Source: a virus. Taken from it: DNA of 64,000 nt. Shown here one piece after another: positions 1 through 64,000 of the stretch. Where the stretch lies: IMG/VR virus record IMGVR_UViG_3300021420_000001, positions 32,001 to 96,000 of that record; one strand, 5' to 3'. Within the stretch, counting starts at the first letter, position 1. Every line of letters starts with the position of its first letter. The position numbers and the translations under genes are program-made. Below the pieces are notes generated by a model. That model had not been told where the DNA came from. It did not search any database and saw only the letters and a program-made list of their open reading frames with translations.

Positions 1-489
1 GCCGGATGCGTCCACAATCGAGATTCCCGTAGAAGTGATTTGGACGTAAGTCGTCGGAGCCTGATTGAGAATGCCGCCAATATAGATACCGTCAGCGAGA
101 TCATTGCGGCGGAACGAGCCGGGCGTGACAGGCGTGCTCTGGCCATTTTTGATATTGGTAATGTCTCGGTCTGAACAAACGAGGTAACCTATATCACCAA
201 CGACTGGATCACAGATAATTGCATTAGCTCCACCCTGTAGCCGAAAGTACTGAACCCCCGAAATAGTGCCATGGGGCTGGGCGTTACCGTTGCCATCGAT
301 CTGGCTTACAAGAGGCTGGACATCTACTGTCCCAGCTACGGAAACTCCGCCTGTATTGTGGACCGCCGTGACTAACACCACCTTCATGGTGTTCATGCGG
401 GCCAGCATTTGTCGAATGATAAAAGTGATCTCTCCTAATGGATCCGTTAGATCATAGGGAGACTGTTGGCCGTACCCAAAGTTGCCCAT
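1..489 (-). CDS. Baseplate spike/assembly protein (Gp138/gpV-like), truncated by window edge
   Basis: Not in the ORF track. Translated by hand from ATG at 489 (TGATG overlap with the upstream stop): MGNFGYGQQSPYDLTDP...GTVDVQPLVSQIDG...YFRLQGGANAIICDPVVGDIGYLVCSDRDI...RRNDLADGIYIGGILN. Frame stays open to base 1. Position follows the hub gene. Confidence 0.85.
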   Translation of the reverse strand, partial: MGNFGYGQQSPYDLTDPLGEITFIIRQMLARMNTMKVVLVTAVHNTGGVSVAGTVDVQPLVSQIDGNGNAQPHGTISGVQYFRLQGGANAIICDPVVGDIGYLVCSDRDITNIKNGQSTPVTPGSFRRNDLADGIYIGGILNQAPTTYVQITSTGISIVDASG

Positions 490-1433
490 CAGATTGTCGG
501 GACGGCCGTCTTGCCGGCATAGTCTGGATTGAAGCAGGCTAGTGTCGATTCCCACAAGCCGTTGGGAACGAGTGAATCCAGAGCGTGGTCTACACGAAGC
601 ACTACCCAGGTTCCGGTTGCTTTCGGAAGAGAGCTTTGGATCTGTATTTTCCCACCCAACGCAATCTCGGGATTGTAGATTGTCTTGACTGTAAGCCCAA
701 CCTGCGAGTACGAAGGGTACCCGATCATTCCAGTGCTCGGAGAAACCAGAGGCACAGAAAGAGTGTTACGTGACCCCCCTCTAGGCCAAATTGCTAGAAC
801 CTGCTTAGTGTTCACACCTGGAAAGACATCAGCTTCAATTTGCGCATCATCGCGCACCTTCTTCCACTGGTCAGCGTTAGTTCCGGGGAAGTAGGAAGGC
901 GGTAGCTTGACATTCACGCCATTGTTCTCAAAGCCGTAGCCCATTTGCTGGGCCAGAACGCTCATCACATTGCCAACGTCTACCGGCCCGGTGGAACTGA
1001 ATGGCTTAGCCGGGATGACCTGATAATCAAGCCCGGCAATGCACTCAAACGTAAACGGCACGTCTGGCGCTCTATTGAAGTCTGCAGTCGCCGACCAGAT
1101 CGTGCCGATGAACACAACAGATAAACCGTTAACCGCGTCACCAGCTCGGATCGTAATTGAATTGTGCGCTATAAGACTGAAAACCAAACCAAGTGTGGAT
1201 AATTGATTCATAAGACTTGGGCTTAGACCATAGACTTGCACGGTAGCCGTTGACCCTTTTGGCTGACCCGCGTATTGAATTCGGGCAGAAGTCCGCGAAC
1301 CAGAGATCGTTATCGAGTTGGCATTCGGTTGGTTGGACACGTCGCTAGTAAAGAATGGCGCAGCATTGGTCAATGGTGACTGCGCGAGGGTAACGTCAAG
1401 TTCGATTAGCTTTTGTACAAACGAGTCAGCCAC
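489..1433 (-). CDS. Baseplate hub protein (gp27/gpD-like)
   Basis: 314 aa with ATVQVYGLS, ITIRAGD, VFIGTI, LVSPSTGMIGYP motifs; synteny between plug and spike genes. Confidence 0.8.
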   Translation of the reverse strand: MADSFVQKLIELDVTLAQSPLTNAAPFFTSDVSNQPNANSITISGSRTSARIQYAGQPKGSTATVQVYGLSPSLMNQLSTLGLVFSLIAHNSITIRAGDAVNGLSVVFIGTIWSATADFNRAPDVPFTFECIAGLDYQVIPAKPFSSTGPVDVGNVMSVLAQQMGYGFENNGVNVKLPPSYFPGTNADQWKKVRDDAQIEADVFPGVNTKQVLAIWPRGGSRNTLSVPLVSPSTGMIGYPSYSQVGLTVKTIYNPEIALGGKIQIQSSLPKATGTWVVLRVDHALDSLVPNGLWESTLACFNPDYAGKTAVPTI

Positions 1434-1439
1434 TAGGGA

Positions 1440-1754
1440 CTATCCCTGATTTGGAGCAAGATCGGATGCTTTCAAATAAACCAATTGATACCTTGATCCC
1501 AAGCCTTGATAGATTGGATCGTTGCTTCCCTGCAAATCATTGAATACCAAGTCGCCAACAAATCCCAAATACAGCGATCGCACAATTCGATTCAGGTTCT
1601 CACAAAGAACTCCACCGATGATCAAGGTTGAGCTGATATACAAATTGCAGAACAGCCCGAAGGCTGTTTGCGTCAGTTGAATTGTACAGGGCTGGTTCGC
1701 CAGCTGAACCTGCAGGCTCTGGTTCGCCAATGGCTGGATGGGAATGATCATCAT
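1440..1754 (-). CDS. Baseplate plug-family protein
   Basis: 104 aa, IPIQPLANQSLQVQL...GFVGDLVFNDLQGSNDPIYQGLGSRYQLVY; typical size and position. Confidence 0.75.
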   Translation of the reverse strand: MMIIPIQPLANQSLQVQLANQPCTIQLTQTAFGLFCNLYISSTLIIGGVLCENLNRIVRSLYLGFVGDLVFNDLQGSNDPIYQGLGSRYQLVYLKASDLAPNQG

Positions 1755-2404
1755 GTGAAAGGAAGACTCGTCGTCTGTCCGGAAGTCAGGAATGGAACGG
1801 GCTGAACATTGCCCAACCCTTGCTGCCCACTATCCGTAGGCGAAAGGGTGTTACTGAAAATGGACGTGGACGTCTCTCGGATTTCCAGGAACCAAATATC
1901 GACGATCAGGACCCCCAGTCCGTTGACGGCGGTACGTTTGAAATCAAAGTGACTAACGTTACAACTCAGAAAAACCTGCTCAGGCGTCACAATGTTAAAG
2001 AGCGATGTTGAGTTCGCAATGCCTTCGACAAGCGTCAGGAGCGAGACCCGATTGGATTCCGCACCGCCGGCCGCGACCCGTACCCGGACATCGAAGGGCA
2101 ACTGAACCTTGTCGTAGCTCTGGAAGCCGCCTTGCTCGACCGGGTAGTTACTGATGCTCCAATCTTGCTTGTATTCAAAATCGATGATGGAGAAATTGCC
2201 AATCGCTCCGCCCGTAAGAAAGGAGCTAAGGGGACTCAAAGCGCTGGCTATGATAGGTATCCCAAACTCGGAATAGATGCCCCAGAGTAGCGGCTGTAAG
2301 CCCTGACTCAGGCTAGAGACAAGACCGATGAGCAACCCTGCACTCGGGATGGGTAAGTAGCTGGAGAGCGAAGGAACGCCAGGAAGGTTGGGGACGTCAG
2401 GCAT
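1751..2404 (-). CDS. Tail tube initiator / Dit-like baseplate protein
   Basis: 217 aa; ISNYPVEQGGFQSYDKVQLP motif; directly after the tape measure gene. Confidence 0.75.
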   Translation of the reverse strand: MPDVPNLPGVPSLSSYLPIPSAGLLIGLVSSLSQGLQPLLWGIYSEFGIPIIASALSPLSSFLTGGAIGNFSIIDFEYKQDWSISNYPVEQGGFQSYDKVQLPFDVRVRVAAGGAESNRVSLLTLVEGIANSTSLFNIVTPEQVFLSCNVSHFDFKRTAVNGLGVLIVDIWFLEIRETSTSIFSNTLSPTDSGQQGLGNVQPVPFLTSGQTTSLPFT

Positions 2405-3630
2405 CAGTAGGCACTATTGACGGAAGAACTACCGAAGGGCGAATTCAAGTAAGGAACCGCTCCAGGCAAACCTCTCGCAAATCCTCCAGCATCGGTCACC
2501 CCAGGCAGGTTCGCGTTGATAGTCCCGACATTGACTGTGCTTACGGTCGAGTTGCGTGTCGTGCGGTTATTGACGCTTGAAGCCGCAGCAGCACCTTTAG
2601 CCCCAGTCAAGGAGCCGCTGGCAATAACGACGCCACCTTCCTCGATACTGTAACCCGTAGCGCCTGATAGGATGCCTATTCCAGTGTCCCCACGAGGAAC
2701 TAACTTCTTTACTGGACCTTGCGGTTCCAACCCAAATACTCGTGACAACCAAGCCGGAGGGGTTCCAAATCGATCATGAACATGTTTTTCTAAGTCAGTC
2801 TCGATCTTCTTGGCTTCAGGGCTTCCAGAAGGGGCAAGCCATTTAGTTAAAAGGGTGGTGAGGCTATTTATGGCAGGAATAAAGTAATTTAACAGTACGC
2901 GAGCGACGTTATTTGCCGCTGTATCGAACAACGTCATGCTTGCGATGAATTCTTCCGAGAAGGTTCCCACTCCATCCCCCGCCGGAGTAACCTTCTCGGC
3001 TGCTGGTAATCGCTTATCAAGTTCCAGCAGCAAGTTGATCATGCGCTCGTTCATGCCTGGGAATTCACGCGCCACCGCGCCAAATTGTGCGCCCGATACT
3101 CCAGGGGTCCGACCATAGCGCGACAGGGCTTCAAGAGCCTTGATCGGCTTGTCATAGTCTTCTGGACGTAGTCCTATCTGCTTAAAGGCGGCCAACAACC
3201 CCGCTGGCGGATTACCTGGGTTACGTAGGAAATCTTGCCAGGTATCGGAAAGTCCACCAATAGCCGCATCAGCATCTTCGGCCGAACCGCCGATGGATTG
3301 CATAGCAATACGCCATTTGGCGATTTCTTGCGAAGAAGCATTGACAGTCCGGGCTAGTCGAGCGGCAGAGGCATCAAGGTGCGTCAGGTGTCCGACTATA
3401 TCCGCGATACCTCTGCCGCCATAGAAAGCTGCGACAAATCCGATAGCCTCGCGTTTAAGCCCAATAAAGAACTCAATGACCTTCTTGCCTTGGGACTCGA
3501 CTTCCTTTCCACCTTTGGTCGCTTCTTCCTCAAGCTTACGGATAGAAGCCATTGCAGACTTCTGCCCCGCAGTAAATTTCGCGGGATCGAGCGCTAACTC
3601 CAGAATGAGGCTGTCGATTACAGTGGGAAT
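2404..3630 (-). CDS. Tail tape measure protein (short); probable non-canonical ATT start at 3630
   Basis: The ORF track gives 2404..3552, but the frame is open upstream and reads (I)PTVIDSLILELALDPAKF, which resembles a typical TMP N-terminus. GGAG lies 7 nt before the ATT. Helical Ala/Gly-rich sequence; located between chaperone and baseplate genes. Confidence 0.75.
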   Translation of the reverse strand: MPTVIDSLILELALDPAKFTAGQKSAMASIRKLEEEATKGGKEVESQGKKVIEFFIGLKREAIGFVAAFYGGRGIADIVGHLTHLDASAARLARTVNASSQEIAKWRIAMQSIGGSAEDADAAIGGLSDTWQDFLRNPGNPPAGLLAAFKQIGLRPEDYDKPIKALEALSRYGRTPGVSGAQFGAVAREFPGMNERMINLLLELDKRLPAAEKVTPAGDGVGTFSEEFIASMTLFDTAANNVARVLLNYFIPAINSLTTLLTKWLAPSGSPEAKKIETDLEKHVHDRFGTPPAWLSRVFGLEPQGPVKKLVPRGDTGIGILSGATGYSIEEGGVVIASGSLTGAKGAAAASSVNNRTTRNSTVSTVNVGTINANLPGVTDAGGFARGLPGAVPYLNSPFGSSSVNSAY

Positions 3631-3632
3631 TG

Positions 3633-3871
3633 TCAGTCTCCGTCGGGCTTGCGCTGACTCAGAATGCGTTGATTGTGGGCATCCACGTTCACGACCTCAA
3701 GAATGTCGTAGAGGTCCTCGATTGAGAGGATTGTCTTACATTCAGCCATTGTCGCTTTACCACCAGAGATCACCGCGCCGACTAACGGTGAAACGTTTAC
3801 GTACTCAAGGAGTTCATTGCTGTCGAAACTTCCGAGATCAACTTCGACAGGCTGTCGGCGAAAGAAAAACC
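3633..3871 (-). CDS. Putative -1 frameshift extension of the tail assembly chaperone (gpGT-like)
   Basis: The -1 frame is open from the GGTTTTTCTTTC run (3860-3871) to TGA at 3633 and encodes ...ELLEYVNVSPLVGAVISGKATMAECKTILSIEDLYDILEVVNVDAHNQRILSQRKPDGD*. Confidence 0.65.
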
Positions 3872-4270
3872 AGTATGCAGCTCCAGCACTTCAGACCGTA
3901 ACCAACCCAACGTAGCAACCTCTTGAATCTCACCTGGGATCAAGGGGCGGGCCGAAGCCATATCTCTCTTGTCAGGAATGGCCTTGACACAGTCCAGCAT
4001 CTCGTCCAGAAGTGGCGAAAGCTCCTCGAACTTGACCGAGGCTCGGAGGAAGACATTCAAGGTCACAATGGCGACCCCGACCATGCCGAGACTCTGGATG
4101 TTGGTTGGAATCTGGGAGTCGGAACCCTTAAGCGCCAGGAAGGCCCGCATGGCCCACTTCTCGGCCTGGGCGGCGGGCATTTCTGTTATGAGAAAGCTCT
4201 TGTTGACGTCACGCCCCCAGGAAGGTTCATTCGGTACGGTTACGATTTTCTGCTTGAACAACGAATCCAC
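3797..4270 (-). CDS. Tail assembly chaperone
   Basis: 157 aa; GRDVNKSFLITEMPAAQAEKWAMRA...EVATLGWLRSEVLELHTGF; lies between tube and TMP. Confidence 0.8.
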   Translation of the reverse strand: MDSLFKQKIVTVPNEPSWGRDVNKSFLITEMPAAQAEKWAMRAFLALKGSDSQIPTNIQSLGMVGVAIVTLNVFLRASVKFEELSPLLDEMLDCVKAIPDKRDMASARPLIPGEIQEVATLGWLRSEVLELHTGFSFADSLSKLISEVSTAMNSLST

Positions 4271-4279
4271 GGTTACTCC

Positions 4280-4468
4280 TTACGGTTTCAGCTTCGGGTA
4301 CTCTAACTCGGGTTCGTCCACCTTACCCTGTGGCGGGTAATCCATCGGGGTCAGGAACTCGACTCGCTTGATCGTAATCCCATCATCCTGAAATTCAAAG
4401 GCCTTGACAAACGGGCAGTATGTCTGATGTAGGTTACCACACCAACGGCAAGGTTGTGACAATGTCAT
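4280..4468 (-). CDS. Small hypothetical protein (CxxC...H...C)
   Basis: 62 aa, operon orientation, fills the gap. Confidence 0.55.
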   Translation of the reverse strand: MTLSQPCRWCGNLHQTYCPFVKAFEFQDDGITIKRVEFLTPMDYPPQGKVDEPELEYPKLKP

Positions 4469-4692
4469 GGGAAGCTCTTGACTCGTGGGCTCGTTTCTTC
4501 CTAAGTCTGATAGGCGGAACGGCTGTAATGATGCTGGCTACAATTTTGCTAATAGCTACAAGGGCTCCATTTATCGGCCATTTAGCAATGACTTTTGGAT
4601 GGCTCGTTTGTTGTGGATTTGCCTGGGCAATTTTGAATTTATTCAAGCTACCTAAGCAGCCTGCGGGAACGAAGACTGCCACCGAATCATGA
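4462..4692 (+). CDS. Possible antisense two-helix membrane protein
   Basis: MSWEALDSWARFFLSLIGGTAVMMLATILLIATRAPFIGHLAMTFGWLVCCGFAWAILNLF: two hydrophobic stretches. AAGG lies upstream, and it fills an otherwise unexplained gap. Confidence 0.4.
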   Translation: MSWEALDSWARFFLSLIGGTAVMMLATILLIATRAPFIGHLAMTFGWLVCCGFAWAILNLFKLPKQPAGTKTATES

Positions 4693-5083
4693 ACTTACGA
4701 GGCTTCAGCGTACGGCCCGCATTCGGCATGACCGGATATGTAATCAAGAATCCATTGGAGAGCGTCCACTTGGTTCCAATAGCGGGAAGTTTGACCTGAC
4801 CAGAAGCTGCGTATTTGGTCTTGTTGGCTTGTTCCTGCGTCCACCATGAATCGAACACCGCATTGGAAGCCGAATCAGCTTGGAGCGTGATACTCCAAGC
4901 CACCGGGACGAAGACGAAGCCTGCTGAAAGAATGCCGTCTACGCCCATGAGGGTCTCACCCGCCTCCAGCGGCTCGACATCAAAGATGTCGTCAGCCGCA
5001 AAGCCTTGGAGCTGGACCGGGGCTAGTAAGACGTTCGGAATTGTCAAAATGACTATGCTATTGGCGGCTGTTATGTTGCCCAT
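4652..5083 (-). CDS. Tail tube protein
   Basis: 143 aa; NITAANS...LQGFAADDIF...MGVDGILSAGFV...ITLQADSAS; follows the sheath gene. Confidence 0.85.
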   Translation of the reverse strand: MGNITAANSIVILTIPNVLLAPVQLQGFAADDIFDVEPLEAGETLMGVDGILSAGFVFVPVAWSITLQADSASNAVFDSWWTQEQANKTKYAASGQVKLPAIGTKWTLSNGFLITYPVMPNAGRTLKPRKFMIRWQSSFPQAA

Positions 5084-5208
5084 AGGATTCGGGACCTCAA
5101 GTTAGAGGGTTTCGACGGCCAGAGACCGTCGTGGACGCGTTTTCGGGGGTTGGGGGCTAGGAAGGGGCGGTCTTCGCGAAAGGACGCGCCAGCGACCTTC
5201 TCAGCCCG

Positions 5209-6969
5209 TTACTGGACCTCGATAGAAGCCATGTTGATCTGCTGTACCGAGCCGCCGTCAGCATACCATAGAGAAATGGGGGGAGACCCCCTTGCAGCCC
5301 GGACGGCTGGTGATGCTGGGAGAACCTGTAGATACCAGCCCTGGTTGCTGACTGTGCCAGCAACGTTCGCACCAGCCGCCGTATTGATGGCGATGACCTC
5401 GGTCGAGGAAAGGATGACCCCGACCCGGATTGCACCAAAGTTGAGAGCCTGCTGAATTGGGGTGGCAAGCGCCTGTTCGATCAAGGCGTTTCCTGCGGCA
5501 TTGTACGGGATCGAGTTGATCGTGCCCAAGAGATTCATCAAGGCCAACTGGAACTGTGAGTTCATCCAGATCTGATTGACGTAGCTGTCCAACCACAGGA
5601 ACGGTCCCGAAATCGATCCAGGATAGGCGAAGACGAAACCAGCGTTGGCTGTCGCGTAGGCACCATAGAAGTTGTAGCCATTCGCGATCAGATTGGAGGC
5701 AATGGTCTGGTTCGTGACCGTTGCCGTCAGGCCACTGTAGGTGTCGAAGGCGATAGTCGCCCGACCATTGGTCTGGTTGAAATTGAGCTGTGCGATCGAA
5801 CCAGAGACCGCCGCGACCAGGAATTCATTGTTCGGGTCGTACCAGACCGAGGTTCCGGTATAGTTACTGCCGTTGACGCCGACCAGATAACCGAGAGAGG
5901 TCGTAGCCGGAACCGTCGAGGTCGGGCTTGCATCATTATCCCAGGCCAAGTAGGCGTAGCGATTATTCTGGCCGTTAGTCCAGGCCGCAAAGGCGAGTTT
6001 GTTGGTGTTACTACCCGTATTGATGGATCCGACAAGATCCGGATTGAAGGCCGTGAAGAACGTAGCCCAATTCGTCGTGACTTGTATGAGTCCGTTCATG
6101 AAGGCGGCGGGCGTCGTAGCTGCTGCGCCCTGAGACAAGACCGCCCCTGTGACCTGCGTCAATAGCAAGTTGGTAGCAAGAGCCCCAGAACCGAACGTGA
6201 TAGTTGACCCACTCCCGGACGTAGCCGAAACTATCGTAAAGGCTCCGGATACGGAGTCGTAGATGACCCCTGGCGCAAACGCGGTCATACTCGCAGAGAT
6301 TGCGAGCTGTGAGGCGCTAACCTGATAGGTTCCGGTACCGCCAGCTGAACCAGAAAGTTGTGAGATGATATAGGTACCGAGTGTGACGCCCGTACCCTGG
6401 ACAACGTCACCGACGCCGATCGTACCAGAGGAAAGGGATGAAATTGTAAGAGTTGTCCCTGGAGTAAATGCTCCGGTACCGCCGATCGAACCCGTAAAGG
6501 TTGCAGCCTGCGCTCCCTGGATCAGAAGTCCGTTGGCAATAATCTGCGCCGCATTGGAGAAGCTGGTCGCAGCGGCTAGGCTGATCGAAGCCGTCTTGAC
6601 TGATCCATCGATCGAAAGGCCAAGCGTGCCACTATAGCCTTGTAAGGTACCGAGCGTGATCGCCGAGATATTGCCGCCACGTAGATAAGCCGAAGCCGCA
6701 TTGAGAGGGCATTGTGCCATCAACAATGCCGCCGGAACCTGGGTGGCGTTTGCATTACCACTGAAGTAAGCGTTAGCAAGCGCGGTCTTAGCAGCATCTC
6801 CCGCCCCAAAGAAACTGATGACTGCCGCCGCTGACGGGAAGGACTGAACCGTGCCAATTGGAATGCGCGTGCTTTCGGTCAGCGCCAGCCCAATCAGGTT
6901 AAGGCCTGATCCGCCCGCACTGATGACGCTCGGAGTTACCGCAACAATAGCTGAGGCCGGGATTGTCAT
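5209..6969 (-). CDS. Tail sheath protein (DUF3383-like) with an inserted Ser/Thr/Gly-rich beta domain
   Basis: 586 aa; TIPASAIVAVTPSVISAGG, NWATF, GYNFYGAYATAN, WLDSYVNQIW, WYADGGSVQQI motifs. Confidence 0.9.
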   Translation of the reverse strand: MTIPASAIVAVTPSVISAGGSGLNLIGLALTESTRIPIGTVQSFPSAAAVISFFGAGDAAKTALANAYFSGNANATQVPAALLMAQCPLNAASAYLRGGNISAITLGTLQGYSGTLGLSIDGSVKTASISLAAATSFSNAAQIIANGLLIQGAQAATFTGSIGGTGAFTPGTTLTISSLSSGTIGVGDVVQGTGVTLGTYIISQLSGSAGGTGTYQVSASQLAISASMTAFAPGVIYDSVSGAFTIVSATSGSGSTITFGSGALATNLLLTQVTGAVLSQGAAATTPAAFMNGLIQVTTNWATFFTAFNPDLVGSINTGSNTNKLAFAAWTNGQNNRYAYLAWDNDASPTSTVPATTSLGYLVGVNGSNYTGTSVWYDPNNEFLVAAVSGSIAQLNFNQTNGRATIAFDTYSGLTATVTNQTIASNLIANGYNFYGAYATANAGFVFAYPGSISGPFLWLDSYVNQIWMNSQFQLALMNLLGTINSIPYNAAGNALIEQALATPIQQALNFGAIRVGVILSSTEVIAINTAAGANVAGTVSNQGWYLQVLPASPAVRAARGSPPISLWYADGGSVQQINMASIEVQ

Positions 6970-6995
6970 TTTTGGCTATTCCTTGCGTCCGGAGG

Positions 6996-7703
6996 TCATA
7001 TAACCTCTACGAGATTCAGGGCGAGAATGGATGCGAATTGCTGGCTCACAGAAATGTACTGGTTGGCCTGGAGACAGGCCTCAACGATCCAGCGATCTTC
7101 CATCGCCTCTTGGTCATTTATGAAAACCATCTGTTTGGGATCGTCAGCATACAAAGGCGCAACATCAAAACCAGAACTGATGAACTGATTTACTCCGTAC
7201 TCGTCGCGTAGCGAAGTCGAGATGACTACTGAATTATCCGCCGATGAGGGGCCATGTACATCCAGCTGGATTTTCCACTCGGTAGGCTGAAGCAACGCCT
7301 TCAATCCAGCAGCCATCAATTGACTAGACACAGTCTGTGAATTCGAGATCGAATAAGTCCCTGGACCACCAGACCCAGAAATGAACGCTGTTATCGTCAA
7401 CGAGCCCGTAGCAAGCCCCGTACCGAAGACCTGAGCACCAATTGCGATGGTCCCAGAGGCGACCGAACTCACGGTCATTACAGTTCCGGCTATCGAAGCC
7501 GTAAAGACTGTATCAGTATAGGTATCGACATTGGTCTCAAGACGCGTCTGGCTCAGCGGGGTCATCATCACGAAATCAGAGCCGACAGGCTCAGGAACGC
7601 GATTGACCTGAGACTTATAGATCCCAACTCCTGGCGGGAGAACAGCGGTCAGAAAGTTACCCAGGGCCGCAAAGACGTTGGCCTGATTAGGAGTAGGTAT
7701 CAA
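6996..7703 (-). CDS. Tail completion/terminator (neck) protein with inserted S/T/G-rich domain
   Basis: 235 aa; QVNRVPEP, IQLDVHGP, PLYADDPKQM, EDRW motifs; precedes the sheath gene. Confidence 0.8.
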   Translation of the reverse strand: MIPTPNQANVFAALGNFLTAVLPPGVGIYKSQVNRVPEPVGSDFVMMTPLSQTRLETNVDTYTDTVFTASIAGTVMTVSSVASGTIAIGAQVFGTGLATGSLTITAFISGSGGPGTYSISNSQTVSSQLMAAGLKALLQPTEWKIQLDVHGPSSADNSVVISTSLRDEYGVNQFISSGFDVAPLYADDPKQMVFINDQEAMEDRWIVEACLQANQYISVSQQFASILALNLVEVI

Positions 7704-7888
7704 GGTAACGCCAACGCGAAGTTAATCAAATCAGCGTCGGCTAGATTCGTGTAGACACCTTGCGGATTGGGAGCCAGCACATTACCGACACCGTCAACCT
7801 GGATTTCGCTGTCAGCAATAGCGTCGATGAGGTCAGCGTTAGTGGTTGACTTCGCAAGGATTTGCGCACGCGCGGTTGCGACGTTCAT
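7700..7888 (-). CDS. Small hypothetical protein
   Basis: 62 aa; GAGG upstream; stop overlaps the next start. Confidence 0.55.
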   Translation of the reverse strand: MNVATARAQILAKSTTNADLIDAIADSEIQVDGVGNVLAPNPQGVYTNLADADLINFALALP

Positions 7889-7912
7889 GGAGACCTCAAA
7901 GGCTTTGTAAAT

Positions 7913-8004
7913 TGGTGCTTCCGGAACGGATTCGAACCGCCCTACAACGCTTTATCCGGTTCTGTCACGGACCAAGGCGTCGATCATCCAATGAGTTCGG
8001 AAGC
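7913..8004 (-). ncRNA. tRNA-like RNA with atypical elongated anticodon arm
   Basis: Minus strand GCTTCCG...GGGCGGTTCGAATCCGTTC-CGGAAGC-A-CCA: perfect 7-bp acceptor stem, TTCGAAT T-loop, encoded CCA, minimal D hairpin TCAT/ATGA. Intergenic. Confidence 0.7.
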
Positions 8005-8005
8005 G

Positions 8006-8422
8006 TTAGTAGGTCTGAGCCTGGAGCGCGGCTAGTAGCGCAGGAGATGAGCTATCGTTCTGTAAGACCAGAACCGCCTTTACCCAGTCAGGCCATTGTT
8101 CAGGGACAGCCGTGACGAGCCAGACCGTACCATCAGGGAGAACGATGACATCGCCGCCCTTGAGGGTGACTCGCTGGCCGGCGCTGATGACACCGTTGGT
8201 ATAAAGCGTACGGAGCGTGCCATTCAGATTGAGACCCTCGACCTGATGGAGGTCCTTGATCGAAAGCTCTTGCACCTGACCTTGAACTACGACCGGGGAA
8301 GCGTACTGCGGGGAACGGGAATAGTCAGCGTTGGTGATGCTTCCGGTACTAGAACGGACAATGATCGGGATTGGAGGGTTGACTGTTCCAACCATGCCCT
8401 GGACTAGTCCGTGCATGTTCAT
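8006..8422 (-). CDS. Head closure / head-tail adaptor protein
   Basis: 138 aa; MNMHGLVQGMVGTVNP...GQVQELS...KGGDVI...WLVTAVPEQWPDWVK. Confidence 0.8.
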   Translation of the reverse strand: MNMHGLVQGMVGTVNPPIPIIVRSSTGSITNADYSRSPQYASPVVVQGQVQELSIKDLHQVEGLNLNGTLRTLYTNGVISAGQRVTLKGGDVIVLPDGTVWLVTAVPEQWPDWVKAVLVLQNDSSSPALLAALQAQTY

Positions 8423-8817
8423 TGGATAGCCGAAACGATCCCAAGCCTACGACATTCTTCCAAGGCTGCGTCAGCAGGGCCATTTATCCAAGATAGTTCT
8501 TGTTGCTCCTTAGTCATTCCTTCAGGTGGATTCATATGGGCAACAGCTTCACAGATAGGGCAATATTCTGTCCCATCCGGTTTCGCGCCCATAAGGTAGA
8601 GGCCTCCCATTTTCAATGCTTGACTAGTAATCATCCAATGACAAGACATTAATGGATCATAATCCGGAGTACCGCCTTTTAATTCAGTTACTGCATCAGT
8701 GATGGCTTCTTCACCACTCTTTGCCCCCAAATGGGATAGACCACGATTCTTAATTGCAGTCCGTAATTTATCCCAATGAGGTTGACATATACGCATTCGT
8801 CTATCTTTCTGATACAT
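8419..8817 (-). CDS. Hypothetical protein
   Basis: 132 aa with CQPH and CPIC; overlaps neighbours in operon style. Confidence 0.6.
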   Translation of the reverse strand: MYQKDRRMRICQPHWDKLRTAIKNRGLSHLGAKSGEEAITDAVTELKGGTPDYDPLMSCHWMITSQALKMGGLYLMGAKPDGTEYCPICEAVAHMNPPEGMTKEQQELSWINGPADAALEECRRLGIVSAIQ

Positions 8818-8995
8818 AACCCTCAGTACAGAACGCGACCGTTACCTTTGGTGTTCGGAACCCAGCATCGATCGGGGAGTCAGGCAGGATCGTACCAATG
8901 AAACTCTTGGCATCGGTCAGACAAGTCATCCGGTCAATACGGGGTTCCGCAACGATTGTCAGGTCCGAGTAGATCAGGACCAGGATGAAGGTCAT
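8801..8995 (-). CDS. Small hypothetical protein
   Basis: 64 aa, operon orientation. Confidence 0.5.
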   Translation of the reverse strand: MTFILVLIYSDLTIVAEPRIDRMTCLTDAKSFIGTILPDSPIDAGFRTPKVTVAFCTEGYVSER

Positions 8996-9234
8996 ACCAA
9001 CTCTGGGTTCAACATTTTCTCGAAGATCGTGATACTGGTCTTACGTTCGACAATTGGACGGAAGCGCCAATTCTGCCAAGCACGTCCAGACCCATCAATA
9101 TCAATACAACCAATTCCGTTTGTCAATGAATGCACCACGTAAATACGATTTTTGACCAGAGGATAGGTGCAATGCCATTTGTTCGCAGGCAGACTAGCAT
9201 CAACACAAACAACTTTCTGTCCAACATGGAACAT
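8992..9234 (-). CDS. Small hypothetical protein (VGQKVVCV family)
   Basis: 80 aa; shares its N-terminus with 44000..44245. Confidence 0.65.
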   Translation of the reverse strand: MFHVGQKVVCVDASLPANKWHCTYPLVKNRIYVVHSLTNGIGCIDIDGSGRAWQNWRFRPIVERKTSITIFEKMLNPELV

Positions 9235-9241
9235 GAGGCAA

Positions 9242-11674
9242 CTAAGCCGCTACCGGCTCCTCCAAAAGGTTTCGCTTGAGCCTAATGTTAGTCATTTGCT
9301 TGATCTGTTCTTCTGCTGCCGCACCGTAGCGATGACGAATCATACCTAGGTAGACGGGAGATGTGAAATACACCTGGAAAGCCATATCGCGGAAGGCAAG
9401 GACCTGTTTGGCCGTAAGACTCTGCGTACTCAACGGAAGACAATCTTCTGAATGTTGTGCGTAGCCGCTCCAATTCTTGGGCAGCTCAATCCCAGTCTTG
9501 ACGGCTTCCTCGTATAGCTTGGAGCCAGGATATGCCATTGCCGAGTAGAAGTTGGCGTACTCGGTGTTCAGTTCCATTGCCAGCCTCAACGTCGCCTGCA
9601 TAGAAGGATAGTCATCATCAGGAAGCCCGAAAATATAATTCCCAATGACATTAATACCGGCCCGTTGAATATTCCGTACAACATCCACAATGTCATCATT
9701 CTTGAGTGCCTTCTGGGCTCCATCGCGGACGTGCTTGGAACCGGACTCGATCCCGAGTGCTAGCCAGCGGAAGCCCGCCTGCCTAAGCATTTCCAATGTA
9801 TGGGGCTTGACGGTATCGATCCGCGCGTACGCCCACACATTGATCTCTTTGCCGAGTCCGGTCGCGATCAGCTGCTTGGCAATTGCCGTATAGTGACGTT
9901 CATTGAGCACGAACATCTCATCGACGATCTTGAAGGTCTTGACACCGTAACGGGCATTAAGCATGACCATCTCGTTGACGACTTCGGTCGAGTCGCGCAT
10001 CCGGTAAACGTTATTACCGAAAGGAGCCGATATGCAACAGAAACTACAATTTTTGACAAGAACGTTGTTCGCGTAAAACCATCCCGTAGCTGGAACCGTC
10101 AGACAGTAGACATCATGTACACCCTTCAGGGGCGTAACCGACACCACCCGATGATTGATCAGCTTCCCATCTTCCTGTTTATTTTTCCATGGATTGAAAT
10201 TACGGCGGCCTGCAAAATCCTTTGCATGCTTTGCCTCTACGCTTCGATAAGCCCGACCAGTCTCATGATCTGTCCACCAGCGACGTCTCACTTCTTCACG
10301 TTTTTTAGCTGCTATACGCAACTTCGCAATATAAGCAGGATCGGCTGCACGCTTCTGAGCAGCCTTACGATAATTTTCAATGGATTTTGCAGAACGTGTT
10401 AATCCTGTTAAGCCTTTTGTAATTTTAGCGCGCCATTCGGGGGTCATGTTTTTAGCGGGATTATTTGTTCGCATCCGTTCCCCAATTTCAGGATGCTGAG
10501 AAAAATGCTCTAAGGCTGATGCGTAATACTCAAGGTTATTGGGATGATCATTTGTAGAATCGTGATCTACGTGATGTACATGCTCTGTCTTTTTAAGTCG
10601 ACGTTTAATCAAATATTCCATGATCATCCGAGAACGGACCTGCCGCCCACGTCCACTCCAATTAACATATATACGTTCTACGTAAGAATTATACTCAAAT
10701 CGAAGGGCACGAACATGCGCACCCTCAACAAGATTTTGAGCTTCGCATGCCCATTGTTTTCCCTTAGCTTTTGTTTGCCCCCACTTGAACTGAAGGAACT
10801 TGTGATCAGGGGTACAATCAATATGGGTTCCATCATCAAAACGAACCCGAACGAGTTTCGACTTTCCATACTTTCGAATATGGATAGAGTCCGTAATGTA
10901 TGCTCGCTTTGATTCAGGATCAAAGGTGTATATAGGAACTCCCTTGTCACCAAAACGTTTTACGAGTTCTCGTATTGGAATATTCCCATAAATCGTATTT
11001 ACAGGAGTATCTCCTGCTAAACATTTAAAAGGGCAATTTAACGTGGTGTGAATAGAAGCGTACGGTTGGCGAGATGATCCGTCCAAAACCTGCCAATTGT
11101 GACTTCGGTACTTGTTCATTGGGAGCAAGTCCCAGGCGTTACCGTGCAAGTGCTTCATATCAATTAGAGGGGCGGACGGGTTGAGATAAACATTATCACC
11201 GTCACGCCAAACGAGGCCAGGGATGTCGTCTTGGTCTTGTCCCGTAAGCAAGCCTAAGATGGTAACCGGACCCTCACCAACACAGGCATAGTCAATCGAT
11301 TCCTCCTGCATCGTTCGCTGGGGAAGGGCTGAGACATGTCCGCCAACCATGATGATCGGAGATTCTACAGCTAGCCGTTTGATTGCTTTAGAAATAGCGC
11401 CAGCTCCTGGCATTTGTTGCGTAGAAGCTGATGGCTGATGCCCATAAGCTGCGATGCAAACTAGACGAGCCCGTGCCGCTAAGATGCAGGCTGCGACCTC
11501 TGAAGGAGAGAAACCTTCGGCTTCAGCGTCCAAAATCTTGACTTCAAACCCACGGTCACGAATATAGCCGGCGATCAGGCGTGCCCACATAGGGGGTTCA
11601 CAGGCGACGAGGTTCTGATCCAGGTCGCCGTAAGCAGTTGTGCTCGGCGGATTGACGATCAACAAATCAAGCAT
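9242..11674 (-). CDS. Cobalamin-dependent radical SAM enzyme (class B methyltransferase-like), intein-containing
   Basis: B12-binding N-domain (LLIVNPP, VKILDAEAE, IMVGGHVSALP, GEG). The CxxxCxxC motif is CPFK|CSFC after intein removal. Also FKIVDEMF, LGIESGS, YIFGLPDD, YPGSKLY. Spliced product 485 aa. Confidence 0.9.
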   Translation of the reverse strand: MLDLLIVNPPSTTAYGDLDQNLVACEPPMWARLIAGYIRDRGFEVKILDAEAEGFSPSEVAACILAARARLVCIAAYGHQPSASTQQMPGAGAISKAIKRLAVESPIIMVGGHVSALPQRTMQEESIDYACVGEGPVTILGLLTGQDQDDIPGLVWRDGDNVYLNPSAPLIDMKHLHGNAWDLLPMNKYRSHNWQVLDGSSRQPYASIHTTLNCPFKCLAGDTPVNTIYGNIPIRELVKRFGDKGVPIYTFDPESKRAYITDSIHIRKYGKSKLVRVRFDDGTHIDCTPDHKFLQFKWGQTKAKGKQWACEAQNLVEGAHVRALRFEYNSYVERIYVNWSGRGRQVRSRMIMEYLIKRRLKKTEHVHHVDHDSTNDHPNNLEYYASALEHFSQHPEIGERMRTNNPAKNMTPEWRAKITKGLTGLTRSAKSIENYRKAAQKRAADPAYIAKLRIAAKKREEVRRRWWTDHETGRAYRSVEAKHAKDFAGRRNFNPWKNKQEDGKLINHRVVSVTPLKGVHDVYCLTVPATGWFYANNVLVKNCSFCCISAPFGNNVYRMRDSTEVVNEMVMLNARYGVKTFKIVDEMFVLNERHYTAIAKQLIATGLGKEINVWAYARIDTVKPHTLEMLRQAGFRWLALGIESGSKHVRDGAQKALKNDDIVDVVRNIQRAGINVIGNYIFGLPDDDYPSMQATLRLAMELNTEYANFYSAMAYPGSKLYEEAVKTGIELPKNWSGYAQHSEDCLPLSTQSLTAKQVLAFRDMAFQVYFTSPVYLGMIRHRYGAAAEEQIKQMTNIRLKRNLLEEPVAA
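10049..11023 (-). mobile_element. Intein (325 aa) with HNH endonuclease and NUMOD3-like segment
   Basis: Starts CLAGDTPV, block B IDCTPDHKF, ends VYCLTVPATGWFYANNVLVKN followed by Cys+1. Internal HVHHVDHDSTNDHPNNL. Visibly AT-richer than the exteins. Confidence 0.93.
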
Positions 11675-11799
11675 TATACGTTTCCATACCTGGAATTTCT
11701 CAGCATTTTGTAGCCAAGGATCAGCTCTTTAATTCCGGCATCGAGCGAGTACTTAGGTCGCCATCCAGTGGCTTCAATCTTGGTATTGGAGACAATCAT
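11674..11799 (-). pseudogene. Displaced duplicate 3' end of the epimerase gene (41-aa mini-ORF)
   Basis: MIVSNTKIEATGWRPKYSLDAGIKELILGYKMLRNSRYGNV* aligns without gaps to the epimerase C-terminus VVSNAKIEATGWRPKWTLDKGIEELIKGYCMLRNTVHGNI*. Confidence 0.9.
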
Positions 11800-12272
11800 G
11801 GATGCTTTTCCGGGGGCCAACGATTGCCACTTTTAATTGAACAAATATGTGCGTAATGAACTCCAAATCGACGGCTGAGCGCCATCATACCTTCTTTACT
11901 TGCCCTAATATAATCAACAATTTCCCACGTCAGTTTGGCTCTAGCATTCTGCTCGCCCGGTTGCGACTTAGCAGCGCCGTTTGTACGACCCTTACGAGCA
12001 CAATCAGACATATTATCCAAGTGCGTTCCTAAAAATAAATGACTTGGTCGAACACAACTTGGATTGTCACAGGTATGACAAACTTCTAATCCTTTTGGGA
12101 TAGCGCCAAAGTGCAATTCCCAACAAAAGCGATGAGCTTTCTTTTGTACGCCAGCAATCTTTATCGCCCCATAATCACCGTTCTTAGACAGATCCCAAAA
12201 CCAACATTTACGGGTCTTAATAACATGCCGCCAAAACCGTTGAACGGGAGTTTCGTCTGGCCAACGAGACAT
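11796..12272 (-). CDS. Free-standing HNH homing endonuclease
   Basis: RFWRHV..CWFW..YG..AHR..VCHTCDNPSCVRPSHLFLGTHLDNMSD..KGR, then GEQNARAKLT and a C-terminal HTH. Likely start is ATG 12272 (TAATG overlap). Confidence 0.92.
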   Translation of the reverse strand: MSRWPDETPVQRFWRHVIKTRKCWFWDLSKNGDYGAIKIAGVQKKAHRFCWELHFGAIPKGLEVCHTCDNPSCVRPSHLFLGTHLDNMSDCARKGRTNGAAKSQPGEQNARAKLTWEIVDYIRASKEGMMALSRRFGVHYAHICSIKSGNRWPPEKHP

Positions 12273-13204
12273 TAGATATTTCCGTGAACCGTATTGCGAA
12301 GCATACAATAACCCTTAATCAATTCCTCAATTCCTTTGTCCAAAGTCCATTTTGGCCTCCACCCAGTAGCTTCAATTTTAGCATTTGAAACTACATAATT
12401 CCTTTTATCCAGGTCTTCTCCAATAGGAGATTCAAGGAAGACGAAGTTGGGCACGTGAGTCTTAATTCTTTCGCATAATTCGCGCTTAGACAGGTTTGCG
12501 TCGGATAAACCCACATTGTAAATCTGACCCTTCATCTTACCGAAACGATAGAGCCCTTGCAGGAATGCAGCAGCGGCATCTCTAATGTGGATGTAGTTGC
12601 GTTTGAAATCCGCCTCGAAAAGTACTACCGTCCTATCGTGTACGGCACGATATACAAAATCGTTAACCAGCAAATCGATACGCATACGGGGAGACATACC
12701 GAAGACAGTCGCGAGTCGGAAACTGATACTGTTCTCGCGTTCCATCACAATCTTTTCGGCATCGACCTTGGTCTGACCGTAAAGACTGATGGGCTTGAGT
12801 GGACTCTCCTCGGTACATTCCTTACCCGGTTCCCCGATACCATAACCGCTATTCGAGATCGGAATCAAGACAATTTGTTCTTTGCTCATATGCGAGATTG
12901 CAGTCTGGACGGCACCGACATTGGTACTCGTAGCCGCCAATTGATCTCGATCACAGAGTGGCGCACCGACAAGAGCGGCTAGTGGAATGAAGACGTCGTT
13001 GACTTTTAGCTCTGACTCCAGAATGCGATAGTCTCTTGCATCCCCATTGATAACTTCAAAATGGGGGCTGGAACAAAGGGCGTTTAGCGGGGCTTGGCCA
13101 AACAGAAAGTTGTCAATGACGGTAACCCGATGCCCGTCAGCAAGAAGGGCTGGAACGAGGATACTTCCGAGATATCCCGCTCCCCCGGAAACCAGTACCC
13201 TCAT
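12272..13204 (-). CDS. NAD-dependent epimerase/dehydratase/reductase (extended SDR)
   Basis: VSGGAGYLGS Rossmann motif, YGQTK (YxxxK), FRLATVFGMSPRMRIDLLVNDF. Confidence 0.92.
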   Translation of the reverse strand: MRVLVSGGAGYLGSILVPALLADGHRVTVIDNFLFGQAPLNALCSSPHFEVINGDARDYRILESELKVNDVFIPLAALVGAPLCDRDQLAATSTNVGAVQTAISHMSKEQIVLIPISNSGYGIGEPGKECTEESPLKPISLYGQTKVDAEKIVMERENSISFRLATVFGMSPRMRIDLLVNDFVYRAVHDRTVVLFEADFKRNYIHIRDAAAAFLQGLYRFGKMKGQIYNVGLSDANLSKRELCERIKTHVPNFVFLESPIGEDLDKRNYVVSNAKIEATGWRPKWTLDKGIEELIKGYCMLRNTVHGNI

Positions 13205-13479
13205 CCAGAAACTCCCAAGAACTCTTCCTTTATGATTGAAGGTTCACAATGTCGACGCCTAATATCAAATCCGCGGCGCTTTGTTACTGTGACGAGAAAT
13301 TCTCGTGAACCAATATCATCACTAAACAAAAGCTCGTAAGGAGTCTCTGGAATAAATTCTTTTGTCTTATCGACATCTCGTATATCTAAGGGAAGCCACG
13401 CAGCTTTCTCCGTCTCAAAAAGTAGACAAGCCCGGACCCCATTATCATCATAAGCAAAAATGCTGATGGTACGCTTCAT
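13201..13479 (-). CDS. Hypothetical protein
   Basis: Likely start MKRTISIF with AGAGGG upstream; stop overlaps the epimerase start. Confidence 0.5.
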   Translation of the reverse strand: MKRTISIFAYDDNGVRACLLFETEKAAWLPLDIRDVDKTKEFIPETPYELLFSDDIGSREFLVTVTKRRGFDIRRRHCEPSIIKEEFLGVSG

Positions 13480-13523
13480 GCTACAACCCTCTTTATGCCA
13501 GCCCCGCCACTCATCAGAATACG

Positions 13524-13982
13524 TTATCGGGCACGCTGCGGTCCTTGATTCTGATCTTGGTATTTTCCGTTGTATGGAATTTCCGTTGGCCGATCTAACT
13601 GATGAAAGATAACTTGGGCAATTGCCCATCCAGGCTCCATTTTCAGTAGCTCAAGATTATGATATGTAATTTCAAGCGTGAGGTATCCCCGCCAACCCGG
13701 CTCCAACACGGTATTTTGAACCAAAAGTCCACGACGCGCCAAAGAAGATTTATCATGCACTACACCAACAATGTTATCTGGCAAATTGAAACGTTCAAGA
13801 GCTGATGCTAAAACAAAACAACCATTATACAATGTAATTTGTTCCGCTAAAGTTATATCTACGCCACAAGCACTAAGTCCTATAGAATTACCAAAACCAT
13901 CTTTCGACGATTCGTTAAGCGGACTTACTAAACCATTCCCACTTACACTAAACTGTCTGATTGTTTGGGCGCTAAGAACCAA
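13524..13982 (-). CDS. dcd: dCTP deaminase / trimeric dUTPase superfamily
   Basis: VHDKSSLARRGL, NTVLEPGWRGYLTLEI, IAQVIFH, YNGKYQDQ. Confidence 0.88.
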   Translation of the reverse strand: MVLSAQTIRQFSVSGNGLVSPLNESSKDGFGNSIGLSACGVDITLAEQITLYNGCFVLASALERFNLPDNIVGVVHDKSSLARRGLLVQNTVLEPGWRGYLTLEITYHNLELLKMEPGWAIAQVIFHQLDRPTEIPYNGKYQDQNQGPQRAR

Positions 13983-13983
13983 G

Positions 13984-15135
13984 TTACACCAATACCTTCT
14001 TCATGATCTCGACCGCCCGACCAATCTGCTCCTCTATTGGGTACGGGGCGCAGCCGATGAAAAGTCCACAATCGTGGATACGATCCGCATTCGGCGTTTC
14101 GGCCTGAGACCGCCAGGGAGCCCCATAGGCGTGCTTGAGGAACGAGCCCCCCGTCGGTAAGCGCGAGTCAATCCCCGCGTCAGCGAGCTCCGCAACGAGT
14201 CTGGACCGCATTTCCGACGAAGAAACGGTGAGGGGGAGCCCAAACGGGCTGGGATCCATGCTCCGGCTGACCGGTAGTTTGATCGGGAGGTCTTTCGTCA
14301 AGTCTCGGAACAGGGCTAGATTACGTTGGCGGGCGACGATGAAGCCCTTGAGCTTCTTCAACTGCTCCCGCGCGATAGCGGCATGCATTTCCAAGGGACG
14401 GAGGTTGTATCCGAAGTGGGTAAAGTTGTAGCTGTCCTCGAAGGTCTTCGGTGGATCGACGTCGCGGGTCCAACCATGGGCCCGGAGAATGCGACAGAGC
14501 CTAGCGCACTCAGCATCATTTGTAAGTACGAGACCTCCTTCTACAGCACTGATCTGATGCGAATGAAAGAAGGAGAACGAATTCATTAGGCCAAGGGTGC
14601 CACAGAGATCGTTGCCGTAGTAGGCACCCAGGCTTTCGCAGTTGTCTTCGATGAAGTAGCCACCGTGGGACTCGATTGCGACCTTCAGGAAGTTCAGTGG
14701 CGCGGGGTTGCCAAGAATTGAACAACCAACCACCAACTGAGAGCCAGTAACATCAGGTAGCCCAGAACACCAAGTATTATCGCAGTCCTCAATTTTGAGG
14801 CGAAGTCCCGCGTTAACAAGCGGAGCATACGTGGTACTCCAAGCTAGGGCCGGGACGATAACCTGATCCCCACGCTTGAGGGGGTGTTCCTTTTTGGCGA
14901 AGAGTGCCGCAACCATCAACAGATTGGCAGATGATCCGCTATTGCACATAATGCCGTACTTCATCTTGTGAAAGCCGGCGAACTCCTCTTCGAACTGCTC
15001 GACCTCTGGACCCATTGTAAAGCGGTCAGAGGCGATAACCCGATGAATCGCAGTCTTCTCGCGCTCGTCCCAGGACGAAAATGCGGTCGGATACCAAAAT
15101 CCCTTATTCCAAGGCTTGACTACGACGTCGTGCAC
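13984..15135 (-). CDS. DegT/DnrJ-family PLP enzyme, ColD-like NDP-4-keto-6-deoxyhexose 3-dehydratase
   Basis: NSGSSANLL, VPALAWSTTYAP, EDNCESLG, SFFHSHQISAVEGG (His where aminotransferases have Lys), AHGWTRD, GYNLRP. Confidence 0.88.
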   Translation of the reverse strand: MHDVVVKPWNKGFWYPTAFSSWDEREKTAIHRVIASDRFTMGPEVEQFEEEFAGFHKMKYGIMCNSGSSANLLMVAALFAKKEHPLKRGDQVIVPALAWSTTYAPLVNAGLRLKIEDCDNTWCSGLPDVTGSQLVVGCSILGNPAPLNFLKVAIESHGGYFIEDNCESLGAYYGNDLCGTLGLMNSFSFFHSHQISAVEGGLVLTNDAECARLCRILRAHGWTRDVDPPKTFEDSYNFTHFGYNLRPLEMHAAIAREQLKKLKGFIVARQRNLALFRDLTKDLPIKLPVSRSMDPSPFGLPLTVSSSEMRSRLVAELADAGIDSRLPTGGSFLKHAYGAPWRSQAETPNADRIHDCGLFIGCAPYPIEEQIGRAVEIMKKVLV

Positions 15136-15377
15136 GATGTCCTCTTACGTTTACGTTTACTATACGGTGCGGATTGACGCCGGGCTCTCTTTGGTCGAAT
15201 CAAAGCCTGAACCTTGGCTCGGGCTTCGTTCACACAAGGAATGCAAAAATAATGCGTAACCCGATTTTTGTCGCGTCGAACCCCGGCCATAGTCTTTTGG
15301 TGAATTGGACACCAGGGCACGATACGTCCTGAATTAAGTGGTGGGATTTCTGTAGGCTCCCACCCGGCCTTGGTCAT
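15120..15377 (-). CDS. Small basic Cys-containing hypothetical protein
   Basis: 85 aa; CPIH and CIPC. Confidence 0.5.
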   Translation of the reverse strand: MTKAGWEPTEIPPLNSGRIVPWCPIHQKTMAGVRRDKNRVTHYFCIPCVNEARAKVQALIRPKRARRQSAPYSKRKRKRTSCTTS

Positions 15378-15517
15378 CTCTAAATCCCCTTAGCTGGCAG
15401 GGTCGGCTATGACCATCACCTTAGCCGCCGTGAAGGGGTAGTCGGTATTAGGCCGTAAATCCGGGTTTCATTTCTAGGCTGGTGCCTCCTCTGGTTGAGG
15501 GTGGGAAGGTCTGCAAA

Positions 15518-16081
15518 TCAACCATACTGAGAAAGTTGCTCGATGCACAACGTAGAGCCCTCTCGATTTAACGCATCTCGATACAAAGGCATGACATCCT
15601 GCGCATGGTCGATATTGACGACCACTATGGTCTGTAACATAGCGCGGAATGCTGCAGAAAAGTCTCCCAAATGCTGGTGCCCAGGATCGAGAGGTCTGTC
15701 CGTTGCGATTGCGGTACGGATGATGACTTTGGGACGATAGGCTGAGTAGCGTGGGATGGCATCTAGGTGAAGTACAAGTTGACTCATTGCCAATAGCAAA
15801 AAGTTCACGCGCGGATAGATACAAATGGGCAGGTCACCATTCAGGGAGGCCCCAATTGCAGCACCAAGTTGCATATCCTCAGCGACGGGCCACTCGATTC
15901 GCCTATGCATTGGAACATTACGCAAAGCGTTGAACATCGCAGTACCCGGAAATTGTACCGCCTGACCCAGAAAGACAGAACGCGGATGCTGAGACAGCAT
16001 CTCCATTGCTTTACAGAGTTCAGAGAAGTATGCCGTCTCCGGCTGCTGCGTAGGGGCGACGCGGACGCTTGGCACTGACAA
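15518..16081 (-). CDS. TPP-dependent enzyme, E1-beta/transketolase pyrimidine-binding domain (short)
   Basis: SVFLGQAV, EWPVAEDMQLGAAIGASLNG, IYPRVNFLLLAMSQLV, PGHQH. Confidence 0.87.
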   Translation of the reverse strand: MSVPSVRVAPTQQPETAYFSELCKAMEMLSQHPRSVFLGQAVQFPGTAMFNALRNVPMHRRIEWPVAEDMQLGAAIGASLNGDLPICIYPRVNFLLLAMSQLVLHLDAIPRYSAYRPKVIIRTAIATDRPLDPGHQHLGDFSAAFRAMLQTIVVVNIDHAQDVMPLYRDALNREGSTLCIEQLSQYG

Positions 16082-16090
16082 GGGTTGATC

Positions 16091-16681
16091 CTAGAAGTTG
16101 ACGCGGACGCCAGCCCCACTATGGGGCCAAGGCAATTTGTAGTGGAACGCAAGCACACCAGGAGCGTCAGCCTTGAACGGGTCGCCCCAAGTTTCCTGGG
16201 TTGGGGTACACACCGACTTGCCATTGTCCTCGATCACAAAGTCAAGGGGTAAATTGTGTCCTTGCGAATAGACAACGCACTCAGTGAACATCCCAGTAGC
16301 GGAAGTCATGTCCCCAACGAAGCACCAGACCCGATTCTTGCCGCCCGCTCGTTTGATGGACCAGGCAATCCCAAGAGCAATCGGCAAAATGCCTCCGACA
16401 ATTGCGGAGGATATTATGCGACGTTCAGGATAACAAAGCGTAATAGACTTTCCCGCGAGGATGTCTCGCTTAAGTATTTCAGGCGGGACGCCGTGCAGTA
16501 AACATTTGTAGTGACTTCTCCAGGAGCAACAAACCCAATCGTCCGGGTAGACCTGTTTGAAGATTTTGATGAGTTGTTCTTCATTCCCCCCATCCAAATG
16601 TATTGGGGCTCTAATATGCCCCGCATTGAATTCGGCAGCGATGTCTTTTTCGAACGCGATGAGCTCTTCAGCGGAAAGCAT
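16091..16681 (-). CDS. TPP-dependent enzyme, E1-alpha-like (short)
   Basis: IRAPIHLDGGNE, WRSHY, SSAIVGG, FVGDM...VIEDN (variant TPP motif), PHSGAG. Confidence 0.88.
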   Translation of the reverse strand: MLSAEELIAFEKDIAAEFNAGHIRAPIHLDGGNEEQLIKIFKQVYPDDWVCCSWRSHYKCLLHGVPPEILKRDILAGKSITLCYPERRIISSAIVGGILPIALGIAWSIKRAGGKNRVWCFVGDMTSATGMFTECVVYSQGHNLPLDFVIEDNGKSVCTPTQETWGDPFKADAPGVLAFHYKLPWPHSGAGVRVNF

Positions 16682-16844
16682 AAACCACCAATCCAGTAAT
16701 AACCGACAAAACCAAACCCCAGATAAAACCCGTTCTAAGTCCCTCTATGTAACCCGATAGCCTAGCCGTAGAACGTAGATTACAAGGACAATGTTCCCAA
16801 TTTGGATAAGGGCAACGACCGCCAACAACGCATTCTTTCTGCAT

Positions 16845-17225
16845 TCAATTCAACTTATCGAATTTGACGACCGTCGGCTTCGGCTTATTCTCAGGATCAG
16901 ACTTGAAAAGCCAAGTCGTATAAGCATCCAGGTCTTCGCGGGTCAGAAAGAATTCCCATTGACCATCAAAACTTCCGTCCCCGTTAATCTCCGTAAGCAT
17001 ATCCGCAACGTCAAAAGCCATCAGTGCGGGCGGAAGGTTCTCAGCCTTGAGTTCGTCACTCCGATCGATCTTGATCAAAAGTATACCGGGTTCGAGGAAC
17101 TCTACGATCTCACCCCACTGGCTGTACTCGTTACCGCAATGAAAAACAAACTTGCCGACGAAGCTGTTGTTCATGAAAATACATTCCAATTGCCAAAGTC
17201 CTCGACAAGTTCTGCTGCAAAACAA
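16845..17225 (-). CDS. Hypothetical protein
   Basis: Acidic ORF in operon orientation; true start probably MNNSF. Confidence 0.55.
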   Translation of the reverse strand: MFCSRTCRGLWQLECIFMNNSFVGKFVFHCGNEYSQWGEIVEFLEPGILLIKIDRSDELKAENLPPALMAFDVADMLTEINGDGSFDGQWEFFLTREDLDAYTTWLFKSDPENKPKPTVVKFDKLN

Positions 17226-17749
17226 TCTACTTTGTAGTCTTTGCGCCCACCCGCTTCCTCGGCAAGGATATTCTTTGCCGAATTCCTGACGCCATTGATG
17301 CTATGCGTCAATTTGAGAAGCTTGTCCTGCTCGGGACCACCTTCCCGCGCGTGCGCCTCATTCTCCCAAATATATCGATTCGTAAGTTGTATTAATGTGA
17401 TCGCCATAATCGCACGGGCAGTCAACTTGTGGTCAAGCTCATTTAGGATGATGTCAATGTCATGAAGGATATCCGCGCGCTCTTGCAGATAGTGATCACG
17501 TTGTTTCGGGATGAACACCATTTTCTGTTGTGTGATCGTCAAGCGGTCGACCAAATCACTTAATGTCGGAAGATACCGGCGCTGCGGGATCTGATTTGGA
17601 ATAGAAACTACTGCAGCCGCTTGACGTGGTCGCTGGGATGGAAGGTCTCGTGTTTGGAATCCCGGAATTCCGGTCGTCACATCCTCAGGCACGTCGGCTC
17701 CAAATTCATCCACGATTGACCCCACTATGCAACTGCCTTCTGCTTCCAC
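17171..17749 (-). CDS. Helical protein (DUF6165/DUF4254-like), often adjacent to glycosyltransferases
   Basis: TLSDLVDRLTITQQK...TNRYIWENE...INGVRNSAKN pattern, recognised by eye. Confidence 0.55.
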   Translation of the reverse strand: MEAEGSCIVGSIVDEFGADVPEDVTTGIPGFQTRDLPSQRPRQAAAVVSIPNQIPQRRYLPTLSDLVDRLTITQQKMVFIPKQRDHYLQERADILHDIDIILNELDHKLTARAIMAITLIQLTNRYIWENEAHAREGGPEQDKLLKLTHSINGVRNSAKNILAEEAGGRKDYKVDCFAAELVEDFGNWNVFS

Positions 17750-18681
17750 GCCTCTATCGGTCTATTCATACCATCCAAAATACCGATCTGCTGGAGTGCC
17801 TTACCCACACAGTTTTCAGGAGAGAGCTTTTCCATGAACGCTTTCATCTGCGCAGCATGGACACCCTTCCAGGCCGTACGGGTAAGTATACACTGATCGT
17901 AAAAGCTTTCGATCGATGGCGCAAACCGTACGATCTCATCCCAAGGCTTACTGAGGAAGTGAGGTTCGGCGACAACTGGACGACCAAGACAAAGTGCGGT
18001 ATTGCAACGCGAAGAACTGACAAGCCCCATCTCCTCGAACTTCCTGATCTGTACGATGACCTTGGCCTGACGCATAATCCGATCGCGTTCGGTCTGATCC
18101 TTGAAGTCGGCGATGATACGTACACCCTTCTCGGAAAGATTAGCACGACGGGCGAGCATCTTCAATATCTTCAGGCGGCGCTTGGTCAACGACCCGTAGA
18201 AGCCGAAGTCATACGTCGGGGCGAAGTCTCCAGTACGCACGAGGGAAGGTGCGTAACCGAGTTCACAAGGTGCGGCAGGACAGAACTGACCATACCACTT
18301 GGTAACATGATCACCGGGAACGAGATGGATAATGCCCTCGGCATATTTGGCGGCTTCCGGGAAGGTCTTCTGGCGAAAGACCATCTCCTTTTGGGTACCT
18401 TGATTGAAACCCTTCTCGGAAGGTTCCTCAGTCGCCAGGATGATGAAGCGTGCGCCAGATTCATAGCCGTGCGCTAGAAGCTTTATGGCGTCGGGGGTGA
18501 AGCCTTCCACCACTATGTTCATGCCCTGACCTGCCAGGGTATTCAGGAACATGTGATTACGTTGATCCCAAACTATTTCGTGACCTAGAGCCCTGCAAGC
18601 ATGTCCGAAAATACCAACGACGTCTTCAAGTGATCGCTGCCCTAAATCACTGTGGTTGGCCATATTTACGAGGAAGTTCAA
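17725..18681 (-). CDS. Putative GT-B glycosyltransferase
   Basis: YDFGFYGSLTKRRLKIL, ERDRIMRQAKVIVQI, SSSRCNTAL..PVVAE resemble the C-domain of CgeB-like GTs. Confidence 0.7.
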   Translation of the reverse strand: MNFLVNMANHSDLGQRSLEDVVGIFGHACRALGHEIVWDQRNHMFLNTLAGQGMNIVVEGFTPDAIKLLAHGYESGARFIILATEEPSEKGFNQGTQKEMVFRQKTFPEAAKYAEGIIHLVPGDHVTKWYGQFCPAAPCELGYAPSLVRTGDFAPTYDFGFYGSLTKRRLKILKMLARRANLSEKGVRIIADFKDQTERDRIMRQAKVIVQIRKFEEMGLVSSSRCNTALCLGRPVVAEPHFLSKPWDEIVRFAPSIESFYDQCILTRTAWKGVHAAQMKAFMEKLSPENCVGKALQQIGILDGMNRPIEAWKQKAVA

Positions 18682-18860
18682 GACAGAACTTCCTTCTTAA
18701 ATTCCTCCAAAGAAACTAATTCCCCCTCAGTCAACCTCTTCCTACCTTCCCGCACATCAGAAATACGTTCGCATTCAGAACAGTACGCAAAGTGATCAAA
18801 AATCGAATGCTTACGCATAAAACCGTAGCCATGGATCAGGCACCAATCATCGTCACACAT
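18678..18860 (-). CDS. Small hypothetical protein
   Basis: 60 aa; CLIH and CSEC. Confidence 0.45.
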   Translation of the reverse strand: MCDDDWCLIHGYGFMRKHSIFDHFAYCSECERISDVREGRKRLTEGELVSLEEFKKEVLS

Positions 18861-18862
18861 TT

Positions 18863-19354
18863 TTACTCTACGACCTCGTAGGCTACGGCCCGCATCATAT
18901 CACCGGTTCTAATCAGAGGTTTAGCGCCAAAAGTTTTTGGATTGCTTGGATCGTATTTCGTATTCCCTGCTACGCCTCTGGCTCTAAGGGTAGCTGGCTT
19001 CAGTGGTGGCGTATTTGTGTCTTTAATTGATTGCCGTAACTGCTCAGCAATAAGAACTCCGGCTTCTCCTAAAGCTAGGTTTGTATCATAATTATGCTTC
19101 TTCAAAAGCCCTGCAAGTCCCGCAGGCCACTCGGGACTCTTTGCCTTCACCATATTACTGAAGAAAGGTCGTGGAGGAATTCCTGCTCTCGGTGCACCAT
19201 AATTCTGGATAGCGGCGATAAGCGCCACAGAAGTCCCGTTCGGATAGCGCGCACCGGCCAGAAAACCAACATGAAGCGTAGCATACTTATCTAATTTGGC
19301 CGTAATCTCGACCAGGGCCCTCTGGAGTTTGTCGCCGCCACGGATTTCGGCCAA
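18863..19354 (-). CDS. Neck/virion morphogenesis protein (HK97 gp10-like)
   Basis: VGFLAGARYPNGTSVALIAAIQNYG..IPPRPFF...PLKPATL...KPLIRTGDM. Confidence 0.85.
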   Translation of the reverse strand: MAEIRGGDKLQRALVEITAKLDKYATLHVGFLAGARYPNGTSVALIAAIQNYGAPRAGIPPRPFFSNMVKAKSPEWPAGLAGLLKKHNYDTNLALGEAGVLIAEQLRQSIKDTNTPPLKPATLRARGVAGNTKYDPSNPKTFGAKPLIRTGDMMRAVAYEVVE

Positions 19355-19360
19355 AGTCGA

Positions 19361-19702
19361 CTAGCCCCCAGAAGGGCCAGGGGCGGTCGCTGGGACGGGT
19401 TCCGCCGGAGGGGTGGGTGGGTGCCCATGAGCCCCGAGAGCCGCCTCCACGCCCGCTAGAACCCCGCTGGTATCGTTTACCTTGGCCTCTAGGGCTGTGA
19501 TCTGGGCTTCAAGGGCCGAAATCGTCCCTTTGAGGGCCGCAATATCGGCCCGATCGGCCGCACTCAGGTCGGAACTGAGGACGGGGCCGGCTGACGCTGG
19601 GTTGGATTCCAATGCGGCAAGGCGGGCTTCCACCTTGGGTTGCCACTGGCGGAAGGCGATTGCGTCTTCGTCAATACCCATTGGGTTTCTCCATATCCGC
19701 AA
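19361..19702 (-). CDS. Coiled-coil hypothetical protein
   Basis: Heptads RLAALES, IAALKGTISALEAQITALEAKV; Pro-rich tail. Confidence 0.6.
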   Translation of the reverse strand: MRIWRNPMGIDEDAIAFRQWQPKVEARLAALESNPASAGPVLSSDLSAADRADIAALKGTISALEAQITALEAKVNDTSGVLAGVEAALGAHGHPPTPPAEPVPATAPGPSGG

Positions 19703-19952
19703 ACATTTGCGAAAACGTATTGTACATATACAGGTTAAAAGCCTGCTCTTGCAAATAAGCAGTTGCTTCCAATACAGCCCGTCTCTTATTTTCCCAAACC
19801 CAATAAGGTTTTGACTGCAATAAATGTGCGGGAATAGAAAACGCCTTAACTATCTCAGCCTGAATTTGATCGTAAATCTCCTTGGCTTCAGCCGAAGACC
19901 AAACAATTTCAACTACCGGTTCCATTTCAGAACTCGATCTGGTGCCAAGCAC
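19671..19952 (-). CDS. Hypothetical protein
   Basis: ORF in operon orientation filling the gap. Confidence 0.45.
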   Translation of the reverse strand: MLGTRSSSEMEPVVEIVWSSAEAKEIYDQIQAEIVKAFSIPAHLLQSKPYWVWENKRRAVLEATAYLQEQAFNLYMYNTFSQMFADMEKPNGY

Positions 19953-20667
19953 CGTTACGCTTTTGCATCGCCCAGAGCCGGTCAGCGGTGGAAACCTGGC
20001 CGAAGACCTCCACTATAGCCTGGGTCACACCGGGATGATAGCTACGACCCGCGTCGTGGGCATCGGACTGGCCTTCGCTGATCATTTGCTGATGATGAGC
20101 ATGGTCTTGAAGTTCGTGGTACTGAAGCTGGAGATCATCCCCACAAAGGACGCCGCCATCACGAACTAAATGCGCAGCACCCACAATATCAAATTTAGCG
20201 GTTTGATAGCGATGATCGCCGTCAATAAAAACAATGTCAAAACTTTCATAGGTCAAATCCAACTTTATCAAAGCAGTAGCAGAAGCCTCTTTGATCACCT
20301 TCAGCCGCTTGTCGATCCCGAGTACCTTCATATTGTGCCAGAACAACTGCTCGATCTGGCCAGACCGCGCCGCCTCGTCCATGATCCTGTGGGTCTCGGA
20401 AACGTTGTTATTGAAGTAGGGAGCCCACTGGTCGATGGCGATGAAATTAGCTCCAGAATAGGCGGCTTGGTCCCAAGTGTGAAGGGACGCTCCGGCCCAA
20501 GAACCAACCTCAAGAACGGTTAATGAATTAGAATGAGGTGCAGATTGGTCCGCTATCTTGAGCAAACTACGGAAATGCGGCAGGTACTTTTCATATGGTC
20601 CCTGCTCCGAGATCAGGAACTCGCCGAAGTAGGGCTGGCCGCTTTGGAGGATTTCGTCGAGGGTCAT
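19927..20667 (-). CDS. Class I SAM methyltransferase (Methyltransf_24-like)
   Basis: VLEVGSWAGAS, IAIDQW, FDIVFIDGDHRY, GGVLCGDD. Confidence 0.9.
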   Translation of the reverse strand: MTLDEILQSGQPYFGEFLISEQGPYEKYLPHFRSLLKIADQSAPHSNSLTVLEVGSWAGASLHTWDQAAYSGANFIAIDQWAPYFNNNVSETHRIMDEAARSGQIEQLFWHNMKVLGIDKRLKVIKEASATALIKLDLTYESFDIVFIDGDHRYQTAKFDIVGAAHLVRDGGVLCGDDLQLQYHELQDHAHHQQMISEGQSDAHDAGRSYHPGVTQAIVEVFGQVSTADRLWAMQKRNGAWHQIEF

Positions 20668-21119
20668 ACTATCTGATTGCCCCTAACTTTATGCCGGTAT
20701 CGAGAATGATGTAGCCACAAATAAATAGTGCACAACTTGCAGCCATTATCCGAATGAAAAGTTCAAATGAACTCATGTAATTGCCAATACAAGAACGCAA
20801 ATCAGAAAGGTCAGCGACCCAATTACGATCCAATCTGTGAACGTTAGACACATTTTACTTCTTCGGGATCTGTTTCAGGACCTTGACCAGATCGTCCACG
20901 AGCTTGCCGACGAAGAACGTATCGGCTGGAACTGGAATTCGCCCGTCTTTGCTCATGACAACCTTGGCTTGATCTTTGGCCATACGAGAGCTAGCACATT
21001 ACGTGCTTGCAACTTAAGGAGCAACTCAGGATCAAGATCAGTGACGCTATTATTATGTCCCGCAGACGCCCGCTGGATAGCAGCCTTGATTTCCTCTTCC
21101 AATTGCTGTGCTTCTAAGT

Positions 21120-21905
21120 TCACGTACACACCAGATGAATTGCCTGTTGCAGAACTGGATCTTTCGGATAACGATCCCCGATCAGAGCCTTATCGACCGG
21201 GGAAAGCTTATCCCAACCATACGAGACGGGTGGATCACTAACTCCAAACCGTGCCCAGGCCAACATACGTGGTCTCCGGGGTCTCGGGGCCATGTGCATC
21301 CCACGTGGATCGGTCAGGAAGATCGTACCGGCCTTACCCGTCATAGCCGTAACGACGTTATCGGGTGGGGCCTCGTAATTGTAACCCAGGTTCTGATTGC
21401 TAGGATTCGGATAGAACTTCTGCGAACCGCGCTGATACAGATGAGCGCCGTCTTCCTTCATCTCGATGTCCGTCCCCATGAAGAACACGACCAACTGTTG
21501 CCGGTCGTCGCCATCGATATGCCACCAATGTGTATCCGCGTACTTGGGCACGTTAGGCGGGACGGGCTGGGTCCAGAACGCATTCATGGAGTAGAGGAGC
21601 GGTGGCTCACCATCAAAATATTGTTGGACAAGTGGGTAAAGGCCAAGAGCCGTTTCCAGGATGTGGGGCGCGGTCACAACGTCCTGCATCGAGTGGCAGA
21701 ACATCGGCCAAGCTTGATGCCCCAGATAAACGCTCTTGAACGTGTCTCTAGCCGTAGCCTTAGCCGCCACGTGGGCGTTATAGACTTCAGTTTTGTACAG
21801 ATGCTCAATAACATCCTGGACCGGAAACGTAGTCGGTATCTTCGCGATGCCGTCCCGACGCATATCACCGAGGACAAGGGCTTGCCACTGGAGAGCGATG
21901 TTCAC
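21120..21905 (-). CDS. 2OG-Fe(II) dioxygenase (PhyH-like)
   Basis: WHIDGDD (HxD), GAHLYQRGS, GKAGTIFLTDPRGMH, distal Arg. Confidence 0.8.
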   Translation of the reverse strand: MNIALQWQALVLGDMRRDGIAKIPTTFPVQDVIEHLYKTEVYNAHVAAKATARDTFKSVYLGHQAWPMFCHSMQDVVTAPHILETALGLYPLVQQYFDGEPPLLYSMNAFWTQPVPPNVPKYADTHWWHIDGDDRQQLVVFFMGTDIEMKEDGAHLYQRGSQKFYPNPSNQNLGYNYEAPPDNVVTAMTGKAGTIFLTDPRGMHMAPRPRRPRMLAWARFGVSDPPVSYGWDKLSPVDKALIGDRYPKDPVLQQAIHLVCT

Positions 21906-22462
21906 AATGAAGGTTCCTTATAGCAGTAGGCAATGCCGAGAAGGGTGCCAATCGTAGTGAATTGCTTCCCTTTAGCCTTCAACTCCTCGACAAACTCGTA
22001 AGCAATAATTGTGGACTGATTACCCGCGTAAGGGATGACATCATGAAACGCAATAACACCACCTTCGCTCACTAGAGGCTCGTAATTGTAGTAATCAGCA
22101 CGAAGTCCGTCGTAGCTTTTGTCGCCATCGATAAATAGTAGATCGAAGGGAGACAAATAGACGCAGCGGCCTACAGTATAGCGAGCGTGACTGTCACCCC
22201 AAATAATCCCCTCTCCTTTGTAGGGAGAGCCGTCCTCAAGTTCGACCGTCCACGCATGCTTGAACAGATTAGCAAAGACAAACTGAGAAGCACCGGGGAC
22301 ACCAAGCCCAATCTGTAGGCAACGATCCCGCTTATTCAGCTTTGAGACAAACTCGGTAAACTCTTCCCGGACTTGTTGGATGGCAGACATTTCATTGCCA
22401 TCACCTAGCCAACCACTCCAAGGCAAGAAACGAGAGTCGTTTACGAGAGCGTCCAGGTCCAT
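21902..22462 (-). CDS. Class I SAM methyltransferase (Methyltransf_24-like)
   Basis: LQIGLG, WGDSH, FDLLFIDGDKSY, GGVIAFHDV. Confidence 0.87.
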   Translation of the reverse strand: MDLDALVNDSRFLPWSGWLGDGNEMSAIQQVREEFTEFVSKLNKRDRCLQIGLGVPGASQFVFANLFKHAWTVELEDGSPYKGEGIIWGDSHARYTVGRCVYLSPFDLLFIDGDKSYDGLRADYYNYEPLVSEGGVIAFHDVIPYAGNQSTIIAYEFVEELKAKGKQFTTIGTLLGIAYCYKEPSL

Positions 22463-23133
22463 TAGAGAGGAATTTCCTTATCTACGTTCCACTGACTCGT
22501 GTGCTCGATTACCACAGCGGGGTAGTCATGCCGCCACCGCTCCAGGAAGAGGGCCTCGTCGGCGGAGTTGGGGGCGGTACTAACATGGAAGTGTCCATGA
22601 AGCTCAATGACTGCATGAGGGTCAGTAGCCACAGCGCCACCGGCACGCCAGCAACGTAGGCTAAGGTCCACATCACCATAGTGAGCAACATATGACTCGT
22701 CAAAGAAACCACCAATCGCGTCAATTGTCTTACGGGAAAGCATACCCCAGCGCGCGTATTGTTTGCCTTTGATCGTACAGATCCTGTAATGACCCTCAGT
22801 CACGGGCGGATGGGTGCGGAACTCGGCAATGAAGGGCTCTACCTGGCGGTCAAGAAACCCAGCCATAATATCCAGAGCATGAGGCCAAGGAAAACATATG
22901 TCGGAAAGCCAGCAGATGTGCGTCGCCGTAGGATCAGTCTGGCCGTAAGCAAACCCAAGAACCCGGGCACTGCCCAGATGATCGTCCCTGACACACTTGG
23001 CTCCGGTTACGTCAAAATCAAAGTGCGGGGATGCGACGATGACTTCTTGCACCCGATCGTTCATCCACAACCGATCGACAACTTGTTGGGCTTGTTCCTG
23101 TAAGCGCGCGGCGGGGAGGATGACAGAGATCAC
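22462..23133 (-). CDS. Glycosyltransferase family 2-like
   Basis: ISVILPA, EVIVAS, IGGFFDESY..YGDVDLSLRCWRAG. Confidence 0.85.
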   Translation of the reverse strand: MISVILPAARLQEQAQQVVDRLWMNDRVQEVIVASPHFDFDVTGAKCVRDDHLGSARVLGFAYGQTDPTATHICWLSDICFPWPHALDIMAGFLDRQVEPFIAEFRTHPPVTEGHYRICTIKGKQYARWGMLSRKTIDAIGGFFDESYVAHYGDVDLSLRCWRAGGAVATDPHAVIELHGHFHVSTAPNSADEALFLERWRHDYPAVVIEHTSQWNVDKEIPL

Positions 23134-23366
23134 GCGCTATTTCCATTCCTCGCGTAACCTTTAGCAACCAGAACTTGCGCAATATGCGCAAATTTCTGGC
23201 GCGTCACCGACATTGCATCCTTCCAAGCGTCGTCAAACATCTTCCCAGCCAGTTCCGGGGAATAAGCCATAACGCCTGACTCGCCAAAGTCCCAGATAAA
23301 ATCCGCTTCAGCTATATCTCGCGCGAGTTCAGCTATATCTCGCGCGAGTTTCTCTATATCAGACAT
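23130..23366 (-). CDS. Small hypothetical protein
   Basis: 78 aa; contains a 7-aa tandem duplication. Confidence 0.5.
   Translation of the reverse strand: MSDIEKLARDIAELARDIAEADFIWDFGESGVMAYSPELAGKMFDDAWKDAMSVTRQKFAHIAQVLVAKGYARNGNSA
23307..23350. repeat. Perfect 21-bp tandem duplication
   Basis: ttcagctatatctcgcgcgag twice; in-frame, encodes LARDIAE twice. Confidence 0.9.
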
Positions 23367-24255
23367 GTAAGCCTGCCTTGGTCAGAACCTTGCCCCAAAA
23401 AACTTCAGGACTATGTTCTGTAACCATCTTCTTGTGGAACTTCTCGGCCACAGCCTTTATCGCAAAGTCTGGTACGTCTCGGTTCAGGTTCAAGATATCT
23501 TCAAGGGAATCATACTCGATGTAATCTTCGCCTGGACTGAACCATTTGTTGAGCGGCGAATTACGAACCTCTAGTACAGCAGAGCCAGCAAAACCTGCCT
23601 CGATCACGCGACCCTTGACGTGAAGATGAGCGCCCGTACCTGTCTCTGCGCAATTCAGCGTCAGCTTAGTCTGATCCATGATCTGAGCGAAGTCGTTATA
23701 GGAACGTCCAACTGGACCCTGACGGAAGTCGATTAAGCTGCGTGACTGAAGCTCCCGGATCAGTTTATCGCGATGCCCAGTACCGCCAATCATCCCAAGC
23801 TTGATAGTGCGTTGGTCCCAAGGCAGAGGATTGAACGAGCGCGGGTCTGTGGGCGTTAGGAGTGTGATGCCCTCAGCGAAAGAAGCAATCGGCGTTTCAA
23901 AGCTGCCGTCGATTGCCACCATCGTCGTAAAGCATTCTTTTGCATGATACTCCTCAAGGACCGGCCACCAGGGATAGTCCGCTGCGTCACCACAAATGAG
24001 AATAAGCGGCGCTACGGCTCGCAATCGTTGCAGGGTGGGAGGACTGGGAACCGGGCGTCCGTGGGAAGGCTCGTAAGCACCCACGTAAACCATGAAATCA
24101 GGCTTGGAAACTCTTGCAAGCTCGATGAGCTCGTCATGACGATCATGAGGGCGATCATCGTACTGAGCAACTTGAACTTCATGTCCTATAGCCTCTAGCG
24201 AACGCCAGAAGGGTTCGCAATTGCTGGTATGAGTGACGAATACAAGTACCCTCAT
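23359..24255 (-). CDS. GT-B glycosyltransferase (CgeB/Glyco_trans_1_2-like), paralog 1
   Basis: HVKGRVIEAGFAGSAVLE, WFSPGEDYIEY; strongly similar to 25210..26109. Confidence 0.85.
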   Translation of the reverse strand: MRVLVFVTHTSNCEPFWRSLEAIGHEVQVAQYDDRPHDRHDELIELARVSKPDFMVYVGAYEPSHGRPVPSPPTLQRLRAVAPLILICGDAADYPWWPVLEEYHAKECFTTMVAIDGSFETPIASFAEGITLLTPTDPRSFNPLPWDQRTIKLGMIGGTGHRDKLIRELQSRSLIDFRQGPVGRSYNDFAQIMDQTKLTLNCAETGTGAHLHVKGRVIEAGFAGSAVLEVRNSPLNKWFSPGEDYIEYDSLEDILNLNRDVPDFAIKAVAEKFHKKMVTEHSPEVFWGKVLTKAGLHV

Positions 24256-24524
24256 TGAGAATTTGCCGCCGTCCAGGCTTTCATATTCTCCATTCCTTGA
24301 GGGCTAATAAGCAGTTGACCCCGCGTTGATCCGTCCGGATAAGACGCTCGGGTAAGCCAACGAACCTCTTCCGTACCAACGATACCTAAGAACTTTTCCA
24401 TAGCGTCAGGTGTCATTCGGGGAAGGTCTCGGTAGACCCAACCGTCAGCCCGTAAAGTTTCGCCAGGGAACGGTTCACCTTCAGGTAGAGGCCAACTATC
24501 CATCCAATCTTTCAGTGCACTCAT
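24252..24524 (-). CDS. Hypothetical protein
   Basis: 90 aa; ATGA overlaps on both sides. Confidence 0.6.
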   Translation of the reverse strand: MSALKDWMDSWPLPEGEPFPGETLRADGWVYRDLPRMTPDAMEKFLGIVGTEEVRWLTRASYPDGSTRGQLLISPQGMENMKAWTAANSQ

Positions 24525-25102
24525 GCCGGGAACACAAAGCAGAAGCCACGCTTGGAACCACTCACCGCCTTAGCATACTCGATGCGGTAGGTCGGGCTCC
24601 ACTTGAGCAATTCAGGACGGATGAAGGCTTCGTTCATCTCGTGATAAACGCCATTCACGATCATGTGGTCCCAACCGAAGTCGTTCTCGTGGCCGGGGAC
24701 CTGGAAATCATGGAAGACGAGGATGCCTTTGCCAGGAGTAATTGCACGGATTTCATCCAGGGTCGGGCATTCACCGTCCCAGTGCGCATCGATGAAGAAG
24801 ATCGTATTACTTGGAAGATCGTACATAATGGAAGTAAGCACTTCCGGGGAATGCCCCGTCAAGAATTTGAAGTTGGGCATACCAGCCAAGGCTAGACGCT
24901 GATTGGCAACCTCGACGCACTTAGGGTCGTGATCAATCCCAATGTAGTTCGGCACCATCTTGGAAAATGCGAGAGAAGATTGACCATCGTTCAGGCCGGT
25001 TTCTACGACGGTGTCAATGGCATGCTCCGCAATGATCTCTGCCAAGCGATCCCGCAGGTTGAAATCGTCAAGTGCGTAATTCGGACCGGGCCAGTAACCC
25101 AT
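24521..25102 (-). CDS. Class I SAM methyltransferase-like
   Basis: VVETGLNDG, IGIDHD, GHSPEVL, IFFIDAHW, LVFHDF. Confidence 0.82.
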   Translation of the reverse strand: MGYWPGPNYALDDFNLRDRLAEIIAEHAIDTVVETGLNDGQSSLAFSKMVPNYIGIDHDPKCVEVANQRLALAGMPNFKFLTGHSPEVLTSIMYDLPSNTIFFIDAHWDGECPTLDEIRAITPGKGILVFHDFQVPGHENDFGWDHMIVNGVYHEMNEAFIRPELLKWSPTYRIEYAKAVSGSKRGFCFVFPA

Positions 25103-25209
25103 AATAATTTACCACTGATGTCCGCACTTGGCACAATATCCGTGGGCCTTTGTACCTGGAGCTCGGGCATGCCGAAAGTGAAATCTTCTATGAAACAACC
25201 AACACCACA

Positions 25210-26109
25210 TTACGATCGCCCCAAAGCCTTTGTCAGTACCCGCTGCCAGAATAAAAGCGGGTGGTGCCGCGTGAACACCTTACAATGGAACCTAGCCGCC
25301 ATCTGCCGTAAATGATCATCGTCCGTGATTTCGACAATCTGAGCAGCTTCCTCGGCGTTATCGAACTCCAAATAGTCAACGCCAGGCTCGAACCAGTTCT
25401 TGGTCGGGGAACCGCGCTTCTCCAAAAGGACTGAACCTGCAAAGCCGGTCTCCACAACCCGACCCTTGACATGCATACTCTGAGTCGAACCCGTGATCCC
25501 GTAATTGTACGTGATCTTGGTATTACACATGATCGCACCCATCTCATCGTAGGTACGACCAATAGGACCTTGCCGAAAGTCAATAAGACCCTTCTGTTGG
25601 AGAGCCTCGGTCGTGGCCTTACGCTCTGAGTGGCCTAAGCCACCAACCATACCGAGCTTGATTGTCTTCTGCTCCCAAGGGACGGGCTTGAAGGAGCGCC
25701 AATCAATCGGCGTCAGCTCCAGCATCCCATTCTCGAAGCGGTCAATGGGTGTTCCAGGAGCGCCATCGATACTTACCTGGACCGTGAAGCACTTTTCCTT
25801 TTCGTAGACTTCTAGCATCGGCCACCAAGGCGGGTCTCCGGCGTCGTCACACATGTGCACCATTGGTGCCACAGAGTTGAGGGCACGAAGAACGTCTGGC
25901 TGGGGCACGGGACGACCATGATATTGTTCGATGGCCCCGATAAATAGAATGAAATCCGGACGCCAAGATCTAGCGGTATCCACGAGTTCGTGGTGCTGTT
26001 CATGCGGGCGGTTGTCATATTGCTGCGTGAAGACTTCGTGTCCGATAGACTGAAGGGAACGGTATTTATTTTCGCAGTCCGTGTAAGTTATCAGGCACAA
26101 AACTCTCAT
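25210..26109 (-). CDS. GT-B glycosyltransferase (CgeB/Glyco_trans_1_2-like), paralog 2
   Basis: HVKGRVVETGFAGSVLLE, WFEPGVDYLEF. Confidence 0.85.
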   Translation of the reverse strand: MRVLCLITYTDCENKYRSLQSIGHEVFTQQYDNRPHEQHHELVDTARSWRPDFILFIGAIEQYHGRPVPQPDVLRALNSVAPMVHMCDDAGDPPWWPMLEVYEKEKCFTVQVSIDGAPGTPIDRFENGMLELTPIDWRSFKPVPWEQKTIKLGMVGGLGHSERKATTEALQQKGLIDFRQGPIGRTYDEMGAIMCNTKITYNYGITGSTQSMHVKGRVVETGFAGSVLLEKRGSPTKNWFEPGVDYLEFDNAEEAAQIVEITDDDHLRQMAARFHCKVFTRHHPLLFWQRVLTKALGRS

Positions 26110-26297
26110 TTCTTTTCAACCGCAAACGCAAGATTCAAATACCCTTTTGCCAAAGACTCCTTGAGCTCATCAAAAAGTATAGCAGACTCGTATTTCGTTT
26201 TGCAACGTAATGTAATTCGCACAGATCCATCCGACATGAGATCTAATTCAAAGTTCTGGGCAGCAACCAATTCCGATTTAACGGCTACAACACCCAC
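26106..26297 (-). CDS. Small hypothetical protein
   Basis: 63 aa, abutting neighbours. Confidence 0.45.
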   Translation of the reverse strand: MGVVAVKSELVAAQNFELDLMSDGSVRITLRCKTKYESAILFDELKESLAKGYLNLAFAVEKK

Positions 26298-26507
26298 CTA
26301 TTCCTTCCTCTCAATGTACTTGGCCGGACCCTGCTTCAACCGTTCCGCCCTGGACATACGCACGCGCTTGGTATTCTTCAGAGCATTACGACGATAGCCC
26401 CGATAAGTGGAAGCAGCGCGAGGCGGTTTGCGCTTAGGCGGAGCCTGAACGACGACACGACCTGGAATGTAGCGTTCGATCACGGCAACCAATCCTTCAA
26501 CATCCAA
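26298..26507 (-). CDS. Small basic hypothetical protein
   Basis: 69 aa, Arg/Lys-rich. Confidence 0.45.
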   Translation of the reverse strand: MDVEGLVAVIERYIPGRVVVQAPPKRKPPRAASTYRGYRRNALKNTKRVRMSRAERLKQGPAKYIERKE

Positions 26508-26598
26508 GCCAAACTAAATCCAACACCAAATGCCCCACAAGACATCAGCAGTGGCGCGTAACGATCACGATTCGACATTTGCCCCCAACGAGTACGAA

Positions 26599-27219
26599 TC
26601 AACTCAGTAACTCCCTTAGAGCACCTGAGTCACGCATACCACGAGCTAGGTCACCGTGCGAGAATCCAGGCACAACAGTTGGCTTGACGCCAATCCGCTC
26701 GATCATCTGCCGGTCCAGTCGCGTATCAGGGCCGTCACTGATGAACGCTTTCACAACTGGGATTGGACCGTCCTTGAAGTAGGGAAGAAGTTCCACGTCC
26801 GGGTTGGCGGGGTCCACGATGAAGGGATGGTCAACCGGGTCGAACCCATTAGGCTGGCGCGAGGTCAGAGCTGATATTGCAATGACTTCGTCCGCATGCC
26901 CCAATTGTCCGTATAGTAGTGCTGCATAAGCTCCAGAAGACACGCCGATAGTAATGACGTACTTGTCATAATGGTCCCAAAAATTGGCGATATAGTCTCC
27001 AACCTCCCCTTGGTCACCAATTCCCTGAACACCGTAATGATGATAGCGCTGGGTTGAGTCCCGCATCAGGACGTAAGAGCAATCCAATTGCTCCAGCGTC
27101 TTTCCGAATTGATAGACATTCTGTGGTCCGCCGGCAAAGGCGATGACCAATCGATCAGAAGGCTTCAGATGTTCTTCGTAATCCACCAAGCGCAACTCGA
27201 CCCGTTTACCATTGACCAT
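26599..27219 (-). CDS. Alpha/beta hydrolase-fold protein (esterase/acyltransferase-like)
   Basis: LVIAFAG oxyanion strand, GVSSG nucleophile elbow followed by AYAALLYG, Asp (RLD), His (FSHG). Confidence 0.75.
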   Translation of the reverse strand: MVNGKRVELRLVDYEEHLKPSDRLVIAFAGGPQNVYQFGKTLEQLDCSYVLMRDSTQRYHHYGVQGIGDQGEVGDYIANFWDHYDKYVITIGVSSGAYAALLYGQLGHADEVIAISALTSRQPNGFDPVDHPFIVDPANPDVELLPYFKDGPIPVVKAFISDGPDTRLDRQMIERIGVKPTVVPGFSHGDLARGMRDSGALRELLS

Positions 27220-27234
27220 GACCTAACCATACGC

Positions 27235-30171
27235 TCAGTTCAATTGCGCGCAAGGCAGGTGGGTAGCAAGGTTGAGTTCCTGATTGTCCGAAGTCAGAAC
27301 CGTACACTGCAACAGGTACGTCACGTTGGCCACGCAACCCGCGAACTGCTGCAGGACAGCCCGACCGAAGACCCCCGCAGGAACCCCAGGGAAGGCCGGA
27401 GGGACGGGTCCGATCTGGGAGGCCCCAAAGACTATCCCCTGTGGGTTAGGGTCCTGGGTGAGGCTTACACCCGCGTTGGCGACCGTTATCCCGACAATCG
27501 AGGCGATCGTGACGCCAGACCCGAGCCAAGGGTCGAAATTGAACGTGACAGTTACCTTCTCCACGGTGGGATCGATAACCGAGAGATCATTACCATAAGG
27601 CATGCCCATAACCCTTGGCGTTGTCACAAAGGTGCGGGCGGAGCCCTGTTTGGATGGCAGCGTAGAATTCGGCGCGTTCGGATTACAGACAAAGCGTGGG
27701 TCTGTAATGAGCAGCGCTGTCGGGAATAGGATTGCGCCATTGCGCCAGTAGAAGCCTTGCCACGCGGGAATGTCGGCCGGAACGCTACTACCGTAATTCC
27801 AATTCTGTATTGGCGGAGTTACGACCGTTGGCCGGTTCGTGACGTTGGCGTTGACTTGACCCAACCACTGCCAGAATGGTTCATCAAATGGACGGGTCTG
27901 GAATTTCCACAGTGGTGCAGAAGGCTGACCACCAGCTGTTACAATTGGCGTAAGTAGGGTATTACTCTTTGGCCCGAACTGCCAACCACTGGAATCATCT
28001 TGCCCAAACTTCCAAGGAATGTAGATGAAAGGTTCGTTGACGACAGGAACAAGGTTGATGTTCCTTGGCTTGGAACCTGACTGCCAACTAGAAGAGTCAT
28101 CGAAACCGTAACACCACGGCGAATACGTAAACGGCAGCGTTGGTACAAACGGAGTTAGATTTATGTTACGAGGTTTAGACCCAGACTGCCAATAGCTTGA
28201 ATCGTCCTGACCGAACTGCCACGGCGTATAAATGAAAGGCTCTACAACAACGACGGGAATAAGATTAACGTTCTTAGCCTTAGTCTTCAGTTGCCAAACG
28301 TCATCATCAAAAGGACGCGTTGAATAGAAAGCCGGACGTAGAACGGTCTTGGGTCCGGGAGGTAACGTTATCAGTGCAGCGGCTGTTCCCGTCCAATTCC
28401 AATTACTCGAATCATCAAAGCCGTAGCGCCAGGGGGAATAAGTGAAAGGTAAGGTCGTAACTGATGCAACCAGATTTATGTTCTTGGCGACAGGAAGCCT
28501 TTGCCAAACGGGCATGTCGTCTGGAGGACTATAATACCAAGTAGAAATTGATGGGAATTGAACACTCGCGGCTGCGTTCAGATTGTACGGGGCTTTGAAC
28601 TGCCAAGTGCTTGAATCGTCAACGCCAAATTTCCAAGGGGGGCTAACGGTGGGGGTATTCCCCGATGCAATTAAATTAGCATTACGCTCTATTGCCGGTT
28701 GCCAGATAAAATCATCTGAAGGACGTGAAGCGTAAAAGGGCGGACGTAGAACAGTTTTATTTGTAGGCGCATTCAACAGCGTGTAGAACGTCGCTGAACC
28801 TACCGCATTGGATTGCTGCCAATTAGGCTGATCATAATTGGCAAATGAATATGCCCAATTCTGCTTGAATGGATTCGTAGCCGCAACTGTAAGAAGGCTG
28901 CGGTTATTCGTAGAGGGCTGTCTCCACGCAGAAGAATCATCTAGGAGGTAATCCCAACGCTTTGTCAGAACTTGACCAGGAGCCCCAAAGAATTTAGTCC
29001 CGGTAAGGATCTCAAGAATGCCGGAATTGTAATTCTCGGGAGTGCCTTGCCAAGCAGATTCGGCGATATCGTAATCAAACTTCCACAACCAAGGGATGTT
29101 AACAAACGCCTCAGAGACTTGAAGCGGGCTACGGCCTTGTGAACTAAATTGCCACCCCGAAGAGTCATCGTAATTGTATAGCGGTCCCCACCTTTTAGTT
29201 GGAGGTTGTCCACCAACATCCAATAGCACAAGAGTATTTGCATTACGATTGTCGGCCGTCGGAGCCCAAATGAAATCGTCCGATGGTCGTGGCGCAAAGA
29301 AAGCTGGACGCAGGACCGTCTTAGGTAAAATACTTGCAGCTAAGCTACGGTTGTATGGTGCAGAAGCGAATGACCAAAGGGAAGAATCATCAATACCATT
29401 CAAGAAAGATCGAGCGGGTTTCTTGTTGACAAAAGCAGAGACATAATTGATGACGATAAGACCGTTAGCACCTACGCCCGCAGTACCTCCAGTAGTAGCC
29501 CCGCCACCGCCGGCGCCGTAATTACCGCCAGCACCGGCTGTGCCCGTTGTACAGCCACCGCCACCGCCACCAGACCCATGAGAAGCATCATACTCCGTGC
29601 CGGGATTTCCTGCAGTACCACTCGTTGTCCCACCGGCGCCGCCTGTGCCTCCTGAAGTACCGTCTCCCTGACCACCAATACCACCGTTACCCACAGTACC
29701 ATTGGCGCCAACATTGCCAGCTCCGTTAGGGCCACCTGCACCGCCACCGCCTCCAGCATCGGTCGAGACTGATCCGCCGTTACCGCCATTATTTGCAGAG
29801 GTACCTACGCTAGCAGCGGCAGTCCCACCGAGTCCGCCAGTTCCCCCACCTCCAGTGACAGCAGCAGCGCCCGCAGCTGCGCAACTGACTGTATTACCAT
29901 TCGCAACAGCATTAGCTAATGAAGTAGCATTAAACCAAGTGTCGTTACCCTTTTGTCCTGTTGCTCCACCAGCACCAATCCCAACGTTGAGAACGGCGCG
30001 TGGTGTAACAGTGAGAATACTCCGTGCCCAGGCGCCACCTCCGCCACCGCCACCTGCGCCGGCTCCGCCAGCACCACCAGAACCAGAGCCAAGGCAATCA
30101 ACAACAACCTGAACGCAATCGTCAGGAACCGTCCAGGTCGTCGTACCGTTCAGTAGGAAAATCTGAGGCAT
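27235..30171 (-). CDS. Large putative virion appendage protein: Gly-rich domain, ~16 Trp/Asp repeats, C-terminal fibre-adaptor-like domain
   Basis: N-term TWTVP..VDCLGSGSGG...GANGLIVINY polyglycine domain. Central PWxFGxDDSSxWQ repeats. C-term DPTVEKVTVTFNFDPWLGSGVTI...YLLQCTVLTSDNQEL. Confidence 0.75.
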   Translation of the reverse strand: MPQIFLLNGTTTWTVPDDCVQVVVDCLGSGSGGAGGAGAGGGGGGGAWARSILTVTPRAVLNVGIGAGGATGQKGNDTWFNATSLANAVANGNTVSCAAAGAAAVTGGGGTGGLGGTAAASVGTSANNGGNGGSVSTDAGGGGGAGGPNGAGNVGANGTVGNGGIGGQGDGTSGGTGGAGGTTSGTAGNPGTEYDASHGSGGGGGGCTTGTAGAGGNYGAGGGGATTGGTAGVGANGLIVINYVSAFVNKKPARSFLNGIDDSSLWSFASAPYNRSLAASILPKTVLRPAFFAPRPSDDFIWAPTADNRNANTLVLLDVGGQPPTKRWGPLYNYDDSSGWQFSSQGRSPLQVSEAFVNIPWLWKFDYDIAESAWQGTPENYNSGILEILTGTKFFGAPGQVLTKRWDYLLDDSSAWRQPSTNNRSLLTVAATNPFKQNWAYSFANYDQPNWQQSNAVGSATFYTLLNAPTNKTVLRPPFYASRPSDDFIWQPAIERNANLIASGNTPTVSPPWKFGVDDSSTWQFKAPYNLNAAASVQFPSISTWYYSPPDDMPVWQRLPVAKNINLVASVTTLPFTYSPWRYGFDDSSNWNWTGTAAALITLPPGPKTVLRPAFYSTRPFDDDVWQLKTKAKNVNLIPVVVVEPFIYTPWQFGQDDSSYWQSGSKPRNINLTPFVPTLPFTYSPWCYGFDDSSSWQSGSKPRNINLVPVVNEPFIYIPWKFGQDDSSGWQFGPKSNTLLTPIVTAGGQPSAPLWKFQTRPFDEPFWQWLGQVNANVTNRPTVVTPPIQNWNYGSSVPADIPAWQGFYWRNGAILFPTALLITDPRFVCNPNAPNSTLPSKQGSARTFVTTPRVMGMPYGNDLSVIDPTVEKVTVTFNFDPWLGSGVTIASIVGITVANAGVSLTQDPNPQGIVFGASQIGPVPPAFPGVPAGVFGRAVLQQFAGCVANVTYLLQCTVLTSDNQELNLATHLPCAQLN
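27720..29440 (-). repeat. Array of ~16 degenerate ~30-45 aa protein repeats
   Basis: Cores in order: IDDSSLW, SDDFIW, YDDSSGW, YDIAESAW, LDDSSAW, YDQPNW, SDDFIW, VDDSSTW, PDDMPVW, FDDSSNW, FDDDVW, QDDSSYW, FDDSSSW, QDDSSGW, FDEPFW, ADIPAW. Confidence 0.88.
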
Positions 30172-30197
30172 AGATGCTCACGCCCCTAAATTTTCCA

Positions 30198-30440
30198 TTA
30201 ACGAAGAAGCATGTTCGGGAAACCAAGCGAGGTCTTTGGTGGAACTTCACCTACGACTTCTTCAGGAGGTACTGCCGACCCCACAACGCCTCGATAGCAA
30301 CCATCACAAATAGGTGGGTCGAACGGAGTCGTCATTGGTATCTGTAGGATACGGCGAAGTGCCTCGACCTCTGCAAGCGATCGACGTTCTCGCTCGAAAG
30401 GTTCGAGGCACCAACCACAAAGCAGTGTCTGCTTAGCCAT
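30198..30440 (-). CDS. Small Zn-finger-like protein
   Basis: CGWC...CDGC. Confidence 0.6.
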   Translation of the reverse strand: MAKQTLLCGWCLEPFERERRSLAEVEALRRILQIPMTTPFDPPICDGCYRGVVGSAVPPEEVVGEVPPKTSLGFPNMLLR

Positions 30441-30467
30441 TTGTACGTCCCAGAAAAGTATACTACG

Positions 30468-30977
30468 TCAGAGCGACTCGTACACCATATGACTTCCGAC
30501 CAATCCGGGAGTACCGCCTGTGAAGGCCGAGAGTGAGACCTCCCCAAGCGAGGCCGTATTGCCCAAGACGCTGAAGCACTCCTCTAGGCGGTTGGCGCGC
30601 CAGAAGTAGACGCCACCAAAAGCATTGAGCGAGCAGTTCGCCAAGTGCAATGTAGACGATCGCTGAGGTGGTGTCGCATTGATATTACCCGTCAGGGCCG
30701 GAGCGGCAAGCGCGGCAGTGGCCGGATCAATCGCGGCGTCGGTCACACCCGTACCGTTCGAGTTGGTAACACCGACCGTGGAGTCCCTGGAGAGTAGCAT
30801 GATCGTCGGGGACGAGGACGAAGGGGCCTGGCCCGCAATCGAGATTTCCCATACCTTGTTCAGCTGGGTAGCCGTACCACCCTGTAGGATGAACGGATAG
30901 GTGCCACTCGTCATACCAGTCGTGTCGGCAAAGGCAGTCGGGGTCAGGGTCGTATTGGAAACAATGCGTCTAGCCAT
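30468..30977 (-). CDS. Beta-rich Ser/Thr-rich putative structural (fibre subunit) protein
   Basis: 169 aa; strong SD (AAGAGGAG); C/G-ending codons like the capsid genes. Confidence 0.65.
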   Translation of the reverse strand: MARRIVSNTTLTPTAFADTTGMTSGTYPFILQGGTATQLNKVWEISIAGQAPSSSSPTIMLLSRDSTVGVTNSNGTGVTDAAIDPATAALAAPALTGNINATPPQRSSTLHLANCSLNAFGGVYFWRANRLEECFSVLGNTASLGEVSLSAFTGGTPGLVGSHMVYESL

Positions 30978-31044
30978 AGTTCACTCCTCTTGGCTTTTCT
31001 GCCGGCCGTCATGGCTAGGGCAGGTTGAATTCCGGGGTTTGACG

Positions 31045-31401
31045 TTATCGAAGAAGACGCGGGGGGATAGAAGGGGGTTGCCCCTTGGCAACAGCATCCA
31101 CAAATTCATCGATGACCTGCTTCATGGGCTTGAGCTCTACGCCAAGCTTGCGCAGCAAATCGCAATTGTCGCAGATGTATCGGTCCAACTTACGACAATA
31201 AGCTCGCTCACGCTCCCGTAGTGGATTGCGTACAATAAGACTCTCACAATACGGACAATTATACGTCGCTGCCTGAAGACGCTTACCGGCTTCGACTGGA
31301 ATTGTGCCATGACCGACCTTAGCCGCAAGCTCTGGGGAAACGCCAGGGCTCTCGCGGTGGTCGATCTCAAGGTAACCTTCGAGCTCGCGTTTGGAGAACA
31401 T
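31045..31401 (-). CDS. Cys-rich Zn-binding hypothetical protein
   Basis: CPYC...CRKL...ICDNC. Confidence 0.65.
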   Translation of the reverse strand: MFSKRELEGYLEIDHRESPGVSPELAAKVGHGTIPVEAGKRLQAATYNCPYCESLIVRNPLRERERAYCRKLDRYICDNCDLLRKLGVELKPMKQVIDEFVDAVAKGQPPSIPPRLLR

Positions 31402-31404
31402 TGC

Positions 31405-32220
31405 CTACATCATGATCATGGGTTGAGCACCAAAAAGGGTGTCCGGAGAGATTCCTGAGCTCGTAACCCCTGAGAAAAAACTCTGTTGTGAAATAGGAGG
31501 ATACCAAAAAGACCAAGGATCGGATGCTGCTTGTATTAATTCTGGGAGTAGGTTAAATCTACCAACAGAAAACATTGCAGCACTATTATTACCGATTCCT
31601 ACAAGGGTGTCTCTATTGCCGAATACGTAAGTACCGTTACTAGGGGAGGCAACGCTTGCCTGCGTTCCGGTAGCGGTTTGGATTTGCCCGGTCGCCAGAT
31701 TTCTGACCGCCGCGTTCCACGTAGTAGTACCCTGGTGAAACGAAATGGCAAAGAAGTAAGGTAATCCAACAGTGGGAACTATTCCGGTCGTTACCGATGT
31801 ATCTCCACCAAGTGTGAGGGCAAATGCCGTTACACCGCTAGTAAACAGTCCTGGTCCGATGCCGGTACCGCTTCCAGAAGAATTACAAGCGTAGAAAGCC
31901 GTACCTGAAACAGTAGATGGGCGAACAATTGCGGCCACTGTATAAATCGTCTCAGTTGTTGCCGGCCGCGAAGACCACGTAAAAGCGTCCGTCGACGCAG
32001 CAAATTTAATTGCTGGCCCAAGCGCGCCATCGATCAGAGCAGAAGGACCGCCGACAACTATACCAGGCTTTGCCCCATTAACTAAATCTACAGCTCCACC
32101 ACTTGACGTCGCCACAAAAGAAAACCGGGTCTTAACTCCAGCTAAGACGTGGGTAGGGTCAAACCCGGATAGACGTCCTGCCGGGTAAGTAAGCGGATTA
32201 TATGGACGAAGAAGACGCAT
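31405..32220 (-). CDS. LamG/concanavalin A-like jelly-roll protein (putative virion lectin)
   Basis: AVDLVNG...GPAIKF...YTVAAIVRP...YFFAISF...LPELIQAASDPW pattern. Confidence 0.65.
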   Translation of the reverse strand: MRLLRPYNPLTYPAGRLSGFDPTHVLAGVKTRFSFVATSSGGAVDLVNGAKPGIVVGGPSALIDGALGPAIKFAASTDAFTWSSRPATTETIYTVAAIVRPSTVSGTAFYACNSSGSGTGIGPGLFTSGVTAFALTLGGDTSVTTGIVPTVGLPYFFAISFHQGTTTWNAAVRNLATGQIQTATGTQASVASPSNGTYVFGNRDTLVGIGNNSAAMFSVGRFNLLPELIQAASDPWSFWYPPISQQSFFSGVTSSGISPDTLFGAQPMIMM

Positions 32221-32718
32221 TTAAGCGTTCAGATTTTGGTTGTAGGTACGATACTTCACAGTCTGAGTACCAGCCGAAAGTGCCGTTGATGGTAGTAAAT
32301 TGTTGACAAGCGCGAATCGGAAGGAGCCAGGAGGTAGAACCAACCCCTGTACAAAGTACACAAGTGATGTTAGAGTAGCTACGCGAAAGTTTACCGGTAC
32401 TGGGGGAAGCGCAGGAGTGCCTACCGTTTGCGTACCGGGTGTCGCATAAAGTCCATCACCATAAGTAGTACCATCATCAAGCAAAGGATAAAGATACAAA
32501 GCAACACCGGCACCAGCTGTCAATGTCGTAGAAGCAATGGCAAGTCGGATGGAAATATCCATATACTGATCAAGTGATGTTCCATTGGTAATGTCACCCA
32601 CCGACGAAAGAACCCCGCTACCGTTTGGTAGGCTGACAAGATCGGATGAATTGATCAAGGTTGCAAAGCCAAGACCGGGGCCAAGCCGTCCGCCAATCCA
32701 TGCTGTGTTATTCGCCAT
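32221..32718 (-). CDS. Beta-sandwich putative structural protein
   Basis: 165 aa; ITNGTSLDQYMDISIRL, VALYLYPLLDDGTTYGD, LPPGSFRFALVNN. Confidence 0.6.
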   Translation of the reverse strand: MANNTAWIGGRLGPGLGFATLINSSDLVSLPNGSGVLSSVGDITNGTSLDQYMDISIRLAIASTTLTAGAGVALYLYPLLDDGTTYGDGLYATPGTQTVGTPALPPVPVNFRVATLTSLVYFVQGLVLPPGSFRFALVNNLLPSTALSAGTQTVKYRTYNQNLNA

Positions 32719-32730
32719 ATGTTAACCCTC

Positions 32731-34794
32731 TTAGCTGCTTCCGTTTGCAATCGCAAACGCCGGAAAGGATTGATAAGGAGAACTGTAAATATCTCCAGGA
32801 TACATGCTCCAGGGGAGGTTTCCAGCCAGGGTGAAGTACGCACCCATAGAACCCGCTGGAAGACCGGGTGTAGTCTTAAATTGAGATATCAAATCTTGGA
32901 TAATCTGGTTAAAGGTAGAACTGTACTTGTACCCAGTCAACATGACATCGATCTTGCCGCCAGAGCCGCCGTAGGTTGTGCTAATACCGATGCTCGTACA
33001 TTGCGCCGTTGTAGGCGCTTGCGCTTCATAACCACCCTCGTATAGCACAAATGGCAAGCCGTAGGTAGCACCCTGCGAAACCCACCCAGGGTAAAATATT
33101 CCTGAATGCGTAGCCAAAGTCTCTCCTCCAGCCACGCTATTCTTTTTTCCGTTACGGACATCTGCGTTTATCCAAGCAAATGCAGCATCATTATTGCCAT
33201 TAGCGTAATTATCCGCTGCTCCAGTCAACCCAGCAAGATCTCCCGCTCCATAAGTTCCACCGTACGCCGGACCAGCGCATAAGATCGCACCAGCAAAGTA
33301 ATTAGCGAACGAGAAAACATCCGCGTAATCGATGGGACGACCATTACCCCCCGCACCCACTGTCTGATTGTAACTTACGCCGATGATGCTGGCATAGTTT
33401 GGGAACGTAGCAGTGTTTAAATCGGTCCCTTGCCAGCGGTAGATGTCGGTGGCTACAGGATCATTGACTTCCCCCTGCGCCATAACTCTCTTGAAGTTTT
33501 TCTGACCGCCGTAAGCCGTAGTTATCAAGGCCATCGTCAGTCTAAATCGAAGCCCATAAGTGGAAAAAATATATCTGGCATTACTGCTCGGGAAACCCAA
33601 CGCAGTGCCTACTGCACCGGCCCAGGATGATTGCTCGAATCCACTGGAAATGTTCCAAATCTCATTTGAGTATTCATAGTAACAATTCAGATCTTTCCGT
33701 AGATTGTTTTTTATGTAGGTCGCATCAGCCGTGATGTAGGCATCAGTTGCATGGACCGGAATGTGATACCACATATCCATCCCAAGCTCGTTGCACATTT
33801 CCACCATTGCGAAAACAGGAAGACATTTGATACCTAAAGCACTTCCACTACCCAACCAGGCCCCCAAAATACTATCATATACCAAAGTCCAACAACTACC
33901 TGCCGAAATGGCGCCAGACCCCAAATTCTGGGCACTCATATTGAAAACCGGAACCCCTACTGTTCCATTTAGGGTTAGAGTTACATTGCCAGTGTTTGCT
34001 GCATTAAACTGAAGTTGTATCGTCTGTCCTTGCGTGAGTGTAGCTCCACTCACTGTTACTGAATATGTATTCCCGGAGTTTGTTGTTGAGCCCCCCCAAA
34101 CTGTCGGCTCCCAACGGTTGGTGTAGCAAATTGCCGTAGATAGGCAATTCATTCCAACACCAGCTAAATTGTTGTTACTGTCGCAGTTATCAATCGTCGG
34201 CATACGGACGATCTTTGGATTCAACCTTTTCATAATGCTAAGAAAATCGGGATTGAACATGAGACCGGCATTCAAAGCCGGTCCATCAGCTTTTCGATAA
34301 AGTCGCAATTGCGTCAGATTGATAGTAGCTCCAGAAATAAATCCAGCCTCACAACCACTAAGCGTGCTCGGAGGAACGTTAAAGGTAAACTCTACAGATC
34401 CATCAGTACCAAATACTCCCAGATCAAATTGGGTAGTATACACAAAAGAATTACCAGCATAGACAGTAACTCCCGTACCAAGGCTAATTACCATCCCGTG
34501 GTTGCTAGAATTACCAAGCACGCCTTTCCAATCAAGAACCCAATGTCCGGTATATGATGAAATCGGCTGGATCAGGAAATTTATACTCGAAGATAAAGTG
34601 CCAGTCGGAAAGTTATTGTTGTCCAACATTCCAGGAAAAGCAGTGGTACCATTGTTAGTAAAAGTCCCCATCAAGAACATGTTCATGTAAGGGTACGGAT
34701 AAGGCATGTAGTCAATATTCAAGACATTCGAGCCTGCGGGTAATGCCGCAGAACTAAAGAAATTTCTAACCGCTCCCCCACCGCCAAGCAGCAC
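32731..34794 (-). CDS. Glycoside hydrolase-like (TIM-barrel, clan A-like) protein with inserted fibre-type domain
   Basis: FNPDFL..LNPKIVRM, MVEMCNELGMDMWYHIP, YYEYSNEIWN (NE acid/base-like), VLYEGG (nucleophile-like). Insert NTYSVT...FNAANTGNVTLTLNG...GAISAG..LVYD. Confidence 0.65.
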   Translation of the reverse strand: MLLGGGGAVRNFFSSAALPAGSNVLNIDYMPYPYPYMNMFLMGTFTNNGTTAFPGMLDNNNFPTGTLSSSINFLIQPISSYTGHWVLDWKGVLGNSSNHGMVISLGTGVTVYAGNSFVYTTQFDLGVFGTDGSVEFTFNVPPSTLSGCEAGFISGATINLTQLRLYRKADGPALNAGLMFNPDFLSIMKRLNPKIVRMPTIDNCDSNNNLAGVGMNCLSTAICYTNRWEPTVWGGSTTNSGNTYSVTVSGATLTQGQTIQLQFNAANTGNVTLTLNGTVGVPVFNMSAQNLGSGAISAGSCWTLVYDSILGAWLGSGSALGIKCLPVFAMVEMCNELGMDMWYHIPVHATDAYITADATYIKNNLRKDLNCYYEYSNEIWNISSGFEQSSWAGAVGTALGFPSSNARYIFSTYGLRFRLTMALITTAYGGQKNFKRVMAQGEVNDPVATDIYRWQGTDLNTATFPNYASIIGVSYNQTVGAGGNGRPIDYADVFSFANYFAGAILCAGPAYGGTYGAGDLAGLTGAADNYANGNNDAAFAWINADVRNGKKNSVAGGETLATHSGIFYPGWVSQGATYGLPFVLYEGGYEAQAPTTAQCTSIGISTTYGGSGGKIDVMLTGYKYSSTFNQIIQDLISQFKTTPGLPAGSMGAYFTLAGNLPWSMYPGDIYSSPYQSFPAFAIANGSS

Positions 34795-35274
34795 CTAGAA
34801 GTTCCCCCACCAACCGCCAGGACCCCACCCCCCAAAAACGGGCCAGGGGTTTGCGGGTTTTGGTGCTCCAGGCAAATATCGCATAGTACGGAAAGGACTA
34901 CTTGCTAACCAGTACATCGATCCGAAAGTAGTCTGGTTCCACCAGCTAGCGTTCGCGTTGACCGGCATCGGCATTTCAGTCGCTACACTGACCGAGCCTT
35001 CTGATGCATTCGTAATACGCCCAACCACATTTGGATCACGATTGGGTTGGCCTGTATTGTCCGGCTTAGGCGCAAACAACTGCACGATATGTGCCGTCGC
35101 CAGATTGAGGAGATTGGTCTGCGTCGTAGCATCCTGCACAGGACCACCACCGTCATTACGATGTACCTGGGTTGCCAAATTCCAGTACATCGTGGCCTGA
35201 GCAGAACTCAAATACGAAAACTGGGGAAATAATTGAACCCAGCTGTCGTACGAGAAGGGTACAATAACACCCAC
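34795..35274 (-). CDS. Head-to-tail connector (DUF4054-like)
   Basis: FPQF, LLNLATAHI, VGRITNASEGSVSV, WWNQTTFGSMYW, FRTMRY. Confidence 0.88.
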   Translation of the reverse strand: MGVIVPFSYDSWVQLFPQFSYLSSAQATMYWNLATQVHRNDGGGPVQDATTQTNLLNLATAHIVQLFAPKPDNTGQPNRDPNVVGRITNASEGSVSVATEMPMPVNANASWWNQTTFGSMYWLASSPFRTMRYLPGAPKPANPWPVFGGWGPGGWWGNF

Positions 35275-35284
35275 GTCGGTCTAC

Positions 35285-35743
35285 TCAGTTCGCGGTCTGG
35301 CTGTAAGGTGTGATCTTCATCCCCACCTTGGGTGGGTTCTTGGGATCGATCGGCTCCAGCCCCGATTTGACCTTCTCGACATGTTGTTCCTGCGCCTGCT
35401 TGGACGCTGCGTCAAAGGTTGGGTGCGCAAAGATGATACGATTCAACAACACATCCGCATCCTGATTCTGTGCCACCCACTCTTCCCAGAAGTCGGCCGG
35501 AACCTGGGTCAGGGCATAGCCGCCAGGCATGGGAACCTCTGGAACCTGCCCGAACTTGAGCGCGCATCCGGCCAGCTTGACGGGCTCGCCTTTCTTGCGC
35601 GCCTTCTGGATAGTGCGGGTACCAGTCGGAGACGCTTCATGCTGATCCTGCATCTCCCAGAGCTGGAGAATGAGCCCATTAGGTAGCTTACAGGCAACAG
35701 TGACAGTAGACACAGACTTCTTCGTAGTGACGCGCTCGACCAT
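35285..35743 (-). CDS. Conserved post-capsid hypothetical protein
   Basis: VTVACKLPNGL, GGYALTQVPADFWEEW, SGLEPIDP. Confidence 0.75.
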   Translation of the reverse strand: MVERVTTKKSVSTVTVACKLPNGLILQLWEMQDQHEASPTGTRTIQKARKKGEPVKLAGCALKFGQVPEVPMPGGYALTQVPADFWEEWVAQNQDADVLLNRIIFAHPTFDAASKQAQEQHVEKVKSGLEPIDPKNPPKVGMKITPYSQTAN

Positions 35744-35760
35744 TGTAACAAACTCCTCTT

Positions 35761-36051
35761 TCAGCCCATTTTGAATGTGGGGTTATTAAACCCTTGTACC
35801 TTGTTCCGACTCCAGGCCCGACCCTTCAGAACGTTAAGATCTTCCTCAGCGAAGACAATATTGTTCCGTACGGCGTCAGAGTCGGCATTGGCCTTGAGCC
35901 AAGCCGCCCAGAGCTCTCCGTCCACGCCTTCGGTTATGGCATAGCCACCAGCCCTATCCTGAACCTGGACTTTGTTAGGGCCGAGGAGAGTTACCTGCCT
36001 ACCAGCACCGCTGATAAGCATCCCATTTGGTACCTTGCAAGCTACGAACAT
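35761..36051 (-). CDS. Short paralog of 35285..35743
   Basis: VACKVPNGM, GGYAITEGVDGELWAAWL, NNIVFA. Confidence 0.7.
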   Translation of the reverse strand: MFVACKVPNGMLISGAGRQVTLLGPNKVQVQDRAGGYAITEGVDGELWAAWLKANADSDAVRNNIVFAEEDLNVLKGRAWSRNKVQGFNNPTFKMG

Positions 36052-36069
36052 TGGGCCGCCCCTAAAGTG

Positions 36070-37167
36070 TTATACGCCCAAGAGGCCTGCGACTGCGGCG
36101 GGAACCTTAATTATCGCGCCCCAGGTACCACCAGTGACCTTCTGACGATAGGACGAAATCTCACGAATGATAGGGTGCGCACGCATCTTTTCGTTGAAGG
36201 CGCAGTAGCCGGTCGTCTGACCTTCAAGTGCGGGTGCGAACAACTGGACGAAGTTGCCGGCTGCGATGCCTTGTGGGTTGGACGCAGTCGTGACCGCGTA
36301 CTGGATCGCCGTCTTGATCTCGATCTTCGGGAAGTTCTTCTTCAACAGGTCATGCACGTTGACGTTGAAGGTATTGGTCGCGGTCAAGGCGACTTCCGAC
36401 TGCGGGGACATCGCCAGGATCAACTTGTCCTCGGCAGAGACCAGACCGTTGGTCTGTTGGACCAGCTGAAAAAAGAGCGACTGAATGTCGGTGAAGACCT
36501 CGTTCGCTGTGGCCTGGACCACACCGCCAGAAATCCACTTCGTACCGCCGTACGCCTTGGAAGCCGGTGAGATGGAAGCCGGCAGCGCCGGATCATTCAG
36601 CAGGCCGTAATTCTGAAGTCCACCCACACCAAAGAAGTAGGTGAAGTTCAGGAACTTGCCCATGACGGTCGCAGCGGCCTGATCCTTCTCGGACACCCAG
36701 TTGAGCTTGGCGAGGCCCATACGTGCCAGTTCGAGTTCACCGTACTCCTTGACGCCCTGGAACAGATAGGCCTGACGGTTCGGAAAGTCGGTGTTGACGC
36801 CGATCTCACCGTTGCCGGAGTAGTCGCCATAGCTGGAGACTTCACCCGTATGCTCGACGACCGGGAAGATTCTGGTCTGGTCGAGCCAGGTGCCGGCTCT
36901 CCGTTCCCCGAAGATTTCCGCCGCCTTGTTGGGCGTAAAGAGAATACGCACGACTTCCGGATCGATGGAGGTCGTAAGCAGCGCCGGAATACCGGCATTG
37001 GGATCGGTCGTCAGCGTCGGCTGGGCGTCCATTGCGAGGCCCCAATTGTGGCGCCACTCATCCGGGAGATACTGCCGGACTTCTGCTCCAGGCTCGAACG
37101 AGATGCCTCGAGCCTCAAGGTGAGGACGGTCAGCCCGCCACTGCGTGATGGCTTCTTGCAAATTCAT
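36070..37167 (-). CDS. Major capsid protein (DUF2184-like)
   Basis: 365 aa; AMDAQP, GEVSSYGD, YFFGVGGLQNYGLLNDP, EKMRAH, GGTWGAII. Strong SD (AGGAG) and strongly biased codons. Confidence 0.92.
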   Translation of the reverse strand: MNLQEAITQWRADRPHLEARGISFEPGAEVRQYLPDEWRHNWGLAMDAQPTLTTDPNAGIPALLTTSIDPEVVRILFTPNKAAEIFGERRAGTWLDQTRIFPVVEHTGEVSSYGDYSGNGEIGVNTDFPNRQAYLFQGVKEYGELELARMGLAKLNWVSEKDQAAATVMGKFLNFTYFFGVGGLQNYGLLNDPALPASISPASKAYGGTKWISGGVVQATANEVFTDIQSLFFQLVQQTNGLVSAEDKLILAMSPQSEVALTATNTFNVNVHDLLKKNFPKIEIKTAIQYAVTTASNPQGIAAGNFVQLFAPALEGQTTGYCAFNEKMRAHPIIREISSYRQKVTGGTWGAIIKVPAAVAGLLGV

Positions 37168-37250
37168 TTTGATTTGCTCCTGTTAGTCGGCCATCGTCTC
37201 AGCGGTGGGCCGAGCATTGAGTTTGAGGGGAGTTTTAGCGATGGCTAAGG

Positions 37251-38342
37251 TTAGCCGAGATGCTCAGAGCTCATTTTCACAAGCTCACCGACGAGGCCGT
37301 TGCTCATGGCCTGCCACTTGGTTTCGATCGAACCCAGGAAGAGCATCGTCTGGACAGCAGCCTCAGTCTGGGAAGGATAGACGTAGTAGGTTCCCGTACC
37401 ACCCGTGCCGGTGCCGAGTGCAGTGATATACGTTCCCGCAGCCGCACCGGTGCCGCTAATCGTTGCCCCAACACCCAGCGTACCAGAGACCAGGGTTGCG
37501 GCCGTCAGCAACCCGGCCGATCCGTTGATCGTAGCGGACGTATACGTCTGCTCCGGGATGTTGAGGGTATAGATACCAACCTGACCCGTAGAGCCAGAAA
37601 GCTGGCCGGTGATAGTCGTGCCGGTCGCGATGGTCCCACCGCCCGTACCGGTCAGCGTGGTACCGGGGGTCAAAGTGCCAGAGGCCAGCGCCGTGACCGT
37701 CAGGATGTTGCCGGCGATCGAAGCCGTGATGGTCGAAAGTGCGGGGGCAATCGAGCCCGTGATGTTGGCGGACTGTATCGGGTTGCCGGAATTCGCGAAG
37801 TAGATGGAACCGTCCGCGAAGTTGGCGTAGGCCTTCTGACCAATCTGTGCCGTCGTCGTACCGCGGTTTTTAGCCCAGAAGTCGCCCCCGGTGGCCACGG
37901 TGATCGGAAAGCCTTGCGGGACCACAAGCGTGGCATCGGACAGGAACACCGTAATGAGCGCTTGCTGCTCGCGGTGGATGAAGCCTACCACCATCTGCGA
38001 GCTGGATCCCGGACCAGGGAACGTACCGCCACCCGCGATGAGCTGAGCACCAGTGAAGGACGTACTGACCTGAGTCGGCGTACCATCAGAATCGACAACT
38101 CCCGAGTACCAAGCGAAGCGGCCAACGGTTGCTCCATTGGGACCGGTCACAAGCCCGCCTGGGCCTACGTTGACGAAGTTACGGGTGCCGGAGTTGAAGG
38201 AGCAAAAATCACCTTCGACCCCAGGCGCAGGCTGCACATTGACCTGACCCTGGAAGCCCGTGATAAAGCAGTACCGGAAAAGTTCCGGGTCGCGAATTGC
38301 CGTCTGGCCCAAAAGCCAGTTCTTACGGATGTCTCCGTTCAT
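37251..38342 (-). CDS. Capsid cement/decoration protein with two inserted S/T/G-rich domains
   Basis: [47 protein letters not shown]...GELVKMS. Start ATG 38342 with AGAGGAG upstream. Confidence 0.82.
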
Positions 38343-38508
38343 GGGGAGAACTCCTCTGTTAGAGAGAATTTCGGGTTGCGGGAGCCCCACGACCTAGGAG
38401 ACGACCCTAGGACGGCCAGAGAGCGGCTGGATTGGGTGGGGAGGGGAAAAGGTAGGGGAAGGCCGAAGGACGCGCCAGCGGCCGTTTCTGCGGGTTCTAG
38501 CGGGATTC

Positions 38509-39669
38509 CTAGGCGAATCCGATCTTCGCGGCGTCCGGATACCGCTTATTGAAGTCCGAAACCGAGGACGAATCCATCCCCAGGCTATCATCCTGGGCCT
38601 GCTGGCGTTGCTTACCGGGCTGGGGAATACGCTCCAAGATGACTTTGAAGGCCGAAGGATGTACGCCCTTCGTATCCACGCCAAGCGCCGTCAGGGCCGT
38701 CTTGTAAACACCCTCGGCAGAGTCATGGGCCATGGCGAGGTCACCAACCCAGGGCCGCACGAAGCGTTCGGCATCGCGGGTTGCCTTGGTGGCTTCCCGC
38801 ATATCGGCGATCTTCTTGTCGGCGCTATCGTTCGCCACCTTGACGGCACGCGCGATAGCCGCGTGCACCTGATCTCCAGACATCTTGCCTCCTACTTCCG
38901 GCTTGCCTTTGAACGGCGGAGGCTCATCCTTCGCCTTCTTGTCCTTCGCCTTGGCGAACTTGGCCCCATCCTCCTCATCGACCTCGTCCTCACCTTCCTC
39001 GGCGGCCTTCTCGGAGCCGAGTTTGGACTTGGGGACGCCCTCAGGCTCGTTCTCCTGATCTTCGCCTTCCTCGGCCTTGGGGCCGAAACCGGCGGCGTCG
39101 ACGGCGCCCGCGATATCATCCTCGGACATGCCCTTACTGGACAGATAGCCCTTCAGCTTCTCGCCGGGATCCTCATCCATGGTCTCGTCTTCGTCCTCCT
39201 CCGACATCTCTGCCTTCATCGGCATGCCGGAATTGGGGTCAGTTTCGAGAGCATCAGCGTCACCATGCTCCAGGGACTCGACCTTCTCCAGGCCGTCCAG
39301 GAGTTCGACGAGACCATCAACGGAAGCGTCCTTGGCGAGCCTGCCCTTGGTCTGCTCCTTGATGCCGGCGACGATAGCACCCTTCTTGCTGGCAAAGTTC
39401 TTGTGCGTCACGCTACCGAGGATTTTACCCCAGTCAAGCGGTTTGGCATCCTTCGCCATCTTCGGCTTCAGCCAGGTCATCAGAGCCCCCTGAGCCGTAG
39501 CAGCCTTACGAGTCAAAATTCTCTTCGTGCTCATGTTGAGCTCCTTCTGGTTTAATTTACTATCGCCGACTACGGCGGATTTCAACAAAGATGCATCCAG
39601 CCCGAGAGCTTCAACAGCAGCCTCAGGCGTCTTATACTTTCTCTTCAATGCCTCAGTCAATTTTGACAT
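38509..39669 (-). CDS. Capsid scaffolding protein
   Basis: Highly charged, acidic centre; AERFVRPWVG, DSAEGVYKTAL, GVHPSAF; between protease and cement genes. Confidence 0.8.
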   Translation of the reverse strand: MSKLTEALKRKYKTPEAAVEALGLDASLLKSAVVGDSKLNQKELNMSTKRILTRKAATAQGALMTWLKPKMAKDAKPLDWGKILGSVTHKNFASKKGAIVAGIKEQTKGRLAKDASVDGLVELLDGLEKVESLEHGDADALETDPNSGMPMKAEMSEEDEDETMDEDPGEKLKGYLSSKGMSEDDIAGAVDAAGFGPKAEEGEDQENEPEGVPKSKLGSEKAAEEGEDEVDEEDGAKFAKAKDKKAKDEPPPFKGKPEVGGKMSGDQVHAAIARAVKVANDSADKKIADMREATKATRDAERFVRPWVGDLAMAHDSAEGVYKTALTALGVDTKGVHPSAFKVILERIPQPGKQRQQAQDDSLGMDSSSVSDFNKRYPDAAKIGFA

Positions 39670-39678
39670 TTGAAATCC

Positions 39679-42111
39679 TCAAACTCGGGCAACCTTCATC
39701 GAGTCATCCATGCCGAGCTTTCGGACGGCATCCTCGATTGCAGCCCAACGGAGTTCTTCCGGAACCTTATCACCAATCCTAACGTCAGTACCAGCGCGAC
39801 CCTCTTGGCAAACAGCAAGATGATTTGCGATGATGTCCACCATCTTCCCATCGTAAGGTACGCCCTTATACTCGCCCGGCTCCATTAGGGCCTTGTATCT
39901 GTAACCACAGCTCAGTTCGCGTTTCTCCCCCGACTTGATTGCGTCAATATCGTCCTGAGACCAAATGACCAATGAATTACGCAAATAAGGATCATCAAAC
40001 TCTGCATCTGTACCCGTAGCACCAATCACTTCATCTGGTTGATGATCATCCGCCGAAACTGGGATGTGCTCACGTAGAACCGGGATGCCGTTGAAGGTGG
40101 GGGCGGCTTTAGCGAGTTCGTCCGGGTCGCGCAGGAGTTGATACACCTTGTCAGGGTCCAATTTGAGCGTACCGTCCTCGTCCGGTATCTCTTTGCCCAA
40201 GTACGGGCAAACGTTGGCCTTACTAATATTCGCAACAGTTACATGCAATCGACCATCAGCATCGTACTCACGCACGGACTTATCGAGGGCAAGTACCAGC
40301 TTATCGTCAGAGGCCCGAATGCTTCTATCTAGCGCGGCCCACTTGGCTTCGTCCTGTACCACCTTAGTATCTTCAGCACCACTTTCCTTCAATACATCTA
40401 CGCCATCAATCTTTGCAGACCAAATCTTGTCGGCCCCATCTCCATCGAAATTTGACTTGAACGGGTTCTCGTCCTCCTCGACGACTACATTTCGAGAAGA
40501 CCCTTGCGCCCCCAACCGCCAGATAGAACGTAGAAACCCAGCCATGTTGAAATCGCCATCGTACTCGATCTCAACCTTATGCTCAGGTTCCTGCTTACTG
40601 TCCATCGTGACTTCAAGATCACCATGGTGGTGCGGAATAGGCTTGACGTCAGCATCCTTGGGTGGATTGCGTGGCGTCAGCTTCTCGATCCTGGACTCTT
40701 GACCACGGAACCAGGCGCAGAGCGCATCCCAATCAATGCCTTGTTCCTTACAATATTGTCGTTCGCTGGGCGTTCCAGCGGCATTGTGGGACTGAAGATA
40801 GATTTGCTTCTTTTCTTCGGTCTTGGGCTTACGTCCATGCTCTTCTTCGAACTTCTCAATGCGCGTTCGAATCTCGTCCAGTTCCGGTACTTCATGATGG
40901 ACTAGGTCTTCGACAACATCGACAATCTTGCCATTGATCTCTACAGTCTCCGGCAGGTTGCGATTGACGTACATGGTCTCGCCGTCTTTCGACATGCAAG
41001 AGACCCAAGGACCATCATGAGTGTGGTCAATCTTTACGGCGTAGGTATTCTTGGGCGTGAAAAGCTTGCACCAACCGTTCGGATCGATAGGGTCCTCAAC
41101 GAGTTGGCAGTGCGAAATACCACCTTCCTTGAAATCGTATTTGCAGATCGAGCAGTGAGACTCTGGCTTGCCGTTGCCGTAATCGACTTCTTGTTGAGAG
41201 AGCTTGGCGTCATAGGCTTCACAATCTTTGGCCTGCTTCGCCGCCTTTTTAGCTTCTCGATACGCAACGGCTTCAGCATTTTGGCGCTTAGTAAGATTGA
41301 ATTCCTGCAAATCGTAAGGATAAACAGCGATAACTTTTCCAGACGAATCAACAACCTCGTACTTTCCAGGGGAAAATTTAACAGTTGCGGCATCCTCCGC
41401 ATGCTCGTCTTCCTGTTCCTCCTCGGACAGGAACTTCATCAGCCCGTCTTTGAGTCCAGCCCAATCCTCAGGCGTCATATCTTCACCCGCCTCGGAACCA
41501 AGTTTGGTCTTAAGCGTCTTGGCTACAGCGGGATGAAGAGGTTGCGGCAACTGGTCCAAACTCGACCAGCAAAACCCACTATGCTCACCGTTCAGCTTAG
41601 GGACGAACTTGGCCGCTACAGGCTGAGCAAACGTATGGAACGCCATTCCTGTCGGAGTCGTAACCTTGTCCAGCAGCTTTTTCTCGCCGCTGGGCTTGCC
41701 GCCAATTTCCTCACGTGACTCGCGGTCAGCGGCTTGTTCTGGGGTCTCACCCTCCTCGGCATTACCACCAGGGAGCGCCCAATGGCCCGCGTAGTTCTCT
41801 TCCTGGGAACCACGACGGAGAAGTAGGACCTCGCCATCAGGTGCGACAAATAGTATACCAGCGGCAATACCACCCTCGTTAGATTCTTCGTCCTTACCCT
41901 GTGCAGCACGACGCTTTGCCTCAAGCCGCGTCTTCTTCTCCCACTCTTTCCATTTACGCTCGCCCTCAGTTTCTGGCAAGTCGTAACGCCCCTTCATCTG
42001 CTCGCGAGACTTAAGCGCCTCGCTCTCATCTTTACGATAGCCCTTGTAAGGTTGCTTCTCGCGCTTGGGGGCGTCTTCAGCGAGACTCTTGGGTACATAG
42101 CGTTCTACCAC
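39679..42111 (-). CDS. Multi-domain prohead protease: NUDIX + HiPIP-like Cys motif + further domains + C-terminal DUF2213-like protease
   Basis: Nudix box WALPGGNAEEGETPEQAADRESREEIG; CSIC...CQLVEDPIDPNGWCKLF; ISKANVCPYLGKEIP, ELSCGY, NHLAVCQEGRAG. Confidence 0.87.
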   Translation of the reverse strand: MVERYVPKSLAEDAPKREKQPYKGYRKDESEALKSREQMKGRYDLPETEGERKWKEWEKKTRLEAKRRAAQGKDEESNEGGIAAGILFVAPDGEVLLLRRGSQEENYAGHWALPGGNAEEGETPEQAADRESREEIGGKPSGEKKLLDKVTTPTGMAFHTFAQPVAAKFVPKLNGEHSGFCWSSLDQLPQPLHPAVAKTLKTKLGSEAGEDMTPEDWAGLKDGLMKFLSEEEQEDEHAEDAATVKFSPGKYEVVDSSGKVIAVYPYDLQEFNLTKRQNAEAVAYREAKKAAKQAKDCEAYDAKLSQQEVDYGNGKPESHCSICKYDFKEGGISHCQLVEDPIDPNGWCKLFTPKNTYAVKIDHTHDGPWVSCMSKDGETMYVNRNLPETVEINGKIVDVVEDLVHHEVPELDEIRTRIEKFEEEHGRKPKTEEKKQIYLQSHNAAGTPSERQYCKEQGIDWDALCAWFRGQESRIEKLTPRNPPKDADVKPIPHHHGDLEVTMDSKQEPEHKVEIEYDGDFNMAGFLRSIWRLGAQGSSRNVVVEEDENPFKSNFDGDGADKIWSAKIDGVDVLKESGAEDTKVVQDEAKWAALDRSIRASDDKLVLALDKSVREYDADGRLHVTVANISKANVCPYLGKEIPDEDGTLKLDPDKVYQLLRDPDELAKAAPTFNGIPVLREHIPVSADDHQPDEVIGATGTDAEFDDPYLRNSLVIWSQDDIDAIKSGEKRELSCGYRYKALMEPGEYKGVPYDGKMVDIIANHLAVCQEGRAGTDVRIGDKVPEELRWAAIEDAVRKLGMDDSMKVARV

Positions 42112-42128
42112 AAGAGCCTCCTTAGATG

Positions 42129-42214
42129 CTCCGCCCGCTGACTAGGGGCGACGTGAGAGTCAGCGGGCGGAGGCCCTCAGCCCCAAGGATCGAATGCTGG
42201 GGAGCATCCTTGGG
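42129..42214. other. Two tandem intergenic hairpins
   Basis: Perfect 15-bp inverted repeat 42129-42143/42158-42172 and 9-bp inverted repeat 42182-42190/42206-42214. Confidence 0.75.
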
Positions 42215-42225
42215 CGGAGATCGCT

Positions 42226-43035
42226 TTAGAACAGGATCTTGCCGAAGACTTCGTACTTGCGGCCAGAGGTCAGACTCCCGAAGACCGGAGCACCAGCGCC
42301 AAAGCCGGTGATACCTACGCCCTTGTCCGCGAAGACAACCTGAGCACCGACATCCAGAACACCGCCCGTGAGCTTGCCAGTCGTATCGACGATCTGGTTC
42401 ATGACGCCAGCGCCCACGAGCGCGGCAATACCAACGCCATTACTACTGGCGCCAGCAAATCCCGCATTGAAACCCCACTCTTCGATTCCGGCCATCAGGT
42501 AAGGATGGCCGTTAGGAAGAATGGTAATGCCCGGAATGGTGGGCGCCGTCGGCAGGGTCGGGAAACCCCCAAAACCAAGATTGCCGATCAGCGCCAGCGG
42601 GTTGAAGCCGTAGACCTTTACGACCTGGTCGGCACTCCATCGGGTAGCGAATGAAGCCGGAGCAACCGTACCATTTGCTCCAACCGCAGGGGCGGATGCC
42701 GTCACATTACTCCAGTAGCCATTGCCCTCGAAGGCGACCGCTTGCGCGCTTCCGGAAGCATTGACGCCCATGCTGCGCATATAGCCGAACGTAAGGCCCA
42801 GGCTTCCACCAAGGGCATTCGCATTCCCGGTGGCGAGCGAAGATGCAAGAAAAGTGCCAGAGGCGCTGTCCTGCTCGACGCCGCCCTTACTGGCAAAGCC
42901 CCAGTAAGGACCAGAGCCATTGTACGGGAATGCGAGAAGGTTGGATGCCGGCGCCTTCACTAGCATATCAGCCGCCTGAGCCGAGGTAGCGATTGCTGCC
43001 ACAGCCAGGATAGATACAAACAAAGATTTGTACAT
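42226..43035 (-). CDS. Outer-membrane beta-barrel protein (Omp25/RopB-like moron)
   Basis: Start MYKSLF at 43035; signal peptide ending AQA|ADMLVKAP; aromatic beta strands; C-terminal Phe. Confidence 0.8.
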   Translation of the reverse strand: MYKSLFVSILAVAAIATSAQAADMLVKAPASNLLAFPYNGSGPYWGFASKGGVEQDSASGTFLASSLATGNANALGGSLGLTFGYMRSMGVNASGSAQAVAFEGNGYWSNVTASAPAVGANGTVAPASFATRWSADQVVKVYGFNPLALIGNLGFGGFPTLPTAPTIPGITILPNGHPYLMAGIEEWGFNAGFAGASSNGVGIAALVGAGVMNQIVDTTGKLTGGVLDVGAQVVFADKGVGITGFGAGAPVFGSLTSGRKYEVFGKILF

Positions 43036-43277
43036 GTTACGATCCCCACTTTGTACAGAGCCTATTGAACAGGGACAGGCCCCTGTAGTCCCCCCTTCAT
43101 GACGACTTGGATTCTCTTTTCCCCGAATCCAAATTCGCCTCACTGAACAATCTTATTCGTGCAAGAGTAACTGTTTACAAACATCGCAGCATTGCTCTTC
43201 GGGGCATGTAGCTAGTGGCTTAATCGGCCAAGGGTTATTGCCATACCCGGAATAGGGTTGCTGACAAATTACGCAAA

Positions 43278-43616
43278 TCATTTTACCTTTACCTTGTCAA
43301 GTAACGCAATATGCTTTGCCCCCAACCGTGGAGACAACTGTCGATCCAGATACTTGGAAATGATAATGCCTGTCGCCTCAAATTTCTCGCGCAGATACTT
43401 ACTACGCCCATGAGAAGCCTGACTGGCGTAATGCTCACCACCCAACAGCGCATTCTCTTTTGCCAAATCTTCGGCGTCAGCGTCATCAAGCTTCTGAAGC
43501 TTCTCTTCCTCCAAATCAGATAGGAGGATTTGCACTTCAGGAATGACGACCTCTTTGGTCCTAATTTCCTGACCGTGATGCTCAACTTCTTCCACGCGAA
43601 ATACAAATTTCAACAT
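43278..43616 (-). CDS. Hypothetical protein
   Basis: 112 aa; abuts the upstream stop. Confidence 0.55.
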   Translation of the reverse strand: MLKFVFRVEEVEHHGQEIRTKEVVIPEVQILLSDLEEEKLQKLDDADAEDLAKENALLGGEHYASQASHGRSKYLREKFEATGIIISKYLDRQLSPRLGAKHIALLDKVKVK

Positions 43617-44003
43617 TTACGCAACCTTTCGGGTAACGAAGTCTCGATTGATCTGATCCTTGCCATGCACCTTGATCAACCGTTGCAGATAAGGATCACC
43701 ATCTGGTACACGGAAGACGTAGAACCCGCTGATGATTGGTTCGCCATCAGCAGAAATCTTCTCTCGTGCGAACGTATTATTGTTCATCTTGGCACGTGGG
43801 TTGGGCTTACCTTCCTGATCACGTAGATGATTGACCCAACGCGCCTGACAGGCCGACACGGAACGGCCTGGAATTACGTCGGCAATATCGCACCAGGGAA
43901 GGCATTTATGTACGAAAGCGCGCAAGAGCGCGTCTTCCTTGTCGGACCAACCCTGACAAGATCGGCCGGTGCCTGTATATCCGCGTCCGAAAGGAGAAGT
44001 CAT
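43617..44003 (-). CDS. Myb/SANT-like (GcrA-like) HTH protein
   Basis: WSDKEDALLR...WCDIADVIPGRSVSACQARW. Confidence 0.7.
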   Translation of the reverse strand: MTSPFGRGYTGTGRSCQGWSDKEDALLRAFVHKCLPWCDIADVIPGRSVSACQARWVNHLRDQEGKPNPRAKMNNNTFAREKISADGEPIISGFYVFRVPDGDPYLQRLIKVHGKDQINRDFVTRKVA

Positions 44004-44245
44004 TGCAAACCTTTTTCGGGTCTGAAAAGTTCTTCATGGTAGGAAACAAAAGGCTCGTCAATTTCCTTTACTTGAAACAGATGACCATCGAACCAATCCC
44101 AGATACCACTAATTGTGTAGACCTTACCGCATTCCGGCCAAGGGTATTCAGAAATTGGTGCGGCAATAGAGGCATCAGGGTGACGCTGATCGCAAACAAG
44201 ATCGCGTGTTCTGACGCAAACGACCTTTTGCCCAACATACCACAT
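44000..44245 (-). CDS. Small hypothetical protein (VGQKVVCV family)
   Basis: Similar to 8992..9234 (VGQKVVCV...Y...FRP). Confidence 0.65.
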   Translation of the reverse strand: MWYVGQKVVCVRTRDLVCDQRHPDASIAAPISEYPWPECGKVYTISGIWDWFDGHLFQVKEIDEPFVSYHEELFRPEKGLQ

Positions 44246-45312
44246 TACGAGAATCCTGCGACAACCGATCTACTTACGCAGCGGCAGTTTACCTCAGTGC
44301 CGGGGAAGATGTATTTTTTTACAGCTGGGTCCCACCATCCCTTAACAATATCATACGGCTTGCCATTTTGGCGCACATGAGTCGGTCTTGGATGTTTTCC
44401 AGCCCCAGAATGAACCCAGATCGCAGTCGTAATTCCAAGCTCCAATTGCCGCGCTCTGGTAATATTTGCAGTAATCTTGTTCGATTGATCCCGACTAATC
44501 AACTCAGCCCTTTTACGAGTGGTGTGAAATTGCCTCTGCAAATCAGTCGTCAGCTGGTGCAGGTCACGCCCCGTCTGCACGGATCGCATGACCATACCCT
44601 CGATCTGGGTAAAGTATTGGGATGGGATGCTTTTGATGAGGCTGACGTTCTCTTGGATCGATGCGGCCAAGATGTCACGCTGCGCCTTTGTCATCTGCAT
44701 CTCGACAGTCCAGCCCCCCTTCTTGAGGATTGACTGCAACTGTTTCGTAGAACGCTGATGGACCTTGAGTGAGAACCATTTGGCAAGATCAAGAGAGGCT
44801 TCGTTAAAGCCTTTCTGCCATCTACGAGAGAGTTTGCGGATTGCTCTACGTAGTTCGATAGCGGGTAGGGCGTCTTGCGCTAAAGTAGCATTAAGCCGAT
44901 CGCGCTCTTTCTCAGCTTCACGATAATTACTGCGAGTTGCTACAATCTTACGATCTTTCATTATCCGCCAGTAATGGGCAACCAACTCAATGTAATACTT
45001 TGACTGAGCATCCTGCGCTAAGGCCGTGACCTCGGGCTCGTTCGCCTTAAATGCCGCCTTGAGCCAATATACCACCGACTTTTGCATATCATCGATTAGG
45101 CACTCAAGCTTGCGACGATATTCGATCTCTAATGCAAAGCTTGGATGCACAGGACGTAAGACGCGGTCTTTTTTAGGCTTTGCGTCGATCGCGATACGAT
45201 GTTGCAGAGAACGGAGCTTTTGGTCTTGCGCCTGGATGATCTGCTGGGCTTGTTCCAGCTGCTTACGCAGAACTTGATTGTCAATTTTGGACTTAGCGGA
45301 AACGGGAAGCAT
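44245..45312 (-). CDS. Head morphogenesis protein (MuF/SPP1 gp7-like)
   Basis: ENVSLIKSIP, RAELISRDQSNK, WVHSG..PRPTH, PGTEVNCRC. Confidence 0.9.
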   Translation of the reverse strand: MLPVSAKSKIDNQVLRKQLEQAQQIIQAQDQKLRSLQHRIAIDAKPKKDRVLRPVHPSFALEIEYRRKLECLIDDMQKSVVYWLKAAFKANEPEVTALAQDAQSKYYIELVAHYWRIMKDRKIVATRSNYREAEKERDRLNATLAQDALPAIELRRAIRKLSRRWQKGFNEASLDLAKWFSLKVHQRSTKQLQSILKKGGWTVEMQMTKAQRDILAASIQENVSLIKSIPSQYFTQIEGMVMRSVQTGRDLHQLTTDLQRQFHTTRKRAELISRDQSNKITANITRARQLELGITTAIWVHSGAGKHPRPTHVRQNGKPYDIVKGWWDPAVKKYIFPGTEVNCRCVSRSVVAGFS

Positions 45313-45315
45313 ATA

Positions 45316-46266
45316 TCAATCGTAAATATTAGGAGCGGCTTTACCAGTCAATTCTCGGTAAGTTTTCGCCCAACGCTCGTAGGCATCCTTTGTATTTTGC
45401 CCATAACTACCGTAACGATTTTCACCTTGTTTGAAAGTGTTGCGCAATCTTGACATAGCTCCCAAAGCTTCTTGAACACGCTTTTGATCAGCAGGCCCAG
45501 CAACATCTTTACCTTTCTTTGGGGGCTTGTTCCCATACTTTGTATTTGTCAAATCATCGGTGGGACCAGAGCCTGGCGCTCTAGTATCAGTTGGTCTTGC
45601 ATTCCTGCTAGCAGGCTTCCCCTGAGCCGCTTTTGCGGCAGCCGTCAAAGGCTCAGGCTTGGTATACACCACGTTAGCCTTCTCGATGTCCATGCCCTCA
45701 AACATACCATCCATCGCATATTCGATATAGTCCAAAGCCTCCTGCTTCACCCCAAACATGCGCGGACCGCCAGGACCATTAGCGAACCAGCGACCAGAGT
45801 CCAGCGCCATACCTTCCAACAAGACGAAGTCACCAATCCGGTCTACGATCTGCGCTTGACAGTCTGGCAATGAATCACAGGCGAACCGGAGGGGCATTTG
45901 ATCTTTTGCTCCTACGGTGAGAAGACCACGAGAGGCATCCATCGCTTCCTCCTCGTCTCCCCGTGCCTTAATCGGCCCGCTCACCTGACCATGAGCAACA
46001 ACTCCTTCCGACTTGTAACCAGGGTTTTCCTTCTCTGCTGTGTTTACCGCCTCTTGTCTAGAAGAGGCTCTGAGACGAACTCCACGTCGACGCCCACCTT
46101 CTCCCACTAGATTGACTTGCCACTCCATATCTGCGTCCTCAGCCTCATCCCCGCGTGCCTTACTATACGCAATTGCCGCTGCCTGCTTCGGGTCCTTGCC
46201 GGCGTTGATCTCAGTGCCGATATTGCTACTGATGGTCTCTTTGCTGGAACCTGATTTCAGCGGCAT
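45316..46266 (-). CDS. Modular putative internal head protein
   Basis: N-term MPLKSGSSKETISSNI..KQAAAIAYSKA, then short modules separated by A/G-x-D motifs. Confidence 0.7.
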   Translation of the reverse strand: MPLKSGSSKETISSNIGTEINAGKDPKQAAAIAYSKARGDEAEDADMEWQVNLVGEGGRRRGVRLRASSRQEAVNTAEKENPGYKSEGVVAHGQVSGPIKARGDEEEAMDASRGLLTVGAKDQMPLRFACDSLPDCQAQIVDRIGDFVLLEGMALDSGRWFANGPGGPRMFGVKQEALDYIEYAMDGMFEGMDIEKANVVYTKPEPLTAAAKAAQGKPASRNARPTDTRAPGSGPTDDLTNTKYGNKPPKKGKDVAGPADQKRVQEALGAMSRLRNTFKQGENRYGSYGQNTKDAYERWAKTYRELTGKAAPNIYD

Positions 46267-46278
46267 CAGCGTTTCTCC

Positions 46279-46698
46279 TCAGGCAGTCGGTGAATTCGGC
46301 GGCATCGGGTGGGGGGCGTGGTCTTCAGTCTTGGCTGCTTGACCATTTACAGAAGTCCCTGCAGCCGAAGACTTCTTATCCTGAAAGGCAGCATCCATGA
46401 CTGCAGCAGCGTTACCGAATGCAGGCAAGGCAGCATCGAGAGCCTTGCGCCGCTCGTCGATTGCAGCAACGCCCGCCATGAACCGCCTGAATGAGATTTC
46501 ATATGCGTCGAGGACAGGACCAGCAATCTGGTCTCCTTGAGCAGTATCCTCCATTAGTTTACCAGCACGCTCAGCGTGAGCTGTAATCCGGTCAATGGCT
46601 GATGGCGTGGTCATTTGTACTGTCCTGTTACGGTCTGCTTCAATCCAGAGCGTGAGCAAGCGGTCGAATTGCCTCGGAGCAGAGAGCCATGAATTCAC
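46279..46698 (-). CDS. Hypothetical protein
   Basis: Ala-rich helical ORF in operon orientation. Confidence 0.55.
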   Translation of the reverse strand: MNSWLSAPRQFDRLLTLWIEADRNRTVQMTTPSAIDRITAHAERAGKLMEDTAQGDQIAGPVLDAYEISFRRFMAGVAAIDERRKALDAALPAFGNAAAVMDAAFQDKKSSAAGTSVNGQAAKTEDHAPHPMPPNSPTA

Positions 46699-46967
46699 AT
46701 CGCGCCGCCACCTTCAAACCTGTATGGAAAGCCTAGCCGATTCCGAAGCCACGTCCAATTCCATATGGGCTGAGACGTGCCGCCTATTTTGCGGTCGCCT
46801 AAGAGCGGCCACGCTACCCCCCAATTTTGCAAAGCAAATTGCCACAGCATCCAGCCTCGGTAGCCGCGTGGCCTATGCGCGTCGATGAATGGACGCCATG
46901 ACTTTACGAACGGCGCTAGACCAAACTTGTGGCCCCATAACCATTCGACAAAAGTCAGCGCACTCAT
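46695..46967 (-). CDS. Trp-rich small hypothetical protein
   Basis: 90 aa; ATGA overlap with the portal stop. Confidence 0.5.
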   Translation of the reverse strand: MSALTFVEWLWGHKFGLAPFVKSWRPFIDAHRPRGYRGWMLWQFALQNWGVAWPLLGDRKIGGTSQPIWNWTWLRNRLGFPYRFEGGGAM

Positions 46968-48745
46968 TCCGCAGCCTCGCTTGGCAAAAGCTTCTTCAGC
47001 TTAGTCATACGCTCAGCCCGCTCGGGATGGGGCTTAGGCTGGCTGTGCATCAACCTTACCAGCTTACCCGTCCGGGCCGTGCGATGGCTCATATCGGGTT
47101 CGGACCCATCTAGATCGGGTTCTAAGCCCCCTAGAGCGTCTTCGGACCCATCCTCAGGATTTTCCCCCTCATCCCGTTCGGACGCGCCTGCGACCGTTTC
47201 TGCGGGTTCCTCGCCCTCTCCTAGCTCGGCCTTGACCCCACCACCGCCACCCTTGGGTATGAGGCCGGCTTCGATCTCGCCCTTGAGGTCAGGCATCGTA
47301 GTCTTATCCAAGCCCTGGTAGGGCGATTCGGCATCATCGGCGAGACGGATACGGACCTCTTCCTGACTGATGACACCCATATCAACGTAGATCTGATCGG
47401 TACGGGCCTGGACCTCGCCGACCTCAGAATGTTCTTTCTCATCCATAGACCAGAGCGGCTCGAAGGCGAACGTAATGGCAGGATCAACTTGGCCCCAGAG
47501 GTCTAGCATCGTGAAATGCATCAGACGTGTCAGGTTCTTACGAAGAAAGGTTTCCTGCCGATCATGGATGGTGTCGTAGAATGCCCTGATCTCGCCTTCG
47601 GAGCTCGCATTCAGTCCCGTCGGCTGCAAACCCGTGAACTTGACAGCCGGGATGCGCGCTACCGACATCATGTGTTCTTGGGCTTGGGCCTGTAAGGCAT
47701 CGAGCGTACCAAGAGGCGCAACAGTATTTGTGAACTCCTCGGTGTCCTTGTCGGTCAACATGATGCCGCGATTGTCGCGGAACCGATTGAAGAGTTCTGC
47801 TCGCTTGAAGAGTAGGTCACCACCCTCCATCAGGGACTCAGCTAAGTTTGTCTTCAAACCCCAAACGACGAAGGCGTGGATCAGGTCATTGACGGATTGC
47901 CGGGTTATCAGCCAGTTATCTACGTAGGGCTTCATGATCTGACTGAGTGACAGACCACCAAAGCTATACGCAGGCTTCAGGATGTCGGGAACTTCACGTC
48001 CTACGAAAGTAAGGAAGCGGGAAACATGCAACTCTTTACCCATTACGAACCAGTGTTGGGGGTTGTACCAATCTGGTGCCAAAGGATCATTGGAGTTGTA
48101 ATTGGTCGGGTAGGCCCAGATGGCCTCTACGGTCGTAAGACGTTTCAGTGATCCACGCTTGACCTTGGCCCGACTGATCTTGTTCTGACCATCACCAATC
48201 GGCATGCGGAGTTCGTTAGCATCATCCTTGGAACCAAAATCCAGATGTAGATGGGATCGACCGAAGTAACCATCCTGCTCGATCAGAGTACGGCAACGAT
48301 CCTGGACTTCGAGTTCCTTCCACTTGTCCTCGAGTTCCTTGATCTCCTTACCCTTGTCTGCCTTACCGACAGCTTCGAACTTGATCCATTTACGGCACAT
48401 CTCACCGGCTATTGTTTCGACCGGGATGCGATATTCAGGTCTCTGAGCGAGCTGCGCGAGATAAGGATAGCCTAGGAACTGTAGGCCTTCATGGAACGAT
48501 TGCCCAATAACAGATGAAGCCCAAGAGAAATCGCTATTGAAGCCGGAGTTGTCATCCATCGCCATCTTTGCGGCTTTGACAGCGCGCATGAGGCGGGGCG
48601 GATGGGCCGGGAACTGGAAAGTCTGGACGGATTGTGATGCATTACGTGACGGACCGGCTCTGGCTATGGCCTGATCGTAGGCAAAGCTCAAGTCCTGACG
48701 AGTGGGCTTAGCCTTCTTGCGCTTAGGGATGTAACGGGCGACCAT
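46964..48745 (-). CDS. Portal protein (DUF1073-like) with acidic C-terminal extension
   Basis: FLGYPYLAQLAQRPEYR, HVSR, LKPAYSFGGLSLSQ, GLQPTGLNASSEGEIRAFYD, FEPLW. Confidence 0.92.
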   Translation of the reverse strand: MVARYIPKRKKAKPTRQDLSFAYDQAIARAGPSRNASQSVQTFQFPAHPPRLMRAVKAAKMAMDDNSGFNSDFSWASSVIGQSFHEGLQFLGYPYLAQLAQRPEYRIPVETIAGEMCRKWIKFEAVGKADKGKEIKELEDKWKELEVQDRCRTLIEQDGYFGRSHLHLDFGSKDDANELRMPIGDGQNKISRAKVKRGSLKRLTTVEAIWAYPTNYNSNDPLAPDWYNPQHWFVMGKELHVSRFLTFVGREVPDILKPAYSFGGLSLSQIMKPYVDNWLITRQSVNDLIHAFVVWGLKTNLAESLMEGGDLLFKRAELFNRFRDNRGIMLTDKDTEEFTNTVAPLGTLDALQAQAQEHMMSVARIPAVKFTGLQPTGLNASSEGEIRAFYDTIHDRQETFLRKNLTRLMHFTMLDLWGQVDPAITFAFEPLWSMDEKEHSEVGEVQARTDQIYVDMGVISQEEVRIRLADDAESPYQGLDKTTMPDLKGEIEAGLIPKGGGGGVKAELGEGEEPAETVAGASERDEGENPEDGSEDALGGLEPDLDGSEPDMSHRTARTGKLVRLMHSQPKPHPERAERMTKLKKLLPSEAAE

Positions 48746-49210
48746 TTAACGTTGCCAAGAAGACCCAGTTGCTTCCCAAGGACCATATTTCTTGTGCTCA
48801 GGGTCTGCGTTAACCTGATTTTCAACTTGTTTACGAATTCCGTTTTCCTGCGCAGTACTTCGTGGCCCTGACGTTCGCATTGAAACTGTTAAACGCTTTC
48901 CATCTTTTGCTTTAAGCGAAATTTGCAAACTATGTTCTTCAGCATCTGTTGAAGGCTTCGGCTTTGGAGGAGGTTTACCTTGCCCATACTTCGTATTTGT
49001 CAAATCCTCGATAGGCCCAGAACCAGGGGCTCTAGTATCTAGAGGTCTTGCATCCAACGCTATTCCCTTAACCTCACTCCGCGCAATCCCCACATCCATT
49101 GCCATCCGGCCCGCGTAAGCGACGGCTTCCTGCTGCGTCACGAACTGAATAGAGCGCGAGCCACCATGCTTGAATTCGAGATCGACGGTGAACCAATTAT
49201 CATCACTCAT
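48746..49210 (-). CDS. Modular putative internal head protein
   Basis: Shares DTRAPGSGPxxDLTNTKYG with 45316..46266; has AMD, ALD and STD motifs. Confidence 0.65.
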   Translation of the reverse strand: MSDDNWFTVDLEFKHGGSRSIQFVTQQEAVAYAGRMAMDVGIARSEVKGIALDARPLDTRAPGSGPIEDLTNTKYGQGKPPPKPKPSTDAEEHSLQISLKAKDGKRLTVSMRTSGPRSTAQENGIRKQVENQVNADPEHKKYGPWEATGSSWQR

Positions 49211-49485
49211 TTGCGCCCTCGCTCTGCTACCGCAAACTGATCAGTCGTAGCGTCCTGACTCAGGACCACGGACTTAGCGTCAGCCGTACCGGCAACCTTG
49301 TACTGGTCCTTGGGCTCGACTTCGCTACGCTGCAAAGGCGGACCAACCCGACCCAGGACCTCATCCGTGATCAGGTTCCAATCAATGCCTTTACGCTCCC
49401 GATCAGACATTATCTGGACCGGAGCCATGATGTGGAACAGGTCGACCTTCGTCAGGACCATAGACCCGAAGCCACTGACCGCCAC
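49207..49485 (-). CDS. Hypothetical protein
   Basis: 92 aa, operon orientation. Confidence 0.5.
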   Translation of the reverse strand: MAVSGFGSMVLTKVDLFHIMAPVQIMSDRERKGIDWNLITDEVLGRVGPPLQRSEVEPKDQYKVAGTADAKSVVLSQDATTDQFAVAERGRK

Positions 49486-49580
49486 AGACTTCCCAAAGCA
49501 GGCCAGTTGATCCGCGCATACGCGTTCCCTCAGGATACACGCTTGCGCTAGCTCTTGGGGGTCACTGCCAATCGGGTGTC

Positions 49581-49775
49581 TTAGTTTCGGACATTGACGA
49601 AGGCCCCATGTCCCGCCGCGAGTCGGGCAAGGTAGTGCTCATGGCTCAAACCAAAAGACCAGGCCTCGTAACGACGGATTTGCTCAGACTCATACTTCCA
49701 GGGGGGACGAGGCTGATCTCTCACAGCAGGATCGGCCATGTCATTGGTTCTGTCGACGGCATAAGAGTCAGTCAT
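49581..49775 (-). CDS. Small hypothetical protein
   Basis: 64 aa. Confidence 0.5.
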   Translation of the reverse strand: MTDSYAVDRTNDMADPAVRDQPRPPWKYESEQIRRYEAWSFGLSHEHYLARLAAGHGAFVNVRN

Positions 49776-50034
49776 GCTTTGTACCGGCTATACGCTTGGC
49801 CATTTCATTGGACAAGGTCGTAGCGTCGGCAAGCGAGAGTCCAGCCTTCTGGGCATTTGCCAATACTGCCGAAGGAGCGTGCGTTGGTACCTGAGAATCA
49901 ACAAACCGAAACGGCATACCCGCAAGTAGGTGCAACTCGGCATCGCCCTTGAGGGGCGTACCCAACTGCTTGTTGAGTACGACCGGGATGGTGTCGACGT
50001 TCAGGTGTGCGGGGAGAGGTGCCATAATATTCAT
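49768..50034 (-). CDS. Small hypothetical protein
   Basis: 88 aa; AGGA upstream. Confidence 0.55.
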   Translation of the reverse strand: MNIMAPLPAHLNVDTIPVVLNKQLGTPLKGDAELHLLAGMPFRFVDSQVPTHAPSAVLANAQKAGLSLADATTLSNEMAKRIAGTKHD

Positions 50035-50037
50035 ATC

Positions 50038-50241
50038 CTATTTCTGAGAAGAAGGTTTCCGCACCCAAGCACCTTGCCAATTGGCCCCTTCCTCCAACCG
50101 CAGGAAACCTATTGCATCAGCGGTGGGACCAGAAGATTTCTGCGCCTGAAGGCGGGGCGTGACATAGCCAGACAAAGGTATACGCCAGACCGGCATTGGA
50201 GTCTTCTTGGAAATCTGATTACGCGTAGGACGTTTATTCAT
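50038..50241 (-). CDS. Small hypothetical protein
   Basis: 67 aa; ATGA overlap with the terL stop. Confidence 0.45.
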   Translation of the reverse strand: MNKRPTRNQISKKTPMPVWRIPLSGYVTPRLQAQKSSGPTADAIGFLRLEEGANWQGAWVRKPSSQK

Positions 50242-51899
50242 ATCCTTGCCAATACTTGATCAGAGATTCGCATGACGGCCTTAGGTGGAACAGGCCAGTA
50301 GCACATGACGACGGAATCAGCCAAATTAGGGGATTTGGAACCATCAGGCTGCTTGTTGACCAGTAGCTTCAGCTTCGAAGACTGACCCATCGTAGGCTGG
50401 CTCAATTCTTTCTGCAGCTTACGTATAAGCGGTATGCGCGAATCGAAACTGATCAATTCCTCGACCTTGTAGGTAAACCCGAGCTCGGTACGGGCTCTAT
50501 GGGTCTGCTCGCAACATCGCGCCAACTGCCACCAGGCTTGCGCCTTCAGGTTCTGGTAGAAGTCCGAGTTGATCGGAGAATCCTTGTCCCTCGGAATGAC
50601 GTTCTTGTCGGGATAGAGAACCTCGGCGCCAGCGTTCCACGGACAGAGGCGGATATTCCTGGGCATGAAGCCTTCGGCACTTAGGCGATTGCCCTCTGAT
50701 TTGACGTTGGTACCTACACCTATAACATCGTACTGAAGATTGATCGGACCTAACCCCTTACAGGCGGCTATGGCACGACGCGCCGTGACGCCGGGGTCTG
50801 GTGCACCCCACTCATCCAGGGTTCTAAGAACCCTACCTTTGCGTAACGCCAAAGCGTTGGTATCACCACCCTCGTCAGCTACGTCAAGAGCACCGCACCA
50901 CAGCCCATCGTCATTGAAACCGGGAATGTGTAGATGGGCATCGACGCAGGAGTCGAACCATTCCGGCTTGATGATGACCCCGACAACCGAGGCCCCATAA
51001 TTACGATCGACCTCTTGCGCGAAGATATGCTCCAAGCCCTCGGCTACCGCCTTGGACTTACGTCCATCGTACCACTCCTGGGTCTTACCCGGATGGTCGC
51101 GCCAGTCCATGACGAAGACGTTGACGCGGTCTTTGTGGATTGATTGACCGGGAGCCCAATCTACTCCAGATTCTCTTTTACGGTGGAAGACCGTTCCCAT
51201 TCCGTAGACGGAACTGAAGTCAATCTGCACTTTGGCGTTGTCGGAGAGTGCCGCCTCGATCAGCTCAGGTCTTTCGTACTTTGCAGCCTCATCCTTGAAG
51301 TAGATAAGTGAGCGACCGCCTCGTCCGATTTCATCACCGGACTCACCTGTAATGGCCCCGCCACCACTCGGGTTGATGATCTTCAGGGAGCCCATATGGT
51401 CGCGTAAATTGAATCCGGGTGGGTAGAATTCTACGGGCAGACGTTCGATAGCCCTACGAATCTTCTCGAAGATCGAGTTCATGTCGCCGATACGATCGAC
51501 GAGGTCAGATTTGCGGGAGCCCCACCCGATCGCAGCACCGTCCCAGAACCGCCAGAGATGGATGGAGATCGCGCAGCAGAGCCAGGTGACCCCCATGTCC
51601 CTGGATTTCTCGATGAGCCCAGAGCCCCCTTCTTTCAGGCAGGCATAAATGAAGTTGACGGCTTCGCGCTGACGCTTGAAGAGTTTGAATGGGAGATACG
51701 TAAGCTGATCCGTGCCCGCATTGCGGGGATCGTAAGTGTCAATCCAATGCTCGATGAATTCTACTGGATGATCTTTGTAGTACTCAATTGCACCGGCTAA
51801 GAGTCGTGGCTCCTTGCGAAGGCGTATGAGCTGCTCTTGGCGCCAGGCAAAATGCTTTGTGTAATTAGGTGGCCAGGGAACTATACGCTGGAGCATCAC
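50238..51899 (-). CDS. terL: Terminase large subunit
   Basis: LFKRQ, Walker A EKSRDMGVTW, Walker B YFKDEAA, nuclease GALDVADEGGD, NLKAQAWW, KSPNLADS. Confidence 0.93.
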   Translation of the reverse strand: MMLQRIVPWPPNYTKHFAWRQEQLIRLRKEPRLLAGAIEYYKDHPVEFIEHWIDTYDPRNAGTDQLTYLPFKLFKRQREAVNFIYACLKEGGSGLIEKSRDMGVTWLCCAISIHLWRFWDGAAIGWGSRKSDLVDRIGDMNSIFEKIRRAIERLPVEFYPPGFNLRDHMGSLKIINPSGGGAITGESGDEIGRGGRSLIYFKDEAAKYERPELIEAALSDNAKVQIDFSSVYGMGTVFHRKRESGVDWAPGQSIHKDRVNVFVMDWRDHPGKTQEWYDGRKSKAVAEGLEHIFAQEVDRNYGASVVGVIIKPEWFDSCVDAHLHIPGFNDDGLWCGALDVADEGGDTNALALRKGRVLRTLDEWGAPDPGVTARRAIAACKGLGPINLQYDVIGVGTNVKSEGNRLSAEGFMPRNIRLCPWNAGAEVLYPDKNVIPRDKDSPINSDFYQNLKAQAWWQLARCCEQTHRARTELGFTYKVEELISFDSRIPLIRKLQKELSQPTMGQSSKLKLLVNKQPDGSKSPNLADSVVMCYWPVPPKAVMRISDQVLARI

Positions 51900-51908
51900 A
51901 CAACGACG

Positions 51909-52148
51909 CTAACCCACCTTCACGTTGATCGCACGAGCACCCTTCTTGACCAACTCGACCTGAAAAGAGATGGGCTGACCCTCTTTCAACTCCGTAACAC
52001 CCTCAGGCAGAGCATTGATGTGTAGAAACACATCCTTATCACCCTCGACATCCTTGGGCTTGTTGATGAAGCCATATCCCTTCTCAGTGTTGAACCACTT
52101 AATGGTGCTGGTGTAGCGTTCACTTACGTTTCCGTTGACTTCACTCAC
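51909..52148 (-). CDS. csp: Cold-shock domain protein
   Basis: IKWFNTEKGYGFI (RNP1), DVFLHINAL (RNP2), LKEGQ. Confidence 0.93.
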   Translation of the reverse strand: MSEVNGNVSERYTSTIKWFNTEKGYGFINKPKDVEGDKDVFLHINALPEGVTELKEGQPISFQVELVKKGARAINVKVG

Positions 52149-52348
52149 GATGACGTACTTTCCTTCTCAGGGATGATAGTCGTGTTCTGCAGGTAGTTGT
52201 AGATATTGACCTGCATCTGCTCCAGCATCAAGACCCAACCCGGGACGTTCGGATCAGTACCAGACAACTTGTTGGAAGTTCGGTACTGGCTCGTAGCCTC
52301 TGACATAGCCGCAGAGGAGTCGATGAGCAATTGACGTTCAGGAGTCAT
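52145..52348 (-). CDS. Small hypothetical protein
   Basis: 67 aa, overlapping neighbours. Confidence 0.5.
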   Translation of the reverse strand: MTPERQLLIDSSAAMSEATSQYRTSNKLSGTDPNVPGWVLMLEQMQVNIYNYLQNTTIIPEKESTSS

Positions 52349-52572
52349 AGCTTTACAATAATACCTGTACAGAGCAGCGTTAGAAACTCATAAGGATCCT
52401 GAAGCGCGCAATGCCTCCAGTACTCTCGATTACATATTTCACAGAGGCATTGACCAGAAGCGCGGTGATAATCTCCACGCTCAATCCTAGCTTCAATATC
52501 CTCAGTAACTTCAGCCCGATGACCAAATGCTTTACGTAGCACGTTCTGTCTCCGCCTGGGTCTTGTGCTCAC
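52345..52572 (-). CDS. Small Cys/His hypothetical protein
   Basis: RASGQCLCEICNREYWRH...LLCTGIIVKL. Confidence 0.6.
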   Translation of the reverse strand: MSTRPRRRQNVLRKAFGHRAEVTEDIEARIERGDYHRASGQCLCEICNREYWRHCALQDPYEFLTLLCTGIIVKL

Positions 52573-52801
52573 GTGACGTCACAATCTTCAGCGTACCTGT
52601 GAATGGTTTCTGCTCAGGAGTATAGAACCTCGCCATATCCCTGAGCTCCATACGCATACGCAGGTCAGAGTGCTTGGTAGGTTCCGGATGGCGGCTACCA
52701 GAGAGAACCTGATTACGGGGATCCCAGGGCTTGCTGGTATCAAGGGTAAGCATCTTTTCGAGCAACGCTTCATTAGCACGAATGGATTCAGGAGAGGACA
52801 T
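52532..52801 (-). CDS. Small hypothetical protein
   Basis: 89 aa; TAATG overlap. Confidence 0.5.
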   Translation of the reverse strand: MSSPESIRANEALLEKMLTLDTSKPWDPRNQVLSGSRHPEPTKHSDLRMRMELRDMARFYTPEQKPFTGTLKIVTSREHKTQAETERAT

Positions 52802-53091
52802 TAAATTTTCTCGAATGGCTTATTAGGATCAGACGGGATTTCATTCCGCGTAAGCCAACTCATAACCTTGTACTTCAAGAAATTACCCATTTGAGCCGCA
52901 ACGTCACAGTTAGCTTTGTCCTTACCGTAGGTTGTTACATGCTCAGCAATTTGGTCTGGTCCGGCTCCAACCTTACGAGCAATAATTACAACCTGATCGA
53001 AACCATACTTCTTAGAAATTGCTTCAGCGGCGCTAACAGGAATGGGCTTAGCACTCTCATCAGAACTCAAGTACGAAGATCGACCACCCAC
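52801..53091 (-). CDS. Small hypothetical protein
   Basis: KPIPVSAAEAISKKYGFDQVVIIARKVG..EHVTTYG. Confidence 0.6.
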   Translation of the reverse strand: MGGRSSYLSSDESAKPIPVSAAEAISKKYGFDQVVIIARKVGAGPDQIAEHVTTYGKDKANCDVAAQMGNFLKYKVMSWLTRNEIPSDPNKPFEKI

Positions 53092-53103
53092 AATACGCTG
53101 TCC

Positions 53104-53472
53104 CTATTTCGATGCGATCAACTTGGGTTTGAACTCAACCCGGCTATGCAACGTCTCCTCGTACAACTTTGCTGCCTCCTGCGGGGTGATGTCCTTCACT
53201 TCATGAATCATACGGTGGGTGTGTTCGACAGTACCCTGATGCGTCATGTTTGCTGTTATCGCAATTGGCATCTTGGAATGCTGATAAGGGAGAGCCTGGG
53301 CAGCGGCATAATCCCTACGCTCATCCGGCATCTTGGGATCACGATATATTCTGACAAAATACTCGAGAGGGGTTTCACCCGTAGAAGCAACATGCTCCCG
53401 TAATGCCTTAGTAACCTTATTCGGAATTCCCTTTTTCCGACCACCACCAGGACGCGCACCACCTCTCGGCAT
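53104..53472 (-). CDS. terS: Terminase small subunit (putative)
   Basis: MPRGGARPGGGRKKGIPNKVT...TPLEY...RRDYAAAQALPYQH; upstream of terL. Confidence 0.8.
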   Translation of the reverse strand: MPRGGARPGGGRKKGIPNKVTKALREHVASTGETPLEYFVRIYRDPKMPDERRDYAAAQALPYQHSKMPIAITANMTHQGTVEHTHRMIHEVKDITPQEAAKLYEETLHSRVEFKPKLIASK

Positions 53473-53718
53473 CAGACCTACTCAAACTTTGTTAATTTTC
53501 CAAAGTAAAACTACTACTACTACTTATCGACCACATTACGTCGTTCTTGCTCAGCAATTGTAGCGACTCGGATGATCCTATCTAGGTAATCTATTTCAAT
53601 AGATTGAGGGGCCGTTGCATTATTCTGGCAACGCCAGAAATCTGCCAAGGTCACAACAGTCGAATATGGAACACCTAACTGCCTTGCAATCGTCAGGAAC
53701 GGATACGAAGAGGACATT

Positions 53719-53901
53719 TCAAAATCCTTGGTATGGTCGACGTTCCTTGGGAAGCTTTCCGGCCTTCCTTGCCCTACACCAGATCATGTATATCGTGATG
53801 GGTTTGAGATTGAACCACTCGGCAATTTCCTTACCGGTAAAGGAACTCTTCCAGAGACGTATAATTTTTTCATGGAAACCGGGAGGCGGATGAGTCTGCA
53901 T
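53719..53901 (-). CDS. Small HTH protein
   Basis: IIRLWKSSFTGKEIAEWFNL..ITIYMIWCRAR. Confidence 0.55.
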   Translation of the reverse strand: MQTHPPPGFHEKIIRLWKSSFTGKEIAEWFNLKPITIYMIWCRARKAGKLPKERRPYQGF

Positions 53902-53908
53902 TCTCTAA

Positions 53909-54655
53909 TCATACCTTATCGAGACTTAACTCAACCGCACTGCATAAGAAATCACAAGAAGGAACAATTGGATTGGTAGTGGGGTAATCAAGAGGGATTT
54001 CATCAATGAAACAACGTTCGCCTTTAATAATTGTCAATCGCACATCCAATTCTCGGGAAAGTTTCACCATGCGCTGAAATTTGTCAGGAAACTCTTTTCG
54101 GACTAACGCCCAATACCCTGGAGCCGACGCCTTTACGCAAGGCATGCAATTGTTGTTTTGAAACCCTAATCCGTAAAGAATGGGAAGTTGAATTCCCGCT
54201 CGTTTGACTATCGCTAGGCATTCCGCCTTGGTCACATAACGCTGAATCAAAGGGGTCTGAACAGTCAATTCTGGATAATTGGTCCGAAAGGCTCTTGCCC
54301 TTTTTCGATCAGCGCCGTCATAAGTATACCCAAATACATGAATGTCGGTCGGTCTTTGGTACTCGAGCCTGGGTCCTATCTTCAACGTTCTCGTACAAGG
54401 GGCACCATGAATCCCCGAAAGGTAGCGTTCCTTAGTCCAGACATCCCAAGTATCGACATACTGATCAGATCTCAATTTTACGACTTTACGACCAAACCAT
54501 TTTTCGCAATCTCGCAGGAAACGTTTATTATCTGGATGCTCGGCTCCAGTATCACAATACACCGGAATGGACTTAGGAGTAAGTTTCGTCGCCAGTGCCG
54601 AGGCTGCTCCGCAAGAAAACCAGCTTATGATCCGGGGTTCGGGCATCCAAAGCAA
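53909..54655 (-). CDS. PAPS reductase-like / PP-loop ATPase family protein
   Basis: ISWFSCGAASA, YCDTGAEHPDN, APCTRTLK, GFQNNNCMPCVK, SCDFLC. Confidence 0.8.
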   Translation of the reverse strand: MLWMPEPRIISWFSCGAASALATKLTPKSIPVYCDTGAEHPDNKRFLRDCEKWFGRKVVKLRSDQYVDTWDVWTKERYLSGIHGAPCTRTLKIGPRLEYQRPTDIHVFGYTYDGADRKRARAFRTNYPELTVQTPLIQRYVTKAECLAIVKRAGIQLPILYGLGFQNNNCMPCVKASAPGYWALVRKEFPDKFQRMVKLSRELDVRLTIIKGERCFIDEIPLDYPTTNPIVPSCDFLCSAVELSLDKV

Positions 54656-54670
54656 TCATACCCTGAAAAA

Positions 54671-54682
54671 ACGGCTACCGCA
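54671..54682 (-). promoter_or_regulatory. ops-like element (TGCGGTAGCCGT)
   Basis: Matches the GCGGTAG core of the RfaH ops consensus GGCGGTAGnnTG. Lies in the short intergenic gap directly after the NusG-like gene; a TACAAT hexamer is at 54728-54733. Confidence 0.55.
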
Positions 54683-54736
54683 CTGCTAGATCAATCTCGA
54701 TCTTACAGCAAGAAATAAACAAAACTGATTGTACGC

Positions 54737-55231
54737 TTAGGCGGCTTCCAAAAGATCTGTACTCAATAACGTGGGGGTCATACGTCCAAGGAAACTCAGG
54801 AGGACGCGTTCCCTTTGTTTCGCATCCTGTCCCTGGTAGATCCCCGTATATCCTGAGAAGACCCCGCCCTTGACCCGGATCTCTTGACCTTCCTTGAATC
54901 TATTAGCCTGGTCGAGTTCGGGTAGGGCAACGAAACCATTGACTTCTCTTTGTTTCAATTTGATGATTTCGCCATCGGGAATGGTCGCGGGGGTATCCAG
55001 GAAAGTGACCACAGTCGAAATGCCGAACGTATTGAGAAGAAAATGCCAATTGGAAGGGAGAGTGTGGACAAAAAGGTAGTTGGCAAATAAGGGTTGGGCG
55101 ACGATATGCTTTTTACGCGTGGTCAATGTCTTTGGTAAGTAGAAGTCATGCCCTTGACGGTGAACGTTTTCCGCCGCCCATTCCTCGCGTTGGGGTTTCG
55201 TCCGCGCTACGATCCAACTCATGCCCTTCAT
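54737..55231 (-). CDS. NusG/RfaH-family transcription antiterminator
   Basis: NGN domain WIVARTKPQRE..YLP..PLFANYLFV; KOW FKEGQEIRVKGGVFSGYTG; VLLSFLGR. Confidence 0.9.
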   Translation of the reverse strand: MKGMSWIVARTKPQREEWAAENVHRQGHDFYLPKTLTTRKKHIVAQPLFANYLFVHTLPSNWHFLLNTFGISTVVTFLDTPATIPDGEIIKLKQREVNGFVALPELDQANRFKEGQEIRVKGGVFSGYTGIYQGQDAKQRERVLLSFLGRMTPTLLSTDLLEAA

Positions 55232-55730
55232 GGGTTTGATGTTTTAATGTAGTCGGAGGAACTTTGCAAGAGGTAAGTTTGTTGTGGGTCAGGTAAGTCG
55301 CTAGATTCCTTGAAGCGTTATATACTAATTCCATTACGTCCTGGAATTGCTTTGACTGATATGGGAAGAAAGCGGGGTCCGGAATTTTGGGAACAGGAGG
55401 ACTGACAAATTCCCCTAGACAGAATACGTGGCGATCTTTAAGATGACCGCAGGCCTTCTCTTCCAGTCTACGTTTATTGCCCTTGTCCATGTAAATAATT
55501 ACGTCAGCCCAGATCAGATCATTGGTTGTCAGACAAACGCTACGATGTTCGGAAAGGTCCAGTCCGATTTTCTTCCTAGCGTATTCTCTTACCGGCTTGG
55601 CTGCTGGCTTATTATCGTCATCCCGGAATCCTCGCGATCGGATATGTAGCTTTGTATTGAACTTTTGCACGATAGCGTGACACAGAGGGCTACGATAACG
55701 ATTTCCATGACACAGAATCAAAACATTCAT
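55146..55730 (-). CDS. Low-molecular-weight phosphatase (LMW-PTP/ArsC fold)
   Basis: MNVLILCHGNRYRSPL (Cx5R), IRSRG, DLSEHRS, ADVIIYMD, IPDP. An in-frame 58-aa upstream extension runs to 55904. Confidence 0.82.
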   Translation of the reverse strand: MNVLILCHGNRYRSPLCHAIVQKFNTKLHIRSRGFRDDDNKPAAKPVREYARKKIGLDLSEHRSVCLTTNDLIWADVIIYMDKGNKRRLEEKACGHLKDRHVFCLGEFVSPPVPKIPDPAFFPYQSKQFQDVMELVYNASRNLATYLTHNKLTSCKVPPTTLKHQTHEGHELDRSADETPTRGMGGGKRSPSRA

Positions 55731-56303
55731 TTGCGACCCACTCTCTTGCCCAAGACCATTCAGCCTGTCGGCCGCACGCTTCGCAGCATTACGGCTGGGA
55801 TAAGCCGCGACAAAGTGCTTCTCTCCGGACGAATAGCGCCAAGCGACCGCCCATTGTTTGTTTCTATAGTAGACGATATACATCGCCGCCTCTTCGCTTA
55901 GCATCGGTCCCGCCTATCGGCTACGCGGCATTTATCCGGCTCCCGACACGGCGCGCCCCCACCTACGCTACGGGCTCTCGCCCGGCCGGACTCGAACCGG
56001 TGACTCGGATTCAGTGGCCGGAACAGTTTCCGCGGTCGCCTTGGCCCTTTCTAGTGCCATCTCGAATTTTGCCTGCGCATACCCTTCGGCCCTGCCGGCA
56101 GCCCGCGCGGCCCCCAGCAATTCCTCTAGCTCGTTCTGACTAATTGCATTTTTCATGATCCGCTTCACGGCCCACGAAACAACGGCTATTGCCACCGATT
56201 CTCTGCTTGAGAGCAGTTGAGCACGGTTTGGGACGAGATTCCACCTCGCTTGGTCCTGCCTCACGTCACCCTCCAGCTTCCCTATCCGTCCGAATCGCCC
56301 AGG

Positions 56304-56525
56304 TCATAGGTCTCTCGTCTCGGTGTGGGACAGCTCAGTCGGCGTGTGCGACGTGAGCCAAAAAACCTCGTTTCCAATCTGCATCCACCACTGCCTATCG
56401 GTCATCTGCTCAATGTGCACATCGCAACCTTTCGCCACGATCTCATCGACCGAACCATCTTCGTTGCGGCGGATTTCGACGGTCACGGCTGCAACAGGAG
56501 GTCCATCTGTGCATAGTTCGGCCAT
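56304..56525 (-). CDS. Small hypothetical protein
   Basis: EIRRNEDGSVDEIVA..VHIEQM..WWM; AAGGAGG SD. Confidence 0.6.
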   Translation of the reverse strand: MAELCTDGPPVAAVTVEIRRNEDGSVDEIVAKGCDVHIEQMTDRQWWMQIGNEVFWLTSHTPTELSHTETRDL

Positions 56526-56993
56526 CTATCCCTCCTTCGCGCCGACACCCTCACCGAGAGCGGCCTTCATCGCCTCAAGAACCGGTGCGGTGGTTGATCC
56601 GCGCTCGATTGCCTCGATCGTGGCTTCTGCGGCGCTTTCGATCCGTTTTAGCCGCAGATACCGATGCGTCAAGATCGTGATGGTGTCTGTCGCGGAGTCT
56701 GTCATCGAATGTGCGCCTCCCTACGATCTTCGGGGTCAGGCCCTTGGATCGCGTACATAACCATGCACGCGATCATCAGTGGGACCAGGAAGATGGCGAC
56801 AGCCATTCCGGCAATAGAATTGATCTTCAAGGGTTCAGCTCGCATTGTCTCCTCCTCCTTTGATAGGTGCTGCCGGCTGCGCGCCGCCATCCTTCGCTTT
56901 TGACACTTAAATCCGATCCAAGTAAGAGCTGCGCCAGGCGATGCCAAAACAACACCAGACCACCCTATTGAGTACTCTAGGATCAACCAAAAT

Positions 56994-57911
56994 CTATAGC
57001 GCAGCATAGTAAGCATTGAAACCTTCAAAGCGTCCCTCCAGGATTGCCTTTATATTATTCGCAATCACCTCTTTCTGCAATGATCCATCATGCACAGTGG
57101 CGCGATACCCAATCTCCTGCCAATGAACGTATTTCGGAAACTTGGGAAAACACCATCGCGGATATGATTTGGGTTCCAGGGGGATATCTTCAAGGGCATG
57201 AACCAGGAACGTCTTACAGTAATCGATACAGGATTCCAATTCATCGCTATTCAACGTGCCTGGAAAATGGCGCCATTCGATGGTGTCACTCTCCAATAAT
57301 TGACGCAGACTGACGCAGCACCGCGGTTGTAGATGCCAGCAAGGAGTTCCGTTGGGACGATGTGGAACCTCAGCCTCGAAGAATTGGTCAACTGTCTTTG
57401 CCGCTAACTGTCCTTGTACCCGCTTTGCAGACAACAACGTATGGTGACTGACCTTACGCCGTTTGTAACGCCGCATTGCGCCTTCGTATTCCCTTCCCTT
57501 GTATTCCCATGCCGATGGACAAGGGATGGGTTCGATACTCTCTAACAGCTTTGGCATGCGCTGGTGGATATATTGCTGTACCCGTTTCAGGGATTGTAGA
57601 TCATCCCTGAGTCCGGGCACGCGGATATGAACATGCAAATTACTACGATAATTAACCTTGACTTCGGGAAAGAGTTTACAAATCTTTTCCAGGCATTCGA
57701 CCTGTCCATCGATCGTATCTGTCGGCGGGGTGTTGACCTCACCTCCATGATGATACAACTTATCCAATGGATCGTTAGCGATACCCGAACTGTTAACTAT
57801 CGTGTGATCCTTACGATTATTTTCGCAATGCTTGGGTAAGGGCTTGGTACGATCGTAATCGGCGAATTCGAACTCTGCGCCATAGGTCCAGTTTTTGGGA
57901 TGGTATTTCAC
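56994..57911 (-). CDS. Putative amidoligase (carboxylate-amine ligase, GCS-like fold)
   Basis: TYGAEFE, GGEVNT, SNLHVHI, TIEWRHFPGT. Confidence 0.78.
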   Translation of the reverse strand: MKYHPKNWTYGAEFEFADYDRTKPLPKHCENNRKDHTIVNSSGIANDPLDKLYHHGGEVNTPPTDTIDGQVECLEKICKLFPEVKVNYRSNLHVHIRVPGLRDDLQSLKRVQQYIHQRMPKLLESIEPIPCPSAWEYKGREYEGAMRRYKRRKVSHHTLLSAKRVQGQLAAKTVDQFFEAEVPHRPNGTPCWHLQPRCCVSLRQLLESDTIEWRHFPGTLNSDELESCIDYCKTFLVHALEDIPLEPKSYPRWCFPKFPKYVHWQEIGYRATVHDGSLQKEVIANNIKAILEGRFEGFNAYYAAL

Positions 57912-58062
57912 AGCTTGACTTTACCTTTGGTCCGAACAGCTATCATTGGCATATAGCATTTCTCACACATCGGTACGCTATTGTCACGACTCAGGCGCTC
58001 AGATTCGATCTCATCAATTTCCCGCTTGGTTTTGCAACCAATACATTGCGCCGTAATTTTCA

Positions 58063-58290
58063 TCACAGACCCTTTATGGTAATTTCCACCGGCTGACCTT
58101 CGTAGAGTTCCGGTTTCTCGTTACCGAGATGGAGGTGTTCCCAGGAACCTTCGAAACATACGAACCAACCCAGGTCTTCTTCCGTCAGCTCGGCTTTACC
58201 ACCTACCATACGTCCACGCACGGTACGTTTGAGGAATTCGACCGATTTGACCTTTGTCTTGATCCGGTATCTCATTTTGCTACAAACCAA
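58063..58290 (-). CDS. Small hypothetical protein
   Basis: 75 aa, beta-rich. Confidence 0.5.
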   Translation of the reverse strand: MVCSKMRYRIKTKVKSVEFLKRTVRGRMVGGKAELTEEDLGWFVCFEGSWEHLHLGNEKPELYEGQPVEITIKGL

Positions 58291-58511
58291 CGACCTTCCC
58301 TACCACAAACATTTAATACTCTGGCCCAAAACCAATCGTAGTGTCTGTGGGTAGCGCAGTATTTAGTTTCGTGAACAGGCTTGGGGTTGATCCCAGTCAC
58401 AAAATCCCGCTGTGGCTTTCCCAAAGGATTTTGTGGCGCATTGCACTTAGCGTACTCTGGACTAGACCCGTCATTCAAACACCACTTGCAATTGATACAG
58501 AGCCTTTGCAT
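58272..58511 (-). CDS. Small Cys-rich hypothetical protein
   Basis: CINCKWC...C...C...CGREGRWF. Confidence 0.6.
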   Translation of the reverse strand: MQRLCINCKWCLNDGSSPEYAKCNAPQNPLGKPQRDFVTGINPKPVHETKYCATHRHYDWFWARVLNVCGREGRWFVAK

Positions 58512-58513
58512 AT

Positions 58514-58954
58514 TTAACGTCCTCGGTAAGCACGGGAATCGAGATCGGGAATGGTTGCCACGCGGGCCCCATCCTCGTAGAAGACATCAATCGGAATTCC
58601 ACCTCTTGCGTTGAAGTAGCCGGCAATGCGGAACCAAATAGGTTGAACGCACTCGATGATATGGCGTCCAATCTGGATGACACAGGCTTCATGAAAGGCT
58701 TGATGATTACGATATGAGCCCAAGTACAACTTCAAGGATTTGGACTCGACCAGATACTTACCCGGGATGTAATCGATCACCATCGTTGCGAAATCAGGCT
58801 GCGACGTTACCGGACACAACGAGGAAAATTCTGGACAGGTGAACCGAGCCACGTACTTGATTTCAGGATAGGGGTTCGAGACCGGATCAAGAATGAAACT
58901 TGTCGGTACAGTCGGCAGTTCGGACTTCTGACCAAGGTGGCGGGGTTCCTGCAT
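58514..58954 (-). CDS. queF: NADPH-dependent 7-cyano-7-deazaguanine (preQ0) reductase
   Basis: PEFSSLCPVTSQPDFA, QueF motif ESKSLKLYL, FHE, RGGI. Start MQEPRHLG at 58954. Confidence 0.92.
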   Translation of the reverse strand: MQEPRHLGQKSELPTVPTSFILDPVSNPYPEIKYVARFTCPEFSSLCPVTSQPDFATMVIDYIPGKYLVESKSLKLYLGSYRNHQAFHEACVIQIGRHIIECVQPIWFRIAGYFNARGGIPIDVFYEDGARVATIPDLDSRAYRGR

Positions 58955-58955
58955 A

Positions 58956-59471
58956 TTACTTCCCTTTGTTGTACAGATCGAGAATGATCTTGGCCCGTTT
59001 CCACAACTCGGCATTGCCCTCAGTTAGAAGAGGCAGCAAGAGTTCCTTTTCCCGCATATAGGTTACCGCGAAATGCGGGTCGTGGGCAACGATGTCCTTG
59101 CTGTTCGAGATCAGGTCGGCAAGCTTGATCGTCTTGCCTTCGGGCGATGCGTTGGCATTATGAAGTCGGTCAAGTTCCTTACGCTTTGCCCGCTTGCCAT
59201 CTTCGGGACGCGATCGATCAGTCACTTCGTCGACCAGTCTGGCAACCTCATACCCGAACAGCTCACGTAATTGGATATCAGTGACGGCCTGATCTTCCTT
59301 ACAATCATGGAGCCAGGCGGCGGCGATGACCTCGTCCCGGCATCCGACCTCTTGACAGAGTCCGGCGACCTCCTGCAAATGAACGGCGTAAGGCAAGCCC
59401 GTATACTTGCGGACCTGAGTCCTGTGAACCCGTTGGGCAAAGTTCTTGGCCCTGTATGAGAGTTTTGTCAT
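58956..59471 (-). CDS. HD-domain protein, small alarmone hydrolase (Mesh1/SpoT-HD)-like
   Basis: FAQRVH.Q.RK..PYAVH, AAWLHDCKED, EVTD, IKLADLISN. Confidence 0.87.
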   Translation of the reverse strand: MTKLSYRAKNFAQRVHRTQVRKYTGLPYAVHLQEVAGLCQEVGCRDEVIAAAWLHDCKEDQAVTDIQLRELFGYEVARLVDEVTDRSRPEDGKRAKRKELDRLHNANASPEGKTIKLADLISNSKDIVAHDPHFAVTYMREKELLLPLLTEGNAELWKRAKIILDLYNKGK

Positions 59472-59472
59472 A

Positions 59473-59775
59473 TTAGTTATCTGCATCAAAAAGATTATGC
59501 CGCGACCTACCAAAACGTATAGTTCCCGGTGCGGTACGCCGCAAGGACGCTAAACCGCGATTAATGCAGTATCGAACTACAGCTGGGAGAGGTCCACTAA
59601 TTGTTGCCTTTGCCACACCCTTACCCCAGAACCCGTAAGGGTTAACACCAACAGGTTGACGGGGCATTCGTGTTCGCAGCCCACGAATGAAGGCATAGGC
59701 TCGATCACGCTTTTTATGCTTATCCTTACTCATGACATATCGCATCCCTGTAAACACGTGCGACGAAATCGTCAA
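59473..59775 (-). CDS. Small basic hypothetical protein
   Basis: Fills the gap in operon orientation; true start probably MSKDK. Confidence 0.45.
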   Translation of the reverse strand: MTISSHVFTGMRYVMSKDKHKKRDRAYAFIRGLRTRMPRQPVGVNPYGFWGKGVAKATISGPLPAVVRYCINRGLASLRRTAPGTIRFGRSRHNLFDADN

Positions 59776-60706
59776 TCCATTGGTAGTCCGGTTTATCAGG
59801 CAGGGACGATTTCGTCGCAGCTACTTCGACATCGACCAACAGTTGCTCGATCTCGGCACTGACCTCCTGATAGGGCAACTGTCCCAATTTGATTGCCAAG
59901 ATGTGTGCAGCGTTGGGAAGAGGAAACGTCACATTGGCTGTCGCCAGGAACTCAAGGGCTTGCGCCCCAACCCGGACAGCGTGCGACAATGCCTTCCAGT
60001 CTACGCCCTGCTGACTCTCGGCTTGTAGAGCCCGTTGGCCGTACTCGTCAACCAACCGCTGGACAATACCATATGCGTTCTTGATCGAAGACGTAAAAGG
60101 CAACTTACGATTACAGACATCCCAGTGGCGGATCATTGTACCGTTCGCCAATGGAATATCTATGAGTAGCATATGCTCGACACCAGAAATACCCTGAGCT
60201 ATTACTCCCTCAAATTGAGCAAGCTTCGGGGTCGTTCCATACTTCTCGATCAAATCATTTAGAGTTTTCAGGGCTAACCGAGCTGCAGCAACCCGAGACC
60301 CTTTGATCCCATATTTGTTGGCCTGCTGACGACAGTAGCCGACAAAGGCCGTGGATTTCCGGGTCAGGAGTCGATGACTTTGCACCAGGAGTTGTGCCCA
60401 TTCAATCGAACAGTTTTCGTTGATCCAGGACCATTGAGGAGCAAAGAGCATATCCAGGGCGACCGTCTGTCCCTCGGATAGCAACTCGAGATAGCGTTGG
60501 AGGCTGTAGCTTTCTTCCTCGATTTCTCCAGGCAGATTCTTTTCCTTCTCCGCCTTGGGACGTGATTTGTTGATCGAACCCTTGACGCGCTGGAGAAGGA
60601 TATCCTGCGGGTCCGGGATGTATACCGATTTGAAATCCAGATCAGAGTTCGGCGTCGTCGTCCCGTAGAGATGACTACCAAACTTTATGGTGACAATGTT
60701 ACGCAT
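59726..60706 (-). CDS. DNA polymerase beta-superfamily nucleotidyltransferase (RlaP-like)
   Basis: FGSHLYGTTTPNSDLDFKSVY, FVGYCRQQANKYGIKGSR, DWKALSHAVR. Confidence 0.87.
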   Translation of the reverse strand: MRNIVTIKFGSHLYGTTTPNSDLDFKSVYIPDPQDILLQRVKGSINKSRPKAEKEKNLPGEIEEESYSLQRYLELLSEGQTVALDMLFAPQWSWINENCSIEWAQLLVQSHRLLTRKSTAFVGYCRQQANKYGIKGSRVAAARLALKTLNDLIEKYGTTPKLAQFEGVIAQGISGVEHMLLIDIPLANGTMIRHWDVCNRKLPFTSSIKNAYGIVQRLVDEYGQRALQAESQQGVDWKALSHAVRVGAQALEFLATANVTFPLPNAAHILAIKLGQLPYQEVSAEIEQLLVDVEVAATKSSLPDKPDYQWIDDFVARVYRDAICHE

Positions 60707-60887
60707 CCATTTCCTTGATGATCAACGCGAGTAGCTTGATGCAATGACTGAGTCCGACAGCCCGTTCCATATCTCCGATGGAAAGGGCGGCATCACGGAG
60801 TTCGATCAACAATTCCCGCATACCATCGACATCCCTCAGATCGTAGACGTCATCGCCTGAAACGTATCTCTTGGTCATTTATTTTTC

Positions 60888-61259
60888 CTAGAAGGGGCAG
60901 TCTTCGTCATCATACGGGGCAAGTTGTTCCTTGATCGCCTCGAGTCTTTGACTCTCCTGTCCACGTTGTTTTTCCTTCCAGACTCGATATCGTTCAGGCA
61001 TTATTAACGTAGTCCTGCATCTAGGATTTATGCAATTAAACCACCGAGTATAATAGTAAGGCTGACGCAAATGTTTGCTCGTAATCTCCCCATGTTCCCT
61101 AATCTCAGTAGATTGCCCGCATCGGGGACAGGGATCACCATCTAAGCTTACTACTACTCTATTCTTTTTACGCATTACTTTACGCTTCCTATATATACTT
61201 CTATTCATACAACCTACTCCATCAAGACACAGGTAACCCTTTCCGCAGAGGAGGAGCAT
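60888..61259 (-). CDS. Zn-ribbon hypothetical protein
   Basis: CPRC...CINPRC. Confidence 0.55.
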   Translation of the reverse strand: MLLLCGKGYLCLDGVGCMNRSIYRKRKVMRKKNRVVVSLDGDPCPRCGQSTEIREHGEITSKHLRQPYYYTRWFNCINPRCRTTLIMPERYRVWKEKQRGQESQRLEAIKEQLAPYDDEDCPF

Positions 61260-61777
61260 ATCACGTTGCTCCCCCTCTTTCCCTGATCAGAGGAAGTCAC
61301 AGTCTAGGAAGAACTGTAACCGCGTACTTGTTAATCCTCGCTACGTAGAGCTGAACCTCGTAGCACCAATGGTGTTCCCATTGGCTCGCATGACCCCACT
61401 CTGGGCTGGAGCCTTGCCGGACCAGACGTATACGTTATCACAACGATCTACGTCCAGCTTCTGCACGCCGGGTGGGATGATCAATTCCCCTGACGAACGT
61501 GCCGACATCGGATACCCTTACCACGGTTTCTTAGGCCGTAGGTTTTCGTAAATGCGCCGGGACGTAAGCAGCACACCGGAGCCCGGACCACTACCTGCGT
61601 TATTTAACCAGGTACAGGCAAACCTGTATTCCTTGCATTACTGGGCAAGTGCAGGGTTTTGGATGCAAGCTCAATCGGAAAATAATCCGGGCCGAGCGCG
61701 ATTGCTTTCTGTCAGAAAACTTGGTATAAATCTTTCTGACGCTTATTCCGGATGTGCGCTCCACATCAATCCATCCG

Positions 61778-61822
61778 AAAAGCAGCCCTGCGGTGCAACC
61801 AACATCGCCGGGCTTTTTCTTT
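61778..61822. terminator. Imperfect GC hairpin with flanking A and T runs (terminator-like)
   Basis: aaaagc-agccctgcggtg...catcgccgggct-ttttcttt at the 3' end of the ProQ-like gene. Confidence 0.45.
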
Positions 61823-62388
61823 TATGCTGATTTCTTTTTTGAAGCAACCTTTGGCTTCTTTGGAACTGGAAGCGGATTCAAGAGTTCGATTAGTTCGAGC
61901 GCTTGGCATAGTTCGTAATGGGGGTCGGACTTATCTTCGGACTCAAGAACAATCAATCCTTGCGGCGTTGTACGTAAACCTTCCTTGATCAGGCGCCGCG
62001 CCGCTCGTTCCACTTCTTTCAGCTTCCATAACTTGGTTCTCATTTTACGGGCTTCGGAAACACCCAAAGCGCGCCAAGCGGCCTGTTTGGCCTCCTCTGT
62101 CGTAACTCTTCCTACGACTTTTCCGAGGAGATCGATCCGTTCTGCGCCTGTAATCACAGAAGCTAAGTAGCTAGTCTCATCGGTATATAAACGTAGAATA
62201 GTCCGAACCTTGTTCCGTGCTATATCAGGAGCACATGCAAACAAATCCTCTTTGATCCCAATCTTGAGGGGGCGTTTAGATATCATAAAACACAACGGAA
62301 ATCGCTTGTAGAGTTCTTCTTTAGTGTCTTGTATGGTTTTCAGGTTGGTAACAAACGCCATCGCATTACTCCAAGTTTCCTTAATCAT
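61822..62388 (-). CDS. ProQ/FinO-domain RNA chaperone
   Basis: LYKRFPLCF..RPLKIGIKEDL...LRLYT...YL....GAERIDLLGKVVGRVT.EEA. Confidence 0.88.
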   Translation of the reverse strand: MIKETWSNAMAFVTNLKTIQDTKEELYKRFPLCFMISKRPLKIGIKEDLFACAPDIARNKVRTILRLYTDETSYLASVITGAERIDLLGKVVGRVTTEEAKQAAWRALGVSEARKMRTKLWKLKEVERAARRLIKEGLRTTPQGLIVLESEDKSDPHYELCQALELIELLNPLPVPKKPKVASKKKSA

Positions 62389-62564
62389 ACGACAAAAGGC
62401 ATCTTTTGTGGGGGTATGTCTTGGTCAGCGGAACCTACCCGGCACAGAGGCGCATCGCGCATAGTCTGGCGATACCGGGACGGCATAGGGAAAGCTGGGA
62501 GACCGGATCAGCGAAGGGATGCCGCCCTGAGATCCGGTCCCCATATCTCTTTCTGGGGTTCCCC

Positions 62565-62801
62565 ATGACAAAACGTCCTACTACTAGAAAACCCATCCCC
62601 AAGGATGATAACGTTCCCGACTTCTACATCAAAATAAAACCCAAGGACAGGGATCGAACCGGCTGGTCAACCGTCGGGGTCGGTTGGCAGGGTGATAACG
62701 GAATCAAAATTCAATTGCAGCGCGGCATACATCTAGACTGGAAGGATTTCCATGGCGACTACATGGACAACTTCATTCTGATGCTGGTTCCCAATAACTG
62801 A
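62565..62801 (+). CDS. Small beta-rich hypothetical protein (DUF736-like)
   Basis: Start MTKRP at 62565; WSTVGVGWQGDNGIKIQL. Confidence 0.55.
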   Translation: MTKRPTTRKPIPKDDNVPDFYIKIKPKDRDRTGWSTVGVGWQGDNGIKIQLQRGIHLDWKDFHGDYMDNFILMLVPNN

Positions 62802-62802
62802 C

Positions 62803-63291
62803 ATGTCCCATTTCCAGACCATTATCGACTTGTTACCTTCACTCACGAACGAAGAGCTCAATCAACTGTTGATCCGTACCAAATTCCTTTTCAGCCCCAT
62901 CGCCAATAACCAATCCGATGAATCCTGGGTCCTGCAATGTATTTGTGACTGCCTTTCCAGTAAAGGCGTAGAATTTGCTTCGGTTCCCTTTCTCCTGAAA
63001 TCCCCTGACATTGGTTCCTTTCGTGATAAATTGCCTGGCGTATTACGTTATCTGGAAGGTTCCGGATTGCAACGTAATGAACGCAAAGCGGTCCTGACCC
63101 TGGGAATACAAGGTCTTTACGACAATCTGGTGGAAATGGGTATGCTGGTCTCGGTCCGGGTCGTCCTCCGTCATTTCCACAGGATACCTTCGGTGCTGAG
63201 CAAGGAGTATCCGGGCTATGCAAAGGCGGGCGTACTCCACAAACTCGTCCAAAGGGAACGTATGAATACTGGCAATGGACATTCACGCTAG
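62803..63291 (+). CDS. Hypothetical protein
   Basis: 162 aa; abuts the upstream stop. Confidence 0.6.
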   Translation: MSHFQTIIDLLPSLTNEELNQLLIRTKFLFSPIANNQSDESWVLQCICDCLSSKGVEFASVPFLLKSPDIGSFRDKLPGVLRYLEGSGLQRNERKAVLTLGIQGLYDNLVEMGMLVSVRVVLRHFHRIPSVLSKEYPGYAKAGVLHKLVQRERMNTGNGHSR

Positions 63292-63300
63292 GAGATCTCA

Positions 63301-63585
63301 ATGCTTTACAATTCAAAATGGGATGCGAAAGTCAAGCAGAACATCTACGCGCTGCCTACTCTGATCGCGTGGTTGGAGACGATGCCGGCTGACCGTACCT
63401 ACAACTTCACGGATTGCCTCGGCGGCACATGCCTGTTTGGTCAGTATCTGGAAGCCCACGAGGTCGCGTGGAGCCGCGGTGCGACCTATGTCAAGTTGAT
63501 AGGTACGGAGTTGGAGGCAATCGCGGCCGAAAAGCCGTGGACCTTTGGTGCCGCTCTTGTCCGTGCCCGCGAGTTGGTTGAGTAA
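63301..63585 (+). CDS. Hypothetical protein
   Basis: 94 aa; AGGAG SD. Confidence 0.65.
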   Translation: MLYNSKWDAKVKQNIYALPTLIAWLETMPADRTYNFTDCLGGTCLFGQYLEAHEVAWSRGATYVKLIGTELEAIAAEKPWTFGAALVRARELVE

Positions 63586-63590
63586 GGGGA

Positions 63591-64000
63591 ATGACTATTG
63601 TCTTCAATCAGGACCGCAACGTTCGTCAGAGCGATTACAAACCGCCATCCGAAGGCGCGGTCCTAGTCGTAAAAGCCCCCTGGGTTACCCTTCAGGGCGA
63701 AGGCCCTTATGTTGGTTATCCCGCTATTTTCATTCGATTGGCGGGCTGCAATCTCGGAAAAAAGGACAGCTGTAGTTTCTGCGATTCCCAGTTCGCTTTC
63801 GATAAAGGTACGTGGCGAACGCCGGGAGAATTGGTACTGGCTGTCTACGAAATTGCCAAAGGATATACTTTCCGCGATCGGCTTGTCGTCCTGACGGGCG
63901 GGGAGCCTTTCCTCCAGGAAGTGGCTCCGTTGATTGATCACCTTATTGATGCTGGGTGGACTGTCCAAGCCGAGACGAATGGTTTTTTCTGGAACAGTCG
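63591..64000 (+). CDS. queE: 7-carboxy-7-deazaguanine synthase (radical SAM), truncated by window edge
   Basis: Not in the ORF track. Hand translation: TLQGEGPYVGYPAIFIRLAGCNLGKKDSCSFCDS...VVLTGGEPFLQ...QAETNG. Confidence 0.9.
   Translation, partial: MTIVFNQDRNVRQSDYKPPSEGAVLVVKAPWVTLQGEGPYVGYPAIFIRLAGCNLGKKDSCSFCDSQFAFDKGTWRTPGELVLAVYEIAKGYTFRDRLVVLTGGEPFLQEVAPLIDHLIDAGWTVQAETNGFFWNS

Follow-up and report, generated by a model that had tools for sequence, protein, structure and literature searches.

A candidate tRNA-derived, non-decoding RNA with an extended arm in the late structural operon of a phage

Introduction

What use does a phage make of a tRNA body whose codon-reading arm has been exchanged for something else? 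Phage tRNA genes are usually viewed as suppliers of codons, and whatever the tRNA finders reject stays unannotated. One such rejected element lies in the stretch of DNA analysed here (the window), 64,000 nucleotides that correspond to bases 32001–96000 of a complete virus record of 111,480 bp with direct terminal repeats. A preliminary description of the window had noticed a tRNA-like RNA with CCA, a tiny D-arm and an over-long anticodon arm inside the neck operon, and had read it as a tRNA mimic, possibly a decoy for anticodon nucleases, an RNase P/Z processing signal in the late transcript or an interrupted suppressor tRNA. From the comparisons described below, the element is a member of an uncatalogued, selected family of tRNA-derived RNAs with an unusual extended arm, a variant of the known tRNA-like non-decoding RNAs. 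The phage encodes no ordinary tRNA, and yet it keeps a tRNA body under strong selection, with the codon-reading arm swapped for a conserved hairpin. The element is a concrete example of a conserved structured RNA that present annotation pipelines overlook.

Results

Genomic setting of the element

The tRNA-shaped element is located on the minus strand, which is also the strand of the surrounding genes, and occupies most of a 117-nt intergenic gap in a co-oriented operon (Table 1). Its first base, G+1, lies 1 nt past the TAA stop codon (8006–8008) of the upstream gene, whose 138-aa product has relatives in metagenomes at 64–90% identity, and the next ribosome-binding site is found about 20 nt past its other end. 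No promoter-like or terminator-like sites were found adjoining the element, and for this reason it probably belongs to the operon transcript. In one soil metatranscriptome run, which contained 18% of the sampled words, three contigs of 151 nt were found, all of them on neighbouring coding regions and none on the element. The relatives of the tail sheath protein (at most 54% identity) belong to phages of Burkholderia, Xanthomonas, Ralstonia, Pseudomonas and Acinetobacter, so the host is probably a soil proteobacterium.

Table 1. Positions of the element, its parts and the neighbouring genes in the window, listed in the direction of transcription.
Feature	Position	Strand	Remarks
Upstream gene, 138 aa, virion 'head protein' family phrog_1912	8006..8422	-	Family match
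Whole tRNA-shaped RNA, 92 nt	7913..8004	-	G+1 at 8004, ACCA end at 7913
Acceptor stem, 5' strand GCUUCCG	7998..8004	-	Seven Watson-Crick pairs with 7917-7923; invariant between window and L059
Linker AAC and mini D-arm UCAU-UGG-AUGA	7984..7997	-	Identical in all three family members
Long arm, outer stem, 5' strand CGACGC	7977..7982	-	Six pairs with GCGUUG at 7945-7950
Long arm, internal loop, 5' side CUUGG	7972..7976	-	Invariant; identical in L059
Long arm, inner helix, 5' strand UCCG	7968..7971	-	Pairs with CGGA at 7955-7958
Long arm, apical 9-nt loop UGACAGAAC	7959..7967	-	Invariant; 9/9 identical in L059
Long arm, internal loop, 3' side UAAA	7951..7954	-	UAAG in L059
T-arm GGGCGG / UUCGAAU / CCGUUC	7924..7942	-	Five canonical pairs and a possible sixth, G-C
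Acceptor stem, 3' strand CGGAAGC, discriminator A, CCA	7913..7923	-	
Spacer of 24 nt between the element and the ATG of the 62-aa gene; GAGG at 7894-7897	7889..7912	-	Unconserved
Downstream gene, 62 aa, acidic, without family	7700..7888	-	Most conserved neighbour, 92% amino acid identity to L059
Neck/tail terminator gene (PF23961)	6996..7703	-	Domain match
Tail sheath gene	5209-6969		After the neck/tail terminator gene

Anatomy of the element

Read 5' to 3' from 8004 to 7913, the element consists of GCUUCCG AAC UCAU UGG AUGA U CGACGC CUUGG UCCG UGACAGAAC followed by CGGA UAAA GCGUUG UA GGGCGG UUCGAAU CCGUUC CGGAAGC A CCA. The parts reported in the preliminary description, namely the 7-bp acceptor stem, the A discriminator, CCA, the canonical T-loop and the 4-bp D stem with a 3-nt loop, are all present at 8004..7913 on the minus strand, and so is the stem CGACGC/GCGUUG, which as described encloses CUUGG-UCCG-UGACAGAAC-CGGA-UAAA and no 7-nt loop. 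The D-arm can also be drawn with three pairs and a 5-nt loop; its GG is kept in either drawing, and position 8 is A. The T-loop has the canonical residues U54, U55, C56, a purine at 57 and A58. If the sixth G-C pair of the T stem is not formed, the C of that pair is left otherwise unpaired; this pair never varies among the sequences compared and is therefore not proven.

The long arm spans 38 nt (7945–7982) in the position of the anticodon arm. The 26 nt inside its outer 6-bp stem fold into a second helix with a 9-nt loop, and the 9-mer of this loop occurs once in the genome. The internal loop is probably paired for the most part, CUUGG with UAAA through two U-A pairs and a G·U pair, with one G bulged. 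In the copy in the contig L059 (see below), the change of UAAA to UAAG adds a C-G pair, and the minimum-energy fold becomes a 14-bp helix that is almost uninterrupted and carries the 9-nt loop at its tip.

When compared with canonical tRNA (RF00005), the element has the same 7-bp acceptor stem, discriminator and CC(A), UUCRAAU T-loop, G53-C61 closing pair and D-loop GG, and, like some tRNA genes, it is part of an operon. It differs in that the 38-nt arm stands in place of a 5-bp stem and a 7-nt anticodon loop with U33, in having a D-loop of 3–5 nt rather than 7–11 and A8 rather than U8, in a variable region of only 2–3 nt, and in the extra C or sixth pair at the junction of T stem and acceptor stem.

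Detection by standard and purpose-made searches

The preliminary description had named ARAGORN and Rfam as checks; both miss the element in standard use. At default settings ARAGORN reported no tRNA for either the window or the complete genome, and its tmRNA search of the genome was negative. With queries of 551 nt and 108 nt, Rfam gave nothing at the gathering thresholds, and relaxing the limit to E≤10 brought no tRNA match, a further difference from the tRNAs that the RF00005 model describes. With relaxed thresholds ARAGORN draws a cloverleaf containing a 19-nt 'intron' and an ambiguous anticodon, which is UGA, UGG or UUA. The lack of a 7-nt anticodon loop, together with the failure of ARAGORN at default settings and of the Rfam tRNA model to find the element, indicates that it is not a decoder.

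In a custom scan that required a TTCRA T-arm, a 7-bp acceptor stem and an NCC tail jointly, the element was the sole site in the 111-kb genome, compared with 0.05 sites per Markov-randomised genome. Its single-sequence fold is modestly better than that of shuffled sequences (z=-2.1), and RNAalifold recovered the same cloverleaf, unguided, from the alignment of the window sequence with that of L059. With blastn, neither the region nor the element found a homologue among 50,697 phage records, and the matches obtained were short ones to the T-arm. Relatives were then scanned with ARAGORN, blastn-short and the covariance model R1. Among the 57 relatives from viral contigs (of the 138-aa and sheath proteins) and the 80 from metagenome contigs, the element is carried solely by L059. 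Pattern scans of viral and genome contigs yielded only this contig, under its IMG/VR handle L143, and a second one, L223; the remaining matches were chance occurrences or ordinary tRNAs. In the literature we found no description of the family to which these elements belong.

Conservation and covariation in the closest relative

The closest relative that was retrieved, L059, is a 28.8-kb metagenome contig in which a neighbouring protein is 78% identical. Its copy of the element, at 2921–3011, is found in the same slot, 2 nt past a stop codon, with 19 nt between it and the ATG of the 62-aa gene. Of 92 positions, 17 are different in the two copies, and 14 of these 17 are located in stems. All 27 pairs are intact in both copies, with six double compensatory changes and two one-sided changes by way of G·U. 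Covariation among homologues, a check that the preliminary description had named, thus bears out the pairing, the evidence consisting of this one close pair and of one distant member, L223. The outer stem of the arm reads CGGUUU/AAGCUG in L059, with three double compensatory changes and one one-sided change; the inner helix reads CACG/CGUG, with double compensatory changes in two of its four pairs; and the T stem reads GUGCGG/CCGCAC, with one change of each kind. In the T-loop, G57 is replaced by A (UUCAAAU), so that a purine is kept. Controls in which the pairing partners were slid against each other gave 31–50% pairing and no more than one compensatory pair, and when 14 substitutions were placed at random in the stems, an outcome with no broken pair was obtained in none of 200,000 simulated trials (P<5e-6).

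By the compensating mutations, the fold is shown to be under selection and the element to be a real non-coding RNA. Read on the opposite strand, the G·U pairs of the outer stem and of the T stem would turn into C-A mismatches, which indicates that the RNA is made from the gene strand. Neither the acceptor stem nor the D-arm varies in sequence in the pair formed by the window and L059, so the former has no covariation support from this pair; the D-arm is identical in all three members, and pairing of the D stem is accordingly consistent with the sequences, without covariation support.

The unpaired bases are conserved as well. Of the 38 in the element, 35 are identical in L059, including all of CUUGG and UGACAGAAC, as compared with 47–59% identity at the third codon positions of the flanking genes, and substitutions are depleted at unpaired positions relative to stems (Fisher p=0.03). 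These comparisons show purifying selection on the fold as well as on the sequences of the loops. Within the arm, 17 of the 18 bases of the internal and apical loops are identical, whereas the arm stems have changed at 12 of 20 positions. Invariance of the middle of the arm on both strands while the flanking helices covary is the signature of sequence-specific recognition, and we regard this section as a putative recognition site rather than a spacer.

Similarity between the two copies begins at G+1 and stops after C75, the window having ACCA and L059 having ACCC. The spacer that follows, of 24 nt in the window and 19 nt in L059, shows 37% identity. The limits of conservation coincide exactly with ends of the tRNA type. 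A selected fold, ends that match the limits of conservation and an arm with no 7-nt anticodon loop together uphold the earlier reading of the element as a tRNA mimic and not an ordinary tRNA.

A third member in an unrelated phage

The contig L223 is an 8.6-kb viral contig that was reached by means of a 15-mer from the D-arm; its phage has no detectable protein in common with the source phage. Outside the arm, 51 of the 59 body positions of its element are identical to those of the window element, and the two share AAC-UCAU-UGG-AUGA-U, UAG together with the T-arm, and the extra C. The acceptor stem, invariant in the close pair, here shows a compensatory change of U3-A70 to G3-C70. The tail is UCCA, so that N-C-C is common to all three members and A76 is not. 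The arm of the L223 element is short, with either 6 bp and a 6-nt loop or 5 bp and an 8-nt loop, GUCCCAUC. With U73 and G1-C2-G3 this element resembles a derivative of tRNA-Gly(CCC), and its best database matches are phage tRNA-Gly genes; like the window element, it escapes both the Rfam tRNA model and ARAGORN at default settings. As the L223 arm is nearly normal and the element still tRNA-Gly-like, the sequences indicate that this family of tRNA-shaped RNAs derives from real tRNAs.

The gene of a P22-type major capsid protein and a terminator-like hairpin lie ahead of the element in L223, and a small gene and a gene for a head-tail adaptor-like protein come after it. The proteins encoded downstream of the window and L223 elements are unrelated, and we rejected on this ground an RNA-protein module formed with the downstream gene. 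Since L223 has the shared body with a different, short arm, the body appears to be the shared module and the arm to be specific to the lineage; judged from its three members, the family resides in late structural operons of unrelated phages and has a constant body and a lineage-specific arm.

Searches for partners

We looked in the phage genome for sequences that the loops could pair with, and no partner of the hairpin emerged. No 9-mer complement of the apical loop is present besides the element's own opposite strand. In gene leaders, 6-mers complementary to the loops number 13, against an expected 8.0 +/- 3.2, and 7-mers number 4, against 1.4 +/- 1.2; neither excess is significant. Two 8-mer sites were considered individually: the one ahead of the TTG start at 18681 lacks conservation in the relative (L143), and the one at 18286 is conserved, but lies inside conserved coding sequence. 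With no 9-mer complement and no significant enrichment in leaders, a role as an antisense regulator of many phage leaders was not detectable. We rejected the idea that the neighbouring glycan island uses an aminoacylated RNA outside the ribosome, as the domains of aminoacyl-tRNA transferases (FemAB, Fem-like GNAT and LPG-synthase C) are absent from this island and from the rest of the genome. Usage of proline, glycine and serine codons is flat in the phage, which disposes of an explanation by codon demand.

Discussion

A putative natural tRNA scaffold

The best explanation that we can offer, and one that we hold tentatively, is that the element is a non-decoding, tRNA-derived RNA that host enzymes cut from the late transcript and that carries a conserved hairpin, in other words a natural 'tRNA scaffold'. 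The parts that host enzymes recognise are exactly those that are kept, i.e. the acceptor stem, the T-arm with its canonical T-loop, the GG elbow of the mini D-arm, and the discriminator with CC(A), and the anticodon stem-loop is replaced by an irregular hairpin of about 14 bp, in which the bulge and wobble region and the apical loop of 9 nt are invariant. RNase P binds where the T stem-loop and the acceptor stem are stacked and takes its measure from the elbow; the anticodon arm is not read (PMC4919913). Engineered tRNA scaffolds retain the acceptor stem with the T and D arms and have a hairpin in the place of the anticodon stem-loop; such RNAs are recognised by E. coli factors, precisely processed and stable (PMC3753655). 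From the parts that are kept and from this precedent we infer the following course. The element would be co-transcribed with the late head, neck and tail genes; host RNase P would cleave at G+1, one nucleotide past the upstream stop codon; and the 3' end would be trimmed to ACC(A) by the host's 3'-processing enzymes. A stable RNA of about 92 nt would be released, and the same cuts would uncouple the upstream and downstream message. The conserved hairpin would then be the working part, a putative specific binding site for a protein or RNA partner. The element departs from tRNA in several respects, with an acceptor/T stack of perhaps 13 rather than 12 bp, A8 in place of U8 and a tiny D-loop, and recognition by RNase P and the other tRNA enzymes is for these reasons plausible and not guaranteed.

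If the RNA is excised and stable, phages evolved the 'tRNA scaffold' trick before RNA biochemists invented it, and the family would constitute a natural, compact chassis for the delivery of small RNA modules in Proteobacteria. Whatever binds the invariant loop could reveal a new layer of control over late genes or the host.

Alternative explanations

A pure punctuation or processing signal, in which the tRNA-like body just recruits RNase P and 3' processing or caps the upstream message, is the alternative that survives best, although we consider it unlikely. It would set the relative stability of the head and the neck/tail parts of the transcript, and the released RNA would be functionless. 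The location of the element, 1–2 nt past a stop codon and about 20 nt before a ribosome-binding site within a co-oriented operon, is as this explanation would have it, and the L223 copy, directly after the major capsid gene and a terminator-like hairpin, occupies a typical site of differential expression. The arm is wholly different between the two lineages while the RNase P-recognised body is common to both, and RNase P does not need the anticodon arm (PMC4919913). A spacer arm should however drift, and the 17 of 18 arm loop bases that are identical contrast with about 50% identity at neutral sites; loops that stay fixed while 12 of 20 stem positions change are the pattern of an arm used for its sequence. 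The RNase P/Z signal proposed earlier is thus retained in so far as it fits the anatomy and the position, and falls short in that it would not alone explain the invariant arm loops.

Quite unlikely in our estimation is that the RNA soaks up a tRNA-binding host factor, which might be a defence nuclease that cleaves tRNAs, a synthetase or a modification enzyme. As such a decoy or sponge, with a tRNA body and an uncleavable or high-affinity arm, it would protect translation by the host or the phage at a late stage of infection. Phage tRNAs are well established as countermeasures to defences that target tRNA, and this phage has no ordinary tRNA with which to replace cleaved host tRNAs. The sequence invariance of the acceptor stem and D-arm between the window and L059 is what would be expected of identity elements read by a protein. 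The arm, on the other hand, is unlike any canonical 7-nt anticodon loop recognised by the known anticodon nucleases, and from a late-operon position the RNA would appear late, which is poor timing against a defence that acts early.

We are more doubtful that the element is an interrupted decoding tRNA, from whose anticodon loop a 19-nt hairpin is removed to give a working molecule. Its attraction is that the invariant half-loops can be joined into a loop of 7 nt in which position 33 is U and position 37 a purine, CUUGGAA in the window and CUUGGAG in L059, and that the L223 arm is nearly normal and like that of tRNA-Gly(CCC), in a family descended from real tRNAs. Removal of UCCG, the apical loop, CGGA and UA leaves CUUGGAA with the anticodon UGG (Pro), and other registers give UGA (Ser) or UUA (ochre). 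The preliminary description had speculated that deletion of the internal 19 nt leaves a UUA loop; the same letters fit a tRNA-Pro(UGG) loop, CUUGG plus AA, at least as well. An ochre suppressor is improbable, since TAA is a normal stop codon that ends 42 of 117 genes, including the gene directly upstream of the element, and the frames are open under the standard code. For any register, splicing would be difficult to account for. There is no bulge-helix-bulge, the unpaired strands facing each other with no staggered 3-nt bulges, and the insert of 19–21 nt is far below the size of group I introns (about 200 nt or more) and matches no Rfam intron family. The phage genome has no RtcB, RNA ligase, CCA-adding enzyme or tRNA intron endonuclease in searches that included PF01974, PF01139 and PF09414. 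The suppressor reading of the preliminary description is disfavoured by the ordinary use of TAA, by the lack of a bulge-helix-bulge and by the missing splicing endonuclease and ligase alike. Splicing of such inserts is not known from bacteria. Moreover, an excised intron would gain nothing from a 9-nt loop that never varies, the core departs too far from tRNA for the Rfam model to match it at E≤10, and the flat proline codon usage gives no demand for a tRNA-Pro. One particular form, in which a split tRNA-Pro(UGG) loses the 19-nt hairpin post-transcriptionally through a host nuclease and ligase or under particular conditions, is in our view more doubtful still; if true, it would be the first short non-group-I tRNA intron in a bacterial virus, with the 9-nt loop as the signal for excision.

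A decaying tRNA pseudogene or an att-site remnant, which the preliminary description had tied to a lack of conserved pairing in relatives, or else a chance fold, agrees with the rejection of the element by tRNA finders and Rfam and with its modest z-score, but is hardly credible and, as far as sequence comparison goes, refuted: the pairing is conserved through 14 stem substitutions and six double compensatory changes, the unpaired bases are far more conserved than neutral sites, the same position is kept in L059 though the adjoining spacer has diverged beyond recognition, and the combination of features is unique in the genome where 0.05 are expected.

Comparison with known RNAs

The architecture of the engineered tRNA scaffold of Ponchon and Dardel (PMC3753655) is identical to that of the element, with a hairpin for the anticodon stem-loop and the body kept, in the scaffold's case so that recombinant RNA is processed and stabilised by cellular enzymes; the scaffold is man-made and the element is natural, encoded by a phage and under selection. 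Among natural RNAs, the t-elements of plant mitochondria, MALAT1 mascRNA, the C4 RNA of phages P1 and P7 and the CI RNA of P4 also have non-decoding tRNA-like folds, and for all of them, as by analogy for the element, host tRNA-processing enzymes are expected to perform the excision from a longer transcript. The C4 and CI RNAs, once released, act via exposed loops. None of these four has similarity to the element in Rfam by sequence or covariance model, and the element differs from antisense RNAs of the C4 type in that no complementary target for its loops was found in the phage genome. With respect to the RNAs processed by RNase P more generally, the acceptor/T stack, the elbow and the NCC tail fit a putative cleavage at the 5' end of the fold, and conservation starts at G+1.

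The tRNA-like domain of tmRNA resembles the element in its acceptor stem and T-arm, its reduced D region and a long helix in the place of the anticodon arm. The element differs in having U-A rather than G3:U70 at positions 3 and 70, in the lack of a tag reading frame and of pseudoknots and in its length of only 92 nt, and with the negative tmRNA search by ARAGORN this identity was ruled out. YrlA and other bacterial Y RNAs were ruled out also, as the element ends at the acceptor stem and has no Rfam match to them; in those RNAs a loop closes the tRNA-like module, and the 5' and 3' ends belong to the Ro-binding stem. Like the element, tRNA-Pyl and other tRNAs with a compact core have an 'anticodon' stem of 6 bp, if the 26-44 pair is counted, together with a variable region that is very short and a D-loop that is very small. 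tRNA-Pyl lacks the G18-G19 and T-loop consensus, both of which the element keeps, and the element has neither a CUA anticodon nor an anticodon loop.

tRNA-related genes in the phage and on other contigs

No canonical tRNA gene was found by ARAGORN at default settings in the whole phage genome (G000, 111,480 bp), which has no gene related to tRNA apart from the tRNA-shaped element. It is unusual for a phage of 111 kb to lack canonical tRNA genes altogether.

The distant member of the family, on the L223 contig of an unrelated phage, resembles a tRNA-Gly(CCC) gene, with U73, G1-C2-G3 and an anticodon loop, GUCCCAUC, that can be read as 8 nt (or 6 nt). In its 8-nt version this loop has the architecture of the classical +1 frameshift-suppressor tRNAs. 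The L223 element was detected neither by ARAGORN at default settings nor by the Rfam tRNA model; it directly follows a major capsid gene of the P22 type and a terminator-like hairpin.

A further unannotated tRNA-shaped element is present on two viral contigs, L257 and L258 (see table). It combines a mini D-hairpin, CAUUGGAUG, with a canonical T-arm (GUUGG UUCGAAU CCAAC); about 36 nt occupy the place of the anticodon and variable arms, and ARAGORN calls it only at relaxed thresholds. The mini D-arm of the window element, UCAU-UGG-AUGA, recurs in a poorly scoring tRNA-Ala(CGC) call at the end of a Rhizobacter MAG contig (L277), which may be an odd tRNA of phage origin.

Locations of the features discussed in the text
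Feature	Location	Strand	Remark
Distant family member	L223:6037-6111	minus	unrelated phage
tRNA-shaped element	L257:7694-7772	plus	viral contig
tRNA-shaped element	L258:2499-2577	plus	viral contig
tRNA-Ala(CGC) call	L277:7474-7546		MAG contig end
Complement of apical loop	window 18279-18286	minus	8 nt
Same site in relative	L143:10182-10189		
62-aa protein gene	window 7700-7888	minus	
Differing gene content	window 8419-9234		
Counterpart in relative	L059:2310-2504		
Metatranscriptome match	window 8097-8247		100% identity
Metatranscriptome match	window 8364-8514		100% identity
Metatranscriptome match	window 8655-8700		100% identity

Complement of the apical loop

An 8-nt complement of the element's apical loop, GUUCUGUC, occurs within the glycan-island gene that encodes 318 aa, and the relative (L143) keeps it. 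The site codes for the conserved residues Q-F-C-P, so that coding alone may account for its conservation.

Transcript matches and flanking genes

Three 151-nt contigs from a soil metatranscriptome of a different study match, at 100% identity, virion genes that lie on the upstream side of the element. The same phage may have been active at another site; DNA carry-over may also explain them.

Just downstream of the element, the 62-aa acidic protein is 92% identical to its counterpart in the relative (L059), the highest conservation among the neighboring genes, the others reaching 52–80%; it matches no Pfam or PHROG family. Just upstream the two relatives carry different genes: in the interval from the radical-SAM gene to the 138-aa gene, three small ones of 80, 64 and 132 aa are present in the window, whereas L059 has a single 64-aa gene.

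What the first reader, a model, noticed from the sequence alone, without database searches (positions are those of the whole stretch)
8419..34794. Candidate new system: a phage-encoded rare-sugar virion glycosylation and appendage island that splits the neck module
Seen: the neck genes DUF4054-like (34795), gp10-like (18863-19354) and head closure (8006-8422) are normally adjacent. Here they are separated by ~15.4 kb and ~10.4 kb of co-oriented, mostly translationally coupled genes. These include 4 GTs, 3 methyltransferases, a 2OG-Fe dioxygenase, an alpha/beta hydrolase, sugar-nucleotide enzymes, a B12 radical SAM and putative fibre/lectin proteins. Known: some mycobacteriophages glycosylate their virions using GTs encoded among structural genes. 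Inference: this phage goes further, making its own unusual monosaccharide and a methylated/hydroxylated glycan during late expression, to shield the virion or mimic or engage host surface polysaccharide.
Basis: partly seen in the sequence, partly recalled or inferred. Interest (0 to 1): 0.93.

Follow-up and report, generated by a model that had tools for sequence, protein, structure and literature searches.

The report
Phage neck genes split by sugar-building islands
A complete 111-kb soil phage has about 26 kb of sugar-modifying enzymes, sugar transferases and fibre-like proteins inserted between its head-to-tail joining genes; the enzyme core recurs in many other phages and most likely makes an undescribed branched deoxy-sugar, but what that sugar is attached to is untested.

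Summary
In relatives of 40-46 kb the DUF4054 adaptor, the Neck1 gene and the phrog_1912 gene are adjacent. Here they are 15.4 kb and 10.4 kb apart. All inserted genes are on the same strand and tightly packed.

**Island B (8423-18862):**
- a ColD-type 3-dehydratase, with His in place of the catalytic Lys
- an SDR close to PDB 6vo6
- a minimal split ThDP E1 alpha/beta pair
- a B12 radical SAM enzyme interrupted by an intein
- a CgeB-like glycosyltransferase
- a conserved helical protein of unknown function

**Island A (19355-34794):**
- two more CgeB-like glycosyltransferases and one GT-A
- three methyltransferases
- a weak PhyH-like protein and an alpha/beta-hydrolase-like protein
- a 978-aa Gly-rich protein with DDSS repeats
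- a 687-aa glycosidase-like protein

**New here:**
- The enzyme core recurs next to CgeB-like glycosyltransferases in at least 20 of 36 viral loci.
- In a clade of large phages it is interleaved with the neck genes.
- Elsewhere it lies just upstream of tail genes.

The complete genome has no nucleotidyltransferase, so it must start from a host NDP-sugar. It also has no ThyA, ThyX, TET or C5-methylase, no priming transferase and no flippase-like protein.

Virion-protein glycosylation is the best reading (about 0.45) but is unproven. This scan had already noted the same cassette on other DNA.

The parts
34795..35274 (-). DUF4054 head-tail adaptor-like protein (upstream anchor)
   Evidence: PF13262 E 3.9e-10; phrog_302 E 4e-21
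32731..34794 (-). 687-aa protein: N-terminal beta-sandwich domains followed by a clan GH-A-like TIM-barrel glycosidase domain
   Evidence: N377-E378 and E586 invariant in 10 homologues. AF2 model pLDDT 75. Foldseek hits are almost all GH10/79/51/26/2 enzymes, probability about 1 but low TM.
27235..32718 (-). Appendage-like block. Ala/Gly/Ser/Thr/Val-rich proteins of 165, 271 and 169 aa; two small Cys-rich proteins of 118 and 80 aa; and a 978-aa protein. The 978-aa protein has a Gly-rich N-terminal domain, eight W-x-[FY]-x-x-DDSS-x-W repeats and a C-terminal domain.
   Evidence: PF21722 Gly_rich_2 E 8e-10; repeats listed; no Pfam or PHROG hit for the others. Absent from relatives L016-L021.
26599..27219 (-). 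206-aa alpha/beta-hydrolase-like protein
   Evidence: Invariant G92-x-S94-x-G96, D162 and H188 in 3 homologues; weak RBBP9 serine hydrolase hit, E 0.13
25210..26109 (-). CgeB-like GT-B glycosyltransferase (299 aa)
   Evidence: PF13524 E 5.7e-11; 58 homologues; 36 viral loci
24521..25102 (-). Probable class I SAM methyltransferase (193 aa)
   Evidence: Methyltransf_24 at 22 bits, below cut-off, plus three other methyltransferase families
23359..24255 (-). CgeB-like GT-B glycosyltransferase (298 aa), paralogue of the 299-aa one
   Evidence: PF13524 E 2e-8; 51% identical to the 299-aa glycosyltransferase
22462..23133 (-). GT-A fold (GT2-like) glycosyltransferase (223 aa)
   Evidence: The strongest PDB matches of the family profile are all GT-A enzymes (TarP-like, DPMS, SpsA, ppGalNAcT), best E 1e-5. 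15 of 22 homologues match PF00535.
21902..22462 (-). Methyltransf_24 (TylF/CmcI-type) methyltransferase (186 aa)
   Evidence: PF13578 E 1.5e-8
21120..21905 (-). 261-aa PhyH-like candidate 2OG-Fe(II) oxygenase (weak)
   Evidence: PF05721 at 16.5 bits, E 4e-4 within this genome, below cut-off. H129-x-D131 invariant. No PDB profile hit.
19927..20667 (-). Methyltransf_24 methyltransferase (246 aa)
   Evidence: PF13578 E 2.8e-14
18863..19354 (-). Neck1/tail-completion protein (middle anchor)
   Evidence: phrog_222 E 2e-35; 147 GenBank phage records
17725..18681 (-). CgeB-like GT-B glycosyltransferase (318 aa); lies directly after Neck1 in six related phages
   Evidence: Atlas feature score 0.97-0.98 and TM 0.7-0.8 to PF13524 clusters; adjacency
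17171..17749 (-). p192: conserved helical-bundle protein of unknown function and a frequent, non-universal member of the cassette (9 of 36 viral loci)
   Evidence: 53-65% identical copies in 9 loci. AF2 gives a 5-helix model, pLDDT 79. No PDB, Pfam or DUF6165 match.
15518..16681 (-). Minimal split ThDP enzyme: E1-alpha-like PP domain (196 aa) and E1-beta-like PYR domain (187 aa)
   Evidence: PF00676 E 1e-9 and PF02779 E 1e-5; TIGR03182 E 2e-18; GDM-x27-DNG ThDP motif
13984..15135 (-). ColD-type PMP-dependent sugar 3-dehydratase
   Evidence: PDB 2gms ColD E 1.2e-75. His aligns with ColD His188, the residue changed in the 3b8x mutant. RfbH is the best NCBIfam hit.
13524..13982 (-). dCTP deaminase-like protein (accessory; absent from G001)
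   Evidence: TIGR02274 at 98.7 bits, above the 92.8 cut-off; no match in L002
12272..13204 (-). SDR sugar-nucleotide oxidoreductase
   Evidence: PDB 6vo6 E 4.7e-105; PF01370
11796..12308 (-). Free-standing HNH homing endonuclease (mobile insertion)
   Evidence: PF13392 E 9.5e-17; absent at this site in L002
9242..11674 (-). B12-binding radical SAM enzyme interrupted by an HNH-bearing intein at 10049-11020
   Evidence: PF02310, PF14890 and PF04055. The intein splits the CX3CX2C motif. Homologues outside this phage and G001 lack residues 219-542.
8006..8422 (-). phrog_1912 'head protein' (downstream anchor)
   Evidence: phrog_1912 E 1.6e-34

Best explanation
Two gene blocks sit inside the late neck operon of a complete myovirus with direct terminal repeats.

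**The enzyme core tailors a host sugar.** It takes a host nucleotide-sugar, most likely GDP-linked (mannose or heptose), and modifies it.
1. An SDR related to PDB 6vo6 creates or handles the 4-keto group.
2. A ColD-type PMP enzyme removes the 3-hydroxyl.
3. A minimal ThDP E1 alpha/beta pair adds a two-carbon branch to the 4-keto carbon, the same chemical logic as yersiniose.
4. A B12 radical SAM enzyme then methylates or rearranges the product. It is active only after its intein splices out and restores the iron-sulfur motif.

**The sugar is then transferred.** Three soluble CgeB-like GT-B transferases and one GT-A assemble a short glycan. TylF-type methyltransferases and perhaps an oxygenase and an esterase-like hydrolase trim it.

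**The likely acceptor is the virion.** These genes appear to be co-transcribed with the head, neck and tail genes, and the phage has no means of its own to prime or export a lipid-linked glycan. The most likely acceptors are therefore phage structural proteins made in the cytoplasm. Candidates are the neck region or the island's own proteins: the 978-aa DDSS-repeat protein and the small Ala/Gly/Ser/Thr/Val-rich proteins. The 687-aa glycosidase-like protein is a separate virion-associated protein that binds or cuts glycans.

**Shown:** gene identities, synteny, recurrence in other phages and the absences listed.
**Inferred:** reaction order, the GDP substrate, co-transcription and the acceptor.
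For: **Enzyme identities**
- ColD-type dehydratase: E 1e-75, with His at the catalytic position.
- SDR: E 5e-105 to 6vo6. From memory, and not verified with a tool, 6vo6 is C. jejuni Cj1427.
- PMC10680097 shows that Cj1427 plus a ColD-like C3-dehydratase make GDP-3-deoxy-4-keto-heptose.
- The E1 alpha/beta pair has a ThDP motif.
- B12 radical SAM.
- Four glycosyltransferases.

**Dependence on the host**
- No NTP_transferase anywhere in the complete genome.

**Recurrence of the cassette**
- Radical SAM + E1 alpha + E1 beta + ColD-like genes lie beside 1-4 CgeB-like glycosyltransferases in at least 20 of 36 IMG/VR loci.
- They are interleaved with DUF4054, Neck1, phrog_1912 and the sheath gene in L016-L021 and G001, and Neck1 is followed directly by GT318 in six phages.
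- In five distant loci a phrog_376 tail protein lies 1.6-2.8 kb downstream of the glycosyltransferase.
- Neighbouring ORFs are mostly tail or head proteins.

**Other acceptors look less likely**
- No ThyA, ThyX, TET/JBP or C5 DNA methylase.
- No WbaP- or WecA-type priming transferase.
- No ORF in the genome with more than 4 hydrophobic segments, and no real island gene with 2 or more.

**Operon structure**
- Tight same-strand packing.
- Promoter-like and terminator-like sites are not above the shuffled expectation.

**Conservation**
- The sugar genes are 64-79% identical to those of G001, against 53% for Neck1.
Against: - No glycoprotein evidence of any kind exists, and the acceptor is pure inference.
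- No RNA data: no RNA holder was listed.
- The enzymes are of the kind used for bacterial capsule and O-antigen sugars, and peripheral glycosyltransferases without membrane segments also act on lipid-linked acceptors. The phage could therefore feed host machinery.
- The position in the neck operon could simply be a permissive insertion hot spot. The cassette sits at different places and in different orders among relatives.
- The appendage block is not shared with any relative, so it is not an obligate partner of the enzymes.
- The oxygenase and hydrolase assignments are weak.
- That 6vo6 is Cj1427 rests on my memory.
- A dCTP deaminase gene lies inside island B here, and one lies near glycosyltransferases in L033. 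This keeps a nucleotide or DNA link open.
Confidence: 0.45

Rival explanations
1. The islands remodel the host surface. Their product is handed to host lipid-linked intermediates or host glycosyltransferases. It changes the LPS, capsule or EPS of the infected cell late in infection, to block superinfection or to stop progeny sticking to debris.
For: - The closest characterised enzymes belong to surface-polysaccharide pathways: ColD for O-antigen colitose, and the 6vo6 and C. jejuni capsule heptose enzymes.
- The literature reads glycosyltransferase islands in the structural regions of marine myophages this way (PMC7029224).
- The 687-aa glycosidase-like protein shows that the phage deals with polysaccharide.
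Against: - No priming transferase, no flippase- or polymerase-like multi-span protein and no membrane-anchored glycosyltransferase in the complete genome.
- The genes sit in the late operon of a phage with no integrase seen near them, which leaves little time for surface turnover.
- They keep a conserved adjacency to Neck1 and to tail genes.
Confidence: 0.2
2. The neck region is an insertion hot spot holding unrelated cargo. That cargo is a widespread mobile sugar cassette, extra glycosyltransferases and methyltransferases, fibre genes, homing endonucleases and a dCTP deaminase. These accumulated because insertions are tolerated there, and they share no joint function tied to the virion.
For: - Order and content differ between relatives, and L016 even has phrog_1912 before Neck1.
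- The appendage block, HNH gene, intein, dCTP deaminase and several small ORFs are specific to this phage.
- The cassette also occurs in loci with helicase or exonuclease neighbours.
Against: - The enzyme core always travels with CgeB-like glycosyltransferases.
- The Neck1-GT318 adjacency persists although Neck1 identity has fallen to 34-53%.
- The sugar genes are better conserved than the neck protein.
- Neighbours are mostly structural genes.
Confidence: 0.15
3. The glycan is put on the phage DNA as a hypermodification that protects against restriction.
For: - Phage glycosyltransferases with dedicated sugar-nucleotide pathways are known for DNA (arabinosyl-5hoC, PMC13326640).
- A dCTP deaminase lies in island B.
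- Methyltransferases plus an oxygenase plus glycosyltransferases superficially recall the C5-methylase/TET/glycosyltransferase clusters.
Against: - No ThyA or ThyX homologue, no TET/JBP and no C5 DNA methylase in the complete genome.
- The methyltransferases are of the TylF/CmcI sugar type.
- The oxygenase matches PhyH weakly and does not match TET.
- The dCTP deaminase is missing from the closest relative.
- The location is among neck and tail genes, not among replication genes.
Confidence: 0.1

Closest known systems
Mycobacteriophage virion glycosylation (Freeman et al. 2023, as cited in PMC12619734 and PMC11256854; the paper itself was not held)
   Same: Phage-encoded glycosyltransferases are proposed here, and shown there, to decorate capsid or tail proteins made in the cytoplasm.
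   Different: - Those phages carry about two glycosyltransferases and use host sugars. Here there are four glycosyltransferases plus a five-enzyme sugar-tailoring cassette, methyltransferases and fibre-like genes.
- This phage is a myovirus of a probably Gram-negative-type lineage.
- No C-terminal acceptor extension is seen on the capsid protein (alignment reaches residue 365).
- No experimental evidence exists here.
Hypervariable structural-region islands of T4-like pelagimyophages and cyanomyophages (PMC7029224; PMC12801897)
   Same: Glycosyltransferases, deoxy-sugar enzymes, radical SAM and 2OG oxygenase genes are embedded among tail or structural genes of large myophages, and their function is unresolved.
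   Different: - Different phage lineage (Kunmingvirus/vB_AsaM-56-like structural module).
- The island splits the neck genes rather than the tail-fibre block.
- Different glycosyltransferase families (CgeB-like, not GT8).
- A defined, recurrent ColD/ThDP/B12-radical SAM core.
Colitose and C. jejuni 3-deoxy and 3,6-dideoxy-heptose pathways (ColD, PDB 2gms; Cj1427 plus the HS:5 C3-dehydratase, PMC10680097)
   Same: - A ColD-type His-for-Lys PMP dehydratase, E 1e-75.
- An SDR that is nearly a full-length match to PDB 6vo6.
- The published pair makes a GDP-3-deoxy-4-keto sugar.
   Different: - No 4,6-dehydratase, C5-epimerase or obvious C4-reductase was identified here.
- Instead a ThDP pair and a B12 radical SAM enzyme follow, so the end product cannot be colitose or a known heptose.
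Branched-chain sugar biosynthesis with ThDP enzymes (yersiniose YerE; E1 alpha/beta-type AviB1/AviB2 in avilamycin). This comparison is from my own knowledge.
   Same: A ThDP enzyme next to a 3-deoxygenase implies addition of a two-carbon branch to a 3-deoxy-4-keto sugar.
   Different: - The subunits are minimal (196 and 187 aa; the beta subunit lacks the C-terminal domain).
- Homology to AviB1/B2 or YerE was not tested.
- The likely nucleotide is GDP, not CDP or dTDP.
B. subtilis CgeB/SpsA spore-crust glycosylation (the link to CgeB is from the Pfam PF13524 description and my own knowledge)
   Same: - CgeB-like GT-B enzymes, and a GT-A whose profile also hits SpsA.
- They act on a proteinaceous shell assembled inside a mother-cell cytoplasm, a close physical analogue of a virion.
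   Different: Sequence relation is at family level only. The acceptor is unknown in both cases.

Membership tests
ColD/RfbH-type PMP-dependent sugar 3-dehydratases (DegT fold) | His replaces the Schiff-base Lys of DegT aminotransferases | tested here: met
   The query His aligns with the ColD residue that is mutated in PDB 3b8x (wild type SHH, mutant SNH).
ColD/RfbH-type PMP-dependent sugar 3-dehydratases (DegT fold) | Full-length similarity to ColD greater than to aminotransferases | tested here: met
   258 bits to ColD, against 88 bits or less to aminotransferases.
ColD/RfbH-type PMP-dependent sugar 3-dehydratases (DegT fold) | C3-deoxygenation of an NDP-4-keto sugar | not testable with these tools
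   Needs an enzyme assay.
Class B (B12-binding) radical SAM enzymes | N-terminal B12-binding domain plus a radical SAM core with CX3CX2C | tested here: met
   PF02310 and PF04055. The motif reads C-P-F-K-C-S-F-C only after removal of intein residues 219-542.
E1 alpha/beta-type ThDP enzymes | PP domain with a GD[GM]-x(25-30)-N motif and a separate PYR-domain subunit | tested here: met
   GDM-x27-DNG at residue 123; PF00676 and PF02779 on adjacent genes.
E1 alpha/beta-type sugar-branching enzymes (AviB1/AviB2-like) | Specific homology to characterised sugar-branching pairs | not tested
   No reference sequence was available from a tool. An earlier scan note (e1-866082) names them as closest known.
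CgeB-like glycosyltransferases (PF13524) | Match to PF13524 above the gathering score | tested here: met
   The 299-aa protein scores 43.0 bits and the 298-aa protein 34.6 bits, cut-off 25. The 318-aa protein is assigned only by atlas features and structure.
GT-A (GT2-like) glycosyltransferases | Family profile matches GT-A structures or Pfam GT2 | tested here: met
   PDB profile hits are GT-A only, best E 1e-5. 15 of 22 homologues match PF00535. The protein itself gives no Pfam hit and no match in the own-genome search.
PhyH-type 2OG-Fe(II) oxygenases | Match above the Pfam cut-off, and an HxD...H triad | tested here: inconclusive
   16.5 bits against a cut-off of 22. HxD is invariant. No PDB profile hit.
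Clan GH-A glycoside hydrolases | TIM barrel with an Asn-Glu acid/base on strand 4 and a Glu nucleophile on strand 7 | tested here: inconclusive
   N377-E378 and E586 are invariant. Foldseek hits are almost all GH-A families with probability about 1, but TM is only 0.2-0.5. Strand positions were not checked.
Phage DNA glycosylation systems (hmC, hmU, 5hoC or TET-based) | A ThyA or ThyX homologue, or a C5-methylase plus TET/JBP, to create the hydroxyl handle on the base | tested here: not met
   PF00303, PF02511, PF12851 and PF00145 all absent from the complete genome, with positive controls.
Wzx/Wzy-type or ABC-type surface polysaccharide loci | A priming phosphoglycosyl transferase and a multi-span flippase or polymerase | tested here: not met
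   PF02397 and PF00953 absent. No ORF has more than 4 hydrophobic segments. Wzx and Wzy families were not searched by HMM.
Phage virion glycosylation (mycobacteriophage type) | Glycosyltransferase genes linked to structural genes | tested here: met
Phage virion glycosylation (mycobacteriophage type) | Glycan covalently attached to capsid or tail proteins | not testable with these tools
   Needs purified virions.

The most novel reading that the evidence does not exclude
A conserved, phage-specific glycosylation system is genetically coupled to the neck and tail genes. It converts a host GDP-sugar into a so far undescribed 3-deoxy, carbon-branched (and perhaps C-methylated) sugar. It then attaches methylated glycans containing that sugar to virion proteins, for example the DDSS-repeat fibre or neck-proximal proteins. 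This would make virion glycosylation with a virus-specified monosaccharide a widespread trait of environmental tailed phages.
Probability: 0.3. Interest if true: 0.85.

Novelty: new variant of a known kind. Interest (0 to 1): 0.7.

Why it matters
If the product decorates the virion, this would extend phage virion glycosylation in three ways:
- from a few actinobacteriophages to a broad set of environmental phages;
- from host sugars to a sugar specified by the virus;
- to an arrangement where the enzymes sit between the neck genes.

That bears on phage immunogenicity, stability, adsorption and receptor mimicry.

Independently of the acceptor, the core of a ColD-type dehydratase, a minimal ThDP pair and a B12 radical SAM enzyme is a compact, recurrent and uncharacterised route to a branched deoxy-sugar. 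It can be tested directly in vitro with GDP-mannose or GDP-heptose.

The intein that splits the iron-sulfur motif of the radical SAM enzyme offers a natural on/off control worth testing.

Tried and rejected
**Searches that found nothing useful**
- Megablast of 25 kb against GenBank phages: no match.
- tblastn of the 299-aa glycosyltransferase against GenBank phages: no match.
- Single-sequence PDB searches for the 318-, 223- and 687-aa proteins: nothing.
- Single-protein scans of viral contigs for the 687-aa protein and the 299-aa glycosyltransferase: nothing.
- The metagenome scan with the 261-aa protein returned only the contig already known as G001.
- Rfam and ARAGORN found nothing in the window.
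- Promoter-like and terminator-like sites are not above the shuffled expectation.
- The literature search for this enzyme combination in phages found nothing relevant.

**Tools and papers not available**
I therefore could not inspect the 43.8-kb contig that carries an 85% relative of the 299-aa glycosyltransferase and a 43% relative of the 978-aa protein.
- Freeman 2023 and the Cj1427 structure paper are not held, so I could not verify with a tool that 6vo6 is Cj1427.

**p192**

**Weak assignments**
- PDB profile searches for the PhyH-like and hydrolase-like proteins were negative or weak.

**Expression**
- No RNA holder was listed.

**Idea rejected**
- A phosphonate pathway (small split ThDP decarboxylase plus B12 radical SAM methyltransferase): no PEP mutase-like protein was seen, and the ThDP pair matches E1/transketolase-type families, not the sulfopyruvate or phosphonopyruvate decarboxylase type.

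Full report
**Setting**

The window is bases 32001-96000 of a single 111,480-bp viral contig. The contig has direct terminal repeats and CheckV rates it 100% complete. Nearly all genes in 1-50000 are on the minus strand.

PHROG and Pfam searches identify these genes, all on the minus strand:

| Gene | Coordinates | Evidence |
|---|---|---|
| XM1-gp53-like minor capsid protein | 37251-38390 | |
| Major capsid protein | 36070-37167 | phrog_264 |
| phrog_2085 protein | 35285-35743 | |
| DUF4054 / phrog_302 | 34795-35274 | |
| Neck1 / tail completion | 18863-19354 | phrog_222 |
| phrog_1912 'head protein' | 8006-8422 | |
| 235-aa phrog_1876 protein | 6996-7703 | |
| Tail sheath | 5209-6969 | |

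- The capsid and Neck1 proteins are 35-48% identical to those of 40-46-kb myoviruses (Aeromonas 4_D05 and vB_AsaM-56, Pseudomonas Amjad_SA, Klebsiella phages).
- In Aeromonas phage 4_D05 the order is capsid, four small genes, the DUF4054-like 'virion structural protein', one small gene, Neck1, 'head protein', two small genes, sheath. Neck1 and the head protein overlap.
- Four IMG/VR relatives (L003-L006) have the same compact order.
- The capsid-to-Neck1 distance is 0.9-1.5 kb in six GenBank relatives and 16.7 kb here.
- The genes in both inserts are co-oriented with overlaps or short spacers. The two apparent gaps of 450-490 bp are filled with small same-strand ORFs.
- Promoter-like and terminator-like sites are no more frequent than in shuffled sequence.
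- The assembly is sound. An independent contig from another sample (G001, 28.8 kb) has the same Neck1-glycosyltransferase junction, and the same radical SAM-phrog_1912 end of island B without this phage's two small ORFs.
- A 107.6-kb contig from another assembler, on the probable source run, spans 16001-36000 without a difference.

**Island B (8423-18862), in order of transcription**

- A 318-aa protein that the protein atlas places with CgeB-like GT-B glycosyltransferases (score 0.97-0.98, TM 0.7-0.8).
- A 192-aa protein (p192) whose conserved 135-residue core folds as a helical bundle. It has no match in PDB, Pfam or DUF6165.
- A minimal ThDP enzyme split into a 196-aa E1-alpha-like subunit with a GDM-x27-DNG motif and a 187-aa E1-beta-like PYR subunit.
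- A DegT-fold protein that is really a ColD-type PMP-dependent 3-dehydratase. It scores E 1.2e-75 to ColD (2gms) and has His at the position of ColD His188.
- A dCTP deaminase-like protein above its NCBIfam cut-off.
- An SDR with E 4.7e-105 to PDB 6vo6. From memory, and not verified with a tool, 6vo6 is C. jejuni Cj1427, the GDP-heptose C4-dehydrogenase.
- A free-standing HNH endonuclease.
- An 810-aa B12-binding radical SAM enzyme.

PMC10680097 shows that Cj1427 plus a ColD-like C3-dehydratase make GDP-3-deoxy-4-keto-heptose. That fits the phage pair. The ThDP pair would then add a two-carbon unit to the 4-keto carbon (yersiniose logic, from my own knowledge), and the radical SAM enzyme would elaborate the product.

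No nucleotidyltransferase exists in the genome. The phage therefore tailors a host NDP-sugar rather than making one from scratch.

**Island A (19355-34794)**

The upstream 7.5 kb encodes these proteins:
- A 687-aa protein. N377-E378 and E586 are invariant in its ten homologues. Its AlphaFold model (pLDDT 75) retrieves almost only clan GH-A glycosidases, with high probability but low TM.
- Three Ala/Gly/Ser/Thr/Val-rich proteins of 165, 271 and 169 aa with no family.
- Two small Cys-rich proteins.
- A 978-aa protein with a Gly-rich domain (PF21722), eight W-x-[FY]-x-x-DDSS-x-W repeats and a C-terminal domain.

The downstream 7.9 kb encodes these proteins:
- An alpha/beta-hydrolase-like protein with invariant GxSxG, Asp and His, and only a weak RBBP9 hit.
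- Two paralogous CgeB-like glycosyltransferases (PF13524).
- A GT-A glycosyltransferase, identified only by profile.
- Three methyltransferases, two of them clearly of the TylF/CmcI type.
- A PhyH-like protein supported only below threshold.

The oxygenase and the hydrolase remain tentative.

**What the comparisons add**

*Closest relative.* G001 carries island B at the same place. Its sugar genes are 64-79% identical to those here, against 53% for Neck1. It lacks the HNH gene, the dCTP deaminase and several small ORFs.

*Recurrence of the cassette.* An alignment of the 299-aa glycosyltransferase family (58 homologues) retrieved 36 IMG/VR loci.
- At least 20 of them carry radical SAM, E1 alpha, E1 beta and the ColD-like gene next to one to four CgeB-like glycosyltransferases.
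- The 6vo6-like SDR often accompanies them, and p192 is present in nine loci.
- Twelve further 'nucleotide-sugar epimerase' genes lie among the neighbours.
- Apart from this phage and G001, none of the radical SAM genes has the intein.

*A clade with split neck genes.* In L016-L021 (fragments of contigs of 29-118 kb, four of them 75-118 kb) the cassette and glycosyltransferases are interleaved with DUF4054, Neck1, phrog_1912 and the sheath gene. Positions and orders differ. The pair Neck1 then GT318 recurs in this phage, G001, L017, L018, L019 and L021, and a 299-type glycosyltransferase usually lies just upstream of Neck1.

*Distant loci.* In five of them a phrog_376 tail protein lies 1.6-2.8 kb downstream of the glycosyltransferase on the same strand. 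Among 91 larger neighbouring ORFs, hits to tail, tail-fibre, capsid and tape-measure families outnumber DNA-metabolism hits.

*The appendage block.* It is absent from all these relatives. The glycosidase-like domain of the 687-aa protein is nevertheless common in viral contigs (108 loci). Near its full-length relatives lie portal, capsid, protease, head-closure, adaptor and sheath genes.

*Bacterial genomes.* p192 occurs in only seven genomes out of one per species, all of them MAGs. One has the full cassette. Several, in small Patescibacteria-type genomes, have p192 alone.

**Which acceptor?**

- **DNA.** The complete genome has no ThyA or ThyX homologue, no TET/JBP and no C5 DNA methylase. 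These are the known ways to create a hydroxyl handle on a base (PMC13326640, and my own knowledge of TET-based clusters). DNA is not excluded but is disfavoured.
- **Host surface.** There is no WbaP- or WecA-type priming transferase. No ORF has more than four hydrophobic segments, and none of the real island genes has two. The phage cannot build or export a lipid-linked glycan alone, although it could feed the host's machinery.
- **Virion proteins.** This reading fits three things: the soluble enzymes, the position inside the late operon, and the repeated association with neck and tail genes in several lineages. It also fits the analogy with CgeB/SpsA glycosylation of the spore crust. It has no direct evidence.

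I put it at about 0.45. The rivals are host-surface remodelling (0.2), an insertion hot spot with unrelated cargo (0.15) and DNA modification (0.1).

**Comparison with what is known**

- Glycosyltransferase and sugar islands in the structural regions of large marine myophages have been described and are usually read as host-surface modification (PMC7029224; PMC12801897).
- Virion glycosylation has been shown for mycobacteriophages (cited in PMC12619734).
- New here are the exact arrangement (neck genes split), the defined and recurrent ColD/ThDP/B12-radical SAM core, and the set of accompanying CgeB-like glycosyltransferases.
- No paper in the library describes this enzyme combination in phages.
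- Earlier notes of this scan found the same cassette on other DNA (e1-3543197, e1-866082, e1-6063604). The cassette is therefore not first seen here. This window adds the neck-coupled context in a complete genome and the exclusion tests.

**Verdict**

- It is a new variant of a known kind.
- Interest is 0.7.

Noticed in passing
window 10049-11020 (-), inside the radical SAM gene 9242-11674: A 324-residue intein is inserted exactly within the CX3CX2C iron-sulfur motif (…NCPFK | C-LAGDT … VLVKN | CSFC…), so the enzyme can work only after splicing. It carries an HNH-type endonuclease motif, and its penultimate residue is Lys rather than the usual His. It is present in G001 and absent from the roughly 25 other viral homologues.
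   Followed up: partly
window 11796-12308 (-): A free-standing HNH homing endonuclease lies between the SDR and the radical SAM gene. It is absent at this site in G001. HNH genes also sit beside the cassette in L025, L041, L050 and L051.
   Followed up: partly
window 13524-13982 (-): A dCTP deaminase-like gene (above the NCBIfam cut-off) is embedded in the sugar cassette. It is missing from G001, and a homologue lies near glycosyltransferases in L033. Its role here is unexplained.
   Followed up: partly
window 23307-23348: A perfect tandem duplication of a 21-nt unit (TTCAGCTATATCTCGCGCGAG x2) lies in the 225-bp spacer between the 298-aa glycosyltransferase and the GT-A gene. No explanation.
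   Followed up: no
window 31045-31401, 30198-30440, 15120-15377, 8419-8817 (-): Four small Cys-rich, zinc-ribbon-like ORFs are scattered through the islands. The 118-aa one and the 169-aa protein have adjacent homologues next to a glycosidase-like gene in L104.
   Followed up: partly
L053 and L055 (about 0.8-Mb MAG chromosomes), L052, L057: p192 homologues (54-57% identical) occur without the rest of the cassette in small-genome, Patescibacteria-type MAGs. In L053 and L054 a Methyltransf_24 gene lies nearby.
   Followed up: no
window 5209-6969 and 6996-7703 (-): The tail sheath is about 90 residues longer than in relatives. It shares an inserted domain (phrog_21413 / tail-fibre-like) with the neighbouring 235-aa protein. 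This may be a surface decoration domain.
   Followed up: no
L059-L138: The TIM-barrel domain of the 687-aa protein (residues about 302-490) is common in viral contigs (108 loci). In its full-length relatives it lies among head and neck genes rather than tail-fibre genes.
   Followed up: partly

Follow-up and report, generated by a model that had tools for sequence, protein, structure and literature searches.

A cassette of four cofactor-dependent enzymes in a soil phage (111 kb) may well, judging by sequence, convert a host NDP-sugar to a 3-deoxy, C4-carbon-branched sugar, which would then be transferred by the phage's own glycosyltransferases. If this reading is true, the product is an undescribed 3-deoxy, carbon-branched sugar. 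The window analyzed is a 64,000-nt stretch of the phage genome, which is itself complete (111,480 bp, with terminal repeats). The cassette lies in the late structural operon, between the Neck1 and tail-terminator genes, in company with three CgeB-like glycosyltransferases, and a fiber gene adjoins. All of the genes named in a preliminary description of the region are present as intact minus-strand ORFs (Table 1), including those for the four enzymes: a ColD-type PMP dehydratase, a two-chain ThDP enzyme, an extended SDR, and a B12 radical SAM enzyme. The set is widely conserved yet uncharacterized.

Table 1. Features of the cassette and its neighborhood, in window coordinates.
Feature	Position	Strand	Evidence
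B12 radical SAM C-extein, radical SAM core, start CSFC	9242..10051	-	Pfam Radical_SAM
Intein, 324 aa, with HNH homing-endonuclease domain	10052..11023	-	Pfam Intein_splicing, NCBIfam, PHROG
B12 radical SAM N-extein, B12-binding domain, end ...CPFK	11024..11674	-	Pfam; alignment with intein-free homologues
Remnant copy of SDR 3′ end, 41 codons, behind HNH insertion	11674..11799	-	Translation match
Free-standing HNH endonuclease, between SDR and radical SAM genes	11796..12308	-	Pfam HNH_3, PHROG endonuclease
Putative Cj1427-like NDP-heptose C4-dehydrogenase, extended SDR, 310 aa	12272..13204	-	PDB 6vo6 match
dCTP deaminase gene	13524..13982	-	NCBIfam TIGR02274
ColD-type PMP-dependent sugar 3-dehydratase, 383 aa, His for Lys	13984..15135	-	SFFHSHQ; ColD 2gms match
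ThDP enzyme beta chain, 187 aa, Pyr domain only	15518..16081	-	Transket_pyr, phrog_34187
ThDP enzyme alpha chain, 196 aa, PP domain	16091..16681	-	Cofactor-Mg motif GDM...EDN; E1_dh, PDH E1-alpha matches
Conserved four-helix protein, function unassigned	17171..17725	-	Cassette companion in viruses
CgeB-like GT-B glycosyltransferase, candidate transferase for the product	17725..18681	-	Fold match and position of L003 homologue

The SDR, earlier taken for a terminal reductase, is closest to PDB 6vo6 (E 4.7e-105, ~57% identity across residues 2-303, the full length), a record titled “putative sugar-nucleotide epimerase/dehydratase” and which we take to be Cj1427, the GDP-heptose C4-dehydrogenase. 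The next-best solved structure scores 83 bits, and solved 4-reductases are all distant. The sequence has GxxGxxG and YxxxK motifs, with Ser where 4,6-dehydratases have Thr-Asp/Glu. No second SDR and no Zn-ADH turned up across the complete 111,480-bp genome. Since it is 6vo6-like and the only SDR, this enzyme most likely opens the pathway, oxidizing a stable host NDP-sugar to a 4-keto sugar instead of reducing the product; the overall outline first proposed is largely right, but it placed the dehydrogenase last, not first. Cj1427 functions as a C4-dehydrogenase (PMC10680097, PMC7949155), and the ~57% identity suggests the same C4 oxidation for the phage enzyme.

The complete genome also contains no nucleotidyltransferase (PF00483, PF01467), PfkB kinase, or RmlC-like epimerase gene, and no reductase for the sugar branch; with no activating enzymes of its own, the phage would require a host NDP-sugar and host cobalamin, as originally suggested. 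Nor does it encode a 4,6-dehydratase (its sole SDR-fold gene carries the Ser), so the product is probably a 3-deoxy sugar with its 6-OH kept, rather than the 3,6-dideoxy sugar previously derived from a 4-keto-6-deoxy intermediate. Related cassettes (see below) adjoin an HddA-like kinase gene in 23 loci and an HddC-like transferase gene in 10, with HldE-like genes as well; the best NCBIfam matches of these heptose-activating neighbors are HddA, HddC, and rfaE domains I and II. They favor a heptose over the 6-deoxymannose-type sugar of the preliminary description. The starting sugar is most likely a host NDP-heptose (or mannose), GDP- or ADP-linked.

The PLP enzyme (NSFSFFHSHQISAVEGG) belongs to the DegT family (Pfam, 187 bits). 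Among solved structures, E. coli ColD (2gms; E 1.2e-75, 258 bits) is nearest, while the Fe-S enzyme E1 (3bcx) scores just 119 bits. Its length is near that of ColD (390 aa) and unlike that of E1 (437 aa), and HMMER aligns its Ser-His with ColD S187-H188. By these similarities it is a ColD-type PMP dehydratase, with His replacing the catalytic Lys, as had been noticed from the start. In view of the 258-bit similarity and the Ser-His dyad, its PMP form would be expected to take off the 3-OH in a second step, yielding an NDP-3-deoxy-4-keto sugar and using up glutamate; the alpha-ketoglutarate formed could re-oxidize the SDR-bound NADH.

An alternative closer to the original scheme is that host GDP-4-keto-6-deoxymannose is intercepted, with ColD action, ThDP branching, SDR reduction, and radical SAM methylation leading to a yersiniose-like 3,6-dideoxy sugar. 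The intercepted compound is the natural substrate of ColD, to which the PLP enzyme is nearest; the SDR is the only encoded candidate for a reductase, and the reaction of a Cj1427-type enzyme could in principle run backward. The much closer similarity of the SDR to a C4-dehydrogenase than to any 4-reductase, and the heptose kinases and nucleotidyltransferases, rather than GDP-mannose 4,6-dehydratase, beside related cassettes make this quite improbable, and ColD-clade enzymes take 6-hydroxy 4-keto-heptose too (PMC10680097).

The chains of the ThDP enzyme correspond to the N-terminal (alpha) and C-terminal (beta) halves of phrog_34187. Alpha matches Pfam E1_dh (38 bits) and NCBIfam PDH E1-alpha (66 bits); beta scores 25 bits against Pfam Transket_pyr, under the cut-off of 27. 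Solved or characterized E1 enzymes are only remotely related (E 5e-5 for alpha, against solved E1-alpha, and 0.01). Alpha residues G123, D124, E151, and N153 are kept in at least 95% of 108 homologues, and beta E68 (the cofactor-activating Glu), H105, D107, and H137 in at least 95% of 98; this conservation, which takes in the GD...N motif and activating Glu, supports a catalytically complete pair and bears out the earlier view of a minimal two-chain TPP enzyme. An oxidative E1 complex is ruled out, because beta lacks the C-terminal (E2-binding) domain and there is no E2/E3. The analogy first drawn with YerE points to the wrong family: by its Pfam and NCBIfam matches the pair is E1/alpha-KADH2-like, as are AviB1/B2 and KbDH-alpha/beta, those being likened by description only (PMC4753412, PMC12247030). 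Sugar C-branching is an accepted role of E1-type pairs, and for KbDH-alpha/beta activity on pyruvate and ketones has been demonstrated in vitro (PMC12247030, PMC4753412). As a third step, the phage heterodimer may decarboxylate a 2-oxo acid (probably pyruvate) and join the acyl anion to the keto carbon at C4, which would become a tertiary alcohol bearing an acetyl-type branch; precedents (alpha-KADH2 and YerE) point this way, as does conserved gene linkage.

This linkage was seen in 105 related loci holding the ThDP pair, 80 viral and 25 from MAGs. The beta gene adjoins alpha in 101 (79 viral, 22 MAG), the SDR is present in 68 (51 and 17, respectively), a DegT gene in ~70, and the radical SAM gene in 47. 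The DegT genes are always on the same strand as the pair, mostly within 3 kb; of 70 loci with such a partner, 68 have His at the catalytic position, and the commonest DegT type is also nearest ColD (193 bits). Such conserved pairing agrees with C3 deoxygenation followed by branching at the C4 ketone, the logic of the preliminary description, and, taken with the heptose-activating neighbors, supports this sequence of reactions on a heptose. In cyanophages, fused ThDP homologues occur within heptose and LPS-like clusters. Roughly one in four loci with the ThDP pair shows no DegT gene within 10 kb; the pair may therefore also act in other contexts.

The radical SAM gene (9242-11674) matches Pfam B12-binding (62 bits) and Radical_SAM (43 bits). 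No family model reaches its cut-off, the top NCBIfam match being HpnJ (135 bits, cut-off 578). PDB 9ccb (MgmA) is matched with E 3e-13, and the model of a 59% identical homologue from locus L014 shows the class-B fold (TsrM, AprD4, MgmA, CysS, OxsB, TokK). The intein splits the CxxxCxxC motif, which excision would restore; four intein-free homologues read CPFA directly followed by CSFC, with no insert. There is an NCBIfam intein N-terminal match, PHROG HNH matches fall at residues 342-418, and the penultimate intein residue is Lys, not His. After protein splicing had restored the Fe-S motif, the enzyme would act on an unactivated carbon, with C-methylation the likeliest reaction; of all the steps proposed, this one is the weakest.

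It is also conceivable, though unlikely, that the first two steps hold but the ThDP pair is non-branching (decarboxylating a 2-oxo acid to some other end, or cleaving a C-C bond), and the radical SAM enzyme catalyzes a rearrangement or dehydration. Class-B enzymes do carry out non-methylating reactions (OxsB, BchE), and AprD4 is a related radical SAM 1,2-diol dehydratase; AprD4 and OxsB (ring contraction) are among the fold matches of the L014 model at similar scores, and HpnJ is the best family match. Characterized E1 enzymes are, moreover, very remote from the ThDP pair, which some loci carry without a dehydratase. Against this stand the tight same-strand linkage to His-type 3-dehydratases, the exclusion of an oxidative complex, and the structures of known acyl-branched bacterial sugars, all of which are 3-deoxy at the carbon adjoining the branch (PMC9306805).

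The intein, a free HNH gene, and a dCTP deaminase gene inside this stretch went unremarked in the preliminary description. All are lineage-specific insertions: none of the 105 related loci has the intein, and the free-standing HNH gene (Pfam HNH_3, 61 bits) is missing from related loci as well; the SDR remnant behind the latter has a translation (...MIVSNTKIEATGWRPKYSLDAGIKELILGYKMLRNSRYGNV, then stop) that matches the SDR C-terminus. The deaminase (TIGR02274, 98.7 bits, over the cut-off of 92.8) is likewise missing from 105 of 105 loci, and is outside the sugar pathway; it separates the ColD and SDR genes, which adjoin in L003 and L014. As a bona fide dCTP deaminase it might suggest that the cassette hypermodifies phage DNA. 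This is extremely improbable, given its absence from the related cassettes, the close nucleotide-sugar homologues of every core enzyme, and the lack of any DNA glycosyltransferase or base hydroxymethylase near the cassette.

The sugar branched as proposed above may finally be attached, perhaps to a virion protein, by the CgeB-like glycosyltransferases of the same late operon, as gene position suggests. The one in Table 1 has an Atlas feature score of 0.97-0.98 and TM 0.7-0.8 to Glyco_trans_1_2 clusters, and in L003 a 52% homologue sits inside the cassette, flanked by the genes for the SDR and the radical SAM enzyme. The neighboring four-helix protein has homologues in 39 of 80 viral loci vs. 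1 of 25 MAG loci, with 38 invariant columns and an AF2 core pLDDT >90, but no PDB fold match and no Pfam or PHROG match. The same chemistry might instead be aimed at the host envelope (LPS, capsule, or S-layer remodeling in infection): the cassette is found in cellular MAG loci, presumably for surface polysaccharides, and the cyanophage homologues are in LPS-like auxiliary clusters outside structural modules. This is possible but doubtful, considering the placement of the phage cassette among structural, glycosyltransferase, and fiber genes and of a fiber-like gene directly before the L003 cassette; no flippase or polymerase was seen in a non-exhaustive look.

Of known systems, C. jejuni capsular GDP-heptose modification resembles the phage in its C4-dehydrogenase (the phage SDR is ~57% identical to the 6vo6 chain) and, in HS:5, in a ColD-like C3-dehydratase, the phage PLP enzyme being of the ColD clade (PMC10680097, PMC10440746). 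Together, Cj1427 and the ColD-like enzyme form GDP-D-glycero-3-deoxy-4-keto-heptose in vitro (PMC10680097), although they are not natural partners: the dehydratase there acts after a 4,6-dehydratase. HddA/HddC-like genes and RmlC-like epimerases in related cassettes extend the likeness, whereas the phage itself has no reductase, epimerase, or activating genes, and the C. jejuni pathway lacks both the ThDP and the B12 radical SAM step, ending with a C4-reductase. The GDP-colitose pathway (Gmd, ColD, ColC) offers a clear homologue, Ser-His dyad included, of the phage PLP enzyme, but the phage has neither Gmd nor ColC, and its only SDR is Cj1427-like, not GDP-fucose-synthase-like.

In yersiniose A synthesis (3-deoxygenation by E1/E3, branching by YerE, reduction by YerF), as for the ErwE/MMAR_2332 acyl-branched LPS sugars, a ThDP-activated acyl group is likewise added to C4 of a 3-deoxy-4-keto NDP-sugar (PMC9306805). 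YerE-type enzymes are, however, single-chain members of the decarboxylase superfamily, unlike the E1-like phage pair; ColD-type deoxygenation needs neither Fe-S cluster nor E3 reductase; the phage has no YerF-like reductase; and its sugar is probably a 6-hydroxy heptose, not a 3,6-dideoxyhexose. Class B radical SAM enzymes (the methylases MgmA, CysS, TokK, and TsrM; OxsB in ring contraction) have the same N-terminal B12-binding domain and radical SAM core, but the phage substrate is presumably a nucleotide sugar, and the phage gene is intein-split at the cluster-binding motif.

The AviB1/AviB2, Pau11/Pau12, and KbDH-alpha/beta pairs of actinomycete antibiotic pathways are also two-chain E1 alpha/beta enzymes with no E2/E3, proposed (and for KbDH shown) to add a pyruvate-derived acetyl group to a keto-sugar carbonyl, giving a tertiary alcohol (PMC4753412, PMC12247030). 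The similarity of the phage pair to solved E1 is marginal, and the antibiotic pairs are themselves likened by description. E1 chains are usually >300 aa, whereas the phage alpha and beta chains have 196 and 187 aa, and beta lacks its C-terminal domain. Those pairs belong to secondary-metabolite clusters, the phage pair to a heptose glycan cassette carried by phages and by uncultured microbes.

The cassette lies on the minus strand within the late structural operon (table below), in a record of 111,480 bp that has direct terminal repeats and is rated complete; the window covers bases 32001-96000 of it. Nucleotide searches of deposited phages gave a sole match of 113 bp, to the dCTP deaminase of phiAxp-3, and a 23-kb megablast gave none; the phage has no close cultured relative in that collection. 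No Rfam family matched between 7 and 31 kb of the window at E values up to 0.1, so no TPP or cobalamin riboswitch is predicted there, and a promoter/terminator scan gave the counts expected from shuffled sequence. All four cofactor enzymes listed in a preliminary description of this region, made from sequence alone, are indeed encoded. Its interpretation of them has fared less evenly: ColD-type 3-deoxygenation and ThDP branching are retained, while the role given to the SDR, the 3,6-dideoxy product and the YerE family are not.

Genes and insertions in and around the cassette, in order of transcription (window coordinates)
Feature	Coordinates	Strand	Remarks
Fibre gene		(-)	978 aa, Gly-rich; first in transcription order
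Two PF13524 glycosyltransferase-like and three methyltransferase genes		(-)	after fibre gene
Neck1	18863-19354	(-)	after methyltransferase/glycosyltransferase group
CgeB-like glycosyltransferase	17725-18681	(-)	next after Neck1
Conserved unknown, four-helix	17171-17725	(-)	between CgeB-like gene and ThDP alpha
ThDP alpha	16091-16681	(-)	
ThDP beta	15518-16081	(-)	
ColD-like PLP enzyme	13984-15135	(-)	
dCTP deaminase	13524-13982	(-)	compact, 152 aa; over NCBIfam equivalog cut-off; between ColD and SDR genes
ORF of 142 codons	13201-13629		non-conserved, overlapping, beside dCTP deaminase
SDR	12272-13204	(-)	
Free HNH gene	11796-12308	(-)	between SDR and radical SAM genes
Duplicate of SDR 3' end / C-terminus	11674-11799	(-)	41 diverged codons behind HNH gene; overlaps HNH stop and radical SAM start
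B12 radical SAM	9242-11674	(-)	
Intein	10052-11023	(-)	324 aa, HNH domain; Pfam and NCBIfam intein matches
Four small ORFs, then tail terminator, sheath and tube		(-)	downstream of B12 radical SAM gene

The SDR has a Rossmann GxxGxxG motif (GGAGYLGS), a catalytic Ser (SNSG) and a YxxxK (YGQTK), and matches PDB 6vo6 over residues 2-303 with ~57% identity (E 4.7e-105); the second-best solved protein scores only 83 bits. Entries 6vo6 and 6vo8 are taken here to be Cj1427, the GDP-heptose C4-dehydrogenase of C. jejuni, the title of the PDB record itself being generic. The names of SDR homologues are also all generic (“nucleoside-diphosphate-sugar epimerase”), and so provide no independent confirmation of the link to Cj1427. 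The resemblance nonetheless points to a C4-dehydrogenase instead of the reductase of the branched product that had been envisaged. A ColC/Fcl-like identity was rejected, the match being weak and confined to the C-terminal part. There are at least 8000 relatives of the SDR at E <1e-40 (proteins P0156-P0274 examined); homologues 66-80% identical occur in soil Acidobacteria and Alphaproteobacteria (Bryobacterales, Terriglobia, Azospirillum, Stellaceae), and may hint at host range or gene origin.

The PLP enzyme has the DegT/aspartate-aminotransferase fold, with the motif NSFSFFHSHQISAVEGG; in SFFHSHQ, a His that follows Ser replaces the Schiff-base Lys. Among solved proteins it is closest to E. 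coli O55 ColD (2gms; E 1.2e-75, 258 bits), with whose S187-H188 the Ser-His pair is aligned by HMMER; the Fe-S-dependent E1 reaches 119 bits, and is 437 aa long compared to 383 aa here. The earlier identification as a ColD-like enzyme with His for Lys is upheld by similarity, and the prediction that it removes the 3-OH of an NDP-4-keto sugar, with glutamate, is well founded.

Cj1427 oxidises GDP-heptose at C4 (PMC10680097), its tightly bound NADH being re-oxidised by alpha-ketoglutarate (PMC10680097, PMC7949155); together with a ColD-like HS:5 C3-dehydratase, PLP and glutamate it yields GDP-D-glycero-3-deoxy-4-keto-heptose in vitro (PMC10680097). This is exactly the enzyme pair encoded in the window. 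By homology to these assayed enzymes, the first two steps of a pathway can be proposed on a good foundation: the Cj1427-like SDR would oxidise C4 of a host NDP-heptose or NDP-mannose, and the ColD-type enzyme would then deoxygenate C3. The alpha-ketoglutarate released by the dehydratase could be consumed by the dehydrogenase, which would make the two steps a closed cofactor loop; this last suggestion is our own.

The apparent lack of a nucleotidyltransferase and a 4,6-dehydratase, remarked on earlier, extends to the whole genome: NTP_transferase, cytidylyltransferase-like, PfkB, RmlC-like, second SDR and Zn-ADH genes were all not found in it, and the sole SDR was rejected as a 4,6-dehydratase, being Cj1427-like and missing the Thr-Asp/Glu motif. 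With no activating genes, the phage would indeed have to tap the host, as the preliminary description supposed, but because the SDR is Cj1427-like it should need a stable NDP-sugar, not a 4-keto-6-deoxy intermediate; and because no 4,6-dehydratase is encoded, the product should retain its 6-OH. The ColD clade does not discriminate between hexose and heptose, since characterised C3-dehydratases of E. coli O55:H7 and Y. pseudotuberculosis share 62-67% identity with those acting on heptose in HS:5 (PMC10440746).

Related cassettes do include heptose-activating genes. Three loci have a close ColD-like gene (49-55% identity); in one of them, L049, genes for a nucleotidyltransferase (best NCBIfam match HddC) and a GHMP kinase (HddA) come after that of the radical SAM enzyme. 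HddA-like genes are present in 23 loci, and in MAGs often touch the ThDP pair. The commonest viral type, represented by L007, has PfkB and cytidylyltransferase-like genes with the two HldE/RfaE domains as best matches, and in the cultured cyanophages S-SM2 and P-TIM68 a fused ThDP enzyme is found inside heptose and LPS-like clusters. Neither the window phage nor L003 and L014, the relatives nearest to it, have any activating gene; for the window phage, the host would supply GDP-heptose, ADP-heptose or GDP-mannose. A heptose is the probable substrate, and given the heptose-activating genes of related cassettes, the Cj1427-like SDR and the lack of an encoded 4,6-dehydratase, a 3-deoxy branched heptose is a more likely product than the yersiniose-like 3,6-dideoxyhexose originally put forward.

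In the two cyanophages, the fused ThDP enzyme (L001 7957-10179 for S-SM2; L002 7970-10194 for P-TIM68) comes immediately after a zinc alcohol dehydrogenase, which could be the branch ketoreductase missing from the window cassette. Annotated neighbours include a phosphoheptose isomerase, a kinase and an adenylyltransferase; no ColD-like gene was found within 9 kb.

The two-chain TPP enzyme is as minimal as first described (196 + 187 aa). ThDP alpha matches E1_dh at 38 bits, over the Pfam cut-off (positions 7-171 of 300), and the NCBIfam PDH E1-alpha at 66 bits. In ThDP beta the Pyr domain alone is matched (Transket_pyr, 25 bits, slightly under the cut-off); the C-terminal (transketolase_C) domain is missing, and both chains of the pair fall short of full-length E1. 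Across ~100 homologues, conservation reaches at least 95% in both the GD...N Mg-ThDP motif of alpha (G123, D124, N153) and the cofactor-activating Glu of beta (E68), making the pair catalytically complete. The YerE analogy has to be abandoned: YerE, of the decarboxylase/ALS-like superfamily, is a single chain with different domains (TPP_enzyme_N, TPP_enzyme_M, TPP_enzyme_C), and the best matches of the pair are to the E1 family, with just a weak one, under cut-off, between ThDP alpha and TPP_enzyme_C. As judged from sequence, the window pair is of the E1 (alpha-KADH2) lineage, though solved E1 proteins resemble it only marginally (E 5e-5 and 0.01). Lacking E2/E3 and a C-terminal domain on beta, it is more readily explained as a carboligase than as an oxidative complex, and in a third step the pair would add an acyl unit from a 2-oxo acid to the C4 ketone. 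Among 1.84 billion cluster representatives (50% identity clusters), the ThDP family numbers 116 at E <1e-30 and 390 at E <1e-10, mostly of ~200 aa. Its members are frequent in phages, in CPR bacteria and DPANN archaea, and in bacteria of freshwater and the sea, and absent from studied model organisms.

Searching with ThDP alpha gave 186 confirmed viral stretches, 80 of which were kept, and 25 MAG loci, from CPR bacteria, DPANN archaea, Pelagibacterales, Nanopelagicus, Caulobacter and others. The alpha and beta genes are side by side in 101 of these 105 loci; other partners are less constant (table below).

Partners of ThDP alpha in related loci (all counts from tblastn)
Partner	Viral loci	MAG loci
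ThDP beta, beside alpha	79/80	22/25
DegT protein	57-58/80	11/25
Cj1427-like SDR	51/80	17/25
B12 radical SAM	35/80	12/25
RmlC-like epimerase	47/80	8/25
Four-helix unknown	39/80	1/25

The DegT genes are always on the strand of the ThDP pair, usually no more than 3 kb away. Most decisively, and though mostly only 25-30% identical to the window enzyme, 68 of 70 DegT partners have His at the catalytic-Lys column, and ColD is again nearest to the commonest type (193 bits). Such a union of the ThDP pair with a His-type 3-dehydratase is what the deoxygenate-then-branch logic of the preliminary description predicts. C4-branching by the ThDP pair is supported by this conserved linkage and by family precedent.

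The four-helix protein is strongly conserved, with many invariant polar residues (R, H-D, W-N-E, T-H, N-G-R-N, K-N, R-D-K-D). Foldseek found no PDB match at E <0.8, and the Atlas just a weak link to DUF6165; one possibility for the protein is a virus-specific accessory role in the pathway.

The cobalamin radical SAM enzyme recognised earlier matches B12-binding (62 bits, N-terminal) and Radical_SAM core (43 bits) domains in Pfam; in NCBIfam all models fall far short of their cut-offs, HpnJ scoring best (135 bits vs. 578). The closest solved sequence is 9ccb, which is MgmA, a B12-dependent glutamine C-methylase (PMC11796369). A model of the intein-free L014 homologue (59% identical; pLDDT 91) matches TsrM, AprD4, MgmA, CysS, OxsB and TokK about equally, and its fold neighbours include non-methylases. 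A class-B (cobalamin) architecture is established by sequence and model together. C-methylation of an unactivated carbon is only the commonest activity of this class; by analogy it is possibly the fourth step here.

The intein lies precisely between the first and second Cys of the radical SAM CxxxCxxC: four intein-free homologues have CPFA directly followed by CSFC, and the window has CPFK, the 324 aa (C...N), then CSFC. It possesses Cys1 (CLAGDT...), a block B TxxH (CTPDHKF) and an Asn-Cys junction (...LVKN, then C), with Lys as penultimate residue in place of His, which some active inteins also lack. Because it interrupts the Fe-S motif, radical SAM activity would need splicing, leaving the last enzyme dependent on it. 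The intein is absent from all 39 full-length radical SAM homologues in related loci.

Neither it nor the HNH gene, the dCTP deaminase or the ORFs of 85 and 142 codons occur in any related locus, so all these are insertions specific to the lineage and no parts of the pathway. The HNH gene and SDR duplicate look like a homing cassette that brings its own replacement SDR 3' end. A role for the cassette in DNA hypermodification is unlikely, the dCTP deaminase being found in no related cassette.

For transfer of the sugar, the CgeB-like protein is a candidate: language-model features (0.97-0.98) as well as structure (TM 0.7-0.8) identify it as GT-B, and it has a 52% homologue inside the cassette of L003. 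There, a fibre-like gene stands immediately before the cassette, and after it come homologues of the 261-aa, GT298 and 206-aa genes; fibre, transferases and cassette are thus co-inherited in the two phages. Virion glycosylation is plausible from gene position: in a fifth step, CgeB-like glycosyltransferases would attach the sugar to a virion protein, be it the neck fibre or some other. A rare-sugar pathway within a virion operon suggests that the particle is glycosylated, and with a sugar that may not be among those produced by the host.

In L003, a 118-kb viral contig and the closest relative, fibre-like gene, cassette and homologues form a single block (7645-20581), which also holds a PNKP-type HAD phosphatase and an O-methyltransferase; the genes of this block are spread over ~20 kb in the window.

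The complete scheme, in which a 3-deoxy-4-C-acyl-branched, possibly C-methylated heptose of at least nine carbons, new to any organism, is made via a stripped-down uncharacterised ThDP heterodimer, with its first two steps in a closed cofactor loop, and is placed on the phage's own particle by CgeB-like transferases, is put forward tentatively, as possible rather than probable. If true, it would reveal how branched higher sugars of a new class are made, and define a new, minimal family of two-chain ThDP carboligases (~380 residues). Ketone-accepting ThDP enzymes are wanted as tertiary-alcohol biocatalysts, and no structure exists for those of E1 type (PMC12247030).

Known systems offer some parallels. 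AviB1/B2 and Pau11/12 are proposed E1-type sugar-branching pairs, sugar branching in aldgamycin is backed by genetic and feeding evidence, and KbDH-alpha/beta couples pyruvate to ketones in vitro (PMC4753412, PMC12247030); the window pair may belong to this branching subgroup. Every acyl-branched bacterial sugar known so far is formed on a 3-deoxy-4-keto acceptor (PMC9306805), and the conserved union of 3-dehydratase and ThDP pair parallels this.
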